IMG/VR virus record: IMGVR_UViG_3300037307_000307
Reading direction: 5' to 3' (one strand)
Length of the DNA stretch: 40,375 nt
Origin: a virus
Lineage: Duplodnaviria > Heunggongvirae > Uroviricota > Caudoviricetes
Made by a program: the position numbers and the translations under genes. The notes under the pieces were generated by a model. The model ran no database searches and was not told where the DNA came from. It saw nothing but the letters and a program-made list of their open reading frames with translations. Position 1 is the first letter of the stretch, and each line of letters starts with the position of its first letter. Shown here piece after piece: positions 1 through 40,375 of the stretch.

Positions 1-347
1 TGACACTTTATACATACTAATACCACTTCTAATGGTTTAGAATAATCTGGATGGTGTCTATGTTTAGCTTGTTCTTTTTTACATATTTCACACATAATGC
101 CTTTAACTATCTTAATTTTGTTGTTCGCTAATTGATGTGCTTTTATTTTTTCTGGATATCTTATCTCATAATCTTTTTGATTTTTACTTCTCATATATCT
201 AGTTTCAATGGGATGTTCTTCTCTCCATTTTTTATTTAATTCTAATATTTTTGTTTTATTCTTTACATAATATTCCCTACATTTTTCTAATCTAATATCT
301 CTATTCATAGCATACCATTCTTCTTTATTAAATTTTTTATTTTCCAT
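1..347 (-). CDS. HNH-type endonuclease, truncated by the window start (not in ORF track)
   Basis: Manual translation from ATG 347: MENKKFNKEEW...CEICKKEQAKHRHHPDYSKPLEVVLVCIKC. The CxxC...HHxDY..PL.V..hC..C pattern is typical of viral HNH nucleases; the frame stays open to position 1. Confidence 0.75.
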   Translation of the reverse strand, partial: MENKKFNKEEWYAMNRDIRLEKCREYYVKNKTKILELNKKWREEHPIETRYMRSKNQKDYEIRYPEKIKAHQLANNKIKIVKGIMCEICKKEQAKHRHHPDYSKPLEVVLVCIKC

Positions 348-628
348 TATTTCATCCTCCAGCCTTTTCTTCCAGGCCACAATACTTTTCTTGCCCAGTA
401 ATTTGCAGAACCTGGATTATCTTTAGTCAATCTTCCTTCTTTATCTCTTATTCCAGCAGAACGTTTCATATAACTTCTCCAAGCAGTTTCGGAATAATTA
501 TGTTTGTAAGGTTTTTGACCAAAGTATATTTTCTTAACTTCTCCAGTATATTTATCTCTAGCACACACTACATATTTCTTTTCAGGTCTATCTGATTTTA
601 TTGGACTGTTTAATTTAACACATTTCAT
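347..628 (-). CDS. Small basic protein resembling the DUF5754-like viral family (likely start MKCVK at 628)
   Basis: KSDRPEKKYVV...KKIYFG..Y..Y...R.YM.R..GI...NPGSANYWARKVLW matches a pattern I recall from large-DNA-virus proteins; family name from memory. Confidence 0.5.
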   Translation of the reverse strand: MKCVKLNSPIKSDRPEKKYVVCARDKYTGEVKKIYFGQKPYKHNYSETAWRSYMKRSAGIRDKEGRLTKDNPGSANYWARKVLWPGRKGWRMK

Positions 629-2442
629 TATAATGCCTCCCCAGTAACCCATTTCTCACGAGGTCTCTTTCTAAGAACTGGTTTTCCTGAGCCTAATTCA
701 ATTTCAACATATTCATCTCCATATGGATTTGCTTGAGGTCTTTCTCCTATTTTAACTGCAGGAACTTCTCCGCCCCTATTCAAAGTTCTCAACTCTCCTT
801 TGAAAGGATTTGGAGCGTCCATAATTTGAGGACCTGTTGAAGTAAGTAAACTTCCACCTGTTGCTTTCAATTCTCCTTTCATAAAACTAGGAGCTTTTAA
901 TATATTATCTTCTGCTTGAGCTATTTCTTGAGCTAATCTTATTTCTTCTGCTGTAGGTCCTCTCTTGGTTGGTTGTTCAAATGTTTTACTTGCTTGTATT
1001 TCTTCTGTAGTCATAGGAGATGTTTCACTTGGATATTGTTCTTGTGTTTGCTGTTCCATAACTTGTTCTTCAGATAATTGTTGTTGAGTTTCTTCAGATA
1101 TAGGAGCTTGTTGTTGAGTTGATGGAGTTAATCTATTCAAAGCTCTTTGTTCAGCGGCCCATTTAGAATATTCTTCTTCATAAACAGGCTTACCTTCAAT
1201 AATATATTTACCTGAAGGTCCGGAAGGTCTTCCTTTTATAGCAGGCCCAAATTTAGTTTGAAGTAAAGCTCCTCCAAATGCAGTTCCCAATCCACCTTTA
1301 ACTAAACGTCTAACTTTTGCAGTAGCAACTTTTTCTCCTTTTCCATACGTGGCTGTCAATACAGAAGGGGCTGCTTTAATAACAGAGACAGCTCTTTCAG
1401 TCACAGCATCTGGACTTACTCTAACTCTTTTCAACATATCGATTGCAGCTTTACCAGTTATAACTCTTTTAACGTCTTGCTTAATTCCTTCAACTCTTTC
1501 TTTAGCTTCCTTTTCTCTTTGTATTTTTTTCTCTATCTTTATTGTCTGTAAAGCTTCTTCTCTTTTCTTTTTCATTTTATCTATTGCTTTATCTGAAATA
1601 CTTCTTTGATATCTTATTCTTTCTTTTTTAGTCATTTGTGCTAGTTCAGTTTTAGTTGCAAACGGAACTCTTAATTCTTCTAATTGTTTTTCAGCTTTAG
1701 CCATTTGTTCTCTTTTTGAATACTTTATTTTAGGTTGATATTCTCTTTCTTCTGGTGCTAAATATATGGCTCTTCTTTTCTCAGCTTCTGCTAATTTTTT
1801 AATATATTTTGCTTTAGGTATTTTACCTCTCATTATAGCTTCTTCTGCTGCAAACTCTGCTTCTGCATATTTCTGACCTTTTAATGTTCCACGTTTTAAT
1901 GAAGATATTCTCTTAATAGCTTCTTGAGTTCTTTGTCTTGCTCTTGATATTCTTTCCTCTCTACTCAATCTTCTTCTTCCGACTCTTCCACTTCCACCAG
2001 AAGCAATCGCTTTAGCTATATCCTTTTCTTGTTTACCTTGCATTTTTTTAAAATCTTCTTCAGATACAACGGACACGCCTGATTGAGCAGATGTAAATTT
2101 ACTCATCTTTTTAGAATTAACTTTCTTCTTATCCTTTAACCAATCTACCGGGTCGCAATCAAAATAGTTTGGAGACCCGTCCATATCAGCATCTCCCCAT
2201 TTACTTAAACGTTTTTGATTTATGGATTCCTTTTTATATTCTGATTTACCCCAATAGTTTACTTTTTCTCTAGAAGGAGTCTTTGGATTAAATGATTGAG
2301 GCTTCCCTATAAAATTAACATTACCGATTACAGGAATTTTTTTCTGCTGTACGGATGTTGGTATCATTCCAATATAAGAAATAGGTTTAACATTCTTTTT
2401 TCTAATTCCAAAAAAATTCCAATTATCGTTATTTTGATTCAT
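628..2442 (-). CDS. ~604-aa basic/coiled-coil protein with a DxDxDG Ca-binding-like motif; putative internal virion protein
   Basis: Long ORF with DADMDGSPNYFDCDP, a K/R/E-rich helical middle and a Q/E/P/T-rich segment. Preceded by the left-arm promoter motif; the second ATG (2442) is 29 nt from the TATA start, as at two other genes. Confidence 0.65.
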   Translation of the reverse strand: MNQNNDNWNFFGIRKKNVKPISYIGMIPTSVQQKKIPVIGNVNFIGKPQSFNPKTPSREKVNYWGKSEYKKESINQKRLSKWGDADMDGSPNYFDCDPVDWLKDKKKVNSKKMSKFTSAQSGVSVVSEEDFKKMQGKQEKDIAKAIASGGSGRVGRRRLSREERISRARQRTQEAIKRISSLKRGTLKGQKYAEAEFAAEEAIMRGKIPKAKYIKKLAEAEKRRAIYLAPEEREYQPKIKYSKREQMAKAEKQLEELRVPFATKTELAQMTKKERIRYQRSISDKAIDKMKKKREEALQTIKIEKKIQREKEAKERVEGIKQDVKRVITGKAAIDMLKRVRVSPDAVTERAVSVIKAAPSVLTATYGKGEKVATAKVRRLVKGGLGTAFGGALLQTKFGPAIKGRPSGPSGKYIIEGKPVYEEEYSKWAAEQRALNRLTPSTQQQAPISEETQQQLSEEQVMEQQTQEQYPSETSPMTTEEIQASKTFEQPTKRGPTAEEIRLAQEIAQAEDNILKAPSFMKGELKATGGSLLTSTGPQIMDAPNPFKGELRTLNRGGEVPAVKIGERPQANPYGDEYVEIELGSGKPVLRKRPREKWVTGEAL

Positions 2443-2463
2443 ACTCATATTATGCTTCTCCTG

Positions 2464-2478
2464 TTTTTAAACATGGTT
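2464..2478 (-). promoter_or_regulatory. Left-arm (structural-gene) promoter AACCATSTTTAWAAA; other copies at 14111-14125, 16201-16215, 17116-17130, 17551-17565 (minus) and 20622-20636 (plus)
   Basis: Six copies, each upstream of a gene; looks like an archaeal BRE+TATA. The TATA start is 29 nt from an ATG at four copies (2442, 14089, 17094, 20658). Confidence 0.8.
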
Positions 2479-2488
2479 TCCATTATTA

Positions 2489-2842
2489 TTATCTATTTTC
2501 AAATATTAATTTGAAAACTTGCCATATGAAATAGATTATTCCGCCAACTAATACTGGAAATACTAATATAGGATATCCATATCCTATTGCCATAGCCATT
2601 ATGAAATATGCTTCAAATATTAAAACTGTATAGAAAGATATTCCTCCTAACATTAATATTATGAAAAAGAATACTGCTATGAATATAACTGCTGGCCAGA
2701 AAGCTCCAAATATATTTTCTACAAATATATCCCAAGGATTGAACATACTTACTTGAGGCCCAGAAGCATATGCGCTTACAAATGGAATTGATGTTGCATA
2801 TGCCATCATAGTTGCCAATATAGTTTTCATTTTGTTCATCAT
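2489..2842 (-). CDS. Multi-pass membrane protein (likely start MMNKMK at 2842)
   Basis: Signal-like N-terminus plus about three hydrophobic segments; 4-nt overlap with the upstream ORF. Confidence 0.75.
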   Translation of the reverse strand: MMNKMKTILATMMAYATSIPFVSAYASGPQVSMFNPWDIFVENIFGAFWPAVIFIAVFFFIILMLGGISFYTVLIFEAYFIMAMAIGYGYPILVFPVLVGGIIYFIWQVFKLIFENR

Positions 2843-3300
2843 TGTGTTGCAGGCCTCCATAACCACCATTCTAATACTGTCATAGCATACATTAATGCTA
2901 CCACTCCAGCAGTAAGTGCTCCTATTATAGCCGCCGGTCCGCATGGACTTCCTGGAATACATCCAGCAAATTGACCAATATTTCTAGTTACGAAATCATA
3001 TAATCCTACTATAGGAACAGCTCCCATTGATAAAAATACTCCGGCTAATCCAGCCAATGTTAATATATCAGACCTTGATATAAATGAAGCAGCTGCTGTT
3101 ATTGCAGATACTGCGAATACAGAACCTACTATTAATGCTAAGAATGAATTGCCCGTCCATATCCAAGGCTGAATTAATATATCTAAGAATGAAGTTCCTG
3201 TTGTTCCATATGCTAATAATGATGGGTCCAGTGTTGCATTCAACAATCCCATGACTATATACATTACAAATAATACTACAAAGAATGGGCCTAATCTCAT
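2839..3300 (-). CDS. Multi-pass membrane protein of the virion module
   Basis: 153 aa with about four hydrophobic segments; 4-nt overlap with the adhesin gene stop. Confidence 0.8.
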   Translation of the reverse strand: MRLGPFFVVLFVMYIVMGLLNATLDPSLLAYGTTGTSFLDILIQPWIWTGNSFLALIVGSVFAVSAITAAASFISRSDILTLAGLAGVFLSMGAVPIVGLYDFVTRNIGQFAGCIPGSPCGPAAIIGALTAGVVALMYAMTVLEWWLWRPATQ

Positions 3301-6300
3301 CCTGAATACCTCCTGATTACACTAATACCATAACCCGCTCCTATGCAACTTGTTATTAAAGCAAATATGTATTGATTGAAGAATGGATATTGTGTCAATC
3401 CATTAAATGTAAACATTCCATACAAACTTAATATCCATATTATTGCACTCATTCCAACTACAAAAGCTCCTGGATGATTTAATTCATAACCTGTAGTTCT
3501 TCCTAATATAAATAGAACTATTACCAAGATAAAGAATATTACAAATATTCTGTTGAATTCTTGTTTGTTATAATCATCTCCAGGAATACATGCATTAAAT
3601 TCTGTAGCATAATCTTCAGATTCTTTTGGAGCCCATACAGTTTCATTCACCCATTTACATTGTGGGTCTGCTTCACATACAACTTCAGAAGTATATACTC
3701 CGCAATCAACTGTTGCCGTTCCCCAAGTACCAAAGAAATCTTGAAGATTTAACATCAATCTTCCTACTGCATTTACAGAATTGTTTTGATTTATTTTTAT
3801 AAATCTCCAATAAGCGTCTCCTTCTATTAATACTAAACTACTTTCATTTGTATTTGTTACAGATACATAATACATTCCTTTTATATTATCTCCAGTGAAT
3901 GTTGTATATACTAAACTCAATCCACAACTAGTTGCGTTACATCCAGCTGTATTAGCTAAACTATCATTTACAATTAAAACATTTCTAGTCTTAGCGTCTA
4001 CTAATTGAAATTTAACTCTTTGTAAAGTTTGATTAGATTTTGAATTATATACATTGAAAGTATAAGTTTCAGTTCCAGGTCTATTGATACCATCAGCTGG
4101 AGTTCTTGTGAAAGTTATACCGTCTATTAAAGAGGAAAATTCTTGTGCTGCTTCATTTTCACAATCTAATATTAAATTGTATTGTCCACTAGTTGGAGTT
4201 ATTGTTGAAGTTAATTGATTACATCCTCCACCTGAAGCAACTATTGTATAAGATGTGATTGGGCTCATGTAATATGAAATTGTTCCAGCAGTATCAGTAT
4301 ATCCATCATCTACAAGAGTTGAAGTTCCTGAAATTGTTCTATAAACTTGAACTCTAACTCCTTCAATGACTACATTTGTTTGAGCACTTATAGCTTGGAA
4401 TGTAACTGGACTTGTTCCAGAATCTATTAAATTTATAAGATAAAGTGTTACAGATGAAGTGGTATTTGATAAAGGTAAACTTTGCCAATTCCATATTTTA
4501 GTAGAGTAGCCTAAGTTTGGATTTCCGTATTGATAATCTCCATTTGTTAAAAGTATTGATGAATATGGAGGAGTGAAACAGAAATTATGATTTAGAGATG
4601 TTTGCTGACTCCCATTTATCAATGGACTGCTATATATGTATTGTTCTCCATAAGGGCTATCAGTTATGTTATAATCCCAAGTGGATTGAACTATAGTCGC
4701 ATTAATAGGAAGATTTGTTGTTTCATCTCTGTAATTTATTGTGAAGAATGTTACATTATTAGTTGTATTACAATAAGAATAATATGAATTTAATATAGTT
4801 ACATTCTGAGATGGAGAAACTTTTGATTGTCCTCCGTAAGATATATCCCAATAAAATGTTTTATTTCCCACTCCAGTAGGTATCCAAATACTTCTTGTGA
4901 AAGTAGCATTTACATTATTACCTGTTGTTGTTGCTGGATAAGATACTCCATTCCATATTAAACTTCCACTTAGATTTACAAATCCTGTAGATGTAACATT
5001 TATAGAATATGTTTGATTTGTCATTTCATATTGTTGAGCATTATAACTAGAGTTTCCGAATTGAACTGAGAAAGTTGTGAATGTATTATTTTGACTGTTT
5101 ATGCATTTAGATGTAGTACCATCTGTATAACAAACTCTTATCCCCCATGCATAAGAACCGTCAGGAACTTCTGCTGATGTTCTATTCCAACTTACATTCA
5201 CTGAATTTGTTCCAGATAAAACAGTGTTTTGAGTATTGTTTAATGTTCCGTTATTCCATAAATAAAATGTCGCGTTAACTAATGTTGATAATGTTGGATT
5301 TATTGTTGCTGAGAAAGTCATAATTGGTGGAATAACTACAGGAGAATTGTCAACTGGAATCATATCTGTTATTGTTACAAATCCTTCTTGATATAATGTC
5401 AATGTCCCAGCGCTTCCAGCTCCTCCTGAATTAGATTGATAAGTTGAACAATCTGGAGCATATGGACTATTATATCCTCCCGTTCCTCCACTTCCTGCAG
5501 TTTGATTTATTATAGAAGACAATGAAGTTGAGTTTGTTAAATATCTATAATATATTTTAACATTTCCAGCGCTAGCTCCTCCTCCACCTCCTCCTCCATA
5601 GGCTCCACAACCTGTTGCTCTTACAGACCAGGAATTGCTCACCCAAGTACCATAAGCGTTTGCTCCTCCGTTTCCTCCGTTAGTTCCGCTAGTTCCTCTA
5701 ACTAATATTGTATTTGATGAACCAAGTAATGTTAAATTTTCAGCTCTCAAAACTAAATTCAAACCAGGTCTTCCGGCACTACCTCCAGAACCTCCTCCAC
5801 CATCGCCAACTGAACCAGAGAAACAATTCCAACTCGAAACATGAGAACCGCTAGAACTTCCTCCACCGCCAGCTGCTCCATAGGAACCTCCTCCAGCTCC
5901 TCCAGTCGATGATATTGTACAACCATAATAACCTCCGCCACCTTGGTCAAATGAAGATGTTGGGCCTCCAGCTCCTCCGCTTCTTGAACCAGCTGCTCCA
6001 GGAGTTGATTGTACACAATTATCATTTGTAGATGTTGCTGAACTTCCACCTCCAGCAGGCCCGAATGGATATCCTCCAGCTCCTCCAGTACCAGAAGTTA
6101 CAGAACATCCAGCTATTACTCCATTACCAGAAGTACCACCACCTCCAAATCCACCACCTTGACTACCACCAATTAATGCACTACCTCCATTTGCAACACT
6201 AGGAGTTGTAAATGAATCTCCGAGATAACTGAAAGATGTTGCATTATATTGTCCTGGATTCAATCTAGATGACAAATCTATTGTTCCTAATACAGTCATA

Positions 6301-7292
6301 TTTGTTTTTGCCATAATATAGAATGCTGCACCAGTAACATTGTTTGTAGATAATGTTGTTCCAGAACCCAAATAAAAACTATTGAATTGATAAGCTCTGT
6401 CGGTCATAAGATAAAGAGTATTTCCTCCAACAGTATAGTCAACTCCATTCACCATATTTCCATATGTCTTAGTAGTTGTTGAGAAGTAAACATCTCCAAG
6501 AGAACCATTTCCATATACATCAGTTATGTTCCACCAGGCCAATTCTGTTATATCATTATTCTTTATTGTAGGAACCCAGTCGATTACTTGATTGAATCCT
6601 TTTTTTCCTGTTATTTTTACAATATATGTTCCAGGCTCTAATTCTTCATTATTATATTCTACAAATTCTTCAGAATAGGTTGTGACTTCTTTTGTTTTGC
6701 CAATGTCTTCATAAGTACATTCTTCATATTGCTTTGGAACTATTTCTTCTGAAATCAATACATTATTAACTCCTTTACTGATAGTAAAATCAACATTCAC
6801 CATTTTACATTGTTTCACTAAATCTTTTTCAGTTGTAGTTCTGCTTACATTTTTACTGATATATATTTTAACATCAATATCATTAGTATATTGAAGTTTT
6901 TCATTTCTAGTTTTTATATCATCTATTATAGAACTTTTTTTATATAAATCTACTTTGAGAATAGAATAGCAATCAATTGTACAATATTCTGTGTGGTCAA
7001 TTAATTCTAAATCTAATAATTTTCCACCACCAAATAATCCTAAGAATTTATCATCACTTATCTCTATTTTTGGATATTTCGATTTAATCATATCCTTCTC
7101 TTTATTATTATTTTTATCATTAACTAATTCTTTTATTTGATTTAAGTTTCCAGAAGTTACTCCGACAGAAATAGATTTATCTTTAGGTAAATAGCTATCA
7201 CTATATTTAACATCGATTGCACTAACCATAAAGGTCATTGATAGCATAAATACTATTGCTATCACTAACCCTAACAACATTTTATTCTTCAT
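3297..7292 (-). CDS. 1331-aa secreted, C-terminally membrane-anchored adhesin/tail-fibre-like glycoprotein
   Basis: N-terminal signal peptide (MKNKMLLGLVIAIVFMLSMTFMVSA), Gly-rich tract (~5400-6230), beta-rich S/T/N region with very many N-x-S/T sequons, and three C-terminal TM helices. Confidence 0.75.
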   Translation of the reverse strand: MKNKMLLGLVIAIVFMLSMTFMVSAIDVKYSDSYLPKDKSISVGVTSGNLNQIKELVNDKNNNKEKDMIKSKYPKIEISDDKFLGLFGGGKLLDLELIDHTEYCTIDCYSILKVDLYKKSSIIDDIKTRNEKLQYTNDIDVKIYISKNVSRTTTEKDLVKQCKMVNVDFTISKGVNNVLISEEIVPKQYEECTYEDIGKTKEVTTYSEEFVEYNNEELEPGTYIVKITGKKGFNQVIDWVPTIKNNDITELAWWNITDVYGNGSLGDVYFSTTTKTYGNMVNGVDYTVGGNTLYLMTDRAYQFNSFYLGSGTTLSTNNVTGAAFYIMAKTNMTVLGTIDLSSRLNPGQYNATSFSYLGDSFTTPSVANGGSALIGGSQGGGFGGGGTSGNGVIAGCSVTSGTGGAGGYPFGPAGGGSSATSTNDNCVQSTPGAAGSRSGGAGGPTSSFDQGGGGYYGCTISSTGGAGGGSYGAAGGGGSSSGSHVSSWNCFSGSVGDGGGGSGGSAGRPGLNLVLRAENLTLLGSSNTILVRGTSGTNGGNGGANAYGTWVSNSWSVRATGCGAYGGGGGGGASAGNVKIYYRYLTNSTSLSSIINQTAGSGGTGGYNSPYAPDCSTYQSNSGGAGSAGTLTLYQEGFVTITDMIPVDNSPVVIPPIMTFSATINPTLSTLVNATFYLWNNGTLNNTQNTVLSGTNSVNVSWNRTSAEVPDGSYAWGIRVCYTDGTTSKCINSQNNTFTTFSVQFGNSSYNAQQYEMTNQTYSINVTSTGFVNLSGSLIWNGVSYPATTTGNNVNATFTRSIWIPTGVGNKTFYWDISYGGQSKVSPSQNVTILNSYYSYCNTTNNVTFFTINYRDETTNLPINATIVQSTWDYNITDSPYGEQYIYSSPLINGSQQTSLNHNFCFTPPYSSILLTNGDYQYGNPNLGYSTKIWNWQSLPLSNTTSSVTLYLINLIDSGTSPVTFQAISAQTNVVIEGVRVQVYRTISGTSTLVDDGYTDTAGTISYYMSPITSYTIVASGGGCNQLTSTITPTSGQYNLILDCENEAAQEFSSLIDGITFTRTPADGINRPGTETYTFNVYNSKSNQTLQRVKFQLVDAKTRNVLIVNDSLANTAGCNATSCGLSLVYTTFTGDNIKGMYYVSVTNTNESSLVLIEGDAYWRFIKINQNNSVNAVGRLMLNLQDFFGTWGTATVDCGVYTSEVVCEADPQCKWVNETVWAPKESEDYATEFNACIPGDDYNKQEFNRIFVIFFILVIVLFILGRTTGYELNHPGAFVVGMSAIIWILSLYGMFTFNGLTQYPFFNQYIFALITSCIGAGYGISVIRRYSG

Positions 7293-7308
7293 TTTAAAAT
7301 TTAATCAA

Positions 7309-7653
7309 TTATATTCCACTCTCCGTTGTTATTCTTCCTAATATTACTCTAGATACGCCAGCAATTAATACTGCCATAATTATATATGGAAGATATAAGT
7401 CAATTGATATGCAAGCAAGAGTGTTTGATTTCAAACTCGCATTATAACTATAAACACTGTTAGGGTCTCCGTAATAAGAATAACCTCTACAGTTAAGATA
7501 GTCTGATTGTTGTGCCATATTTAACAAAGTTGTTAATTGTGGTATAAGAGCTACCATAACTGCAATAGTCATTAATAAGAACAATAAATTTATTATCATA
7601 ACTTGTCCTTTTCTATTCATTGACTTTTTAGTGGATATTTTCCTTAAAACCAT
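7309..7653 (-). CDS. Minor capsid/pilin-like two-helix protein with class III signal peptide
   Basis: Basic leader ending RKG|Q, then a hydrophobic helix with Pro, a polar loop (two Cys, NAS sequon) and a second hydrophobic helix with Pro. GGAGG lies upstream of ATG 7653. Confidence 0.65.
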   Translation of the reverse strand: MVLRKISTKKSMNRKGQVMIINLLFLLMTIAVMVALIPQLTTLLNMAQQSDYLNCRGYSYYGDPNSVYSYNASLKSNTLACISIDLYLPYIIMAVLIAGVSRVILGRITTESGI

Positions 7654-10600
7654 TTCTGTCTACCTCCTTTTTGATTCTTTGAAAATAAATTACCTTTTAC
7701 TTTAGGATTTCTTGTTCTTGCAGCAGCCGCTCTAACTCCTCTCAATGATATTTCTTTCTTCTCTCCAGAAGTAATTATTCTAGCTCTTTCTTTTTGAACA
7801 AATGTTAATGCTTGCGGAGTCTTTGTTTTAGGAGCTCTGAAATAACTCAATGATTTTCCAGAAGGTCCTGCCAAACCTAATGTTCCAACTCTTCCTTTCT
7901 TTTGAACTAATCTAAATGTTGCGGCAGCTCCTCCCAATGTTCTTTTTATACCAAATTGAGTTGCTTCTTCTTTACTTAATAAGAATGGACTTTCAACTCT
8001 AAATTTCTTTCTTCTTCTAATTTCAACTACATATCCTACTTCTTCTTTAGGTCTTTTCTTTTCTTCTGGTCTTTTTCTAGCTTGAGCAAAATCAATTATA
8101 GGTGGAACTATTCTTGGACTAGGTGAAGGGCTAGGGCTAGGCGAAGGAGATGGAGATGGCGAAGGACTTGGACTAGGTGAAGGGCTAGGGCTAGGACTTA
8201 CACTAGGCGATGGACTTACAGAAGGTGAAGGTGAAACACTAGGCGAAGGACTTGGACTAGGTGAAGGAGATGGTGAAGGAGATACACTTGGACTTACGGA
8301 AGGACTTACTGAAGGTGAAACACTAGGACTTGCACTAACACTTGGACTTACACTCATTGAAGCTGAAATTGAAGCGCTAACACTTGGAGAAGTACTTATT
8401 CTAGGTGAAGGTGAAACAGCTCCACTAGGTAAGAATGCTTTTATTGCAGCAGAAGTAACTCCAGAAGGACTTTGCATATATCCTTTCAAAGTTTGTTCTT
8501 CCATAACTTTCTTTGGTAAGAATGTTGTTAGAGTTGTTGTACTCACTCCAGGATAACTAACTATCGCAGGAGAAGTAGTTATCTTAGAAGGAACAAATGT
8601 AGTAAATGCTTGTGAAGTAGTTAATCCAGATATTCCTTTTGGTGCAAATGCTTCAAATGCTGCAAAAGCTTGAGCTCCTTTTATTGCACCAGGTAATGCA
8701 CTAACTGTTACTGGAGCAGTCTTTGCTGCTATTACAGTTGGAACTGCAGAAAGTAATTGTTCAGTTGTAACTTGTGGAAACATTTTAGGTAATGTTGTTT
8801 CTAATCTTGCTAAAGATGCTTTCATCGAAGCTGCTCTAAATGGACTAATGGAATATTGAGATAAAGTTTTTTCTATCGCAAAGAAATCAACTACATCTTT
8901 TGCCACTCTATAATCTTTTGGTCCAATTGAAAGAGTTGTACCTGGAGTTGTTGGAGCTCTTAATTGAATTATAGAACCAGCCTTTTCCAATCCTCCTTGA
9001 CTAAGTTGTTCTATCAATATTCCTTTCTCAGATGTTGCTCCAGGATAAGTGAATTTAGTTTGATATGGAATCTTTGGTCCTAATCCAAATATAGTCGAAG
9101 GAACTTCTTCTGGAGTGTCTATTCCGTGAGCGTCTAAGAAGTTATCCCATTCTTTACCATATTTACCTTGAATCAAACCAGTATCTTTTTGCCATTTAAC
9201 TGCAAGACCGTCTTTACCTTGTGCTGCTTTAAGTGCTTTATAAAGTTCTTCTACTTTTGGAATAGCTTCTTGCTTAGGGAATCTTACGTCATAATCTCCA
9301 GCTGGTTTTCTTCCGGGACCAAATTTACCTCCAGGTAATTGTGCTTGATAAGCAGATGAACCAGCTAAGTAATTAGCTCGAAGAGATGGAGACTCTCTGA
9401 ATTGTTTTTGTAACCATTCAACAAATACTTTTTGCTGTGCTTTATTCATATACTTGAAAGCTTCGGTTTGTTCTAATTGTAGTTTACCTGGTTTAACATC
9501 TATACCATATCCTTTAGTTGCAAGATTAATAATATCTTTTACTCCAGCTCCAAACACAGGTCCTAATTGTTGTTCTATTGCTTTTCTAGCAAATGCTGTT
9601 TGTATTGCAGTGGCTGGAGTGAATCCTGTTGCTTGTGGAAGAATGGATTGTACATCTGGAAATAATATATCTTTCTTAAATCCAAATCCCCATTTGTATT
9701 TACCTTGTGATATTAATAAGTCAGTCATGCTCGCTGCTTTTGTTTCAGGAGTGAATGCTTTAAATGCAGCAGGAGAAACTTTCAAACCAATATCTGTTCT
9801 AAACCAACTTGGAGCATAAGCAACTGTTTCTTTTCCAGGTAAGAATATCTGAGCTTGTTCACTCTTCCAACTAACTCCTCTCGGTACGAAAGCTTCATAT
9901 GCAGCCCTTGAATAAGTTGTCGGAGTCTGTTGTGCTTGAATATATTTTTGACCAGTGTAAGCACCAGTGGTTCCAAAGAATGTTGCTTTAGATGGTATAA
10001 ATGCTGTTGCTGTAGTTCCAGTTGCTCCAGGTATTGATGCTCCAAATGCCCATGTAGCAGTTGTAGCTCCATTTTGTAATGTTAAAGTTCTACCAAATAC
10101 TGGATATGCTTTAGTTCCCCATTGTGCATATAGTCCTTGGAATGTTGCTTTATCTGCTGGAGTTAAAACCATTTCTCCATATGTTGGAGAACCTATCTTA
10201 GTATCCATCTTTAATGTTTGTGCTCTAGCTTCTCCAATCTTTACAGGGAATGTTCCTTTATATAGAGAAACTCCAGTAGCAACTCCTACTGTGAATATTC
10301 CTCCAGCTTTCTCAACTTTAGTAGCACCAGGTTTAGCTATTTGGAATCCTCCATAAGCTGTGGTAACAGAAGATGGAACAAACTTAAATAATCCTCCAGC
10401 TGTACCTATAGCTAATGCTTTTTCTGGAGATGTTGGTAATATTGATGAAACAAACTTAGTTCCAAATATTCCACCAGCTTCAGCCCAAGTCATAAGTTCA
10501 TCTGATTTATTAGCATAATCTTTTGCAAGCTTTTTATATTCATCACTTGATACAAATTCTTTTTGAACATCCTTCACATATTGACTATTATTGAATTCTG

Positions 10601-13600
10601 TTTGTGCATCAAGAGCAGTTATTTCTCCTTTGTTGATTTTATCAAGATATTGTTTTTCAAATTCTGCATTCAATTTGCTTTCATATCTAGAAGTGAAAGC
10701 TTGATTGATAGCCAATGTTTCTGGTTCATCTCCCATTCTAGCTTCAACTCTACTGGCCAAACTTTCTTCCCATCCCTTGAATACTTTTTGAATATCTTTA
10801 GAAACTTCATTAACTGGAGCAGTTGAACCTAATACAACATAAGGAGTTACAACTCTTCCAAATATTTGTCTACCTCCTTGTGTACTCAAAGTATATCCTA
10901 AACCTTGTCCGGGAGTTTTTACAACTCCAGGTATTTTTAGATAAGGTCCTAATCCTGCTACTCCTGCAGCAACTAATGGACCGCCAGCTTCAGCCCATGC
11001 TGGTTTAAATCCTCCACCTCTTTCTTTCATCATTTCTATTTGTTCACCAGTGAAACCTTTAGTTTGTAATAAAGCTAAATTAGATTCGGTAAATCCTTTT
11101 TTCTCAAATCCTTCTATTTGTGTTTCTGTAAATCCTCTTTCTCTTAACATACCAGCATCTTGAGCACTTATTTTTGGAGCTGTTGCAATTGTTGCTCCTT
11201 TTGGAAGATATTCTATAGCTAATGCTCCGGCAACCCAAGGACCTACGCCAGGAATTAATGTTGCGACTTCTTCAACTGTAGTTATTCCTTCTACTGTCTT
11301 TTGTTGTATTTCTTTTTTCTTAGCAGCTTCTTCTGGAGTTCCTGGGCCATATGTTTCTACATATTCATATCTATCTAATTCAAATGGACTTCCGGCTTTT
11401 CTTATAGTATAATATTTACCGGTTGTTGGGTCATAAGTTGGTTCTCCTCTAAACCACTCAGCTGTTCCTATTTCTGCAGCTCCTTTTCCAATTCCTTGTT
11501 TCAAAGCTCCCAATCCTTTTCCTAACAAAAATACTCCTGGTGCTGCTGTCATTCCAAGTCTTAACCATCTATCACCACTAGAACCTGTATATTCTCTTCC
11601 TGCAAAGAATTCGAATTCTCCACCAACCCATAAATCTCCTCCTTGTCCTGATTGTTCAAATCCTTTTCCTAATGGGTCATAAATTGTAGATGTACCTTTT
11701 GGAGCTTCTACTACTCCTAGAACTTTACCAACTTCTTTTGGTAAACTTATTCCTCCTTCAACTAATCCAAATGTTTGACCTGTAGCAATTCCGACAGGTT
11801 TTATTCCTCCTTCATAAACAGAAACTGCTCCTTTTCCAATTCCTTCACCTACTGGTTTTAAGAAACCTTCATATATTGATTTACCTATTTGAGCTTCAAC
11901 TTGAGCTAATTGTTTTTGAGATTGAATATATGCTTGAGTATAAGGAGATTCTAAAACTGTCTTTCCAAATTCTACAGAAGGCTGTACTATTTTTTCACTA
12001 ACAAATTCTTGTACTTCAGGTTTCTTAAGATATTCGATTCCTTCTTTAACTACAAATGGAGCGGCTATAACAGGAGAAGTTAATACTAAACCAACTTTAA
12101 CAGGAGTTGGTGCTGTTTCTATCTGTCCTCCAATCCAACTAACTCCTTTTCCAATTCCTTCACCTACTGGTTTTATAACTCCTTCATAAGTTGGAACTAA
12201 TGCTTTTTCATATACAAATTCTCCAGCAGAACCGATTCCTTGTCCAACTGGTTTTATAACTCCTTCATAAGTTGGAGTTATTATTTTTTCTTGTATTTCT
12301 TTTCTTACTTCAGGTTTAGTTAATGCAGCTCCTATTATTATTGGTGCTGCAGGAGTTAACAATCCAAGTGCTTGAACATACGGAGAACTAACTATTCCTT
12401 GAAATCCTAATTGTTCAACATTTGGTTTAGGAGCTATATATGAAGGAGTTTCACCTGGTTTTGTTATTATAGTTCCAGTTGGAACTGTTGTTGGTTGATT
12501 TAATAATCTCTGTAATTCTGGAGTCATAGTAACTTGGGTTCCAGTTGGTTGATTGATATTTGTATTAGAAGTTTTGCTTAAATCAATATATCCAGGTTCT
12601 CCTGGAGCAATACCTTTAGCTTCTGGAAGTATAACATAATCCTTTGTTTTAGAAGTATCAAACATTATTTTCTCTGGACCATAAGTAGTTATGTTTATTG
12701 TTTCTCCTCCAGAACCCATTTTTGTTTCACCGTATGTTACTTCTCTTCCTGTTTCTGTTTTAGTTGTAACTCCTCCAGCGAATAAATTACTACCAAAAAC
12801 AACTCCTGGAAATTCTTTTACTGTGTATGTTTTACCTTGAGTCATTTCATAAGGAGTGGCTGTTAATATGAATCCTTTATCTGATAAATTTTCAGAAGAG
12901 GATTTAGTTTCTTTTGTTTGTGGATTATACCAATATCCTCCATACTTTCCAGATGCTTCGGTTGGACTTACAACTCCTAGATTTTTACTTAACCATTGCG
13001 GAACATCTTTACCTTCTTTTACTAACTGATTATAATAATTATACAAACCTCCAGTTTGTACTCCTTTGATATTTGGATTTGCAAATTCTGGTTTGCCTTG
13101 AATAACATTTCTCCATTTAGAACCATAGATATATTCCATATCTCCTTGACTCAATGTTTTACCAGAGTCGACTTTATTTTTTAAATAATCGGGAAGAGTT
13201 TCTTTATTAAGAAAAAATACATTTCCATTTTTATCTTTTACAGTAGTTGTACCAGGATTTTGTTTAATATATTCTTCTATTTGTTTTTTCTGTTCAGCCA
13301 TTGCTTTATCATATTCCTGGTCTGCTCTTTCTCTCTGTCTATAATAGCTGGCTAGATTTGAAATGTTTCCTTGTAGAAAACCTCTTATAACGTCTGGTTT
13401 TTCTTTTGATGCATATTCTTTCCATCCTCTTTGTTCCGCACGATACAAATCAATATCATCTTCTAATTCATCTATTCTTTCTCTTCTTTCTTCTCCTTTA
13501 TATCTATCTCGAACTTTTTCAATCTCAGCTTCTTTTCTTGCAATCTTGTCATCAAAATATTTTATCTTTTCATTAACTTTCATCATAGCTAAATCATATT

Positions 13601-13880
13601 CCTTTTGAACCAATTCAGCTCTTCCAAATTCCGGAACTTGTTTTGATACAGAAACTTCAAATTCTTCTTCAGCTCCTTCAACATCTTGTTTTGTTTTCTT
13701 TCTTTCTCCTGATGCTTGTTGTAAAGCACTATAACTTCCTAGTCTAGATTGTGTTGCTCCAGCCCTAGCAACAGCTCCACTAAATTGTATAACTGGTTTA
13801 TCCAGTTCTCCTTTTACAGTTGTAAATGATTGCCTTGCTGCAAGAATCTGATTTTTTACATCTTCTGGTATTTGTGCCAT
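7644..13880 (-). CDS. 2078-aa giant protein (putative virion-associated multidomain protein) with internal repeats, a nucleotidyltransferase-like domain, a Ser-Pro linker and a basic C-terminus
   Basis: Single long ORF with no signal peptide. Charged coiled-coil N-terminus, YEGxIKPVGxGIG x4, GFTExQ-like x3, LAGSSA...DYDV...LD...K...KDVVD, (SP)n tract, then a K/R-rich tail. Confidence 0.8.
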   Translation of the reverse strand: MAQIPEDVKNQILAARQSFTTVKGELDKPVIQFSGAVARAGATQSRLGSYSALQQASGERKKTKQDVEGAEEEFEVSVSKQVPEFGRAELVQKEYDLAMMKVNEKIKYFDDKIARKEAEIEKVRDRYKGEERRERIDELEDDIDLYRAEQRGWKEYASKEKPDVIRGFLQGNISNLASYYRQRERADQEYDKAMAEQKKQIEEYIKQNPGTTTVKDKNGNVFFLNKETLPDYLKNKVDSGKTLSQGDMEYIYGSKWRNVIQGKPEFANPNIKGVQTGGLYNYYNQLVKEGKDVPQWLSKNLGVVSPTEASGKYGGYWYNPQTKETKSSSENLSDKGFILTATPYEMTQGKTYTVKEFPGVVFGSNLFAGGVTTKTETGREVTYGETKMGSGGETINITTYGPEKIMFDTSKTKDYVILPEAKGIAPGEPGYIDLSKTSNTNINQPTGTQVTMTPELQRLLNQPTTVPTGTIITKPGETPSYIAPKPNVEQLGFQGIVSSPYVQALGLLTPAAPIIIGAALTKPEVRKEIQEKIITPTYEGVIKPVGQGIGSAGEFVYEKALVPTYEGVIKPVGEGIGKGVSWIGGQIETAPTPVKVGLVLTSPVIAAPFVVKEGIEYLKKPEVQEFVSEKIVQPSVEFGKTVLESPYTQAYIQSQKQLAQVEAQIGKSIYEGFLKPVGEGIGKGAVSVYEGGIKPVGIATGQTFGLVEGGISLPKEVGKVLGVVEAPKGTSTIYDPLGKGFEQSGQGGDLWVGGEFEFFAGREYTGSSGDRWLRLGMTAAPGVFLLGKGLGALKQGIGKGAAEIGTAEWFRGEPTYDPTTGKYYTIRKAGSPFELDRYEYVETYGPGTPEEAAKKKEIQQKTVEGITTVEEVATLIPGVGPWVAGALAIEYLPKGATIATAPKISAQDAGMLRERGFTETQIEGFEKKGFTESNLALLQTKGFTGEQIEMMKERGGGFKPAWAEAGGPLVAAGVAGLGPYLKIPGVVKTPGQGLGYTLSTQGGRQIFGRVVTPYVVLGSTAPVNEVSKDIQKVFKGWEESLASRVEARMGDEPETLAINQAFTSRYESKLNAEFEKQYLDKINKGEITALDAQTEFNNSQYVKDVQKEFVSSDEYKKLAKDYANKSDELMTWAEAGGIFGTKFVSSILPTSPEKALAIGTAGGLFKFVPSSVTTAYGGFQIAKPGATKVEKAGGIFTVGVATGVSLYKGTFPVKIGEARAQTLKMDTKIGSPTYGEMVLTPADKATFQGLYAQWGTKAYPVFGRTLTLQNGATTATWAFGASIPGATGTTATAFIPSKATFFGTTGAYTGQKYIQAQQTPTTYSRAAYEAFVPRGVSWKSEQAQIFLPGKETVAYAPSWFRTDIGLKVSPAAFKAFTPETKAASMTDLLISQGKYKWGFGFKKDILFPDVQSILPQATGFTPATAIQTAFARKAIEQQLGPVFGAGVKDIINLATKGYGIDVKPGKLQLEQTEAFKYMNKAQQKVFVEWLQKQFRESPSLRANYLAGSSAYQAQLPGGKFGPGRKPAGDYDVRFPKQEAIPKVEELYKALKAAQGKDGLAVKWQKDTGLIQGKYGKEWDNFLDAHGIDTPEEVPSTIFGLGPKIPYQTKFTYPGATSEKGILIEQLSQGGLEKAGSIIQLRAPTTPGTTLSIGPKDYRVAKDVVDFFAIEKTLSQYSISPFRAASMKASLARLETTLPKMFPQVTTEQLLSAVPTVIAAKTAPVTVSALPGAIKGAQAFAAFEAFAPKGISGLTTSQAFTTFVPSKITTSPAIVSYPGVSTTTLTTFLPKKVMEEQTLKGYMQSPSGVTSAAIKAFLPSGAVSPSPRISTSPSVSASISASMSVSPSVSASPSVSPSVSPSVSPSVSPSPSPSPSPSPSPSVSPSPSVSPSPSVSPSPSPSPSPSPSPSPSPSPSPSPSPSPRIVPPIIDFAQARKRPEEKKRPKEEVGYVVEIRRRKKFRVESPFLLSKEEATQFGIKRTLGGAAATFRLVQKKGRVGTLGLAGPSGKSLSYFRAPKTKTPQALTFVQKERARIITSGEKKEISLRGVRAAAARTRNPKVKGNLFSKNQKGGRQKWF
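8113..8420 (-). repeat. Ser-Pro(-Val) low-complexity coding repeat
   Basis: Degenerate 6-bp-period repeat encoding SPSVSPSPSP...; codons vary synonymously. Confidence 0.9.
11790..12290 (-). repeat. Internal coding repeats YEG(V/F/G)(I/L)KPVG(E/Q)GIG
   Basis: Four peptide copies. The DNA repeat ctggttttataactccttcataagttgga occurs at about 12167 and 12248. Confidence 0.85.
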
Positions 13881-14089
13881 TAACTTCTATCCTCCCAACT
13901 AAATATACGAATAGGAATCTTCTTTGGCATTTTAACTGGATATATATTTTCTTTAGTATCCATGTCTACAAACTTCTTCAATTCTTTTTTAGGTAGTGTT
14001 ATAGATATTTGACCATTACTTTTATTTTTAAAAAGTCTTGCTTTAATATCTAGAAATTTAGTTTGATTCTTATCTTTAATATTAGCCAT
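13880..14089 (-). CDS. AbrB/SpoVT-like DNA-binding protein (likely start MANIK at 14089)
   Basis: KARLFKNKSNGQISITLPKKELKK fits the swapped-hairpin pattern; ATG is 29 nt from the TATA start. Confidence 0.55.
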   Translation of the reverse strand: MANIKDKNQTKFLDIKARLFKNKSNGQISITLPKKELKKFVDMDTKENIYPVKMPKKIPIRIFSWEDRS

Positions 14090-14130
14090 ACAGATTACTA
14101 GTAAATGCACTTTTTAAAGATGGTTTACAA

Positions 14131-14430
14131 TTAAAAAAATGGAAATCCGTCACCTTTATTCTCTTTATATTTTCTATAAGCTTTCTCGACAGGGGCACCA
14201 ATGATAAAGTCTAGGTCTTCGAAGAGCAAGGCCAAATCATTAGAATCTTTAGGGTTGAGAACTTTAAAATATTCATTGGGAGAAAATCCTCTATTAACTC
14301 TCTTTCTTAATTTAATATTTATTCTTTGTTTTCTTTTATCATTATTAACAATTAAAACTTTATCATATTCTGGTTTTGGTAAATCATTTGTTTGTTCAAC
14401 TGGTTTACCTGGTATAATAGGTTCAGCCAT
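14131..14430 (-). CDS. Hypothetical protein (likely start MAEPII at 14430)
   Basis: ORF tightly packed against neighbours. Confidence 0.7.
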   Translation of the reverse strand: MAEPIIPGKPVEQTNDLPKPEYDKVLIVNNDKRKQRINIKLRKRVNRGFSPNEYFKVLNPKDSNDLALLFEDLDFIIGAPVEKAYRKYKENKGDGFPFF

Positions 14431-14432
14431 TA

Positions 14433-15098
14433 TTACCTCGTGAAGAAGAATATTAGAACTCCTAATATTCCTATTCCTATAAGTATAGCTGCCCACTTAG
14501 ACATTGATTTGACTGTTTGAGTTTGTTGTGCTCTCAATGCCATTTTAATTAAGAACTCGTCGCTATCTGTAGCATCTCCTCTTCTACGAATTTCATCAAG
14601 GTCTAAATTTGAAACAGGTCTTCTATCAATTTCTTTAACGATAAGGAACTTGTACATTTTGCCGCCTTGTCTAAATGTCCAGAATGCTCTAGGGTCTACT
14701 TCATATATTTTATTTCTTAATAAAATCATATTACCATATATGGGTAATATGATTGGATTTTCAATTTCTCCTTTTATATTTAAGAACAATACCGCAACCA
14801 TATCTCTTTGTTTGGCAGCTCTGTTTGCAGCCGACTTCCATTTGAATGGAACATTGAATGGTTTTTTTAATTGAGGAGTTTCCCTCTTCATAGTCTCTAT
14901 ATCAGTCTCTTCTTTGATTGCTTGTTTTACCATAGTCTTCAAACCTGGTTTTACATGTGATACAAATTCTCTTCCACCTTGAGGATATTTTCTAGAAGGA
15001 TATTGTGCTCTAGCATATTGATAATCATTATTATATCTAGGAGCTGGCCCCGCACTTCTATATGCCTTTGATGCAAACTCTTCATAATCCGATGCCAT
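14433..15098 (-). CDS. C-terminally membrane-anchored protein
   Basis: 221 aa ending in a single TM helix WAAILIGIGILGVLIFFFTR. Confidence 0.8.
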   Translation of the reverse strand: MASDYEEFASKAYRSAGPAPRYNNDYQYARAQYPSRKYPQGGREFVSHVKPGLKTMVKQAIKEETDIETMKRETPQLKKPFNVPFKWKSAANRAAKQRDMVAVLFLNIKGEIENPIILPIYGNMILLRNKIYEVDPRAFWTFRQGGKMYKFLIVKEIDRRPVSNLDLDEIRRRGDATDSDEFLIKMALRAQQTQTVKSMSKWAAILIGIGILGVLIFFFTR

Positions 15099-15257
15099 TT
15101 ATACCTCTATTAAGTTTATCGACACTCTGTGTGGATAACCTTTTATTTTAATCATTCCATATGCACCATATCCTTTTTTACCTGATTTGAATTCTCTATA
15201 CTTGCCAGTAACTTTCTGTCCATCTATATCAATAATTATATCTTCTTTATCTGCCAT
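15099..15257 (-). CDS. 52-aa beta-rich small protein (not in ORF track)
   Basis: MADKEDIIIDIDGQKVTGKYREFKSGKKGYGAYGMIKIKGYPHRVSINLIEV; fills the gap between two genes exactly. Confidence 0.7.
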   Translation of the reverse strand: MADKEDIIIDIDGQKVTGKYREFKSGKKGYGAYGMIKIKGYPHRVSINLIEV

Positions 15258-15258
15258 A

Positions 15259-15807
15259 TTATTCTACTGGTGCCTCTGGTTGTCCACCAAATATATTGAA
15301 TCTTTTTTTCTTAAATGGTTGTTGACCGAACTGTCCACCCTGTCCGCCTTGTCCAAATCCTTGGCCACTGAATCTTTGAGTTTGTTTCTTTTGAGATACG
15401 AATAACTCTGTAAACCATCCTTTTTTAGATGCAGATGTCTTTAAAGTTATTTCCGAAACATCGTTGAAGAAAGATGCAAATCTATTATGATGAACTGTTG
15501 CTCCACACAGAGCTAAGAATTGTGCATTACGTACATTCATAAAAGGTTGTGGTCCTAATTCATATTTATCTAGATTACCAACTTTAGAATTATCTTTTGA
15601 CTTTAATACTTTATGGAATAATGTGTAAAGTCCTTCAGAACGTTTTTGTTGTGGAACGTCAGCCCATTCTACATTTTCAGATTCATCTTGATGTTCTTCC
15701 ATGCGGTCTTGATTTTCCGCCATGTCTTGTTCATCTAAGTATTCCTCTTCAGATGGCTCTGATTCTTGTTCAATTGCTTCTATCGGTTGCGTTTCTTCCT
15801 CTTGCAT
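15259..15807 (-). CDS. Protein with acidic N-terminus and G/Q/F-rich C-terminus
   Basis: 182-aa ORF heading a tightly packed run of genes. Confidence 0.75.
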   Translation of the reverse strand: MQEEETQPIEAIEQESEPSEEEYLDEQDMAENQDRMEEHQDESENVEWADVPQQKRSEGLYTLFHKVLKSKDNSKVGNLDKYELGPQPFMNVRNAQFLALCGATVHHNRFASFFNDVSEITLKTSASKKGWFTELFVSQKKQTQRFSGQGFGQGGQGGQFGQQPFKKKRFNIFGGQPEAPVE

Positions 15808-15917
15808 TTATATATCTCCGTAAGTGTTTAACTAGTTAAATCTTTCGAGTTAACTGATTCTAAATAATAAAAATTAAAATAAAAAAAATTTTGGTTTGTT
15901 GTACTCATGTTGTCTCC

Positions 15918-16148
15918 TTAAACTATTCCTGCTTGTCTCAAGCTAGAATAGGTTACTGCGATACCTATGCCAAGTATTCCAAGTGCGAAGAATCCAGGTA
16001 CCATCAAAAGTACTGAAGCTCCCCATGAACTTGAATTTGCAAGGTCTCCGCCAGTTGCAGCTACAAGGTTAACTTGCTGTGCAATTGGTCCGATTAAGGA
16101 TACACCAATAAGGATGGATACGAATCCACCAATAAGGTTTGCTATCAT
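15918..16148 (-). CDS. Spindle-shaped virus major capsid protein, copy A (SSV1 VP1/VP3-like)
   Basis: 76 aa; two hydrophobic helices each with a Pro, separated by a short polar loop with an NSS sequon. The pattern aligns by eye with mature fusellovirus VP1 as I recall it. Confidence 0.8.
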   Translation of the reverse strand: MIANLIGGFVSILIGVSLIGPIAQQVNLVAATGGDLANSSSWGASVLLMVPGFFALGILGIGIAVTYSSLRQAGIV

Positions 16149-16303
16149 TTTGGGTTATATTATGTTCATCCCTCCCATGACTGTAGGGAGGACTCTTTCC
16201 TTTATAAAGATGGTTCATACAAAATTCTACTAGTAAAATAATAAAACAAATATATTTTCACATATTGAAAATGTTTAAATATTCTAGTTTCAATACAATA
16301 CAG

Positions 16304-16798
16304 ATGACAATGAGATTGAATGTTGGAAGTGGTATAGATTATAGAGATGGTTGGATAAATTTAGATTATTACAATCCTGCTTATAAAATAGATGTGATGC
16401 ATGACTTGAATATTTTTCCATATCCTTTTGAAGATAATTCTTTTGATGAAATAGAATGTAAAATGGTTTTAGAACATTTATCAAACCCAATAAAAACATT
16501 ACAAGAATTTATTAGAATAAGTAAGAGTGGTTGTAAAATTCATATAGTAGTTCCTCATGCAACTACTTACGCAAACTTTACAGCATTTGACCATAGAGCA
16601 AATTTTACTGAATCTAGTTTCGATGAAAAGATATTATTAGAAGCCGGGCTGAGTGAAATGAAATTAACAGACTTTCATTTTATATATGTTAACAAATGGA
16701 AAAAATATATTCCATTTAAAGGATATCTTAAGATATTTTTAAATGGACTGTATGATGATTTGTCATTTACTTTCGAAGTTATTAAAAATAAAAAATAA
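16304..16798 (+). CDS. Class I SAM-dependent methyltransferase (type 11-like), inserted antisense between capsid genes
   Basis: RLNVGSG (motif I), WINLD, HDLNIFPYPFEDNSFDEI, VLEHL; tttaaata TATA about 30 nt before ATG 16304. Confidence 0.85.
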   Translation: MTMRLNVGSGIDYRDGWINLDYYNPAYKIDVMHDLNIFPYPFEDNSFDEIECKMVLEHLSNPIKTLQEFIRISKSGCKIHIVVPHATTYANFTAFDHRANFTESSFDEKILLEAGLSEMKLTDFHFIYVNKWKKYIPFKGYLKIFLNGLYDDLSFTFEVIKNKK

Positions 16799-16815
16799 AA
16801 ATAATAATTTAAATC

Positions 16816-16832
16816 CTGCTATTTTGTAGCAG
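16816..16832. terminator. Hairpin between convergent methyltransferase and capsid copy B
   Basis: ctgcta-ttttg-tagcag flanked by A/T runs. Confidence 0.5.
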
Positions 16833-16841
16833 TTATTTTTC

Positions 16842-17072
16842 TTAAACTATTCCTGCTTGTCTCAAGCTAGAATAAGTTACAGCAATTCCTATACCTAATA
16901 TTCCTAGAGCAAAGAATCCTGGTACCATTAAAAGTACAGAAGCTCCCCAACTAGAAGAATTAGCTAAATCTCCACCAGCTTGTGCGGTTTGATTAATTAT
17001 TCCAGCAACTGGTCCTATTAAAGAAACGCCAACTAATATAGATACGAATCCGCCTATTAAATTTGCAATCAT
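16842..17072 (-). CDS. Major capsid protein, copy B
   Basis: Near-identical to copy A; differs mainly in PVAGIINQTAQA, which adds an NQT sequon. Confidence 0.8.
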   Translation of the reverse strand: MIANLIGGFVSILVGVSLIGPVAGIINQTAQAGGDLANSSSWGASVLLMVPGFFALGILGIGIAVTYSSLRQAGIV

Positions 17073-17263
17073 TTTAAATTTTCAATCCTCCCATTATATA
17101 TATAAAAGAATTCTCTTTTTAAACATGGTTCGTAGTAATTTCTACTAGTAAAATAAATTAAATAAAAAAATAAGGGACAGGCGTAAACAAGTTTTGCTCG
17201 GTATTTAACTTCACAGCAACTCGCCTCATTTACCGCCCCGTGCGGTTAGCTAAGAATTTCTTC

Positions 17264-17494
17264 TTAAACTATTCCAGCTTGTCTAAGACTTGAATAAGTT
17301 ACAGCAATTCCTATACCTAGTATACCTAGTGCGAAGAATCCTGGAACCATCAATAAGACAGATGCTCCCCAAGTAGAAGAGTTGTAAACAGCTCCTCCTG
17401 CAGCAGCGACAAGGTTAACTTGTGATGCTATTGGTCCGATTAAGGAAACACCTATTAATATTGAGACAAAGCCTCCTATTAAATTTGCTATCAT
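17264..17494 (-). CDS. Major capsid protein, copy C
   Basis: Near-identical to copy A; loop reads ASQVNLVAAAGGAVYNSST. Confidence 0.8.
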   Translation of the reverse strand: MIANLIGGFVSILIGVSLIGPIASQVNLVAAAGGAVYNSSTWGASVLLMVPGFFALGILGIGIAVTYSSLRQAGIV

Positions 17495-17727
17495 GGTTGA
17501 TTAATATATTGTATTTCAGCCCTCCTATGATATCGGAGAGGTATCTATTCTTTTTAAACATGGTTCGTAGTGATTTCTACTAGTAAAATATAGTTATTCA
17601 AATATAACTGAGAAAATATCTTGCATTGTTTCAAACGGACTCATTCCATATAGAAAGTAATTATGAAGTATCATAAAATGAACTACTCCTGGTATTGCCA
17701 ATATAGCAAAGGGAATAAAATTTATTT

Positions 17728-18687
17728 TCAAACTTTCTCTCCCGAGAATGCGCGTATTCCAAATCTAACTTGTTTTTCTTCTATAGATACATCTGGCAAT
17801 TTACAAAGCATTTCAGATATCGTTCTAGCATCATAACCTTCCTTCCACATAGTATACAATAGTGCATCTCTTTGACGTTTCCATTTCCTTTCTATATTCT
17901 TAACTTCCTTTTGTTTGATAGCTTCCTGTTTTGCTTTCTCATACATATCCTTATCAAGAGGAAGGAATGGGCTGAACCTTCCTGTGAATGATGGACGAGC
18001 TCCAGAATATTTTGAGGCAGTTCCGGATTTCTTTTTACCATTAATGTATAAATTTTCTTTTTGACCTTCATTATAGAAATTAAAAAATCCTCTCTCCATT
18101 CTTTTATTTGTAAAAACATCTACAAGAAATATAGAACGGGAGATTGCATAATCCTCATGTAACTTAAAAAAATTTGGGAGTACGATAAGAATCACGTGGC
18201 CGTATTGACCGCACTCTTGGAAGAAGTCTTGCATTGCTTTATTAATAGCGGTCATGGCGGCCGATGAGTCTAGACCAGCTCTACCTTCATCATAAACAAT
18301 AACTTGATTTCTTCCATACTTATTGTAAAGTTCTCTTGCCTTTGTTTGTAAATCATCTGGAGTGAATACGACATTATCTTCTACATTAAATCTAACAGGA
18401 GTTATGGGTTTGCTAGCTACAAACCATTTACCAGTAGATTCTTCTTTGGCCATGGAACCACCTGCAATTAACCAAGCTAGAAAATAAGCTACCTGTTGTG
18501 CAAGTGTTGATTTTCCGACACGAACCTTTCCATGGCCAGAGAAGATTCCTACTACATCGTAAGAATGTTTTAAATAATCTGGAATGCCCATTAGATTGAT
18601 TGCTAGATATTCATCCATGTAATAACCAATTCTTTTCTTATTGAATTTAGGGTCGACCCAAACGTGGTCGGTAACTTGCATGCTCAT
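17728..18687 (-). CDS. FtsK/HerA-superfamily P-loop ATPase (morphogenesis/genome-packaging type)
   Basis: Walker A GKVRVGKS, Walker B VIVYDE, downstream ILIVLPNFFKL strand; sits directly upstream of the capsid genes. Confidence 0.8.
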   Translation of the reverse strand: MSMQVTDHVWVDPKFNKKRIGYYMDEYLAINLMGIPDYLKHSYDVVGIFSGHGKVRVGKSTLAQQVAYFLAWLIAGGSMAKEESTGKWFVASKPITPVRFNVEDNVVFTPDDLQTKARELYNKYGRNQVIVYDEGRAGLDSSAAMTAINKAMQDFFQECGQYGHVILIVLPNFFKLHEDYAISRSIFLVDVFTNKRMERGFFNFYNEGQKENLYINGKKKSGTASKYSGARPSFTGRFSPFLPLDKDMYEKAKQEAIKQKEVKNIERKWKRQRDALLYTMWKEGYDARTISEMLCKLPDVSIEEKQVRFGIRAFSGEKV

Positions 18688-19253
18688 GCTTTCACCTCAT
18701 TGACTCCAGTTAAATCAATCTTAAGTCCTTCTGGAGTTTCAACCATTCCTAATTTCTTTTCAAGTTTCTTTTTCATAGCTTCTTCAGTTTTACGAGCGTT
18801 CTCTTCAATCTCTCTAAGAAACATTTCTTCTTCATCTATTTCATCTGATTGAATTTGAATCTCCAATCTTTTCAATTCTTCCTTTACATACTCATCTAGA
18901 GTTTTCCTATTATTTGTTTTTAAAATATAGTTTAATATATTCCATTGTATCTCGGCTATTTTTTTACCGAACGGAGTTAAATAATATTTTGTGGGTAACA
19001 TTACGGATTTGATTTCTTTTACGATTGGCTTATCTGCTAAGGATAATGTAGGAATAATTTTATGAACTATTTCATAAGAGAACAATTCATTCCTAATATC
19101 TTTTCTAGTAATTCCATCAAATTCGCGGCTAAGTTTTTCTTTCCACATAAAGAATATAATTACAGGCCAATGAATTCTACTAAATATTAAATTCATTTGC
19201 GCAATAGTATTATGGTCAAGTTGTTTAACAAATCTTCCTTTATTTGAAAGCAT
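18684..19253 (-). CDS. Winged-helix DNA-binding protein (likely start MLSNK at 19253)
   Basis: ITRKDI...KYYLTPFGKKIA wing motif plus an acidic helical tail; GGAGG upstream. Confidence 0.65.
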   Translation of the reverse strand: MLSNKGRFVKQLDHNTIAQMNLIFSRIHWPVIIFFMWKEKLSREFDGITRKDIRNELFSYEIVHKIIPTLSLADKPIVKEIKSVMLPTKYYLTPFGKKIAEIQWNILNYILKTNNRKTLDEYVKEELKRLEIQIQSDEIDEEEMFLREIEENARKTEEAMKKKLEKKLGMVETPEGLKIDLTGVNEVKA

Positions 19254-19260
19254 GTTCCTC

Positions 19261-19872
19261 CTAACCTCTAAATGCCGAAGAAAGTTCAGCATTTGTTTTA
19301 TTTCTGTGAGCTTCTACTGTCAACCATTGATGATTGTCTGGAGAGAAAGCTTTTTTAATTTCTGATTCATTATTCAAATCAAACGTAAATAGAGGTATGA
19401 TATGTTCAATGTTATATTCAATCTCATTAAAATCTTTAGGAATTTCTTTAAGTAACTTGTTTACTATCTCCTGATAATTTATACCATATTCATCAGCAGG
19501 TTTGATTTTACCATTTTCTGAATAAGCCTTAAATGCTTCCCTGACTCTATGTCTCAATCTGTTTGAAATATAAAATTTGATATCTGTCTTTTCCCTATCA
19601 CGCAACCTCTTATTAATTTTATCTCTATTAAGAATACGGTATATTATGGAATAGATTTTTATATGCTCTCTATTTTCTTTTCTCCACATAACTCTTCTCA
19701 ATAATTCCTTTTCTCTGTTTATTTGATAATATACCTTACCATACTCTCTTTGTCTTGGAAGAATCTTATTCTTATTAGCTTGATAATAGTCTCTTTGCTT
19801 TTTGGCTAATAGTTCTCTATTCTTCTCACGATATCTTTTCTTTTGTTCCAATACCTTTCCATGGTTTTGCAT
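19261..19872 (-). CDS. HNH/endonuclease VII-like nuclease (likely start MQNH at 19872)
   Basis: Repeated YY..N.E helical N-terminus, then IEHIIPLFTFDL...AFSPDNHQWL...HRNK. Confidence 0.65.
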   Translation of the reverse strand: MQNHGKVLEQKKRYREKNRELLAKKQRDYYQANKNKILPRQREYGKVYYQINREKELLRRVMWRKENREHIKIYSIIYRILNRDKINKRLRDREKTDIKFYISNRLRHRVREAFKAYSENGKIKPADEYGINYQEIVNKLLKEIPKDFNEIEYNIEHIIPLFTFDLNNESEIKKAFSPDNHQWLTVEAHRNKTNAELSSAFRG

Positions 19873-19879
19873 ATTATCA

Positions 19880-20359
19880 CTATCCCCCCCACATGGCGCG
19901 CGTAGGGTCAAATTCGAATTCCTTCAAATATAATCCACGTTCCATCATAATCTTTCTAAGCCATATGTCTTTCATAAGTAGTGTCTTATAATGGTCTTCT
20001 TTACATCTTTCATATAGAATTTTATTTCTCTTTCGAATCGCTTGCATCTGTTTAATTTTTATATCTCTAATCATCGACCTGAATTTTATAAACACCATGT
20101 TCTCTTCTTTCGGTAAATTAATTGATAGAACTTTTGAAGGCATTACATTTGGTTCATTAGAATCAAACTTAATATCCATTACGCCCTTATAACAAAGATT
20201 GACGAATATTCTATCAAGTATGAAATTCCATTTATCAAATTCTCCAGTTAAAGAAGCATCCTCTGCTTTATTGAATAATGTGTTGAGTCTATATATCAAG
20301 CCCCAACCTGTATCTATACTTGCTCTACTCATTACACCAGGACGAGATTTATTGGCCAT
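19880..20359 (-). CDS. Hypothetical protein, first gene of the leftward arm
   Basis: 159-aa ORF with GAGGT upstream and a TATA-like element near 20404-20411. Confidence 0.75.
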   Translation of the reverse strand: MANKSRPGVMSRASIDTGWGLIYRLNTLFNKAEDASLTGEFDKWNFILDRIFVNLCYKGVMDIKFDSNEPNVMPSKVLSINLPKEENMVFIKFRSMIRDIKIKQMQAIRKRNKILYERCKEDHYKTLLMKDIWLRKIMMERGLYLKEFEFDPTRAMWGG

Positions 20360-20657
20360 GATTACATAGGTACCTCTTCATTGGGAGAGAGAGTTGATTC
20401 TGATATATAAATGTTTGCCATCTTTTCAGTATAGGGAATTGGAATATAATGTTTTCAAAACATTTTCTATAAAAATTTTTTATGTAAAATTTTTGTTTTT
20501 TAAAAAGTTTTATCTCCCGCAACTCGCGCGCTTCCCTCTCTGTTTTACTGTGCATTGTTCGTGCCGCCGGCCCACGGCATAAAAAGGGTCAGAAAATGCA
20601 ATGGTTTGCCAAGGGATTTGCAACCATCTTTATAAAGGCAGATGATTATAATAGGTC

Positions 20658-20987
20658 ATGGCAATAAGATATGAAGGAAAAAGATTACGTTCTGTGAGTG
20701 CATATAAAAGAAAGAGCAGAGGTGGAAGAACTGTTTATGTAGAATCCTATTATCAAAGATATGATAAACCAAGAGGCACAAGGAATGCGCTAAAGGTTGA
20801 TACACCAAAGTCATCTTCAAGAACTGCATGGTTAAAAGATTCATCTGGTAGGTTTGTTGGAAGAGCAAATGCTAAAGGACAAACCAAAGCAAAGAGAGTT
20901 GCAATGTATGGAGCGGATGCAACTAGTAATATAAGAGAGCGTGGTAGGTATGGAAGAATTTACGGCAGAAGCCGTTCAAGGAGATAA
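20658..20987 (+). CDS. Highly basic R/K/S-rich protein, candidate nucleoprotein
   Basis: 109 aa, very rich in R/K; ATG is 29 nt from the TATA of the left-arm-type promoter motif. Confidence 0.7.
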   Translation: MAIRYEGKRLRSVSAYKRKSRGGRTVYVESYYQRYDKPRGTRNALKVDTPKSSSRTAWLKDSSGRFVGRANAKGQTKAKRVAMYGADATSNIRERGRYGRIYGRSRSRR

Positions 20988-20994
20988 TATTGAA

Positions 20995-21141
20995 ATGGCA
21001 AACGGTTTAGGTGGTTTACTGGGAGCGCTTTTGGGAATAGCTATATTTGCAACCGTGGCAGGGTCTATTATAGGAAAGGGTGCTTCAAACGTTTGGGGCG
21101 GAGTCAAGGGAGTTAAACCTGGGAGAAGTATGTGGTGGTAA
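20995..21141 (+). CDS. Small single-pass membrane protein (start MANGL at 20995)
   Basis: Gly-rich hydrophobic helix followed by a basic/aromatic tail. Confidence 0.65.
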   Translation: MANGLGGLLGALLGIAIFATVAGSIIGKGASNVWGGVKGVKPGRSMWW

Positions 21142-21335
21142 AGAAATGTTCTATTTCTAAGGAATTGAAAATAGGAAAAAGGATTGAGATGGAACATGCT
21201 CATCTATTTCCTAAAGCTATAAGAAATAAGATGGCTGTGAAAATAGCCAAAGACCACATAGCCGAATTCCCATGCTATTATAGTAAAGGGCTTATTCCTA
21301 TGGAACGCAAGCTTAAACAGGGCCGAAAGGTTTAA
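21132..21335 (+). CDS. DUF5661-like small viral protein
   Basis: ELKIGKRIEMEH...KIAKDHIAEFPCYY..L..ME matches the family pattern as I recall it. Confidence 0.6.
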   Translation: MVVKKCSISKELKIGKRIEMEHAHLFPKAIRNKMAVKIAKDHIAEFPCYYSKGLIPMERKLKQGRKV

Positions 21336-21343
21336 ATATAACA

Positions 21344-21367
21344 TTAATCTTTTCTTACAAAGATTAA
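21344..21367. promoter_or_regulatory. Putative recombinase binding site 1
   Basis: TTAATCTTT-tcttac-AAAGATTAA (9+6+9), between the tttaaata TATA and the recombinase ATG. Confidence 0.6.
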
Positions 21368-21369
21368 CA

Positions 21370-22239
21370 ATGGAAAAAAATTTACGCATAAAAAACCCTG
21401 AAAATTCTTCAAAACACCAATCTTTAACGAAGGTTTCTGAAAATGATAAAAACCATCAACATGAATATAAGCGTGAGGGCCCCTACATTGTATGTGAGTG
21501 TGGGAGAAAAACATTGTATCTTGAGGGTTCCCCTACAGAGGGTGTGAGAGTAGGAGTGAGGGCTAACGGCAGGAAATACAGCGTAAGAGATGATAGAAGC
21601 CGGTACTTTAAGCCCCAGGAGTGGACCGCATTCATAAATAAGATAAAACCGGATAAAAGACTTGTTTTTAATATGTGCTTTAATACAGGTGGTCGTATTG
21701 AGGAAGTTATGAATATCAGGGTTGATGATGTAACAATTGAATCAAACAACATAAGACTTAGAATCACTAAAAAGAAAGCAGCTAAAGGCGAGAGAGTTGG
21801 TAAGAGAAGGGAATTTAAGGTTAGCACTAGATTTATCAAAGAAATAAGAGACTACATAAGAGATAATAGACTGGGACCTACTGATTACCTATTTGTACCC
21901 ACAAACGAATATAGTGTATTAAATACAGAACAAGAAAGAAAGGCATATATGAAAAAAAAGATTATAAGCGTTTTTCAAATGTTTAAGCGTGGAGTTAAAG
22001 CGGCCGGAATACCGGACTGGTATAACTTCTCATTACACAATATCCGTAAAACCCATGGTATGTACTTGAAGTCAGTCAAGCCGTTTGCTAGGGGTTTAGA
22101 TATGGAAGAAATATGTATGAGGTTAGGGCATGATGTAAATACCTATCTTAAGCACTACGGGTCACCCAGTATATTCACCGAAAAAGAGATAAATCAGATA
22201 ATGTATATGTTAGGGGACATATATGGTTTACAGGCATAA
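21370..22239 (+). CDS. Tyrosine recombinase (XerA/integrase-like catalytic domain) with a small N-terminal Zn-ribbon-like segment
   Basis: Catalytic set visible: TGGR, HNIR (HxxR), LGH, YLKHY. N-terminal H-x-H...CECG; no obvious core-binding domain. Confidence 0.9.
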   Translation: MEKNLRIKNPENSSKHQSLTKVSENDKNHQHEYKREGPYIVCECGRKTLYLEGSPTEGVRVGVRANGRKYSVRDDRSRYFKPQEWTAFINKIKPDKRLVFNMCFNTGGRIEEVMNIRVDDVTIESNNIRLRITKKKAAKGERVGKRREFKVSTRFIKEIRDYIRDNRLGPTDYLFVPTNEYSVLNTEQERKAYMKKKIISVFQMFKRGVKAAGIPDWYNFSLHNIRKTHGMYLKSVKPFARGLDMEEICMRLGHDVNTYLKHYGSPSIFTEKEINQIMYMLGDIYGLQA

Positions 22240-22324
22240 TAGCAAATTAACTCTAAAAAACCTCATTAAAGATTAACGTTTTGACCCTTTTTTGAGTCCA
22301 TTTCCTGTGTAAATTTTGACACCA

Positions 22325-22352
22325 CGTTAATCTTTGTTGATAAAGATTAACG
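22325..22352. promoter_or_regulatory. Putative dif/lox-like recombination site 2
   Basis: Perfect 11+6+11 inverted repeat CGTTAATCTTT-gttgat-AAAGATTAACG; extra AAAGATTAA half-sites at 22268, 22387 and 22420. Confidence 0.65.
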
Positions 22353-22638
22353 CCTAAAAAAGGCCATTATCGAGGTTATTTTAGTTAAAGATTAACATAT
22401 GGCCCCTAAAGTGACTGTTAAAGATTAATATACCGATAGGTGAGCATGTATATGTAGGGTGTTTTTGATATATGGTATATAATAAAGAATTGCGCCATTC
22501 GCCACTCGCCGCGTTTCTGTGGCATGCTGACCTATCCGTTGCAGGATAGCTGACCTATCCGGTATGGGCATCATCGCCTCACCTCTTTTACCATCATTTA
22601 TTTCCTGCGGTTTCTGAGGGAATAAAAAGGAAAAAAAT

Positions 22639-22728
22639 GCTCCTTTTTGCTCTTAAACGCTCTTAAACGCTCTTTTAAGTTCTTATATTGTCTTTAATGC
22701 TCTTTAATGCTCTTAAATGCTCTAATAG
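22639..22728 (+). repeat. Nine degenerate 10-bp tandem units (consensus GCTCTTWAAY)
   Basis: gctccttttt gctcttaaac gctcttaaac gctcttttaa gttcttatat tgtctttaat gctctttaat gctcttaaat gctctaatag. Confidence 0.85.
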
Positions 22729-22819
22729 TTTTATTATTGCCTATATTTAAGTTTTTGTGTTTTGTCGTATATATTTTAATAAATTATAATTGTTTTGTTT
22801 ATTATAGTAGTAAAAAAGG

Positions 22820-23739
22820 ACAACAATATATTTATAAACTATAATTGTTTAAATATATTGAAATGTTTTTTAAAATTTTTCATTAGAAAAAAAAAACAAA
22901 TTGCTTAAAGGTATTAAGCAATTACAACAGGAGAAAAAAAAATTTATGGAACAAAAAAACGACATAGACACAATAAACCTTAAAGAGTTAAAATTGAAAA
23001 ATGATTTAAACACAATTAAGGTTTTAAGTGATGATGTTAAAAATTTTGTTGTTGAATTAGAAAAAACACAAAAAAATAATTGTGTTGTTCTAAATCAAGA
23101 AAAAACCGAATTTTTGCTTAAAGGATATTTAGGCAAAAAAGATAAAAATGGTTTTAACAACAGGTTAAAATATGCTTATGCTCGTGTTTTGTGTTGTTGT
23201 TTAGGTTATGCAAAAAAACCAACAGGCAAAACAAAAACCTTAATAGAAGATATTAAGAGAGTATCGTTTGATAGTAAAAAAATGGAAATCGGTTTTAACT
23301 TTAAAGATAAAAACAATTTTATCAAATAAGTTTAACAACAAAATTTTAAACACTATAATTTTATTTTTTATTTATGGGTTTATAGCAAAACGCTATAAAC
23401 CCTTTTTTTTGTCTAATTTTATTTATTCTGCTCCTGTCCCTTCTGCTCTCCTCCCCTCTCTCCTCTCGTATCTCGCCATTCGCCACTCGCCGATAGGTGA
23501 GCAGGTTTGCGATTTCTTGAAATCGGTTTCTGTAGTTCTTATTCCATTAAATCTTTAATCCCCTCCCATCTCCTCCCCTCCCCTCCAATCGCCTGTTAGC
23601 AACCTCGCCGATAGGTGAGCACTCTAGTAAACTCTTCGCCACTCGCCACTCGCCACTTCCTCCTGGAGAATCTGGTGGCCTCTTATAACATCTGAAACCT
23701 CTAAACAACAATATATTTATAAACTATAATTGTTTAAAT
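22820..23739 (+). repeat. Perfect 35-bp direct repeat pair (22820-22854 and 23705-23739) containing a TTTATAAA box
   Basis: acaacaatatatttataaactataattgtttaaat occurs twice. Confidence 0.9.
22946..23329 (+). CDS. Hypothetical K/N-rich protein inside the control region
   Basis: ORF downstream of the first 35-bp repeat; unusually A/T-rich codons. Confidence 0.5.
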   Translation: MEQKNDIDTINLKELKLKNDLNTIKVLSDDVKNFVVELEKTQKNNCVVLNQEKTEFLLKGYLGKKDKNGFNNRLKYAYARVLCCCLGYAKKPTGKTKTLIEDIKRVSFDSKKMEIGFNFKDKNNFIK

Positions 23740-23841
23740 TCAATATGGTTAAAAGCACAACAACAAGAGCAAATAAGAGTATATTTGTTTTATGTAGTTT
23801 TGCCTTTAATCAGATAATAATTGTAAGGAGGAAACACAAAG

Positions 23842-24495
23842 ATGGCACAAGATAACATTAGTGATGCAAACAGCGATGTTCGGATTGTTACAGAAGAAGA
23901 GTTTAACAATTTAGAGCATAGTGCTCGTGGAAATCTTAATGGTGACTTTCAAGATGTTTTAGATTATTTAGATTGGTCGATAAATGTTTTTGCAGGAAAG
24001 GGAGATATGGATGTGTCCAAGAAAGGTAAAGCATTTTTAGATGCTGTTCTTACTTTAAGAACAAGATTTAATATGCAGATTAGCACTCATTATCTCAAAC
24101 AATTTTGCGATAACAGAAAGCACAAGAATCAACATATCAAATATATGATGAGTTTGGCAGATATAAAAACCAGTCCGATTAAGACATCATTTAAGGGAGG
24201 AATCGTTAATGGGCGAAGATGTATTGTTCCAAAGATATTTGATATGCTTGTTACAAAGCAAGAGTATCAGGAACAAGATTCTAGAGTTCAGGCATTTAAA
24301 GAGAAATGCCTTGCAGAGTGGAATGCTAGAGCTAAGGCATTAGAGCAACAAAAACTTAATGCTCAGAAATTAGAGATAGTTTATGCATTAGCAGAGGAAG
24401 AGGTTAGCCCAACAGAACTTGAAGAACTCGCCCCAGATTTAATTAAGCAAGACATCGAATTGCAGAAACAACTGCAAGTGCTACAAACAAGATAA
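23842..24495 (+). CDS. Hypothetical protein, first large gene of the right arm
   Basis: 217 aa; GGAGG upstream. Confidence 0.8.
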   Translation: MAQDNISDANSDVRIVTEEEFNNLEHSARGNLNGDFQDVLDYLDWSINVFAGKGDMDVSKKGKAFLDAVLTLRTRFNMQISTHYLKQFCDNRKHKNQHIKYMMSLADIKTSPIKTSFKGGIVNGRRCIVPKIFDMLVTKQEYQEQDSRVQAFKEKCLAEWNARAKALEQQKLNAQKLEIVYALAEEEVSPTELEELAPDLIKQDIELQKQLQVLQTR

Positions 24496-24497
24496 AT

Positions 24498-24632
24498 ATG
24501 GAGTTCAGTTATGAAGATTGGTTTTCATATTTAGATTCGATAGCAGATAGAAAAGCAGAGGCAAGAGATGCCGAACTTCGCAAACAACCATTTATAATAG
24601 ATGAAGAGATAGATTTCACTAGGAAATACTAA
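24498..24632 (+). CDS. 44-aa acidic protein (not in ORF track)
   Basis: MEFSYEDWFSYLDSIADRK...; starts 2 nt after the previous stop. Confidence 0.55.
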   Translation: MEFSYEDWFSYLDSIADRKAEARDAELRKQPFIIDEEIDFTRKY

Positions 24633-24647
24633 TCTTCATTTATTAGA

Positions 24648-24668
24648 TGGCGAATGGCGACTGGCGAA
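24648..24668 (+). repeat. Triple heptad (YGGCGAV)3, dispersed family of 9 copies
   Basis: Plus strand: 24648, 26523, 29346, 31598, 35481, 38791. Minus strand: about 22493, 23473, 23636. Confidence 0.9.
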
Positions 24669-24851
24669 ACTAATTGTTATTATGTCAAATTTTTTAAGAT
24701 GATGGATGCGATTGAACATACTTGCGAAGAGTGTGGAACAGAATTCTTATGCGTAGATGAAGCGAACGATGATTATAGAAATAGATGTTCGACTTGTTAC
24801 AAAAAAATGATACAGGAAGATTACGATGAGGATTATGGTTATTCAGATTAG
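24654..24851 (+). CDS. Small Zn-finger protein
   Basis: CEECG...CSTC plus an acidic tail. Confidence 0.6.
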   Translation: MATGETNCYYVKFFKMMDAIEHTCEECGTEFLCVDEANDDYRNRCSTCYKKMIQEDYDEDYGYSD

Positions 24852-24886
24852 AGTTTTTTAAATGCTGTTGTAATAATATGGTAAAG
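24846..24886 (+). promoter_or_regulatory. Right-arm promoter-like motif GATWAGAGTTTWTTAAA-N-TGTTG-TAWATTATGGTAAA (copies at 24846, 26359, 27702, 30256, 31623, 36933)
   Basis: Six copies at gene junctions with fixed 32-33 nt spacing from the first G to the AT(G/A)G element; contains a TATA-like box. Confidence 0.75.
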
Positions 24887-25072
24887 CAAAATTTAATTCA
24901 GATTCAGATGTGCCAGATTTGTGGTAGGCGTGAGGCAGAACACAAAAGGTTAATGGATGAAAATGAGTATTGGAATATTTGTGATTATTGTAACGAGGTT
25001 ACAGAGGAAAGTTATTGGGAACAATATTGGGATGCTAAAGCTGAGGAGGGTTATTACGATGAAGAATACTAA
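24878..25072 (+). CDS. Small Zn-finger protein
   Basis: CQICG...CDYC plus an acidic tail; start may be the Met at 24908. Confidence 0.6.
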   Translation: MVKQNLIQIQMCQICGRREAEHKRLMDENEYWNICDYCNEVTEESYWEQYWDAKAEEGYYDEEY

Positions 25073-25247
25073 ATATTCAAAACGAGAGGAAAGGGCTATA
25101 AAAGATTTCTTATTAACATTACAAGAGGGTTTCCTTGAGGATGAGGGAGTTAAATATTCTCTCAAAGAATTGCGAAAGAGATTTGATTACGAGATTCAAC
25201 AAAACATAATTGCACGATTACGAAATGGGGAGGATAGAATATGGTAG
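25059..25247 (+). CDS. Hypothetical protein (start MKNTK)
   Basis: Overlap-coupled ORF with GAGGAGG upstream. Confidence 0.6.
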   Translation: MKNTKYSKREERAIKDFLLTLQEGFLEDEGVKYSLKELRKRFDYEIQQNIIARLRNGEDRIW

Positions 25248-25363
25248 ATAACGACCCAGAGCTTTCTTGTCCTATATGTAATAGAGTGGGACAAAATATT
25301 GTAGATGATGGATGGTTTGTTTGCAAGTGTGGACACGCTATTAAGGAGGTGGAGGATGAGTAA
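25241..25363 (+). CDS. 40-aa Zn-ribbon protein (not in ORF track)
   Basis: MVDNDPELSCPICN...WFVCKCGH... Confidence 0.6.
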   Translation: MVDNDPELSCPICNRVGQNIVDDGWFVCKCGHAIKEVEDE

Positions 25364-25691
25364 GGTTGTTGAAGAGTTACAGAAGAGTTTATTTTCTAAA
25401 ATGGATAAGGTTATTGAAGAGTATGTTAAAAAAGAGGATACTCGCAGAGCGACTGCTTTTGCGTTTAAGATGAAAGAGGTGGTTTCATCTTTTGGCGAGA
25501 TTATCTCGGCGATGAATATTAAAGCAAAAAGCGATAAAGAGAAAGAGAAAATATTAAAAGAGTATCATAAAAAGATGGAAGATATGATTCCTATTATTCA
25601 AAAAGAAATAGAGGAGATGATGAATAGGGAAAATCAGATTCCAAATTATATTGGATTTATATTCAACACAGATGAAAGGAGGTTACAATAG
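25356..25691 (+). CDS. Helical hypothetical protein (start MSKVV)
   Basis: GGAGG upstream; E/K-rich helices. Confidence 0.65.
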   Translation: MSKVVEELQKSLFSKMDKVIEEYVKKEDTRRATAFAFKMKEVVSSFGEIISAMNIKAKSDKEKEKILKEYHKKMEDMIPIIQKEIEEMMNRENQIPNYIGFIFNTDERRLQ

Positions 25692-25692
25692 A

Positions 25693-26277
25693 ATGAGAAG
25701 AACTCATAGTTTCGAGATTGTTGGTATTGGAGAGTTTGATGAATTCCCTGCGAAAGTTAAAGAGCAAGAATATCAATCTGTTAATAAGAACGGAGAGCCT
25801 ATTGTTAAAAAGATTTTAACACAAGGAAATAATTCTGAATACGGATGGATGGATGCAAACGGAAAAGTTTATCGCAAGGAAGAGGTTTTCTATAATGTAA
25901 ATGGAAAGTTTGTTCAGAAAGTAAATAGAACAGATAAAGTTCCTGCATATAAGATAGTTAATATTACAGATGCAGTTGAATTGTTAGAAAGCGATACATC
26001 TTTCTTATTACCAAGAAATGAGACAACATTAAAACAATTTAATGAGATTTGTCCTGAAGGAAAGGCACTCAAATTTGTTTATAAGAAATCCTCTGTCGGA
26101 TTTAAATGGGTTAATGCTTTTGTTTTTCAGATTTCTGGAGAGCTTTGTATGCTCACAGGATTAGGAAAAAGAACGGATGCATTAGAGCAATTTAAATTGT
26201 CAAGAAAGAAGGCAAAGGAAACGATGCCGGAGGTTGTCGAAGTTTCTGCTGACGAGGTTGCACCGAACTTAGATTAA
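25693..26277 (+). CDS. Hypothetical protein (start MRRTH)
   Basis: About 194-aa ORF with GGAGG upstream. Confidence 0.75.
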   Translation: MRRTHSFEIVGIGEFDEFPAKVKEQEYQSVNKNGEPIVKKILTQGNNSEYGWMDANGKVYRKEEVFYNVNGKFVQKVNRTDKVPAYKIVNITDAVELLESDTSFLLPRNETTLKQFNEICPEGKALKFVYKKSSVGFKWVNAFVFQISGELCMLTGLGKRTDALEQFKLSRKKAKETMPEVVEVSADEVAPNLD

Positions 26278-26291
26278 TCATAGTCCTTAAA

Positions 26292-26344
26292 GGAACAGGG
26301 AGTGTCGATATAGTTGTCGACTCTTGGAGATGCTTCCCTGTTCC
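26292..26344 (+). terminator. Stem-loop followed by a T-run, just before a promoter motif
   Basis: ggaacaggga...tccctgttcc 10-bp stem, then ggttttttt. Confidence 0.5.
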
Positions 26345-26535
26345 AGAAGGTTTTTTTAGATTAGAGTTTTTTAAAATCTGTTGTAATATTATGGTAAAAA
26401 AATTAAAGACATTCGATTTGGATAAGGTTCAAGAAAAATATTTAATTGAAGATACAGAAAATCTAATTAAAGATTTAACACTTAAAGAATTGAATATGGT
26501 TTATGCGATTATTGAAAGGAGGTGGCGAACGGCGA

Positions 26536-26910
26536 ATGGCGACTGAACAAGAGATAAAAGATAGATTGGCTTATCACACAGGAAGCGAGAATTTCTATAA
26601 GGAACCTTTAAGCAGATGTGTTTACACAGATGGCTTTAAGGAGTTTATGGAGCTCTGCGAGTGTGCTTGGTTATTCACAGATTCTGCAATTCAAATTTCT
26701 ATGGATGCAAAATTCAAATCAGAAGATTTTATTGTTATAAAGATTAAACGAGAGGGCGAGGGAGCTATTGTAACTTTTGAAGATGGCAATTATAAGAGCT
26801 TATTTAAAAGAGAATATAAATATACAGATTTTCCTTTGCAAGAGTTTAGTTTTTATGCGTGTAGAAATGAATTAGGGAGTTATACTTTTATGCTAACTAC
26901 GGAATACTAA
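26536..26910 (+). CDS. DUF6876-like protein (start MATEQ)
   Basis: LAYHTGSENFY...YTDG...AWL...EDGN...YTDFP...MLTTEY matches the family pattern from memory. Confidence 0.65.
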   Translation: MATEQEIKDRLAYHTGSENFYKEPLSRCVYTDGFKEFMELCECAWLFTDSAIQISMDAKFKSEDFIVIKIKREGEGAIVTFEDGNYKSLFKREYKYTDFPLQEFSFYACRNELGSYTFMLTTEY

Positions 26911-26912
26911 AT

Positions 26913-27245
26913 ATGAAAAATAAAGATATAGCTGAGATGTTTGCTAGTGGAAAACATCAGGGTAAGGTAGATAATTTATTCATAGATGGAAATGCGATTT
27001 ATTCTTATGGAGACCATTTTCCGATAGCCATCAGAATTTGGGTAGGCGATGAAATAAAATATCTTTGGAATTCAGATAAGTATTCAAGAACTACTTCTAG
27101 ACATCAATTTTTTGTTTTAAATGCGATTGGTGGAAAAGATAAAATTCTAAAAGAGTTAAACACTCAGCAGATGAAAAGAGTTATATCACTTGGATTTACA
27201 AATGTTAAAGAGCTTATGGCGGAGGCGTTAGATGGAGGTAATTAA
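26913..27245 (+). CDS. Conserved viral hypothetical protein
   Basis: IYSYGDHFPIA...YSRTTSRHQ motif that I recognise from phage proteins. Confidence 0.7.
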   Translation: MKNKDIAEMFASGKHQGKVDNLFIDGNAIYSYGDHFPIAIRIWVGDEIKYLWNSDKYSRTTSRHQFFVLNAIGGKDKILKELNTQQMKRVISLGFTNVKELMAEALDGGN

Positions 27246-27438
27246 AAATAAAAGAAATTCTCGTTGTGGAATTTGCCGTAAAGATATTAAATCAGATTAT
27301 AAGGTATCTCAAAAACACAGAAGTTATCATTTAAGATGTTATTTTAATTGGTTGGATAGAACTCTAAAAAGATTGAAAGATGATAAAAAGAAAATGAACA
27401 GATACAAAAAACATATGATATTGGAGGCGTTAGAATGA
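27232..27438 (+). CDS. Small Zn-finger protein
   Basis: CGIC...YHLRC. Confidence 0.6.
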   Translation: MEVIKNKRNSRCGICRKDIKSDYKVSQKHRSYHLRCYFNWLDRTLKRLKDDKKKMNRYKKHMILEALE

Positions 27439-27707
27439 ACGATAATGATAATTCAGAAATAAGAGCTTTCGATAGTGGTTATAAAGAGGGACAGAAAGAT
27501 ACAGAAGAAAAATTTAAAGAAGATTATTCTCAAAAAATTAATGATTACGATGTTAGAACAATTAAAGCGATGATTAAAACATTAAGAAATAGATTGTCAG
27601 ATTATAAAAATAAAATTCAAAGAATTGAAAACAAAATAGATATAATAAATTCTAAATTAGATGAATTAAAAATACAAGAATCAAACTCAGAGGAGGTAAC
27701 GGATTAG
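27435..27707 (+). CDS. Coiled-coil protein
   Basis: Heptad-patterned charged C-terminal half. Confidence 0.6.
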   Translation: MNDNDNSEIRAFDSGYKEGQKDTEEKFKEDYSQKINDYDVRTIKAMIKTLRNRLSDYKNKIQRIENKIDIINSKLDELKIQESNSEEVTD

Positions 27708-27733
27708 AGTTTCTTTAATCCTATTATTATGTT

Positions 27734-28066
27734 ATGGTTAAACCTACTGAGATTATTAAGGATGGATATTTTAATGCGTATGCCGACACTAATAGATTAT
27801 TTGCTAAATACAAGAATCAAGATTGTGTTGTTGCTTATAGGAAATGTCTTATGGGAGTTGTTATGGTAATTAAGGGAGCTAGAGATTTTATCGGATTGGT
27901 ATTCATTAACGATAATGTTACTAAATGGAGCAATACTGAACTTCATAGAAAGGATTTATCACAGATAATGAAGTTATTCAATATAGAAGATAAAAACGAG
28001 ATGGTAATTGTTAATCAAGATGAGTATGGATTATTTGAAAGGAAGGTTTTATACAATTCGATTTAA
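27734..28066 (+). CDS. Hypothetical protein
   Basis: 110-aa ORF behind the promoter motif. Confidence 0.7.
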   Translation: MVKPTEIIKDGYFNAYADTNRLFAKYKNQDCVVAYRKCLMGVVMVIKGARDFIGLVFINDNVTKWSNTELHRKDLSQIMKLFNIEDKNEMVIVNQDEYGLFERKVLYNSI

Positions 28067-28067
28067 G

Positions 28068-28877
28068 ATGGCAGAAAAAATGATGTTGTGTGGAAGTATT
28101 AAATCATTAAACGAGGTTGTTCTCGATAGGTATATTGCTGAGGAGAAATTCGATGGAGAAAGAATTATGGTTTTAAAGAAAGGTAAAGAGGTTACACTTC
28201 TTAATCGTAGAGGTAGATTTAAGGAAGATGTTTATATCGAACTTAAAGAGGAATTACAAACATTAGATTTTGATTTTATAATCGATGGAGAGGTTTGTTC
28301 TACTAATGGATTATTTAATGACCTTCAAAAAAGAGCTTTATTACAGGATGCTCAAAAAATTGCAGAGCGTCGCGATAGTATTCCTATTATATTTCATATT
28401 TTCGATATTGTAGAGCTCAACGGAAACAATTTAACATTAGAGCCTTTAATGAAAAGAAAAAATATTTTAGAAGATAAATTTCTAAATCTAAAAACTGCAG
28501 AGGTATGTTCATATTTTCAGGGAGCGGAAGAAATTAATGACCTCTGGAAATATGTTGTCGAGAATAAAAAAGAGGGGATTATACTCAAAATAAAAGATAG
28601 CATTTATCAATTTAAAAGAAGTAACTCTTGGCTCAAGATGAAAAACTTTAAAGAGATAGAAATTGAATTCAATAAATACGAACTTAATAACGCAGGGGTT
28701 AAGATAACCAATGGCTTTCACGAAGTCCAAGTGCAAGGGATACCTAGAGCTAATTGGATTATTGAAAAGATGAATAAAGGTGAAGGAGTTAAGGTTATTG
28801 TTCAATACTTAGAAAAATTAGAGCCTTCGGGCAAACTTAGATTTCCAAGTTGTAAAGAGGTGGTTGGATATGATTGA
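28068..28877 (+). CDS. Minimal ATP-dependent DNA ligase (start MAEK)
   Basis: Motifs I EEKFDG, III IIDGEV, IIIa FHIFDI, IV EGIILK and V WLKMK; short OB domain ending LRFP. Confidence 0.9.
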   Translation: MAEKMMLCGSIKSLNEVVLDRYIAEEKFDGERIMVLKKGKEVTLLNRRGRFKEDVYIELKEELQTLDFDFIIDGEVCSTNGLFNDLQKRALLQDAQKIAERRDSIPIIFHIFDIVELNGNNLTLEPLMKRKNILEDKFLNLKTAEVCSYFQGAEEINDLWKYVVENKKEGIILKIKDSIYQFKRSNSWLKMKNFKEIEIEFNKYELNNAGVKITNGFHEVQVQGIPRANWIIEKMNKGEGVKVIVQYLEKLEPSGKLRFPSCKEVVGYD

Positions 28878-29130
28878 CGATTCTCCAAGTGCTATTGTTG
28901 AAAGGATAAAAAAGAATATAGAAGAAAAAAGGAAGCGTGAAGATATTATTTGTCCTTATTGTCAGCACAAACAAGATAATGAAACTAAATATCATTATGT
29001 TACTTATTGGGGAGATGACCCTGAAAAAGAATGTCAATGCGAACATTGTTCTAAGATGTTTTTTGTTAAAGAGGAAGTCGAAAGACAATTTATGTGTAGG
29101 AGGGCTGAAGATGAGTCATCTACTTATTGA
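28864..29130 (+). CDS. Zn-ribbon protein
   Basis: CPYC...CEHC. Confidence 0.7.
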   Translation: MDMIDDSPSAIVERIKKNIEEKRKREDIICPYCQHKQDNETKYHYVTYWGDDPEKECQCEHCSKMFFVKEEVERQFMCRRAEDESSTY

Positions 29131-29344
29131 GGAACATAAATCTGTTTCTGGAAAAACAATCGTGGCTAAGATTATCTCTGCTACAGATTCGGTTGTATTG
29201 GGTTATGTTCAATGGAGTGGTCGTTGGAGACAATATGTTTATTGTCCTCGCACAGAGGTAGAAGTCCAATGGTCTTGGGAGTGTCTCGATGAACTTAAAA
29301 ATTATATTATAGAACTAAATAACAAACAGAGGAAAAAGAAATGA
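29111..29344 (+). CDS. Hypothetical protein (start MSHLL)
   Basis: LGYVQWSGRWRQYVYCP...WSWECL; overlap-coupled. Confidence 0.7.
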   Translation: MSHLLIEEHKSVSGKTIVAKIISATDSVVLGYVQWSGRWRQYVYCPRTEVEVQWSWECLDELKNYIIELNNKQRKKK

Positions 29345-29661
29345 CTGGCGAACGGCGAATGGCGAAATTCTCAAAGAAGCTTTTAGGTAAGCATATCAGA
29401 ACTCAGATGGTATTACATAGATTATCAATTAAGTTTTATGAGAATGGAATTGTGATGAAACCTTGGGGAAATCAGGGAATACATAATTGTCCTCAACAAG
29501 AGCATATTTTTATATCAAAAGAAAATACAGATTTTCTAAAATCATTTTTAGATTTATTCGATAAATCTGAAAAGATTGTTAAATCTTTAGATGACCAAAA
29601 AGAACAAAAAGATTTGCCTCATATTACATTAGAGCCAGTGGAGTCAAAATGCACAAGATAA
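29341..29661 (+). CDS. Hypothetical protein
   Basis: Overlap-coupled ORF; a triple heptad lies over its start (second ATG at 29359). Confidence 0.65.
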   Translation: MTGERRMAKFSKKLLGKHIRTQMVLHRLSIKFYENGIVMKPWGNQGIHNCPQQEHIFISKENTDFLKSFLDLFDKSEKIVKSLDDQKEQKDLPHITLEPVESKCTR

Positions 29662-30242
29662 TTTATTTAATTGTTAAAGGAAAAGATGAATCAGAGGCTT
29701 GGAAGAATCTTGAAGAGCTTCGTTATCAAATATGTGATGAAAAGAAATGGTATGATTACGGAAGCTTTTTCACTGAGGAAGATTCTTCTGCTGTTTCTGG
29801 AAAGGGACGTTGGGGAAATTTAGTTCCGATTGCAAAATTGAATTCTAAAGATGGTAATCTGCATTTAAAGAATGCTTTTAAGACAATAGAGAATCAGTTT
29901 ATTAGAAGTTTAGAAGAAATAAAAAAATGTATTGAAGAATATACTCCAAAAGAAATCTACGATGGTGAGGTTACAGAGGTTAAAAGTAAAATCATAGAGT
30001 CATTAAGAAATAGAAAAATAAAAAACGAGATGAATCGTGATGATAATTTCACTCTAACTTTATTCAGATATCACGCAAGACAATTGCACGATAGTGAAAG
30101 TTATGGTTGGATTTATATTTTAGAAAAAGAGAATACAGAGGCTTGGGTGGAAGGATTTGAAAACGAAAAAGAGTTTAATGTAAGATTTAGTCATAGAGAT
30201 AAAAATGAGTATTGGATTGCACCTATGGATGTGCATTTTTAA
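29649..30242 (+). CDS. Conserved viral hypothetical protein
   Basis: 197 aa; WYDYG...GRW...W..PMDVHF pattern. Confidence 0.7.
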   Translation: MHKIIYLIVKGKDESEAWKNLEELRYQICDEKKWYDYGSFFTEEDSSAVSGKGRWGNLVPIAKLNSKDGNLHLKNAFKTIENQFIRSLEEIKKCIEEYTPKEIYDGEVTEVKSKIIESLRNRKIKNEMNRDDNFTLTLFRYHARQLHDSESYGWIYILEKENTEAWVEGFENEKEFNVRFSHRDKNEYWIAPMDVHF

Positions 30243-30330
30243 TTCTACGAATCCGGATTAGAGTTTATTAAATTCTGTTGGTATATTATGGTAAAACAAA
30301 ATATAAAAATGAAAGGAGGTAGCAATTAAG

Positions 30331-31449
30331 ATGAAACAAGTAACACACGATGAATTGAGAGTCAATTTACTACATCACTATAATAAAAAGATAGCACTTT
30401 TTGTTTATGGTAGATTTGGAATTGGTAAATCAGATACCGTTCAGTTTGTAGCAAATCAGATTGCAGAACAGAAAGGTAGAAAATTTGTTAATTGGAATAA
30501 ACTATCGGAGGAAGAAAAGAAACAAGTGTTCGATAATCCTAAAGATTATTTTACACTCATCGATATTCGTTTATCAGAATATGATAGTTCTGATATTAAG
30601 GGATTGCCTATTTTCAAAACAGATAATAAGGCAATAGAGTTCAAAGTTCCATTTTGGGCTTTGCTAACTACAAAAGCGGATAGCGATGGTATTCTATTTT
30701 TTGATGAGATTAATCTTGCCCCACCATTAGTTATGTCGAGCTGTTATAAGATAATTTATGATAGAGTTATCAACGATATGCCGATAAATAGTTCTTGGGG
30801 AGTTTTTGGAGCAGGTAATCTTGATGAAGATAGGGCTTATACAAATTCGATGGCACCCCCATTAAAAGACAGAGCTTCGGAGGTTGAATTAGTCGGAGCC
30901 TCAAGTGATAAGTGGAGTGCTTGGGCTATGGAACATAATATAGAACCTAGAATAATTGGTTTTATTAGTTTCAAGAATCAGGCACTTTATAAAGTAGATT
31001 TCAACGATAAACAGAAATTTACTACACACAGAGGATGGGAAAGAGTATCTACTCTTATCAAAGGTATTGAAGATGATTATTCAACTATGGAGCTTTTAAG
31101 TTCATCAGCGATTGGAGAGGGAATTGCAAAAGAGTTTGTTGCATTTTGCAAAATATCACAGGAAATAGATTTGCCTGGAATATTAAATAATCCTGAAAGA
31201 ATTAAGACAATAAACGAGTTGTCTGTGAAATGGTTTATCAATACTGCGATTGCAGAGCAATACGCAAACAATAAGATTAAGTTTGATAAAGTGATGGGAG
31301 TAAGTAAGGCATTAGATGAAATAGATAATGTCGAACTTGTTGCATATCTTTGGAAGATGTGTAATGGGTTAAGCAAGAGCTTCAAGAAGGAATTCTTGAA
31401 ATCGGTTGATGATAACTTAGTTAAGAAATATCAAAAATACTTAATATAA
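30331..31449 (+). CDS. MoxR-like AAA+ ATPase
   Basis: Walker A GRFGIGKS, DIRLSE...DIKGLP, Walker B ILFFDEINLA, AGN sensor and R finger (PLKDR). Confidence 0.85.
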   Translation: MKQVTHDELRVNLLHHYNKKIALFVYGRFGIGKSDTVQFVANQIAEQKGRKFVNWNKLSEEEKKQVFDNPKDYFTLIDIRLSEYDSSDIKGLPIFKTDNKAIEFKVPFWALLTTKADSDGILFFDEINLAPPLVMSSCYKIIYDRVINDMPINSSWGVFGAGNLDEDRAYTNSMAPPLKDRASEVELVGASSDKWSAWAMEHNIEPRIIGFISFKNQALYKVDFNDKQKFTTHRGWERVSTLIKGIEDDYSTMELLSSSAIGEGIAKEFVAFCKISQEIDLPGILNNPERIKTINELSVKWFINTAIAEQYANNKIKFDKVMGVSKALDEIDNVELVAYLWKMCNGLSKSFKKEFLKSVDDNLVKKYQKYLI

Positions 31450-31512
31450 AAAGATATTAAACAGATTTTTGATTACTATGTTATTTCTCCGATAGCTTAA
31501 TTGCTATATTTC

Positions 31513-31564
31513 GGCAGGGGAGGTTTTTCCTCACGGAAAGTTCCATAAATTTTCCTCTCCTGCC
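31513..31564 (+). other. GC-rich intergenic branched stem-loop
   Basis: ggcaggggagg...cctctcctgcc 11-bp stem (one G.U) enclosing tttcc-tcac-ggaaa. Confidence 0.5.
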
Positions 31565-31669
31565 TTCATATTCAGAAATGTTATTTTCTAAAAGAGGTGG
31601 CGACTGGCGAACGGCGACGCCAGATAAGAGTTTATTAAAATTCGTTGGTATATTATAGGTATAAATAAA

Positions 31670-33010
31670 ATGGAATTAACAACATTAGATAGATTGAGAA
31701 GAGCAAGAATACAGATTCAGAAAAGTAATCCTTTCTTTGCATATTTAGTTTTGCAATTAAAATTCAAAGAGGCTAGAGAGGGCGAGTTACCGGATTATGC
31801 AGGTATGGGAGTTGCTATAGATGGCACTCTTGTTTATAAAAAAGAGTTTGTTGATAAGATAACTGAACCGGAACTTATCGGAGTTCTCGTCCACGAGATA
31901 TTACACTTGTCCTTATTACATTTAACAAGAAGACAAAAAAGGGAACCTACTATATGGAATGTTGCTGCAGATATATGCGTTAATCAGATTGTAAAAACAA
32001 ATGGATATAGTCTTCCTCGAGGTGCTATTGTTTCAGATTATAATAATAATTGTGAATTTATGGGAGTTAAGATTAACAAGTGCGATAAGAAAACTGCTGA
32101 GCAAGTTTATGAGGAATTAGAACACTTAAAGAGTAAAATGAAAAAAAGATTTGTTCTTGGATATCCATCTATGAACGATAAAGAGGGTGGCGGAAATGAA
32201 GATGGCACTCCATTCGATATTCATATCGAGGGCAAAGATGAGGGAAACAAAAATCAAAACGGAAAAGACGAAAAAGATAATAATAATCAAAATAAAGGAA
32301 ATGGTTTCAATTCAAATTTAACAGAAGAAGAAAAAAGGGAGTGGGAAGAGTTTTGGAAAAGCAAAGCTAACGAGGCTTTGGTTACTGCGAAACTAAAAGG
32401 AAATGTTCCTGCTGGAATTGAAAGATTGGTTGGGCAATTATCAGAGGCAAAAATTGGGTGGAGGGAAATACTCCAAAGATATGTTCAAAGAGCTATTCCT
32501 TATGATTATACTTATTCTAATCCTAGTAAGAAATCGGTGGCTACGGGCTATTATATGCCTAATACAATAAAAGATTATATTGATGTGGTGGTTGCTGTTG
32601 ACACTTCTGGGAGTATTGGTCAGGAGGAACTTAAGGAGTTCTTATCGGAAATTGTGGGTATTGCGAAAGCATTTAGCACTAGAGTTAAAATGAGATTGCT
32701 CACTCACGATGTTAAGGTCTGGGATGATTTACTTATTCAAAATGGAAATATAGCTAAGATTAATGAATTGAAAGTTAAAGGAGGAGGTGGAACATCTCAT
32801 AAAGAAGTTTTAGATTATGTTAATGAAAAATACAAAACTACAAGATTGTTAATCTGTTTTACTGATGGTGATTCTGATTTAGATGAAATAGATGATGGTA
32901 AATATAGATTTGATAAGGTTTTTGTCATATCAGAAAACGGACACGATAATCAACTCAGAGATTTTAAAGCTCATATAATTAAATTAAGGGATTTCAAATA
33001 TGACAACTAA
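31670..33010 (+). CDS. HExxH metallopeptidase-like plus vWA domain protein (DUF2201-like), MoxR partner
   Basis: VHEILH, WNVAADI, acidic low-complexity linker, VDTSGS MIDAS, GGGGT and FTDG. Confidence 0.9.
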   Translation: MELTTLDRLRRARIQIQKSNPFFAYLVLQLKFKEAREGELPDYAGMGVAIDGTLVYKKEFVDKITEPELIGVLVHEILHLSLLHLTRRQKREPTIWNVAADICVNQIVKTNGYSLPRGAIVSDYNNNCEFMGVKINKCDKKTAEQVYEELEHLKSKMKKRFVLGYPSMNDKEGGGNEDGTPFDIHIEGKDEGNKNQNGKDEKDNNNQNKGNGFNSNLTEEEKREWEEFWKSKANEALVTAKLKGNVPAGIERLVGQLSEAKIGWREILQRYVQRAIPYDYTYSNPSKKSVATGYYMPNTIKDYIDVVVAVDTSGSIGQEELKEFLSEIVGIAKAFSTRVKMRLLTHDVKVWDDLLIQNGNIAKINELKVKGGGGTSHKEVLDYVNEKYKTTRLLICFTDGDSDLDEIDDGKYRFDKVFVISENGHDNQLRDFKAHIIKLRDFKYDN

Positions 33011-33167
33011 GCAAGGAAATTTAAAAAAACTACAACAGGAAAATCAGGCATTCAGAGATGAATTAAACAAATTAATTCCTAATAAAAATAGAAAAGAGGC
33101 TTGGGAGCTTATTAATTGGATAGTTGAAAATGAATTACAACAGGAGGAACTTTGTAATGAAAGGTAG
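33000..33167 (+). CDS. 55-aa helical protein (not in ORF track)
   Basis: MTTKQGNLKKLQQEN...LCNER bridges the gap between two genes. Confidence 0.6.
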   Translation: MTTKQGNLKKLQQENQAFRDELNKLIPNKNRKEAWELINWIVENELQQEELCNER

Positions 33168-33615
33168 ATGGGTTTTAATGGGAGTTGTTGGTGTAGATAG
33201 TGGTCAATTATTATTAACAGACCCTTGCTATATAGATAGCGAATGGGAAAAAGAAGATTTTGTAGATTATAGAGCTTACAAACATAAAGACGGAACTCTT
33301 TTGGTTTATCTAAAAGATTTTATTAGTTATGAAGATAAAATTTCTAAATATGGTAAAACTATAAATCAGATGATTGAAAACAAAGATGTTGAAGAGATGC
33401 CTGTCGATAAAAATCATAGATATAATTTTAGTTATAATGCGTGTTCTCAAAAAGATGGAGAATTTAAACAACTTAATTACAAGATGGGACATGCAGGAGT
33501 CGGAGTTGTATTTTCAAGTGGATTGGGAGATGGTTTATACGAGGTGTGGGGCAAGATTGTAAATTCTAAAACATTTGGAGAAAGAATATCAGAGGTCAAA
33601 ATTAAGTTAATTTAA
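33157..33615 (+). CDS. DUF4241-like protein (start MKGRW)
   Basis: GVDSGQLLLTDPCY...FSSGLGDGLYEV. Confidence 0.65.
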   Translation: MKGRWVLMGVVGVDSGQLLLTDPCYIDSEWEKEDFVDYRAYKHKDGTLLVYLKDFISYEDKISKYGKTINQMIENKDVEEMPVDKNHRYNFSYNACSQKDGEFKQLNYKMGHAGVGVVFSSGLGDGLYEVWGKIVNSKTFGERISEVKIKLI

Positions 33616-33616
33616 G

Positions 33617-34480
33617 ATGAATACAAATGAAATTATAGATGCTTATAAAAAGAATATTTCTAAAATAGAGCATATAAATCAATTACTCAATAGAAATAAA
33701 AGTTTGTTCGATAAGATGCAAAGTCAAACAATAACAGATATTTCTAAACTATACTCGGTTGTTTTTAAGAATATAAATCCAGATAAAAAATATGTATGTG
33801 ATGTCGATAATGCAAAATTAGATGAATACTCTTATAACGATGACGATGATGAAAACGATAATATAGAGAAAAGAAAATTATTCTTAAACACAGAGGGTTT
33901 TTCTTTTTCAGGAGTTTTTAATCCTACAAGAAATGAAGATGTTGATACTTCTAAAACTATTTATATAACTTCATTTAGTCAAAAAGGTTTTTTAAAAATG
34001 CTTTTAAGGTTGTATTACAATAAAGATAAAATTATTTCATCTATAAATCGTGACTATAAAAAATCAATAGCTATAAGGTTTTTTGAAGCTTTAGAAAAAG
34101 CAGAGTGTCATAAAATATTAGATTATAATTTAGATTACGATTACTTTAAAATTATTCTTCCTAAAACTATCACTTTAGAATATTATAATAATTTGAAGAT
34201 GGAACCTTTAGAGATGAATTTTATTTTAACAAAAAATGCGAATACTTCGGTGACAATAAACAAGAGAAGAGGTTGGTCTAATGAGAATAATATTCAGTTA
34301 AATGATTTGGAAAGAGTGTCGCAAATATACGATGAGCTTGTAGATTTCTTAAACAAATATTATCAGCACTTAGATGTTCAGGATAAGAGTTTATCAAATT
34401 TCTACAATATATTAAAGGACTCTTTTGCTAAAGAGCTTGTTTTAAATTCATTAAAGGACGAGGAAACAAAAAATGAATAA
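33617..34480 (+). CDS. Hypothetical N/K/D-rich protein
   Basis: 287-aa ORF, tightly packed. Confidence 0.75.
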   Translation: MNTNEIIDAYKKNISKIEHINQLLNRNKSLFDKMQSQTITDISKLYSVVFKNINPDKKYVCDVDNAKLDEYSYNDDDDENDNIEKRKLFLNTEGFSFSGVFNPTRNEDVDTSKTIYITSFSQKGFLKMLLRLYYNKDKIISSINRDYKKSIAIRFFEALEKAECHKILDYNLDYDYFKIILPKTITLEYYNNLKMEPLEMNFILTKNANTSVTINKRRGWSNENNIQLNDLERVSQIYDELVDFLNKYYQHLDVQDKSLSNFYNILKDSFAKELVLNSLKDEETKNE

Positions 34481-35318
34481 CGATTTTATTAGGGTTGTAA
34501 CAGAAGAAGATTTTAACAAAAAGGTTAAACAGGAAGATGATTTTTTCGACATATCAAATAAGATAAAAAGAATTTTAAGTGTTGGAATTAACAACCTAAA
34601 AGATTCCGGATTGAATACTGAAAGAACAGATGTCGATGATGAGGAACTAGATAGCTTCTTAAAAGATTTATGTTCTCAGGGAGAACGAATTGGAGAAAAA
34701 TTTGTAAAAGGACTTGGTCAGATGTATAAAGGAGTTTTAATTAAAGATGAAATATCTATTAGAGAGGATGGTAGAGTATATCGTTACAGATGTCGACGCT
34801 CAGGAATAAACAGAGAAGAACTTTGTAAAATGTTATTACAAAATAAAGATGAGGTTGTTTTAAATGTAGGGCAGGAACGAGCAGATATAATATTCTTAAT
34901 TGTAAATTCTATAATCAAAGATGTTAATGGTAGAAGGGATTATACTTTAGATATAGATACAAGTATTGCTTCTGGCGAAAAAGATATTAAAAGTTTTAAT
35001 GTATTCGATTTCGAGTTCAGAGGTTATAGTAACGATGAAATAATGCCTAAAGGAGAGGTTATGTGTATAAAAAAGATGTCATTTAATCGTGGCAGAATTG
35101 TTTTTGAAGATGAAAGAGGTCACTCTATCGGCAATAATATAATTCACAAGATGTGTATAGCTAAACATAAGAATGTTATTAAAGAGATTAGAGATAATGT
35201 TATTAGTCAATTACAATCTAAAAAGAATGAACTAAACGATACAGAAAAACTTTTAAATGATTTAATGGGTAAATACTTAATAGCCGCAGAATTAGGAACC
35301 GGAGGAAGTGACTGGTAA
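34473..35318 (+). CDS. Hypothetical protein
   Basis: 281-aa ORF; GAGGA upstream. Confidence 0.75.
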   Translation: MNNDFIRVVTEEDFNKKVKQEDDFFDISNKIKRILSVGINNLKDSGLNTERTDVDDEELDSFLKDLCSQGERIGEKFVKGLGQMYKGVLIKDEISIREDGRVYRYRCRRSGINREELCKMLLQNKDEVVLNVGQERADIIFLIVNSIIKDVNGRRDYTLDIDTSIASGEKDIKSFNVFDFEFRGYSNDEIMPKGEVMCIKKMSFNRGRIVFEDERGHSIGNNIIHKMCIAKHKNVIKEIRDNVISQLQSKKNELNDTEKLLNDLMGKYLIAAELGTGGSDW

Positions 35319-35556
35319 TATGAAAAAGGAAATTGAAATGTGCGATTGGTGTGAGGATGAGGAAGCTGTTTCTATAATTACAAAAGGAGAAAATAAAGGA
35401 GATGTTTTATGCGAGAGTTGTGAAGATGATTTCATAGACACTTTAAGAGATGAATATTTAAATGATTATGATTCGGATGCTGGCGAATGGCGAACGGCGA
35501 AAAAGGGTTCGGATAGGTCAGCAAAACGCAAAGATAAAGATGATACATACTTATAA
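35308..35556 (+). CDS. Small Zn-finger protein
   Basis: CDWC...CESC plus an acidic tail. Confidence 0.55.
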   Translation: MTGNMKKEIEMCDWCEDEEAVSIITKGENKGDVLCESCEDDFIDTLRDEYLNDYDSDAGEWRTAKKGSDRSAKRKDKDDTYL

Positions 35557-35845
35557 AGATAATGCAGGAACCGTGGAGCTCACGAAAGCAGATTTAGAAT
35601 TATTTTCTTTAACTAAAATCAGAGTTGATACTAAATGTAATATGTGTCAAAAAGAGATAAAGAGAGGATGTTATTGTTTGGGTAAAAATATTTATTCTAA
35701 ATATTGTCTCGATTGTGCTCCAAAGTTAATTAATAATGCTGTTAAAAGTATGAATGAATATATTAAAACTTTCACAAATCTAAAAAATATTCTAGATAAA
35801 AACAAACAGGAGTATGTAAGAAATAATCTTGCTAATAGTCTATAA
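35540..35845 (+). CDS. Zn-finger protein (start MIHTY)
   Basis: CNMC...CYC...CLDC. Confidence 0.65.
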   Translation: MIHTYKDNAGTVELTKADLELFSLTKIRVDTKCNMCQKEIKRGCYCLGKNIYSKYCLDCAPKLINNAVKSMNEYIKTFTNLKNILDKNKQEYVRNNLANSL

Positions 35846-36486
35846 TGCCTAATTGGAGTTTTAATTATCTTATAGTTGAAGGCGATAAAGATGAGGTCTC
35901 TAATTTTCAAAAGTTTGTTTATCCTAAATATAAAAATGAGGGAAGGGGCGAGGAACAAGAAGTGATAGATTTTAATGCAATTCTTCCTTATCCTGATGAA
36001 CAACAAAGAAAGGATTTGTTATTGCATCACGCTCGTAATTTAAAACATTGTCAAACGCAAAAAGAGAAAGAGGTTTATTATGTTAATGAAAATATAACCG
36101 AGGATATGAAAAAAGAAATGCTATTACTTAATCTTGAAGATGAAGATGCTACAAGTTTTATGGGATGGCACGCTGTTAATTGGGGAACTAAATGGAATGC
36201 TTGTTATTCTAAAGTCGATAATGTAGATGAAAACACATTATTATATCGCTTCGATACTGCGTGGTCTCCTCCGATTAGGGTGTTTGCTAAAATGGTAGAT
36301 ATGTTTCCTAATTTAACTTTCACAATTTTATTTGGTGAGGAAGGAATGTTTTTCAGTGGCCGAGTTCGTGTAAAAGGAAAAAAGGTATATGAAAATATAC
36401 AGGGACCTTATAAACGCAATTGGGCTTATCCTGTTAAGTTTATGAAGAAATATAAACTAACTAAACTTATGAATTATATTAAATAA
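35845..36486 (+). CDS. DUF1281/YubB ferredoxin-like domain protein
   Basis: MPNWSFN, IDFNAILPYP, WHAVNWGTKWN and FDTAWSPP. Confidence 0.8.
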   Translation: MPNWSFNYLIVEGDKDEVSNFQKFVYPKYKNEGRGEEQEVIDFNAILPYPDEQQRKDLLLHHARNLKHCQTQKEKEVYYVNENITEDMKKEMLLLNLEDEDATSFMGWHAVNWGTKWNACYSKVDNVDENTLLYRFDTAWSPPIRVFAKMVDMFPNLTFTILFGEEGMFFSGRVRVKGKKVYENIQGPYKRNWAYPVKFMKKYKLTKLMNYIK

Positions 36487-36487
36487 A

Positions 36488-36754
36488 ATGGGAACATTCA
36501 AAACTATAGATGATATTCATCGAGAAAAAATTGAAAGAGAACATCAAGCTATGAAAGATAGAGCTATTAAAGACACAACTGAAATACCAAAGGTAAAAGA
36601 AAATTTACAAAAACAAAACAAAAAAAAGAGAAGTCCTATTACTAAATTTTTTATATCTATATTATTATTTATTCTATTCTTATTTTGTATTAACTTGGTA
36701 TTGCTTAATGTATGGGTATTAAGGTGGGTAATTAAATCGCTATTTGGTTTGTAA
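36488..36754 (+). CDS. Small membrane protein
   Basis: Charged N-terminus and a long hydrophobic C-terminal helix. Confidence 0.7.
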   Translation: MGTFKTIDDIHREKIEREHQAMKDRAIKDTTEIPKVKENLQKQNKKKRSPITKFFISILLFILFLFCINLVLLNVWVLRWVIKSLFGL

Positions 36755-36755
36755 T

Positions 36756-36929
36756 ATGATTGAAGTAAAAAATGGTAGTGGAAGGGCTAGATGTGTTATA
36801 TGTCAAGAGATTGTTCCTAAAGGTGAGAACAATCAAGTAAATATTACATCTTATAAATTTAGAGAAAGTTGTCATAGGGATTGTATCATACATTGGGAAA
36901 GGATAAAAATAATAAAAGGTTTAGAATAA
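36756..36929 (+). CDS. Small Zn-finger protein
   Basis: GRARCVIC...CHRDC. Confidence 0.6.
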   Translation: MIEVKNGSGRARCVICQEIVPKGENNQVNITSYKFRESCHRDCIIHWERIKIIKGLE

Positions 36930-37005
36930 TCAGATATGAGATTTTTAAATTCTATTGTATATATTATGGTAAAACAAATAAATAAAAATGAAAGGAGGTG
37001 TTAAG

Positions 37006-37527
37006 ATGAATAATTACGAACAAATATTATACGGAAGATTAAAAAAGGTAATTTCTACAACTTGTTTTCAATATCAAAACATAACTTGTGGCGAAGTGGA
37101 AAGTGCTTTGTTCAGGCTTTATGAAGAGGAACATTCTAGTAATTCAAAAGATGAGGATGATGAAAAAGAAGAGCCAGAACAAAAAGAAGAACTTAGCAAA
37201 ATTGAAAAATCTAGAATTAGTTCAAGAAATTATTATCAGAAGAATAAAGATAATATATTGGCTAAAAGAAAAGAAAAAACTAAAGCTAAAAAAACTAAAA
37301 CTAGAACAAGAACTAAATTCTCCGATAAAGCATTTTTAATGTTGGCTGAAAATAGAGATATGCAACCTTTAGAACTTTCAAATAAAATTAAACAGGAGTT
37401 AAATGAGAATGTTTCTGCTAAAGCTATCAGCAACTGGAGACATAATCATAAGGCTGTTGTTGTCAAACTTGAAGAAAATAAATCTGAAGAGCCACAACAA
37501 TCTGTTGAAAATTTCTTTGAAAAATGA
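37006..37527 (+). CDS. Putative DNA-binding protein (start MNNYE)
   Basis: Acidic then basic segments; C-terminal HTH-like VSAKAISNWR; GGAGGT upstream. Confidence 0.6.
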   Translation: MNNYEQILYGRLKKVISTTCFQYQNITCGEVESALFRLYEEEHSSNSKDEDDEKEEPEQKEELSKIEKSRISSRNYYQKNKDNILAKRKEKTKAKKTKTRTRTKFSDKAFLMLAENRDMQPLELSNKIKQELNENVSAKAISNWRHNHKAVVVKLEENKSEEPQQSVENFFEK

Positions 37528-37766
37528 AAAATCCACTAAACAAGAAAGATAAATTTAGTAGTATGGATAGAGATGAACTTACTAGAGTTATCAAAATGCT
37601 TACAATGGAAATAAATGGTAATAGAGGTTTGGCTATACCTCGCTACAATAGTTGGAGTGAGAAAAATATGCGTCAATTTATTAGATTTTTATATCGCAAT
37701 TTAAAAGAGGAATATATTGCTAAAGTAGAAGTGGTAAATAGTTTTGATAAAGATGAAGTTAATTAA
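37524..37766 (+). CDS. Hypothetical protein
   Basis: Overlap-coupled 80-aa ORF. Confidence 0.6.
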   Translation: MKNPLNKKDKFSSMDRDELTRVIKMLTMEINGNRGLAIPRYNSWSEKNMRQFIRFLYRNLKEEYIAKVEVVNSFDKDEVN

Positions 37767-38127
37767 GAATTTAGAAGAATTGAAACTTGGGCAAAGCATT
37801 GCTTGGAAAAGCATATCAGATAATGTTTGGTTATATATAACTAAAGTTAAAGGGTTTCATAAAAAAACAACTTATCCTAATAAAATAAATGGTATCGTAT
37901 ATCAAACTCAAAATTTTATAGATTACGATATTGTCACCATATCAAACAATAATAATATTTATACTATGGGTTATGAAATGTTATTAGGAAGAGTTAGAAT
38001 GTTTCAACACGGAAAGGAACTTATTACAACAACACATTACAATGATAAAATGTTCGAAGCTTGGTTATTAGAAGATGAAAGCGACCATCTATTTATATTA
38101 AAGCACATGCTAGCCGATAGCTTATAG
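37753..38127 (+). CDS. Hypothetical protein
   Basis: Overlap-coupled ORF. Confidence 0.65.
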   Translation: MKLIKNLEELKLGQSIAWKSISDNVWLYITKVKGFHKKTTYPNKINGIVYQTQNFIDYDIVTISNNNNIYTMGYEMLLGRVRMFQHGKELITTTHYNDKMFEAWLLEDESDHLFILKHMLADSL

Positions 38128-38162
38128 GAAAAGTATTTAAAGATAAAGAACTATATTTGGTT

Positions 38163-38771
38163 ATGGATAATTATCTTGAAACTAAAATTAAAGGTTTTTT
38201 ACTCAGAGGATTTAGCAAAGAGGAAGTTAGCAAAATGTTAAATGTTCCTCTCGAGGATGTCCAAAGCATTCAAATCGGCGATGATGTGTCAGTAAATAGC
38301 TCGGCTCTGTTCACAGATTTGCAAAAAGATTTGGCAAAACTTGTATTAAAAGAAATGCAAAATACTAATGGCGATGGTGCTTTAATACTAAATGCTATCA
38401 AACTTCAAGCAGAGTTACAAGATAAAAAATTAATGTTAAGTAAATCAATGGTCACAACAACAAAATTAAGTAGGTCATTTGTTAAAGATAGAGATAAAGA
38501 AATTGAGCGTTTATTCAAAGATGGTAATACAAAAGATATTATCGCTAAAAAATTGGGCATATCTCAAATAATTGTTGAACGCGCTCTGGACCGTTGCAAT
38601 CTTGGTTTGTCAGACGAACTTTGGGAGGGTTTAGATGCGACTGTTATAACGGAAACTGCTGGTCTTGACAATGCTACTCGATTAAAAATATTAGAGGAAG
38701 CTTATAAAAATAATTACTCTAAAAGAAAGGTTAGAGATATTGTTATTCAAATTAAAAATAATAATCAATAA
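38163..38771 (+). CDS. Protein with two HTH-like segments
   Basis: GFSKEEVSKMLNV and TKDIIAKKLGISQIIVERAL; TATA-like tttaaaga at 38136. Confidence 0.65.
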   Translation: MDNYLETKIKGFLLRGFSKEEVSKMLNVPLEDVQSIQIGDDVSVNSSALFTDLQKDLAKLVLKEMQNTNGDGALILNAIKLQAELQDKKLMLSKSMVTTTKLSRSFVKDRDKEIERLFKDGNTKDIIAKKLGISQIIVERALDRCNLGLSDELWEGLDATVITETAGLDNATRLKILEEAYKNNYSKRKVRDIVIQIKNNNQ

Positions 38772-38815
38772 TATGAAATAAATAAATTCGCGGCGACCGG
38801 CGACTGGCGACTAAT

Positions 38816-39070
38816 ATGTTAAACTGGATTAAAAATAAACTAGCACAAAGAAGAATTAACTTAGAGAATGAGATTAGACAAACTCATTACGATTTGCTAC
38901 ATATTGGTATGCACGGAAAATTAACTTGGGATATGTATTCACACACCCAGGATAAATACACTCATCTTCAGGCAACATATTTGCAAAGATATGGTCATTA
39001 TTTTAGGGAGGGAGATATTGGGGCAAACTTGCCGGATAGGTCAGTACATGGAACAGAACGGAAAAGATAA
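38816..39070 (+). CDS. Hypothetical protein
   Basis: 84-aa ORF starting 4 nt after a triple heptad. Confidence 0.55.
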   Translation: MLNWIKNKLAQRRINLENEIRQTHYDLLHIGMHGKLTWDMYSHTQDKYTHLQATYLQRYGHYFREGDIGANLPDRSVHGTERKR

Positions 39071-40375
39071 GATAAGAGTTATTGAGATTAGAACTGAGGG
39101 TCTTCCCATGAAGCCTATAAATGAATTTATAGAGATGCAAGGAGGATTTAAAGTTATGGATGATAAACGCGAGAAAAAGATAATGCAAAATTTAATTGAA
39201 AATGGTTTCATCTCTCCTGTCTTTATGTGGCAAGGTCAAATATTAGATGGCCACCAGCGTCTTAGAGCTTTATCTAAATTAATTGCAGATGGTTATACTA
39301 TTTCTTACAAAGGCGACAATGTTGGCAATCAAGTTCCTTATATCATAATCAACGCAAAGGACCGTCAAGAGGCGGCTAAATTCATTTTAACATATAATTC
39401 TCAATATGGTCAAATTGTAGCATTAGATGAATTCCTAGAGGAGTTTAAACTTAATTGGGAAGATATAGATACGCAACTTAATCTTAATACTGAATATGAC
39501 CGTAAACGCATCGGACGAGGTTCTGATAAATTAAAACAAAATTGGATTATGCCTCCATTCTCCATACTCGACACTCGTCAAACTTATTGGCAAGAGCGTA
39601 GGTCAGATTGGTATAATCTTATAGGCAATACTTCATTCACCCGAGAAAATGCATTAGGCGATGACCTTATAGGCTCTATCAATGAGGGTGTATCCTTATT
39701 CGACCCAGTCCTTGCAGAGATTATATTTCACTGGTTTAGCCCGGCCCGGGGAACAGTGCTAAATCTGTTTGCTGGAGATGTCGAACCTAATATTGTCGCA
39801 GCATACCACGGTCATAAAGTAGAAGGTATTGAACTTAGACAGGACCAAATCGAACACACAAATAGAATAGCTACTAAACTTAATATTCAGAAATCGATTA
39901 ACATTGTATGTGATGATGTTTTAAATATAAATAATCACATTAAAGATGGTAGCGCAGACTTATTGTTTTCTTGTCCACCATATTACGACCTTGAAGAGTA
40001 CTCTGACGATGAACGTGATTTTGCTAATAAAAATGAGGCCGATTTTGATTCGCTCCTGCAGCAAGTTATAAACGCCGGTGCCCAGAAGTTAAAAGATAAT
40101 AGATTTGCTGTATTTGTCGTTAGTGAGGTCCGCCGCCCCGACGGTTCATATCGTGGTTTTGTCCCTAAAGTAATACGCTGGTTTGAGGAGGCCGGTCTTA
40201 AATATTATAATGAAATTGTGCTTATCAATTCAATAGGTACACTTCCTTTCCGTGTAAATAAAATGTGGCAAAATCGTAAAGTCGGCAAAATGCATCAAAA
40301 CGTGCTGGTTTTCTTTAAAGGTAAAATAAAAGAGGTAGATAAGGATTTTAAAAAAACTCGCCAAGTGGGCACGGT
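39048..40375 (+). CDS. ParB-like N-terminal domain fused to an amino (N6A/N4C) DNA methyltransferase, truncated by the window end (not in ORF track)
   Basis: Manual translation from ATG 39048 stays open to the end: ILDGHQRL (ParB-like), FDPVLAE, VLNLFAG (motif I), FSCPPYYDLE (motif IV) and HQNVLVFFKG. Confidence 0.85.
   Translation, partial: MEQNGKDKIRVIEIRTEGLPMKPINEFIEMQGGFKVMDDKREKKIMQNLIENGFISPVFMWQGQILDGHQRLRALSKLIADGYTISYKGDNVGNQVPYIIINAKDRQEAAKFILTYNSQYGQIVALDEFLEEFKLNWEDIDTQLNLNTEYDRKRIGRGSDKLKQNWIMPPFSILDTRQTYWQERRSDWYNLIGNTSFTRENALGDDLIGSINEGVSLFDPVLAEIIFHWFSPARGTVLNLFAGDVEPNIVAAYHGHKVEGIELRQDQIEHTNRIATKLNIQKSINIVCDDVLNINNHIKDGSADLLFSCPPYYDLEEYSDDERDFANKNEADFDSLLQQVINAGAQKLKDNRFAVFVVSEVRRPDGSYRGFVPKVIRWFEEAGLKYYNEIVLINSIGTLPFRVNKMWQNRKVGKMHQNVLVFFKGKIKEVDKDFKKTRQVGT

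Follow-up and report, generated by a model that had tools for sequence, protein, structure and literature searches.

Spindle-shaped viruses are the most widespread type of archaea-specific viruses and, to our knowledge, very little is known about the way they enter and take over their hosts, with almost all of their large proteins unannotated. The 40,375-nucleotide viral sequence analyzed here (hereafter, the window) encodes, in a spindle-virus-like gene context, a giant protein of 2078 amino acids (P0001). The first-pass annotation had called P0001 a structural-module protein, a designation drawn solely from gene context, and had placed within it, at 8820-9450, a hidden nucleotidyltransferase domain of the Pol-beta fold resembling the AbiEii/MenT toxins. 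This raises the question whether the giant protein indeed contains such an enzyme and, if so, on what target and in which cell the enzyme would act. The parts of P0001 that bear on this question are the following:

7644..13880, minus strand: gene for the 2078-aa giant protein (P0001), a single open frame
8706..9488, minus strand: nucleotidyltransferase-like domain, about aa 1465-1725, delineated from the alignment, the AlphaFold model and structural searches
8115..8414, minus strand: Ser/Pro linker, aa 1823-1922, S+P 82% (by composition)
7647..8114, minus strand: basic C-terminal tail, aa 1923-2078, K+R 40 versus D+E 12 (by composition)

Upstream of the domain, P0001 consists of a hydrophilic N-terminus, in which no signal peptide is present, and a charged, coiled-coil-like N-terminal part; there are two hydrophobic segments (aa 501-521 and aa 593-612). 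Given the absence of a signal peptide, the protein appears to be made in the cytoplasm. Pfam searches with the parts of P0001 outside the domain returned coiled-coil noise only, and an ESM Atlas search with the basic tail gave no match. The domain itself is composed of two lobes, an alpha/beta core (N-lobe, approximately aa 1475-1590) and a helical C-lobe (approximately aa 1620-1725). The interval originally assigned to it covers aa 1477-1687 and is to be extended on both sides.

Standard sequence searches do not detect this domain: Pfam, PHROGs, PADLOC and PDB sequence searches produced no match for P0001, for the domain or for any of the 18 members of the alignment described below, and the same was the case for tblastn against phage records and for a word-index protein search with the single domain as the query. 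Scans of viral contigs and of genome contigs revealed no relatives of the domain, and a stand-alone form (113-457 aa) was sought and not found. An exhaustive phmmer search of 1.8 billion cluster representatives detected six weak relatives (E-values from 1.5e-7 to 1e-3), proteins of 823-1405 aa with 29-33% identity; a profile search added two further relatives, and a metagenome scan yielded ten loci, including a close ortholog (L009), which is a single 2026-aa ORF on a 53.7-kb metagenome contig and is 53% identical to P0001. In the comparison with this ortholog, the best-conserved 100-aa window, aa 1501-1600, falls within the domain (82% identity, versus 54% upstream of the domain). The final alignment (A4) comprises 18 rows, namely 17 relatives and the query, with a mean column identity of 30%; most of the relatives are 20-31% identical to the query, and one is 75% identical. 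Judging from these comparisons, the domain is a conserved hallmark of a family of proteins of 800-2100 aa, with a sequence that is too diverged for current family models.

The architecture of the giant proteins is conserved along with the domain. In all 17 full-length or near-full-length relatives, a variable N-terminus precedes the enzyme domain, which is followed by a Ser/Pro linker, with an S+P content of 60-95% over 40 aa, and then by a basic tail. The last 120 aa carry a net charge of +7 to +22 in all relatives, and most of the basic tails share the motif G-Y-x-P-x-F...[ST]-G-x-E-x-R.

The five motifs on which the original proposal was built are all located within the single 2078-aa ORF, at aa 1504-1666 (8883-9371), as claimed. 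These motifs, as read from the translated ORF, and the conserved positions that the family alignment defines within or next to them are listed here, with the number of sequences that retain each residue:

9348-9371, minus strand: YLAGSSAY, aa 1504-1511, translated ORF
9357..9362, minus strand: motif I, G1507-S1508 (hGS); G in 17/17, S in 16/17
9285-9299, minus strand: GDYDV (DhD), aa 1528-1532, translated ORF
9288..9311, minus strand: motif II, R1524-x4-D1529-Y-D1531; D1529 and D1531 in 18/18
9126-9140, minus strand: FLDAH, aa 1581-1585, translated ORF
9105..9134, minus strand: third-carboxylate motif, D1583-A-H1585-G-I-D1588-T-P-E-E; D1583 in 18/18; H1585, D1588 and P1590 in 16/17
8982-9020, minus strand: ILIEQLSQGGLEK, aa 1621-1633, translated ORF
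8958..8984, minus strand: counterpart of DUF1814 motif III, K1633-x7-R1641, in the helical lobe; K in 15/17, R in 15/17
8883-8909, minus strand: RVAKDVVDF, aa 1658-1666, translated ORF
8886..8900, minus strand: counterpart of DUF1814 motif IV (+DxxD), K1661-D-V-V-D1665; K in 17/17, D1665 in 16/17

Of all columns in the 18-row alignment, only three are invariant, and these are the aspartates that had been singled out before any homolog was available, D1529, D1531 and D1583; near-invariance is limited to G1507 and K1661. The condition set for refuting the original proposal, lack of conservation of these aspartates among homologs, was thus checked and did not refute it. The Arg that precedes DhD was invariant in the first, 7-sequence alignment and is found 3-8 residues ahead of DhD in most of the other rows. 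The spacer between GS and DhD had been described as longer than usual and indeed consists of 20 residues in P0001, compared to the canonical 9-13; in the relatives, it is mostly 14-26 residues long, with approximately 50 in one. As far as can be judged from the alignment, the occurrence of this set of motifs in P0001 is beyond chance.

Structure prediction places these residues where they would be expected. The AlphaFold model based on A4, a shallow alignment of 18 sequences, has a mean pLDDT of 62, with values of 83-97 for model residues 10-30 and 65-125, which form the core, and low confidence outside the core; the prediction from a single sequence was unusable (pLDDT 42). In the A4-based model, a long helix is followed by a short strand, the GS and a helix; then come the DhD strand with another helix, three strands, the last of which includes D1583, and the helical lobe with K1633/R1641 and K1661/D1665. 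More specifically, G1507-S1508 is located between model strand 1 (residue 41) and helix 2 (45-50), in a low-confidence loop; D1529 and D1531 (model residues 65 and 67) are at strand 2 (66-69); D1583 (model residue 119) is at the end of strand 5 (113-122); and K1661-D-V-V-D1665 is at the start of a long helix. The predicted topology matches a Pol-beta nucleotidyltransferase core with a helical second lobe.

When the model was compared to structure libraries, no match outside the giant-protein family reached significance, but the lists consist almost entirely of nucleotidyltransferases. In the Foldseek search of the PDB, nucleotidyltransferase-fold proteins account for 49 of the best 50 rows, among them ANT(2''), CCA-adding enzymes, poly(A) polymerases, NF90/NF45, MenT1 and Mimivirus polyadenylate synthase as well as CD-NTases, OAS, cGAS, PolX and RsfS. 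Among the AlphaFold DB clusters, the best three rows are uncharacterized 1003-1269-aa proteins of the giant-protein family, and the named rows that come after these are nucleotidyltransferases, including five AbiEii/AbiGii clusters. The shape search of the ESM Atlas retrieved CCA, Poly_A_pol_cat, AbiEii and NTP_transf_5 clusters (TM 0.33-0.40), and the Swiss-Prot structural rows are mostly CD-NTases, ANT(2''), CCA enzymes, RsfS and OAS. Language-model features, with two family members as queries, point to Poly_A_pol_cat, DUF7275/7277 and aminoglycoside nucleotidyltransferase clusters (0.90-0.95). A wide VIA-align search says little about the core because it is dominated by generic helical bundles that match the C-lobe. 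Glycosyltransferases and HAD-type DxD enzymes were ruled out, with no such fold in any structural list.

The Pol-beta reading of the first-pass annotation therefore holds up on several counts, namely the invariant triad together with the conserved GS, the AlphaFold topology, the structural-match lists and the language-model neighbors, and we consider it highly probable that the domain has the Pol-beta nucleotidyltransferase fold. Alternatively, the domain might be some other DxD-type enzyme or an orphan domain, conserved but with a merely coincidental likeness to the motifs. This view could draw on the lack of any significant match to a known nucleotidyltransferase and on the shallowness of a model with low confidence outside the core. 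It is, however, very improbable: one superfamily emerges from all five structure libraries as well as from the language-model search, and each motif is found on the secondary-structure element where it would be expected, with order and spacing also as expected.

A protein with this fold does not have to be an enzyme: in RsfS/MALSU1 and NF45/NF90, the nucleotidyltransferase-like fold serves as a non-catalytic structural or binding module. The inactive nucleotidyltransferase-fold relatives that we know of have lost the acidic triad. In the P0001 family, on the contrary, the triad makes up the only invariant columns where identity is otherwise 20-31%, and GS, K1633, R1641, K1661 and D1665 are kept as well, which makes a non-catalytic module an improbable account of the domain. 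Approximately aa 1465-1725 of P0001 is a conserved domain with the predicted topology, and the invariant residues, of Pol-beta-superfamily nucleotidyltransferases. By the expected chemistry, the phosphates of the NTP would be held by the GS loop and two metal ions by D1529, D1531 and D1583, with K1633/R1641 and K1661/D1665 supplied by the helical second lobe, and an NMP would pass from the NTP to a hydroxyl of the target by the two-metal-ion mechanism.

Within the superfamily, similarity to several groups is apparent. ANT(2'')-Ia (PF10706) is the best row of the Foldseek PDB search (4xje, E 0.07) and the third row for Swiss-Prot; hhalign of A4 with ANT(2'')-Ia of plasmid pRAY (P 7e-4, probability 27%, 41 columns) aligns the Arg-DhD strand and the next helix to the catalytic DDIDL region, and a PF10706-containing cluster is found among the language-model neighbors of the family. 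Unlike the case of ANT(2'')-Ia, there is no sign of an antibiotic substrate for the P0001 domain. The nearest named language-model clusters for two family members (0.92-0.95) are those of PF19244 (Poly_A_pol_cat) and DUF7275/DUF7277, from giant viruses and phages, with the qualification that only 11-26% of the members of these clusters carry PF19244; such proteins also appear repeatedly among the structural matches from the Atlas and BFVD. They differ from P0001 in that there is no sequence match between the two and that we found no DUF1814-type C-lobe motifs described for them.

These motifs are relevant to the other part of the original proposal, the likeness to AbiEii/MenT. The DUF1814/AbiEii family (PF08843) is defined by four motifs: motif I, hG[GS], followed by 15 spacer residues compared to 9-13; motif II with an internal Arg that is absent from other Pol-beta enzymes; motif III, a hydrophobic C-terminal Lys/Arg helix (K173 and R180 of AbiEii); and motif IV, the family-specific pentad +DxxD, with D192 (Dy et al., 2014, PMC3985639). 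The active site of MenT3 groups D80, K189 and D211 (Cai et al., 2020, PMC7450476). Counterparts of all four DUF1814 motifs are present in the P0001 family: the spacer between hG[GS] and DhD is long (15 residues in AbiEii, 20 in P0001), an Arg shortly precedes DhD (R1524-x4-D1529-x-D1531), and the Lys-Arg helix and +DxxD motifs are both present in the helical second lobe. AbiEii clusters and MenT1 also occur among the structural matches, spanning both lobes, at weak E-values, 0.035-0.16 for the AbiEii clusters of AlphaFold DB, most of them over query residues 65-249, and 0.5-1.3 for MenT1 (8an4, 8an5) in the Foldseek PDB search. In the ESM Atlas search, the AbiEii clusters have TM values of 0.35-0.45.

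The differences are also substantial. The AbiEii/MenT proteins are stand-alone toxins of 200-300 aa, whereas the P0001 domain is embedded in viral proteins of 800-2100 aa; motifs III and IV are separated by 28 residues in P0001 versus 15-22; the giant-protein family has an additional conserved motif, D-x-H-x-x-D-x-P; and the Ser at the second position ahead of the first Asp, phospho-Ser78 in MenT3, is not conserved. Membership in the AbiEii/MenT group is not demonstrated because no family member matches PF08843 at E-values up to 10 or any PADLOC model, the structural matches are weak, no AbiEi/MenA-like antitoxin partner was found, with the neighboring genes lacking an AbiEi-like Pfam match, the phospho-acceptor Ser is not conserved, the first Asp of the motif IV counterpart is present in only 10 of the 17 sequences, and the domain never stands alone. 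Hence the AbiEii/MenT part of the first-pass annotation stands at the level of motifs but not at the level of family models, structural scores or gene partners, and we regard the domain as one plausibly derived from, and working like, the AbiEii/MenT branch. Complex prediction for the domain and the 69-aa product of a translationally coupled upstream ORF, considered as a candidate antitoxin-like partner, gave a score of 0.01, which bears neither way on binding. In a separate search, no PF08843 gene was found on plasmid 3 of L. cremoris SK11 or on either of the two Thermus pTT27 plasmids.

The nucleotidyltransferase superfamily and its motif pattern are well known; what is new is a branch that is invisible to current family models, occurs as a fusion within giant archaeal-virus proteins and comes without an antitoxin. 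The AbiEii/MenT-type motif pattern, so far one of bacterial toxins of toxin-antitoxin and abortive-infection systems, is thereby extended to a virus-encoded, fused and antitoxin-less form. In the literature searched, mostly at the level of titles and abstracts, the works that name both spindle-shaped viruses and nucleotidyltransferases concern no such domain.

The nature of the elements that encode the giant proteins is indicated by two further features of the window:

15918..17494, minus strand: three 76-aa capsid-protein-like genes, with two hydrophobic helices each (phrog_5402, phrog_11172)
17728..18687, minus strand: P-loop AAA+ ATPase, the only other gene common to the distant loci (BLAST matches to L007 and L008)

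The 76-aa proteins match phrog_5402 and phrog_11172, both 'virion structural protein', with E-values of 1e-4 and 2e-4, respectively. The ATPases encoded beside the giant gene in four other loci (L007, L008, L011 and L012) match the fusellovirus-type phrog_5484 'DnaA-like' (E from 1.5e-11 to 8e-6), and the match of the window's own AAA+ ATPase to the same group is weak (E 0.04). The left arm of the window is syntenic with L009 throughout; in the more distant loci, the giant protein and the P-loop ATPase are the only recognizably common genes, and these loci also contain integrases and large LamG proteins downstream. The combination of a small capsid protein with two hydrophobic helices and an AAA+ ATPase is the hallmark pair of spindle-shaped viruses (bioRxiv 10.1101/2025.02.15.638363; ICTV Thaspiviridae profile). 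This pair is encountered here as the genes for the 76-aa proteins and the ATPase, with a weak match for the window's copy of the latter. In spindle-virus-like archaeal elements, the genes of the giant-protein family lie beside that of the AAA+ ATPase, and the window adds capsid-like genes to this neighborhood.

Turning to function, NTP-dependent chemistry needs the cytoplasm, so the enzyme would act either in the newly infected cell, if carried by the particle, or in the producing cell. An internal component of the particle would be consistent with the capsid-like and adhesin-like neighbors, with the lack of a signal peptide and with a basic tail that probably binds nucleic acids. The explanation of the whole that we favor, and that appears somewhat more probable than its negation, is that P0001 is a particle-associated giant protein, the nucleotidyltransferase of which transfers an NMP to a target in the host cytoplasm. 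Under this scenario, the protein would be synthesized in the cytoplasm and then built into or onto the particle, possibly with the basic tail binding DNA, and the enzyme would act in the host cytoplasm, where NTPs are present, on entry or during virus production. The likeliest target, by analogy with MenT and AbiEii, would be an RNA 3' end, for example, the tRNA acceptor stem. Given the adjoining capsid-like genes, the lack of a signal peptide and the basic tail, the virion may deliver the enzyme into the host. N4 virion RNA polymerase, P1 DarB and T4 Alt are virion-packaged enzymes that are injected together with the genome. P0001 would be analogous to these as a large, enzyme-bearing and putatively particle-associated protein, with the difference that N4, P1 and T4 are tailed bacteriophages and that their enzymes belong to other classes.

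The strongest competing explanation is an active nucleotidyltransferase that serves the virus in the producing cell rather than a delivered effector directed at the host; its possible activities would be nucleotidylylation of itself or of a viral protein, or the addition of nucleotides to viral DNA or RNA at assembly. The catalytic evidence applies equally to this alternative, and the enzyme is connected, through the Ser/Pro linker and basic tail that all relatives conserve, to a part that probably binds nucleic acids. Self-modification has a precedent, with auto-phosphorylation of DUF1814 enzymes described in two reports (PMC11375011; bioRxiv 10.64898/2026.01.19.700257). Moreover, no antitoxin-like partner was found, although a toxin synthesized in the producing cell should require one. 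On the other side of the ledger, no target can be named for such a role, and a component of the particle would account no less well for the fusion into a giant protein whose gene has capsid-like and adhesin-like neighbors. All things considered, we regard action confined to the service of the producing cell as a credible but rather unlikely solution.

More generally, the apparently active, predicted enzyme may act on host or viral nucleic acids in the spindle-virus group. The most specific version that can be proposed is that spindle-shaped archaeal viruses carry in their particles a MenT/AbiEii-like toxin domain, tethered to the genome via the linker and tail, that nucleotidylylates the ends of host tRNAs or other RNAs; at this level of detail, the proposal is doubtful. 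If true, it would imply that host translation is taken over or stalled on entry and that the virus turns a type of toxin known from bacterial anti-phage defense against its host. The group in which this would occur is widespread and includes integrating viruses of 20-40 kb and possibly the cultivated Nitrosopumilus virus.

Apart from the choice between these scenarios, a testable enzymatic function can now be proposed for the one large protein that, besides the ATPase, is common to diverse spindle-virus-like elements, and the predicted catalytic residues are defined for mutation. Among viral proteins, the domain finds its best structural match in a 1125-aa protein of the Nitrosopumilus spindle-shaped virus (A0A514K2U2, automatically named 'IgA FC receptor'), with E 6e-4, probability 0.95, 222 columns and 15% identity. 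Like P0001, it is a large protein, in this case of an isolated spindle-shaped archaeal virus, and that virus offers a cultivable system in which questions of packaging and substrate can be addressed.

The Ser/Pro linker and basic tail of the giant protein are kept in all of its relatives, and most of the basic tails of these proteins have in common the pattern G-Y-x-P-x-F...[ST]-G-x-E-x-R. A longer variant of the tail, ending in ...SGEKKEISLRG, is present in the giant protein, in its ortholog from the metagenome contig L009 and in the relative P0006. Family and language-model searches with the linker and tail yielded no match.

7647-8414, minus strand, giant protein: Ser/Pro linker and basic tail
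9615-10382 (aa 1167-1422) and 8427-8648 (aa 1745-1818), minus strand, giant protein: copies of the F-x-P motif

The enzyme domain of the giant protein is flanked by approximately 10 copies of a short motif, namely a small residue followed by F-x-P-(S/K/R/G/E), with 6 copies on the N-terminal side and 4 on the C-terminal side (for example, TAFIPSK, EAFVPRG, KAFTPET, EAFAPKG, TTFVPSK and KAFLPSG); similar motifs are found on either side of the enzyme domain in two relatives, P0003 and P0007. Altogether, F-x-P occurs 12 times in the giant protein, compared with 6.7 +/- 2.4 occurrences expected from shuffles. These motifs could be either processing sites or a structural repeat.

At every locus, at least one very large protein is encoded downstream of the giant gene, and in three distant loci these proteins contain Laminin_G_3. 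The protein of this kind in the window (1331 aa) has a signal peptide-like N-terminus and produced no match in a Pfam search. The very large downstream proteins are probably adhesins or receptor-binding proteins. Immediately upstream of the giant gene is a small ORF, 81% identical to its L009 counterpart, for which a Pfam search detected no match; by eye, its ...NGQISITLPKK... segment looks AbrB/SpoVT-like.

3297-7292, minus strand: very large downstream protein (distant metagenome loci: L011, 14542-16917; L012, 14278-18078; L013, 9487-13224)
13880-14110, minus strand: ORF of 69-76 aa that stops exactly at the giant-gene start (translational coupling)
30331-33010, plus strand: DUF2201_N metallopeptidase and VWA protein (446 aa) with the preceding P-loop protein (372 aa)
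38991-40373, plus strand: methyltransferase-like protein, gene continuing past the window end

The 446-aa protein matches the Pfam families DUF2201_N (E 4e-39) and VWA (E 2e-13) and, together with the P-loop protein encoded ahead of it, looks like a MoxR/VWA-type pair. The methyltransferase-like protein, which is 28% identical to a 303-aa L009 protein, shows sub-threshold to borderline Pfam matches to N6_N4_Mtase and Methyltransf_15, and a weak, below cut-off match (E 0.006) to the ADP-ribosyltransferase family Tox-ART-HYE1.

Positions 8001-10000 (GC content 0.38, GC skew +0.06) stand out in base composition from the remainder of the left arm, where the skew is about -0.2. The Ser/Pro-coding tract (8115-8414) falls between these positions. 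The GC skew changes sign at approximately 20000-21000, where gene orientation switches.

Follow-up and report, generated by a model that had tools for sequence, protein, structure and literature searches.

Three old paralogous genes for a VP1-like coat protein, alike in their helices and different at the hairpin tip, in a probable archaeal spindle virus

The 40,375-nt stretch of viral DNA analysed here (the window) carries three coat protein (MCP) genes, copies A, B and C, that encode proteins with identical predicted lattice helices and different hairpin tips. We hold, with moderate confidence, that these are three paralogous MCP genes of an uncultivated archaeal spindle (lemon-shaped) virus, that they are old and maintained, and that their products co-assemble into a coat with mixed tips. 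All three are intact ORFs of 231 nt each (76 aa plus stop) on the minus strand, and hmmsearch over all the window's ORFs recovers exactly these three coat homologues, adjacent and on the same strand. The array and its surroundings are laid out as follows.

15259..15807, minus strand: acidic protein of 182 aa, next after copy A on its downstream side; syntenic in the related contig L012
15918..16148, minus strand: MCP copy A, 76 aa; tip ...GGDLANSSS; sequon N38
16165..16240, minus strand: putative promoter/leader module of A; TACTAGTA palindrome at 16228-16235, BRE/TATA-like core at 16200-16216
16304..16798, plus strand: class-I SAM methyltransferase gene, antisense, between B and A (Pfam Methyltransf_11, E 1.4e-6; phrog_6636, E 7e-13)
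16816..16832, both strands: terminator-like hairpin where copy B and the methyltransferase gene converge, between their stops
16842..17072, minus strand: MCP copy B, 76 aa; most divergent tip, VAGIINQTAQAGG; extra sequon N27-Q-T
17080..17155, minus strand: putative promoter/leader module of B; TACTAGTA at 17143-17150, core at 17115-17131
17264..17494, minus strand: MCP copy C, 76 aa; tip ...GGAVYNSST; sequon N38
17515..17590, minus strand: putative promoter/leader module of C; TACTAGTA at 17578-17585, core at 17550-17566
17728..18687, minus strand: P-loop ATPase with Walker A and B in the translation, adjoining the upstream end of the MCP array; candidate morphogenesis ATPase

The first-pass annotation had described three separate, diverged genes for a nearly fixed protein, and our analysis confirms that observation. 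Residues 42-76, the C-terminal 35 aa said to be alike, are identical in A, B and C, and the only change outside residues 22-41 is I14V (variable residues are 14, 22, 24-26, 28, 29, 31, 32, 35-37 and 41). The codons quoted for N-L-I-G are exact (aac ctt att ggt / aat tta ata ggc / aat tta ata gga), as are the sequons, with N38-S-S in all three copies and N27-Q-T in B alone. The description of the variation as confined to the loop holds in that the changes cluster at residues 22-41, but in the structural model this stretch runs from the last part of helix 1 across the turn into the first part of helix 2. The gaps between copies measure 191 nt (C-B) and 693 nt (B-A), and the spacers before A, B and C are unrelated, consistent with the claim that each copy has its own spacer DNA.

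We characterized the encoded protein by sequence, profile and structure comparison. Searched as a single sequence against the PDB with phmmer, it matches only SSV19 VP1 (7xdi_A) at an E-value of 0.046, while the family profile (A2) finds the same entry at 1.9e-4 over residues 4-70, which include both helices. An intermediate family member, P0139, bridges the window's protein and VP1, with a profile E-value of 2.4e-18 and an E-value of 3.2e-5 to 7xdi, and two PHROG families of 'virion structural protein' (5402 and 11172) match at 5e-5 to 2e-4. The AlphaFold2 model (pLDDT 91.4) is a helix-turn-helix hairpin with helices at 2-29 and 41-72 and a turn at 30-34. Its best Foldseek match is again 7xdi_A (TM 0.74/0.81, rmsd 2.5 A, 28% identity), with an E-value of only 0.13 and with the likeness to VP1 based on a short, hydrophobic and compositionally biased hairpin. 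By profile match and predicted fold, the window's proteins, 76-residue hydrophobic alpha-hairpins, are homologues of the fusellovirus coat protein VP1; this supports the earlier designation as capsid genes, which adjoin a conserved P-loop ATPase. The coat protein matches no Pfam or NCBIfam family, and tblastn and blastn searches with the coat protein (copy A), the ATPase and the 14-20 kb region against a collection of phages and archaeal viruses returned no match. A candidate fourth capsid paralogue at 7309-7653 (114 aa) was rejected (hhalign probability 6.5%; hmmsearch E 0.025, helix 1 only).

The orientation of the homologous hairpin indicates which part of the protein would face outward. 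In SSV19 VP1, the loop lies on the outer surface and the termini on the inner surface (PMC9351363). Of 187 distinct 76-aa family members, 181 carry the N38-x-S/T sequon, and a sequon at the hairpin tip is also found in other spindle- and rod-virus coat proteins (PMC10866085). We infer that the tip is N-glycosylated at N38.

Divergence among the three genes is high at synonymous sites. Their pairwise nucleotide identity is 75-77%, and the comparison of dN/dS between copies that the first-pass annotation had proposed as a check yields a dS of about 1-1.7 (whole gene, Nei-Gojobori: pS 0.54-0.68, dS 0.97-1.73) and an omega of about 0.02-0.03 in the helix codons (0.018-0.034), compared to 0.18-0.48, below 1, in codons 22-41. 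Copies A and C have orthologues on other viruses' contigs that are closer to them than A, B and C are to one another: the nearest relative of copy A is L012_3 (88% nucleotide identity, dS 0.48), and the dS between copy C and L011_1 is 0.63. In the ML tree, A and B fall in a starred clade, copy A with the A-type genes of L010-L013 (support 96/90), and copy C joins L011_1/L014_1 (support 92/86). An AU test rejects A+B+C as a single clade (p 0.0016), the tested clade having been named only after the first tree had been seen. Copy B has a long end branch (0.25), shows an omega of 0.14-0.16 against its nearest relatives, evolves faster than A and C, and is the one member of its 90% cluster (P0024).

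The tree places A-type and C-type genes already in the common ancestor shared with at least two other sequenced relatives, and the substitution pattern indicates that all three copies are kept intact by strong purifying selection. The proposal of old duplicates under strong purifying selection is thus upheld by the high dS, the low helix omega, the closer orthologues and the AU test. A recent duplication is ruled out by the high pS and the unique spacers, and an assembly artefact by the independent metagenome contigs L011 and L012, which carry an equally ordered array. We also found no support for a foreign origin of one copy, because the copies do not depart in GC3 (0.13-0.28) from the other window genes (0.11-0.28).

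We then compared the array with related loci, whose copy number the first-pass annotation had named as a further check. At least two copies are present in 56 of 85 related loci; among the 20 loci that are flanked on each side by at least 1.5 kb, 7 are single, 12 double and 1 triple. The commonest pairing combines a short-tip form with a long, two-cysteine tip form (two Cys in 36 of 39 long-tip second paralogues, with 1-2 sequons), and a 90-aa long-tip paralogue occupies the slot of copy B in both L011 and L012. The order ATPase, C-type gene, second paralogue, insert slot, A-type gene and acidic protein is common to the window and L012, and the order C-type, second paralogue and A-type to the window and L011. 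A-type and C-type tip motifs are each conserved inside their own orthologue group. Some lineages have extra tandem duplicates of their own (L012_2/L012_3 and L019_1/L019_2), and no trend of copy number with the size of the contig is evident (4 on a 53.7-kb contig, 2 on an 86.6-kb contig). The whole family comprises 1317 clusters at 90% identity and 396 at 50%, with a near-invariant length. Contigs bearing the MCP or the ATPase are binned in Pacearchaeota, 'Mycoplasmatota' and Nitrososphaerales MAGs, and the ten related loci scanned for tRNA genes contain none.

Each of the three genes is preceded by a conserved module of about 76 nt, nearly identical among the copies, including its TACTAGTA palindrome. 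The core, RAACCATSTTTAWAAAG, occurs six times in the window compared to 0.08 expected, and three of the six precede MCP genes. In module A, a conserved CATGGGAGG lies at 16170-16179, about 22 nt downstream of the core. The module is kept before the MCP genes of close relatives with a constant spacing to CATRGGAG, and the leader from TATA to ATG differs in length among the copies (42-55 nt). The archaeal BRE/TATA consensus and the constant spacing point to a promoter role, so that the claim of a separate promoter for each copy is supported at the level of sequence. If the promoters are active, transcript 5' ends would lie about 22-24 nt downstream of each TTTAAAAAG. Judging from the repeated modules, the duplicated unit took its promoter along, which accounts for a BRE/TATA-like module before every copy.

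The identical promoters give no hint of differential use. A leader hairpin hiding GGGAGG in A and C was considered and set aside, as its 5' arm falls before the inferred transcription start and is lacking in B and in relatives. The idea that the GC-rich island separating C from B holds a structured RNA was likewise rejected (z-score -0.98), and the sole Rfam match over that region is at chance level, inside copy C and outside the island.

The array lies on a 109.7-kb virus-like contig from a mesophilic sediment or water metagenome, and related contigs reach 169.6 kb. The ATPase has 435 homologues and its synteny is kept in L012. Its Zot matches are weak (17 of 41 family members, best E 0.004) and its fold matches are generic P-loop proteins (STIV B204, the Zot N-terminal domain and ATV ORF286); from such sequence and model comparisons, it could not be tied specifically to spindle-virus morphogenesis ATPases. 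The slot of the methyltransferase gene holds an unrelated N6_N4 DNA methylase cassette in L012 and is empty in L011. Family searches with the acidic 182-aa protein found no match. The window also contains an integrase gene and, downstream of the array, giant adhesin-like ORFs of 1331 and 2078 aa.

Fuselloviruses, wyrdviruses and nanohaloarchaeal spindle viruses are already known to carry two paralogous coat genes, and the window extends that arrangement. The VP1/VP3 proteins of Fuselloviridae (SSV1, SSV19) share with the window's proteins a hydrophobic alpha-hairpin fold, detectable homology, side-by-side paralogues and an outward loop. In SSV1, both paralogous coat proteins, the major VP1 and the minor VP3, are present in virions, and these coat proteins are reportedly glycosylated. 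Loss of VP3 alters the particle shape of a fusellovirus (PMC5748691). Compared to Fuselloviridae, the window has three copies instead of two, each with its own putative promoter, and its protein has neither an N-terminal propeptide nor a basic N-terminus. Its genome is also far larger (about 110 kb compared to 15-17 kb) and comes from a mesophilic sediment or water setting. Moreover, the lattice helices of the window's copies are identical and, therefore, the copies differ only at the exposed tip.

Other archaeal viruses resemble the window in part. The spindle-shaped viruses DNSV-1 to -3 (Nanohaloarchaeota) and Wyrdviridae (Asgard archaea) have a morphogenetic module in which an AAA+ ATPase accompanies two tandem, paralogous MCPs, and they also encode a tyrosine integrase and very large adhesin-like proteins (bioRxiv 10.1101/2025.02.15.638363; 10.1101/2021.07.29.453957). 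Likened by description only, and as far as the excerpts of these sources go, the window resembles them in its MCP paralogues, integrase and giant ORFs, with its P-loop ATPase as a candidate counterpart of theirs; the same excerpts give two MCP copies at most, compared to three in the window, and mention neither identical helices nor tip classes nor a promoter for each gene. The spindle viruses of ammonia-oxidising archaea, Thaspiviridae (NSV1) and the NYMAG-47 group, have two-helix MCPs of 81 aa and 89 aa (PMC8491892, PMC10866085). Like the window, they combine a small two-helix MCP with sequons on the hairpin turn and mesophilic aquatic habitats; unlike the window, they are described with a single MCP gene and have genomes of 27-38 kb.

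In the mechanism that we favor, the near-identical promoters would cause A, B and C to be transcribed together. Their products would be interchangeable in the lattice and would co-assemble in one coat, because the helices of the hydrophobic lattice are identical; for the same reason, a mosaic coat is plausible. The outer face of the coat would consist of hairpin tips with the conserved N38 sequon, presenting a mix of two conserved tip types (A: D-L-A-N-S-S-S; C: x-V-Y-N-S-S-T) and the fast-evolving B tip with its second sequon. Co-expression, co-assembly and glycosylation are all steps that we infer from the sequences. Extra gene dosage would probably be a by-product, rather than the reason for keeping the copies.

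Were dosage itself the reason, redundant copies would be kept solely to supply coat for a very large virion. Such a role would equally predict identical helices, and it agrees with the near-identical promoter modules, the large contigs and the lineage-specific tandem duplicates. We nevertheless regard it as unlikely, and as the weaker of the two proposed functions, because the A- and C-type tip motifs are each conserved across orthologues at a dS of at least 0.5, with a tip omega below 1. The second paralogue in related loci usually has a structurally different tip, and the absence of an evident trend between copy number and contig size also argues against dosage. From geometry, subunits should scale with surface area and DNA with volume and, therefore, larger virions would need fewer subunits per base pair. 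We give still lower odds to alternative use of the copies, whereby the virus would express a single copy or a shifting subset at any one time, for example depending on the host or the stage of infection, as in phase or antigenic variation. Each copy does appear as a transcription unit of its own, with a separate leader and terminator-like sequence, the leader lengths differ, and B evolves faster than A and C. However, the three promoters are almost identical, even in the upstream palindrome, no invertible segment or recombination site flanks them, and purifying selection acts on all three copies.

The identity of the helices could also have been maintained by gene conversion (concerted evolution), rather than by purifying selection. 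Conversion is evident in some relatives, where short-tip and long-tip paralogues with unrelated tips have a helix pS of only 0.07-0.09 (L002, L075, L078 and L082), and for 19 of 38 long-tip genes the nearest helix DNA is that of the short-tip gene in the same genome. Identical tracts also occur between copies in the window: a 3′ tract of 30 nt in A and B (codon-shuffle p 0.004) and a tract of 28 nt in B and C (p 0.02). However, the window's helix pS (0.52-0.68) is as high as that of random family members (median 0.66) and other genomes' orthologues are closer than the paralogues; therefore, conversion explains at most short tracts in the window. As the cause of the identical helices it is rejected, save for the possible 28-30-nt tracts, and we assign it a very low probability. 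It is just as improbable that the genes belong to a plasmid-like element and encode, instead of a coat, small two-pass membrane proteins, such as holin-like or exclusion proteins. In favor of this, the products are very hydrophobic and match no Pfam or NCBIfam family. Against this, the only notable PDB sequence match and the top fold match are both SSV19 VP1, PHROG virion-protein families match, synteny with the ATPase and the giant adhesin-like ORFs is conserved, the family is very large with a near-invariant length, and the sequon is placed on the hairpin tip, like those of other spindle- and rod-virus coat proteins (PMC10866085).

More tentatively, the coat of mixed tips may be a modular surface-variation system, in which invariant lattice helices are combined with interchangeable genes for different glycosylated tips to give one virion a mixed, evolvable surface. 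Selection would keep the helices invariant in this virus, and gene conversion would do so in some relatives. If true, a mixed surface could let the virus adsorb to a wider range of host envelopes or glycans, or could help to evade surface-directed host defences, and neither would put capsid assembly at risk.

Spindle capsids are made of one tiny hairpin protein, and how their size, shape and surface change is an open question. The window separates the part of this protein that builds the lattice from the part that faces outward, with identical helices and with tips that differ and are conserved by type. The copies are a natural experiment on the role of the exposed, probably glycosylated, tip. 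Beyond this virus, standard annotation has missed a very large MCP family, which could therefore be used as a hallmark gene for large archaeal viruses in metagenomes.

When all 351 stop-to-stop frames of the window were searched with an HMM, exactly three coat (MCP) genes came out, copies A, B and C, which lie in a minus-strand block near an integrase gene:

15918-16148, minus strand: MCP copy A, 231-nt ORF
16842-17072, minus strand: MCP copy B, 231-nt ORF
17264-17494, minus strand: MCP copy C, 231-nt ORF
17728-18687, minus strand: P-loop ATPase, 319 aa, start of the MCP-bearing block
21370-22239: tyrosine integrase

A codon-by-codon listing reproduced the pattern described in the first-pass annotation: residues 42-76 are the same in all three copies, replacements are confined to residues 22-41 (bar I14V in B), and the synonymous codons that it had quoted match exactly. 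Its sequons are also present, N38-S-S being common to A, B and C and N27-Q-T being extra in B. Pairwise nucleotide identity is just 75-77%. Synonymous divergence is as high as had been proposed (Nei-Gojobori pS 0.54-0.68 and dS 0.97-1.73, the latter near saturation given A+T-rich codon usage), and the strong purifying selection that it had proposed is found in the 56 helix codons (omega 0.018-0.034); at codons 22-41, omega is 0.18-0.48. All three paralogues are intact and old, and strong purifying selection acts on them.

The encoded proteins are VP1-like hairpins. [quoted passage not shown] A 21-sequence family profile matches 7xdi_A at E 1.9e-4, in an alignment that takes in the loop and both helices. 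When 1.84 billion representatives were searched exhaustively with a profile, 396 MCP-family clusters were recovered, and one of them, P0139, bridges the two proteins (E 2.4e-18 to the family profile; 3.2e-5 for its own match to 7xdi VP1). The AlphaFold2 model, made from a diverse alignment, is a helix-turn-helix hairpin (helices 2-29 and 41-72; mean pLDDT 91.4) whose top PDB match in Foldseek is again 7xdi_A (TM 0.74/0.81, rmsd 2.5 A, 28% identity), at an E-value of just 0.13, as expected with such a small helical fold. In the SSV19 capsid, the hairpin loop forms the outer surface and the termini form the inner surface (PMC9351363). Since the loop faces outward there, the variable stretch 22-41 corresponds to the outward-facing third of the hairpin, extending beyond the turn alone; we call it the tip. 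Elsewhere in the window, a 114-aa ORF (7309-7653, minus strand) encodes two hydrophobic helices preceded by a basic leader, together with a loop that contains Cys and a sequon; it does not match the MCP profile significantly (hmmsearch E 0.025, helix 1 only; hhalign probability 6.5%).

A word-indexed search returned 1317 clusters (90% identity), almost all with a length of exactly 76 aa, and 85 related loci, mostly short fragments, were fetched for comparison. The nearest gene to copy A is the third MCP gene of locus L012 (L012_3; 88% nt, dS 0.48), and L011_1/L014_1 stand nearest to copy C (86% nt, dS 0.63); in both cases the distance is smaller than any among the window's three copies. In the maximum-likelihood tree, few branches are well supported because the alignment is only 228 nt. 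Within it, A and B fall inside a starred clade (96/90) with the genes of L010-L013 that share the tip class of copy A (A-type), while C joins L011_1/L014_1 (support 92/86). An AU test rejects a single A+B+C clade (p 0.0016), a group chosen after the first tree had been seen. Locus L012 has the same gene order as the window (ATPase, C-type, second paralogue, insert slot, A-type, acidic protein), and L011 has the same order of C-type, second paralogue and A-type. This common order indicates that the array was inherited rather than recently assembled and, together with the nearer orthologues and the AU test, bears out the proposal of old duplicates.

Orthologues preserve two tip types. The A-type flanks its sequon as D-L-A-N-S-S-S and the C-type as x-V-Y-N-S-S-T, each kept within its orthologue group. 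The two helices have column entropies of 0.26 and 0.31 bits, versus 1.09 at positions 22-41, and the N38-x-S/T sequon occurs in 181 of the 187 distinct 76-aa forms. Copy B stands apart: its branch is long (0.25), its omega to the nearest relatives is 0.14-0.16, it is the sole member of its 90% cluster, its N27 sequon occurs in just 10 of the distinct 76-aa forms, and it sits in an array slot that is occupied in L011 and L012 by a 90-aa long-tip paralogue.

The first-pass annotation had named copy number in relatives as a check, and several copies proved usual: two in 49 loci, three in 6 and four in 2, with 29 single-copy loci, many incomplete. These numbers are lower bounds because the loci are mostly short fragments. 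A 76-aa short-tip form is usually paired with an 82-100-aa long-tip form; exactly two Cys occur in 36/39 long-tip forms, and one or two tip sequons in all 39. The 86.6-kb relative G001 (IMGVR_UViG_3300031673_000011) has two more distant MCP-like ORFs (45445-45963 and 54170-54385), far from its tandem MCP pair. One encodes 188 aa with a ~90-residue loop between helix 1 and helix 2, and such giant-loop forms (170-190 aa) were common in the representative search too.

Helix-coding pS between same-genome paralogues ranges from 0.07 to 0.86. In four loci (L002, L075, L078 and L082), helix DNA is 96-98% identical while the tips are unrelated, and in 19/38 cases the nearest helix DNA to a long-tip gene is the short-tip gene of its own genome. 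Gene conversion therefore homogenises the helices in some members. As the homogeniser of the window's helices it is ruled out by their pS of 0.52-0.68, which is at the between-genome level (median 0.66); there, conversion could explain no more than two short tracts, one of 30 nt between A and B and one of 28 nt between B and C.

In the minus-strand block, the ATPase is followed by C, B, an antisense methyltransferase gene, A and the gene for an acidic 182-aa protein, and the block extends from there to 2078-aa and 1331-aa ORFs. An imperfect tandem repeat with an 18-nt period lies in coding sequence inside the 2078-aa ORF (8113-8418), and would give this giant protein a six-residue repeat region. 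The array's insert slot holds the class-I SAM methyltransferase gene in the window (16304-16798), an unrelated antisense insert in L012 (1681-3608; N6_N4 DNA methylase plus two ORFs) and nothing in L011; the slot resembles an insertion hot spot. With 435 homologues, the ATPase belongs to a well-conserved family. Because its Zot matches are weak (17/41 members, best E 0.004) and its fold matches are generic P-loop ones (STIV B204, Zot N-terminal domain, ATV ORF286), it is no more than a plausible candidate for the spindle-virus morphogenesis ATPase. Some homologues (P0298, P0307, P0320 and P0343) reach 390-540 aa with intein/homing-endonuclease Pfam domains (PF14890, PF14528, PF05204), making this candidate morphogenesis-type ATPase an intein target in the virus group. 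A perfect 35-nt direct repeat, ACAACAATATATTTATAAACTATAATTGTTTAAAT, lies just 3' of the integrase gene (22820-22854 and 23705-23739; spacing 885 nt). A 109,720-bp contig encodes the products of B and C (cluster representatives P0024 and P0010), and the window thus belongs to a large element. Related contigs were binned with Pacearchaeota, 'Mycoplasmatota' and Nitrososphaerales MAGs.

Separate promotion of the copies had also been proposed, and one ~76-nt module precedes each MCP gene, its promoter role being read from sequence. On the coding strand it reads TTTTACTAGTAGAAAT..GAACCAT(G/C)TTTA(A/T)AAAG, followed after 22-24 nt by CAT(G/A)GGAGG and after a further 17-27 nt by the ATG. By archaeal promoter consensus it would comprise a BRE/TATA and an initiator; the ATGs of A, B and C are without a proximal Shine-Dalgarno sequence. 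In the window, six copies of the core RAACCATSTTTAWAAAG (0.08 expected) and four of the palindrome TACTAGTA (0.83 expected) are present. Three cores precede MCP genes; the others, and a second dispersed promoter-like family, GATTAGAGTTT(T/A)TTAAA..CTGTTG.TATATTATGG, ahead of plus-strand-arm genes, are:

14110-14126, minus strand: core RAACCATSTTTAWAAAG, with TACTAGTA just 3' of the TATA rather than 5'
2463-2479, minus strand: core RAACCATSTTTAWAAAG
20621-20637, plus strand: core RAACCATSTTTAWAAAG, stopping ~20 nt ahead of an ATG
24838-24894, 26351-26407, 27694-27750, 30248-30304, 31615-31671 and 34382-34418, plus strand: second promoter-like family

This suggests two promoter classes, the MCP-type module being distinct from the plus-arm family; the transcript from the 20621 core may be a leaderless mRNA. 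T-rich tracts lie downstream of the MCP copies, and a terminator-like hairpin, on both strands, separates B from the convergent methyltransferase gene. A ~90-nt G+C-rich island (17165-17262, minus strand) lies between the C stop and the B promoter, with a T-tract after it; it has no significant structure (z -0.98) and no Rfam match. The module, at the same spacing, also precedes MCP genes in the close relatives L010-L012, L016 and L019, and the duplicated unit included the promoter. Among related loci, adjacent MCP genes are separated by <=40 nt in 40/67 cases, suggesting operons; the 27 wider gaps cluster in the sub-clade of the window, where separate promoters are thus derived.

Spindle viruses are already known to carry paralogous coat genes: VP1 and VP3 in fuselloviruses, one or two MCPs in wyrdviruses (bioRxiv 10.1101/2021.07.29.453957), and in nanohaloarchaeal DNSVs an ATPase and two paralogous MCPs (bioRxiv 10.1101/2025.02.15.638363); for NSV1 (PMC8491892) and NYMAG-47-type viruses (PMC10866085), a single MCP is described. 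Deletion of SSV1 vp3 yields longer, thinner virions (PMC5748691). The window differs from these described systems in copy number (three, with four in its relative L012), in belonging to a much larger genome, in that the helices are identical, with the exposed tip as the sole site of difference, and in that each MCP gene has its own promoter.

Three copies could be kept purely for gene dosage, as the first-pass annotation had allowed, but this is less likely given that each tip type has been conserved and that related loci usually have a structurally distinct second paralogue. Alternative expression of the copies finds no support in the near-identical promoters of A, B and C. We favour a mosaic coat instead: A, B and C would be co-expressed and, because their lattice-forming helices are identical, their products would co-assemble into a single lattice, giving the virion a coat whose outer surface may be mixed and glycosylated.

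Follow-up and report, generated by a model that had tools for sequence, protein, structure and literature searches.

The non-structural gene module of the virus IMGVR_UViG_3300037307_000307 carries a non-random, conserved 21-mer of three tandem heptads that is strand-linked to gene direction, enriched at start codons and selected as nucleic acid. We tentatively regard it as a site at which a regulator of the non-structural genes binds in a strand-specific way on the sense strand, a reading that we place slightly short of an even chance. The window, by which we mean the whole 40,375-nt stretch of DNA analysed, contains nine (YGGCGAV)3 21-mers according to a pattern scan, six on the plus strand and three on the minus strand, at the places and on the strands reported in the initial annotation. 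Eight of them match exactly and the copy at 22491 is off by one position, its third unit being TGGCGCA. The pattern was not matched in any of 100 dinucleotide-preserving shuffles. As had been reported, the 22-kb left arm, which is the structural arm, has no copy: below 22491 no triple was found even with two mismatches tolerated, and the triples are confined to the non-structural module. An independent JGI assembly (L172) has the same sequence for the copy at 38791, which is therefore not an assembly artefact, a possibility that the annotation had raised. The copies and the features next to them are as follows:

22425-22596, minus strand: putative leftward unit with an initiator-like AAATGATGGTAAAAG, a Shine-Dalgarno (SD) sequence AGGTGA and a 49-aa ORF running through copy 1.
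22491-22511, minus strand: copy 1, CGGCGAG TGGCGAA TGGCGCA (one mismatch), within the minus-strand ORF 22574->22425.
23472-23492, minus strand: copy 2, joined directly at its 5' side in minus sense to GCTCACCTATC, which is the GATAGGTSAGC motif in inverted form.
23635-23655, minus strand: copy 3, with AGGAGG before it and, 14 nt after it, GCTCACCTATC and an extra GGCGAG unit.
24648-24668, plus strand: copy 4, 15 nt past the stop of a 44-aa ORF, with the in-frame ATG of the next ORF inside.
26523-26543, plus strand: copy 5, with the SD sequence AGGAGGTG running into unit 1 and an upstream 51-aa ORF ending directly after unit 3.
26536-26910, plus strand: DUF6876 gene, its start codon within unit 3 of copy 5.
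29341-29661, plus strand: gene B, 106 aa, modelled as four strands and a long helix (bbbb-alpha).
29346-29366, plus strand: copy 6, codons 3-9 of gene B; the best-conserved site, present in five of five genomes.
31512-31573 (approximate bounds), plus strand: hairpin followed by TTCATATTCA, just upstream of copy 7.
31598-31618, plus strand: copy 7, in the gap between the ATPase and DUF2201 genes; syntenic in five of five genomes, with unit variants GGCGT and TTGGCG.
31615-31671, plus strand: promoter-like element of a recurring family of about 55 nt (D4, D5, D7), abutting copy 7.
35481-35501, plus strand: copy 8, within a 72-aa zinc-ribbon gene (35338-35556), the next start lying 38 nt on.
35512-35522, plus strand: GATAGGTCAGC, a CGGATAGGTCAGC motif, 9 nt after copy 8.
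38791-38811, plus strand: copy 9, which starts 19 nt past the stop of a 202-aa HTH-like gene and, as annotated, leaves 4 nt to the ATG at 38816; upstream of the ParB-methyltransferase gene.

A further 16 triples, again co-oriented with the genes, occur in four close relatives (L120-L123). All 25 arrays in the five genomes consist of exactly three units, and arrays of two or four units do not occur among them, in line with the fixed unit number described for the window. The generalised form is (N-GGCG-W-N)x3 with a constant GGCG core and a 7-nt period; the core is retained at each unit in 23-24 of the 25 sites, and the positions outside it are nearly constant. At least four positions are syntenic with the relatives (the start of gene B, the ATPase-DUF2201 gap, the inside of the gene at 35338 and the region upstream of the ParB-methyltransferase), where the flanking proteins are merely 40-90% identical. 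At the intergenic ATPase-DUF2201 site all three units are altered jointly (TGGCGTA three times in L120, TGGCGTT twice in L123), with the triple format kept. At 3760 in L120 the arrangement is that of 26523 in the window: the upstream ORF ends directly behind unit 3, which also holds the start of the next gene. The pairing of a heptad with GATAGGTCAGC, as at copy 8, recurs at 17361 and 1111 of L120. The triples were found in the closest relatives only; L176 and L129 are heptad-free, and a further 12 kb of the L120 contig contained none. The hairpin upstream of copy 7 lies at the same position in the relatives including L176, its stem sequences being divergent, and the word trailing it is degenerate in L120 and L123. 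No element at a fixed distance was found on either side of the heptads, neither a TATA-linked nor an SD-linked geometry, and the heptads themselves have no SD core (no AGGAG or GGTGA).

The placement at gene junctions described in the annotation is borne out: four of the six right-arm copies overlap a start codon or lie within 5 nt of one (P = 0.0004 for random placement; the count takes the ATG inside copy 24648 as a start). Starts are located inside the heptads, 2-4 nt off or 38-51 nt off. Three copies had been said to supply the ATG itself. This holds for 26523, where the ATG in unit 3 is a real start, as position 2 of the DUF6876 profile (Pfam) aligns to residue 6, and it is possible for 24648; it does not hold for 29346, where the internal ATG is replaced by ACG in L123, which leaves the ATG 5 nt upstream as the start. 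Two conserved sites are located away from starts, the intragenic copy at 35481 and the copy at 31598, which lies 0-5 nt before the promoter-like element, as had been noted. Where the copies are translated they use codons that are rare in the genome (CGG, 1% of Arg codons; CGA, 5%; GGC, 12%; GCG, 12%). Since the translated heptads thereby force codons otherwise avoided by the genome, selection acts on the nucleic acid. The gene B homologs of the heptad-free relatives have unrelated residues at the heptad spot.

When considering the arrays that lie in gene arrays, all 22 in the five genomes are co-directional with the genes. The coding strand shows a strong G over C skew, which could partly account for this co-orientation. 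In the window the polarity changes between 23655 and 24648, beside a region rich in iteron-like repeats; the cumulative GC skew turns near 20-22 kb, and a tyrosine recombinase gene adjoins the control region. The annotation had considered the polarity as a signal for replication or translocation. A simpler and plausible account is that the switch follows the local direction of transcription, since a plausible leftward unit covers the copy at 22491, and a replication or translocation signal is therefore not needed. Leftward transcription may also cross copies 2 and 3. The description of the minus-strand copies as non-coding is doubtful for 22491, which lies within a small minus-strand ORF equipped with a promoter-like initiator and an SD sequence.

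We propose that the 21-mer may regulate the non-structural gene module of the virus in cis. Its G-rich strand, which is the sense strand, would be recognised by a sequence-specific protein that offers three equivalent surfaces for binding, whether as a trimer or through three subunits or domains, and would be read either as mRNA or as non-template DNA exposed in transcription. Occupancy would block or tune the initiation of translation, or the elongation of transcripts into the following gene; control of the next gene is proposed because the sites lie on or beside start codons and at stop-start junctions. The regulon would be small, with about six rightward and three leftward units. Among the explanations offered by the annotation a site for a multimeric regulator is still the best supported, and its reading as a regulator of early genes rests on synteny, restriction to the module, the starts, the three units and nucleotide-level selection. 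We infer protein binding, single-stranded reading and repression on binding, with the gene B product as the suggested reader.

The annotation's statement that no equivalent has been described was too strong. Stoperators and start-associated sequences (SAS) are close functional precedents, the HutP site has a 7-nt period, and a 2026 preprint describes period-7 arrays. As a site that is most likely bound by a regulator of gene expression, the heptad triple is comparable to the dispersed control sites of mycobacteriophages, the closest known being the L5 stoperators and the SAS of Cluster K. Cluster A stoperators (the L5 gp71 sites) are 13-bp, non-repetitive sequences that number more than 20 per genome; they occur in both arms and frequently occupy short intergenic spaces. 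A monomeric two-domain repressor binds them in duplex form. They function in an orientation-dependent manner, and their orientation is strictly tied to transcription, flipping between the arms. Both kinds of site are short, asymmetric and dispersed, with an orientation that follows transcription and a polarity flip. The heptads differ in being tandem triples with nine copies, restricted to the non-structural module, and their candidate reader is tentative. The SAS/ESAS of Cluster K mycobacteriophages, whose function is unknown, are asymmetric, occur in the non-structural half only and in one orientation, and hug start codons: they hold an SD core 3-7 bp before the start, sometimes overlap the upstream stop and are conserved across subclusters before different genes. 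The heptads share the confinement to the non-structural half and the single orientation; unlike SAS they have no SD core, often contain the start codon, are internally repetitive and include two conserved copies off starts. A second motif of the window, CGGATAGGTCAGC, resembles the SAS consensus GGGATAGGAGCCC.

The HutP site in the hut leader RNA of Bacillus subtilis consists of three XAG motifs with 4-nt spacers, and it matches the heptads in its three motifs, its 7-nt period and its length of 21 nt. One three-fold face of HutP reads a single-stranded RNA site, which offers a direct structural reason for a unit number of always three; two such sites flank a terminator. The heptad motif differs, being GGCG and not XAG, and a terminator partner is not evident. 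No match to the HutP family was found among the 36 ORFs of the right arm and control region. The vrRNAs of VIPR are likewise short G-rich tandem units in viral non-coding DNA. They consist, however, of YNNGG with period 5, 9-16 units and a hypervariable NN, followed by a structured 3' tail, whereas the heptads have period 7, three units and nearly constant non-core positions. We rejected the heptads as VIPR guide RNAs on account of period, unit number and the absence of an adjacent vipr (RAMP) gene in the window. As VIPR targets they were rejected as well: the best match under the 1-nt-skip rule, 10 of 14, equalled that of scrambled targets (tracts of L173 and the window). Genuine YNNGG tracts do occur next to a RAMP-like gene in related elements (L173); neither this gene nor the ParB-like gene at the same arrays has a homolog in the window.

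An unlikely but serious alternative to sense-strand reading is a duplex DNA operator of the stoperator kind, at which a viral repressor would block initiation or elongation in an orientation-dependent manner. Three 7-bp units would then span two helical turns, about 240 degrees apart around the helix. As the L5 stoperators show, a strict link to the direction of transcription is possible for sites in duplex DNA, and three of the copies cluster in a 1.6-kb control region with repeat families in both orientations. Copy 7 abuts the promoter-like element in five of five genomes and the L120 heptad at 18819 begins at an initiator-like ATGG, yet the distance to TATA-like or initiator boxes is not fixed, and several copies are within or fused to coding starts, not in promoters. 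In favour of the duplex operator, predicted sense-strand RNA did not support RNA reading, the heptads being no more accessible than their flanks (0.43 vs 0.49 unpaired). A protein reading contiguous 7-bp units in duplex DNA is known: omega (ParB of pSM19035) binds one unit per dimer and three units tightly. Its arrays, located upstream of a few promoters, comprise 7-10 units (consensus WATCACW) and mix orientations, whereas the heptads are always three direct units. Among the 36 ORFs of the right arm and control region no RHH or HTH repressor could be assigned; Pfam can miss small RHH proteins. The annotation had further suggested a recombination joint, i.e. a short sequence common to gene borders that would promote cassette exchange between related viruses. 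Immediately beyond some copies the gene content does differ: the gene after the heptad is DUF6876 in the window but the 26913 homolog in L120 and L122, copy 9 has an extra 84-aa gene behind it, the small genes after copy 4 differ from those after the L120 counterpart, and the tyrosine recombinase gene is next to the control region. Most copies, however, have the same flanks in all relatives, as do copies 6, 7 and 8 in all those covering them, and variation is seen at many other junctions that lack a heptad. Direct repeats of 21 bp would, moreover, favour harmful deletions, and the strict three-unit format with its conserved core suggests a reader, not mere homology. We therefore consider a joint very improbable.

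Even less probable is that the heptads are polar DNA signals that serve replication, priming, nuclease control or translocation and lie on the lagging-strand template to either side of an origin at about 24 kb. The flip beside the iteron-like repeats and the turn in GC skew fit such a signal, but it should also cover the left arm, where copies are absent, the heptad spacing is irregular and local gene direction accounts for the flip. The sole apparent polar-word signal in a relative, a dispersed GGCGW excess in L176, was rejected as a by-product of Shine-Dalgarno avoidance. The copies could also be half-elements, i.e. a reduced member of a wider class of heptad arrays in unrelated viruses with some shared role, which we regard as improbable. 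The strict heptad pattern recovered just 12 stretches, several per contig, from 2.9 million viral contigs. They have the same unit and are mostly built as array, loop and inverted array: in unrelated IMG/VR contigs TGGCGAA/TAGCGAA arrays are followed by an inverted copy and would fold into long hairpins. The arrays of cluster 156,623 in the preprint have a fixed tetramer plus a variable trimer, lie between co-directional genes and are followed by a reverse-complement copy; a beads-on-a-string fold is predicted for them, and they occur mostly in Patescibacteriota and have no known protein partner or function (bioRxiv 10.64898/2026.10.21.760802). The heptads resemble these arrays in a tetramer (GGCG) plus 3 nt, but an inverted partner is absent at all 25 arrays in the window's lineage, each of three units. 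Unit numbers elsewhere range from 3 to more than 8, the palindromes of an AT-rich example lie on either side of a tailed phage's major head gene, which belongs to another module, and no proteins are common to both groups.

For the proposed strand-specific site, the product of gene B is a tentative candidate reader, which would imply that gene B controls itself. Gene B holds the best-conserved heptad copy in its own first codons. The candidacy derives from a Pur-alpha/PC4-like model with the bbbb-alpha topology common to these single-strand binders. The match is weak: Pur-alpha occupied ranks 1-3 of 48,161 chains with Z values of 5.1-4.6, under the tool's meaningful level, the Foldseek E was 0.77 or worse, and there is no sequence similarity to Pur-alpha or PC4. 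Pur-alpha binds G-rich GGN single strands of both DNA and RNA, reading the guanines, and has been crystallised with GCGGCGG. Gene B is also found in the heptad-free L176 and L129 and hence does not co-vary with the heptad. We consider it rather unlikely that a Pur-alpha/PC4-like gene B product reads the three GGCG units on the sense strand and runs the heptad regulon including its own gene. If true, the heptad arrays of unrelated phages would point to a widespread, undescribed class of heptad-reading regulators.

A pattern search of the window for (YGGCGAV)3, a 21-mer of three GGCGA-type heptads, returned nine copies, eight of them exact and one with a single mismatch. This reproduced the nine triple heptads proposed in the initial annotation, six on the plus strand at 24.6-38.8 kb and three on the minus strand at 22.5-23.7 kb, and no match was obtained in the shuffled window. 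Numbered from left to right, the copies are:

22491, 23472, 23635, minus strand: copies 1-3
24648, 26523, 29346, 31598, 35481, 38791, plus strand: copies 4-9

The 22-kb left arm had been described as free of heptads, and we detected none there even when up to two mismatches were allowed. The unit number likewise proved to be fixed at three, as neither two-unit nor four-unit arrays were found. Nearly all occurrences of the GGCGA pentamer in the window fall within the arrays, and after removal of the arrays single units are not enriched. Because the window has a G+C content of only 32%, the 21-mers form sharp GC islands. An assembly artefact had been a concern; the copy at 38791 has the same sequence in an independent assembly (L172). 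The leftward arm encodes large proteins without any family match, and a tyrosine recombinase gene is present in the window. To the right of a control region that is rich in repeats and spans about 1.6 kb lies a dense rightward array of small genes, among them an ATP-dependent ligase, an AAA ATPase, a DUF2201 metallopeptidase/VWA protein and a ParB-methyltransferase. No close relative was found in the phage collection or among 185,579 genomes.

Related contigs were identified via homologs of the DUF2201 protein. In this protein the four closest relatives (L120-L123) are 66-78% identical to the window, and they contain 16 further arrays, each of three units and each co-directional with the genes. 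More distant relatives lack heptad arrays. Ortholog mapping revealed the following conserved sites:

First codons of gene B (window 29341-29661, plus strand, 106 aa): array in 5 of 5 genomes
Gap between the ATPase and DUF2201 genes: array in 5 of 5 genomes
Within the gene at 35338: array in the window and L122, probably also in L120
Upstream of the ParB-methyltransferase gene: array in the window and L120
Past the second gene of the gene array: array in the window and L120

In the ATPase-DUF2201 gap the flanks can hardly be aligned while the three-unit format is kept, and the units shift in concert (TGGCGTA three times in L120, TGGCGTT twice in L123). Across the 25 aligned arrays the sole near-invariant part is GGCG at unit positions 2-5, position 6 holds either A or T, and none of the flanking elements keeps a constant distance to the array.

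Since seven and three are coprime, any reading frame of the 21-mer gives the same seven codons in rotation. These codons are avoided in the window genome: CGG and CGA account for 1% and 5% of Arg codons, GGC for 12% of Gly and GCG for 12% of Ala. Residues 3-9 of gene B are encoded by its heptad array, and in gene B homologs from heptad-free relatives the residues at this position are unrelated. Both observations agree with the earlier proposal that the heptad is not driven by the encoded peptide. We conclude that the element is real, conserved and selected as nucleic acid.

We then considered placement relative to genes. Four of the six right-arm copies overlap a start codon or lie no more than 5 nt from one (P 0.0004 for random placement), if the ATG within the 24648 copy is taken as a start. 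The 26523 copy has a strong SD running into its unit 1; its unit 3 contains the ATG of a DUF6876 protein, a start confirmed by the profile, and the upstream ORF ends directly after unit 3. The same overlap geometry is seen in L120 at 3760; in L122 an SD and then the ATG come after the orthologous array. Copy 7 is not at a start: it sits between a position-conserved hairpin on its upstream side and a promoter-like element just downstream. Copy 8 lies within a gene and does not fit start-codon placement though it is conserved. A rule of one heptad per transcription unit, valid for six of seven units in the window, fails in L120.

Several further elements were observed in these genomes:

Window 22435, 23492, 23610, 35512, 39035, plus strand: second motif, CGGATAGGTCAG(C/T) or GATAGGTGAGC
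Window 22526, 22549, minus strand: second motif
L120 703, 1153, 14438, 17383: second motif
Window 24838, 26351, 27694, 30248, 31615, 34382, 36928: promoter-like element, ~55 nt
L120 935, 1376, 2842, 3579, 4111, 9598, 12037: promoter-like element of the same family
Window ~31512-31573, L121 ~2270-2310, L122 ~4445-4484, L176 (a heptad-free relative) ~8640-8670: hairpin after the ATPase gene

The second motif often lies 2-12 nt ahead of start codons, e.g. of the ParB-methyltransferase gene in the window and L120, is joined or close to several heptad arrays, and forms palindromes in the control regions of the window and L176. It resembles the SAS consensus of Cluster K mycobacteriophages, GGGATAGGAGCCC. 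The promoter-like element, found at the head of several gene groups, consists of GATTAGAG, TTTATTAAA, about 12 nt and TATATTATGGTAAAAC. The hairpin after the ATPase gene is conserved in position and divergent in stem sequence, with compensating changes by eye, and is followed by (C/T)TCATATTCA; a consensus fold for the hairpin upstream of copy 7 was not obtained, the alignment being too poor. Hairpin plus word is notable only at the syntenic ATPase-DUF2201 gap, and is also present in heptad-free L176. A similar combination terminates a short pentamer tract in the related contig L173 (11590-11620). The word TTCATATTC was rejected as a heptad partner, being too common in AT-rich DNA (55 seen, 26 expected).

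Within the gene arrays of all five genomes the heptads are oriented with the reading direction of the genes. On the leftward strand at copy 1, an initiator-like box, which belongs to the family of the rightward promoter-like elements, is followed by an AGGTGA SD and a 49-aa ORF running through the 22491 copy. The polarity switch near the control region, pointed out in the initial annotation, is thus present and follows local transcription; a replication signal, also considered there, is unnecessary. A 35-nt exact repeat (window 22820-22854 and 23705-23739) precedes both rightward control-region genes; within it a TATA-like TTTATAAA is enclosed by the inverted repeat AACAAT...ATTGTT. It is a candidate operator and divergent promoter, and as a promoter it could serve minus-strand copies 2 and 3. 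Seven tandem 10-nt units, (T/C)GCTCTTAAA, at 22648-22723 are similar to bacterial boxA (CGCTCTTA) and could equally be iterons or an operator array of the leftward unit.

Most likely, the heptad is bound in an oriented manner by a regulator that acts on the non-structural genes, and the putative substrate is, by a slight preference, the single-stranded sense strand. An analysis of sense-strand RNA accessibility gave no support for heptads being more exposed. The main rival, somewhat less likely, is a duplex operator similar to stoperators. The initial annotation knew of no described equivalent, but precedents exist: the genomic logic has parallels in stoperators and start-associated sequences, three motifs with a 7-nt period are known from HutP, and the reading of heptads on DNA is known from omega.

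Components of a VIPR system were also considered. A VIPR vrRNA is built from 9-16 YNNGG pentamers, whose NN positions are hypervariable, and has a structured tail; the heptads differ in period, in the number of units and in variability, which rules them out as such guide RNAs. As VIPR targets, under the published 1-nt-skip rule, their match to the available pentamer tracts did not exceed that of scrambled targets. L173 likely carries a VIPR locus at 10001-14130:

L173 10001-10720: RAMP-like protein with GSFG loop
L173 10751-11461: ParB-like protein with DGRHR motif
L173 11642, 13682, 14083: clear YNNGG pentamer arrays, punctuated by GG(C/T)AAGG...TCATATT

With YNNGG tracts beside RAMP-like and ParB-like genes, the virus family of the window therefore likely has a VIPR-type system. 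On the minus strand of the window, G-rich tracts of 5-nt period (23426-23474, ANNGG six times; 23558-23594, ANN(G/A)G eight times) lie directly downstream of the two heptad arrays there. They share the VIPR period, but have A in place of the pyrimidine and low-complexity variable positions. In heptad-free L176, GGCGW occurs 67 times on the coding strand and once on the other, and the context of Gly codons has a strong effect. A synonymous-codon shuffle showed that this is not a dedicated polar word: the skew mirrors the severe depletion of SD-like words within genes (GGAGG 0 seen vs 11 expected, AGGAG 1 vs 21, GGAGA 8 vs 24) and is thus its by-product. Over the whole L176 locus (16.8 kb), extreme SD avoidance drove Gly and Arg codons towards GGC and CGA before G-starting contexts; in the window this avoidance within genes is much weaker.

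A family search of 36 ORFs for a reader gave no RHH, HutP, TRAP or comparable match. The DUF7995 protein (window 29649-30242) occurs in the heptad-bearing genomes and is missing at its place in L176, a pattern from a small sample. We rejected it as reader: it belongs to a broad family (229 protein-library clusters, with an invariant C-terminal D-x-H), and its confident model (pLDDT 90.5) has no significant PDB match by Foldseek. Gene B is the more interesting candidate. The best-conserved array lies in its own first codons, and autoregulated nucleic-acid binders often carry sites in their own first codons. The gene B model (pLDDT 75) predicts four strands and a long helix. In an all-against-all structural search over 48,161 chains, Pur-alpha took ranks 1-3 while PC4 and Sub1 came lower, though the scores are low (Z 5.1), and its Foldseek matches were not significant. 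Pur-alpha binds GGN-type G-rich single strands of both DNA and RNA and was crystallised with GCGGCGG; the bbbb-alpha unit forms dimers and is also found in phages. Gene B is also present in heptad-free relatives, and no homolog was found in the heptad-array contigs of IMG/VR. Gene B as reader is a lead, not a finding.

A first loose scan of IMG/VR gave nothing beyond GC-rich chance matches, and a strict pattern, applied to 2.9 million viral contigs, matched just 12 stretches, often several on one contig. The unrelated viruses concerned (38-72% G+C) share the unit, which they carry in arrays of 3 to more than 8. After most of these arrays come a short loop and an inverted array, and the resulting long hairpins would tolerate G-U pairs. 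TGGCGAA/TAGCGAA palindromes of this kind are located at:

L079 535-657 and 13794-13916
L180 2455-2523 and 3926-3994
L187, L178, L184 and L185

In an AT-rich tailed phage such palindromes flank the major head protein gene. The arrays match a period-7 architecture presented without a function in a 2026 preprint (bioRxiv 10.64898/2026.10.21.760802). In contrast, the window arrays have no inverted partner, belong to another module and have no proteins in common with these viruses, so the likeness is a lead only. Finding the unit in phages that are unrelated hints at heptad-coded sites being more common than described so far.

Only a few well-studied groups of phages are known to have dispersed control sites with a fixed orientation, and the logic of such sites (stoperators, start-associated sequences) is still only partly understood. 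The heptad is a clean, easily recognised version in an uncultivated, very AT-rich lineage, with a fixed number of three units, a four-base core and conserved positions. It suits the testing of how a three-site reader works on single-stranded or duplex nucleic acid, and it offers a handle for finding the regulator and for recognising which genes are regulated in related viruses from metagenomes.
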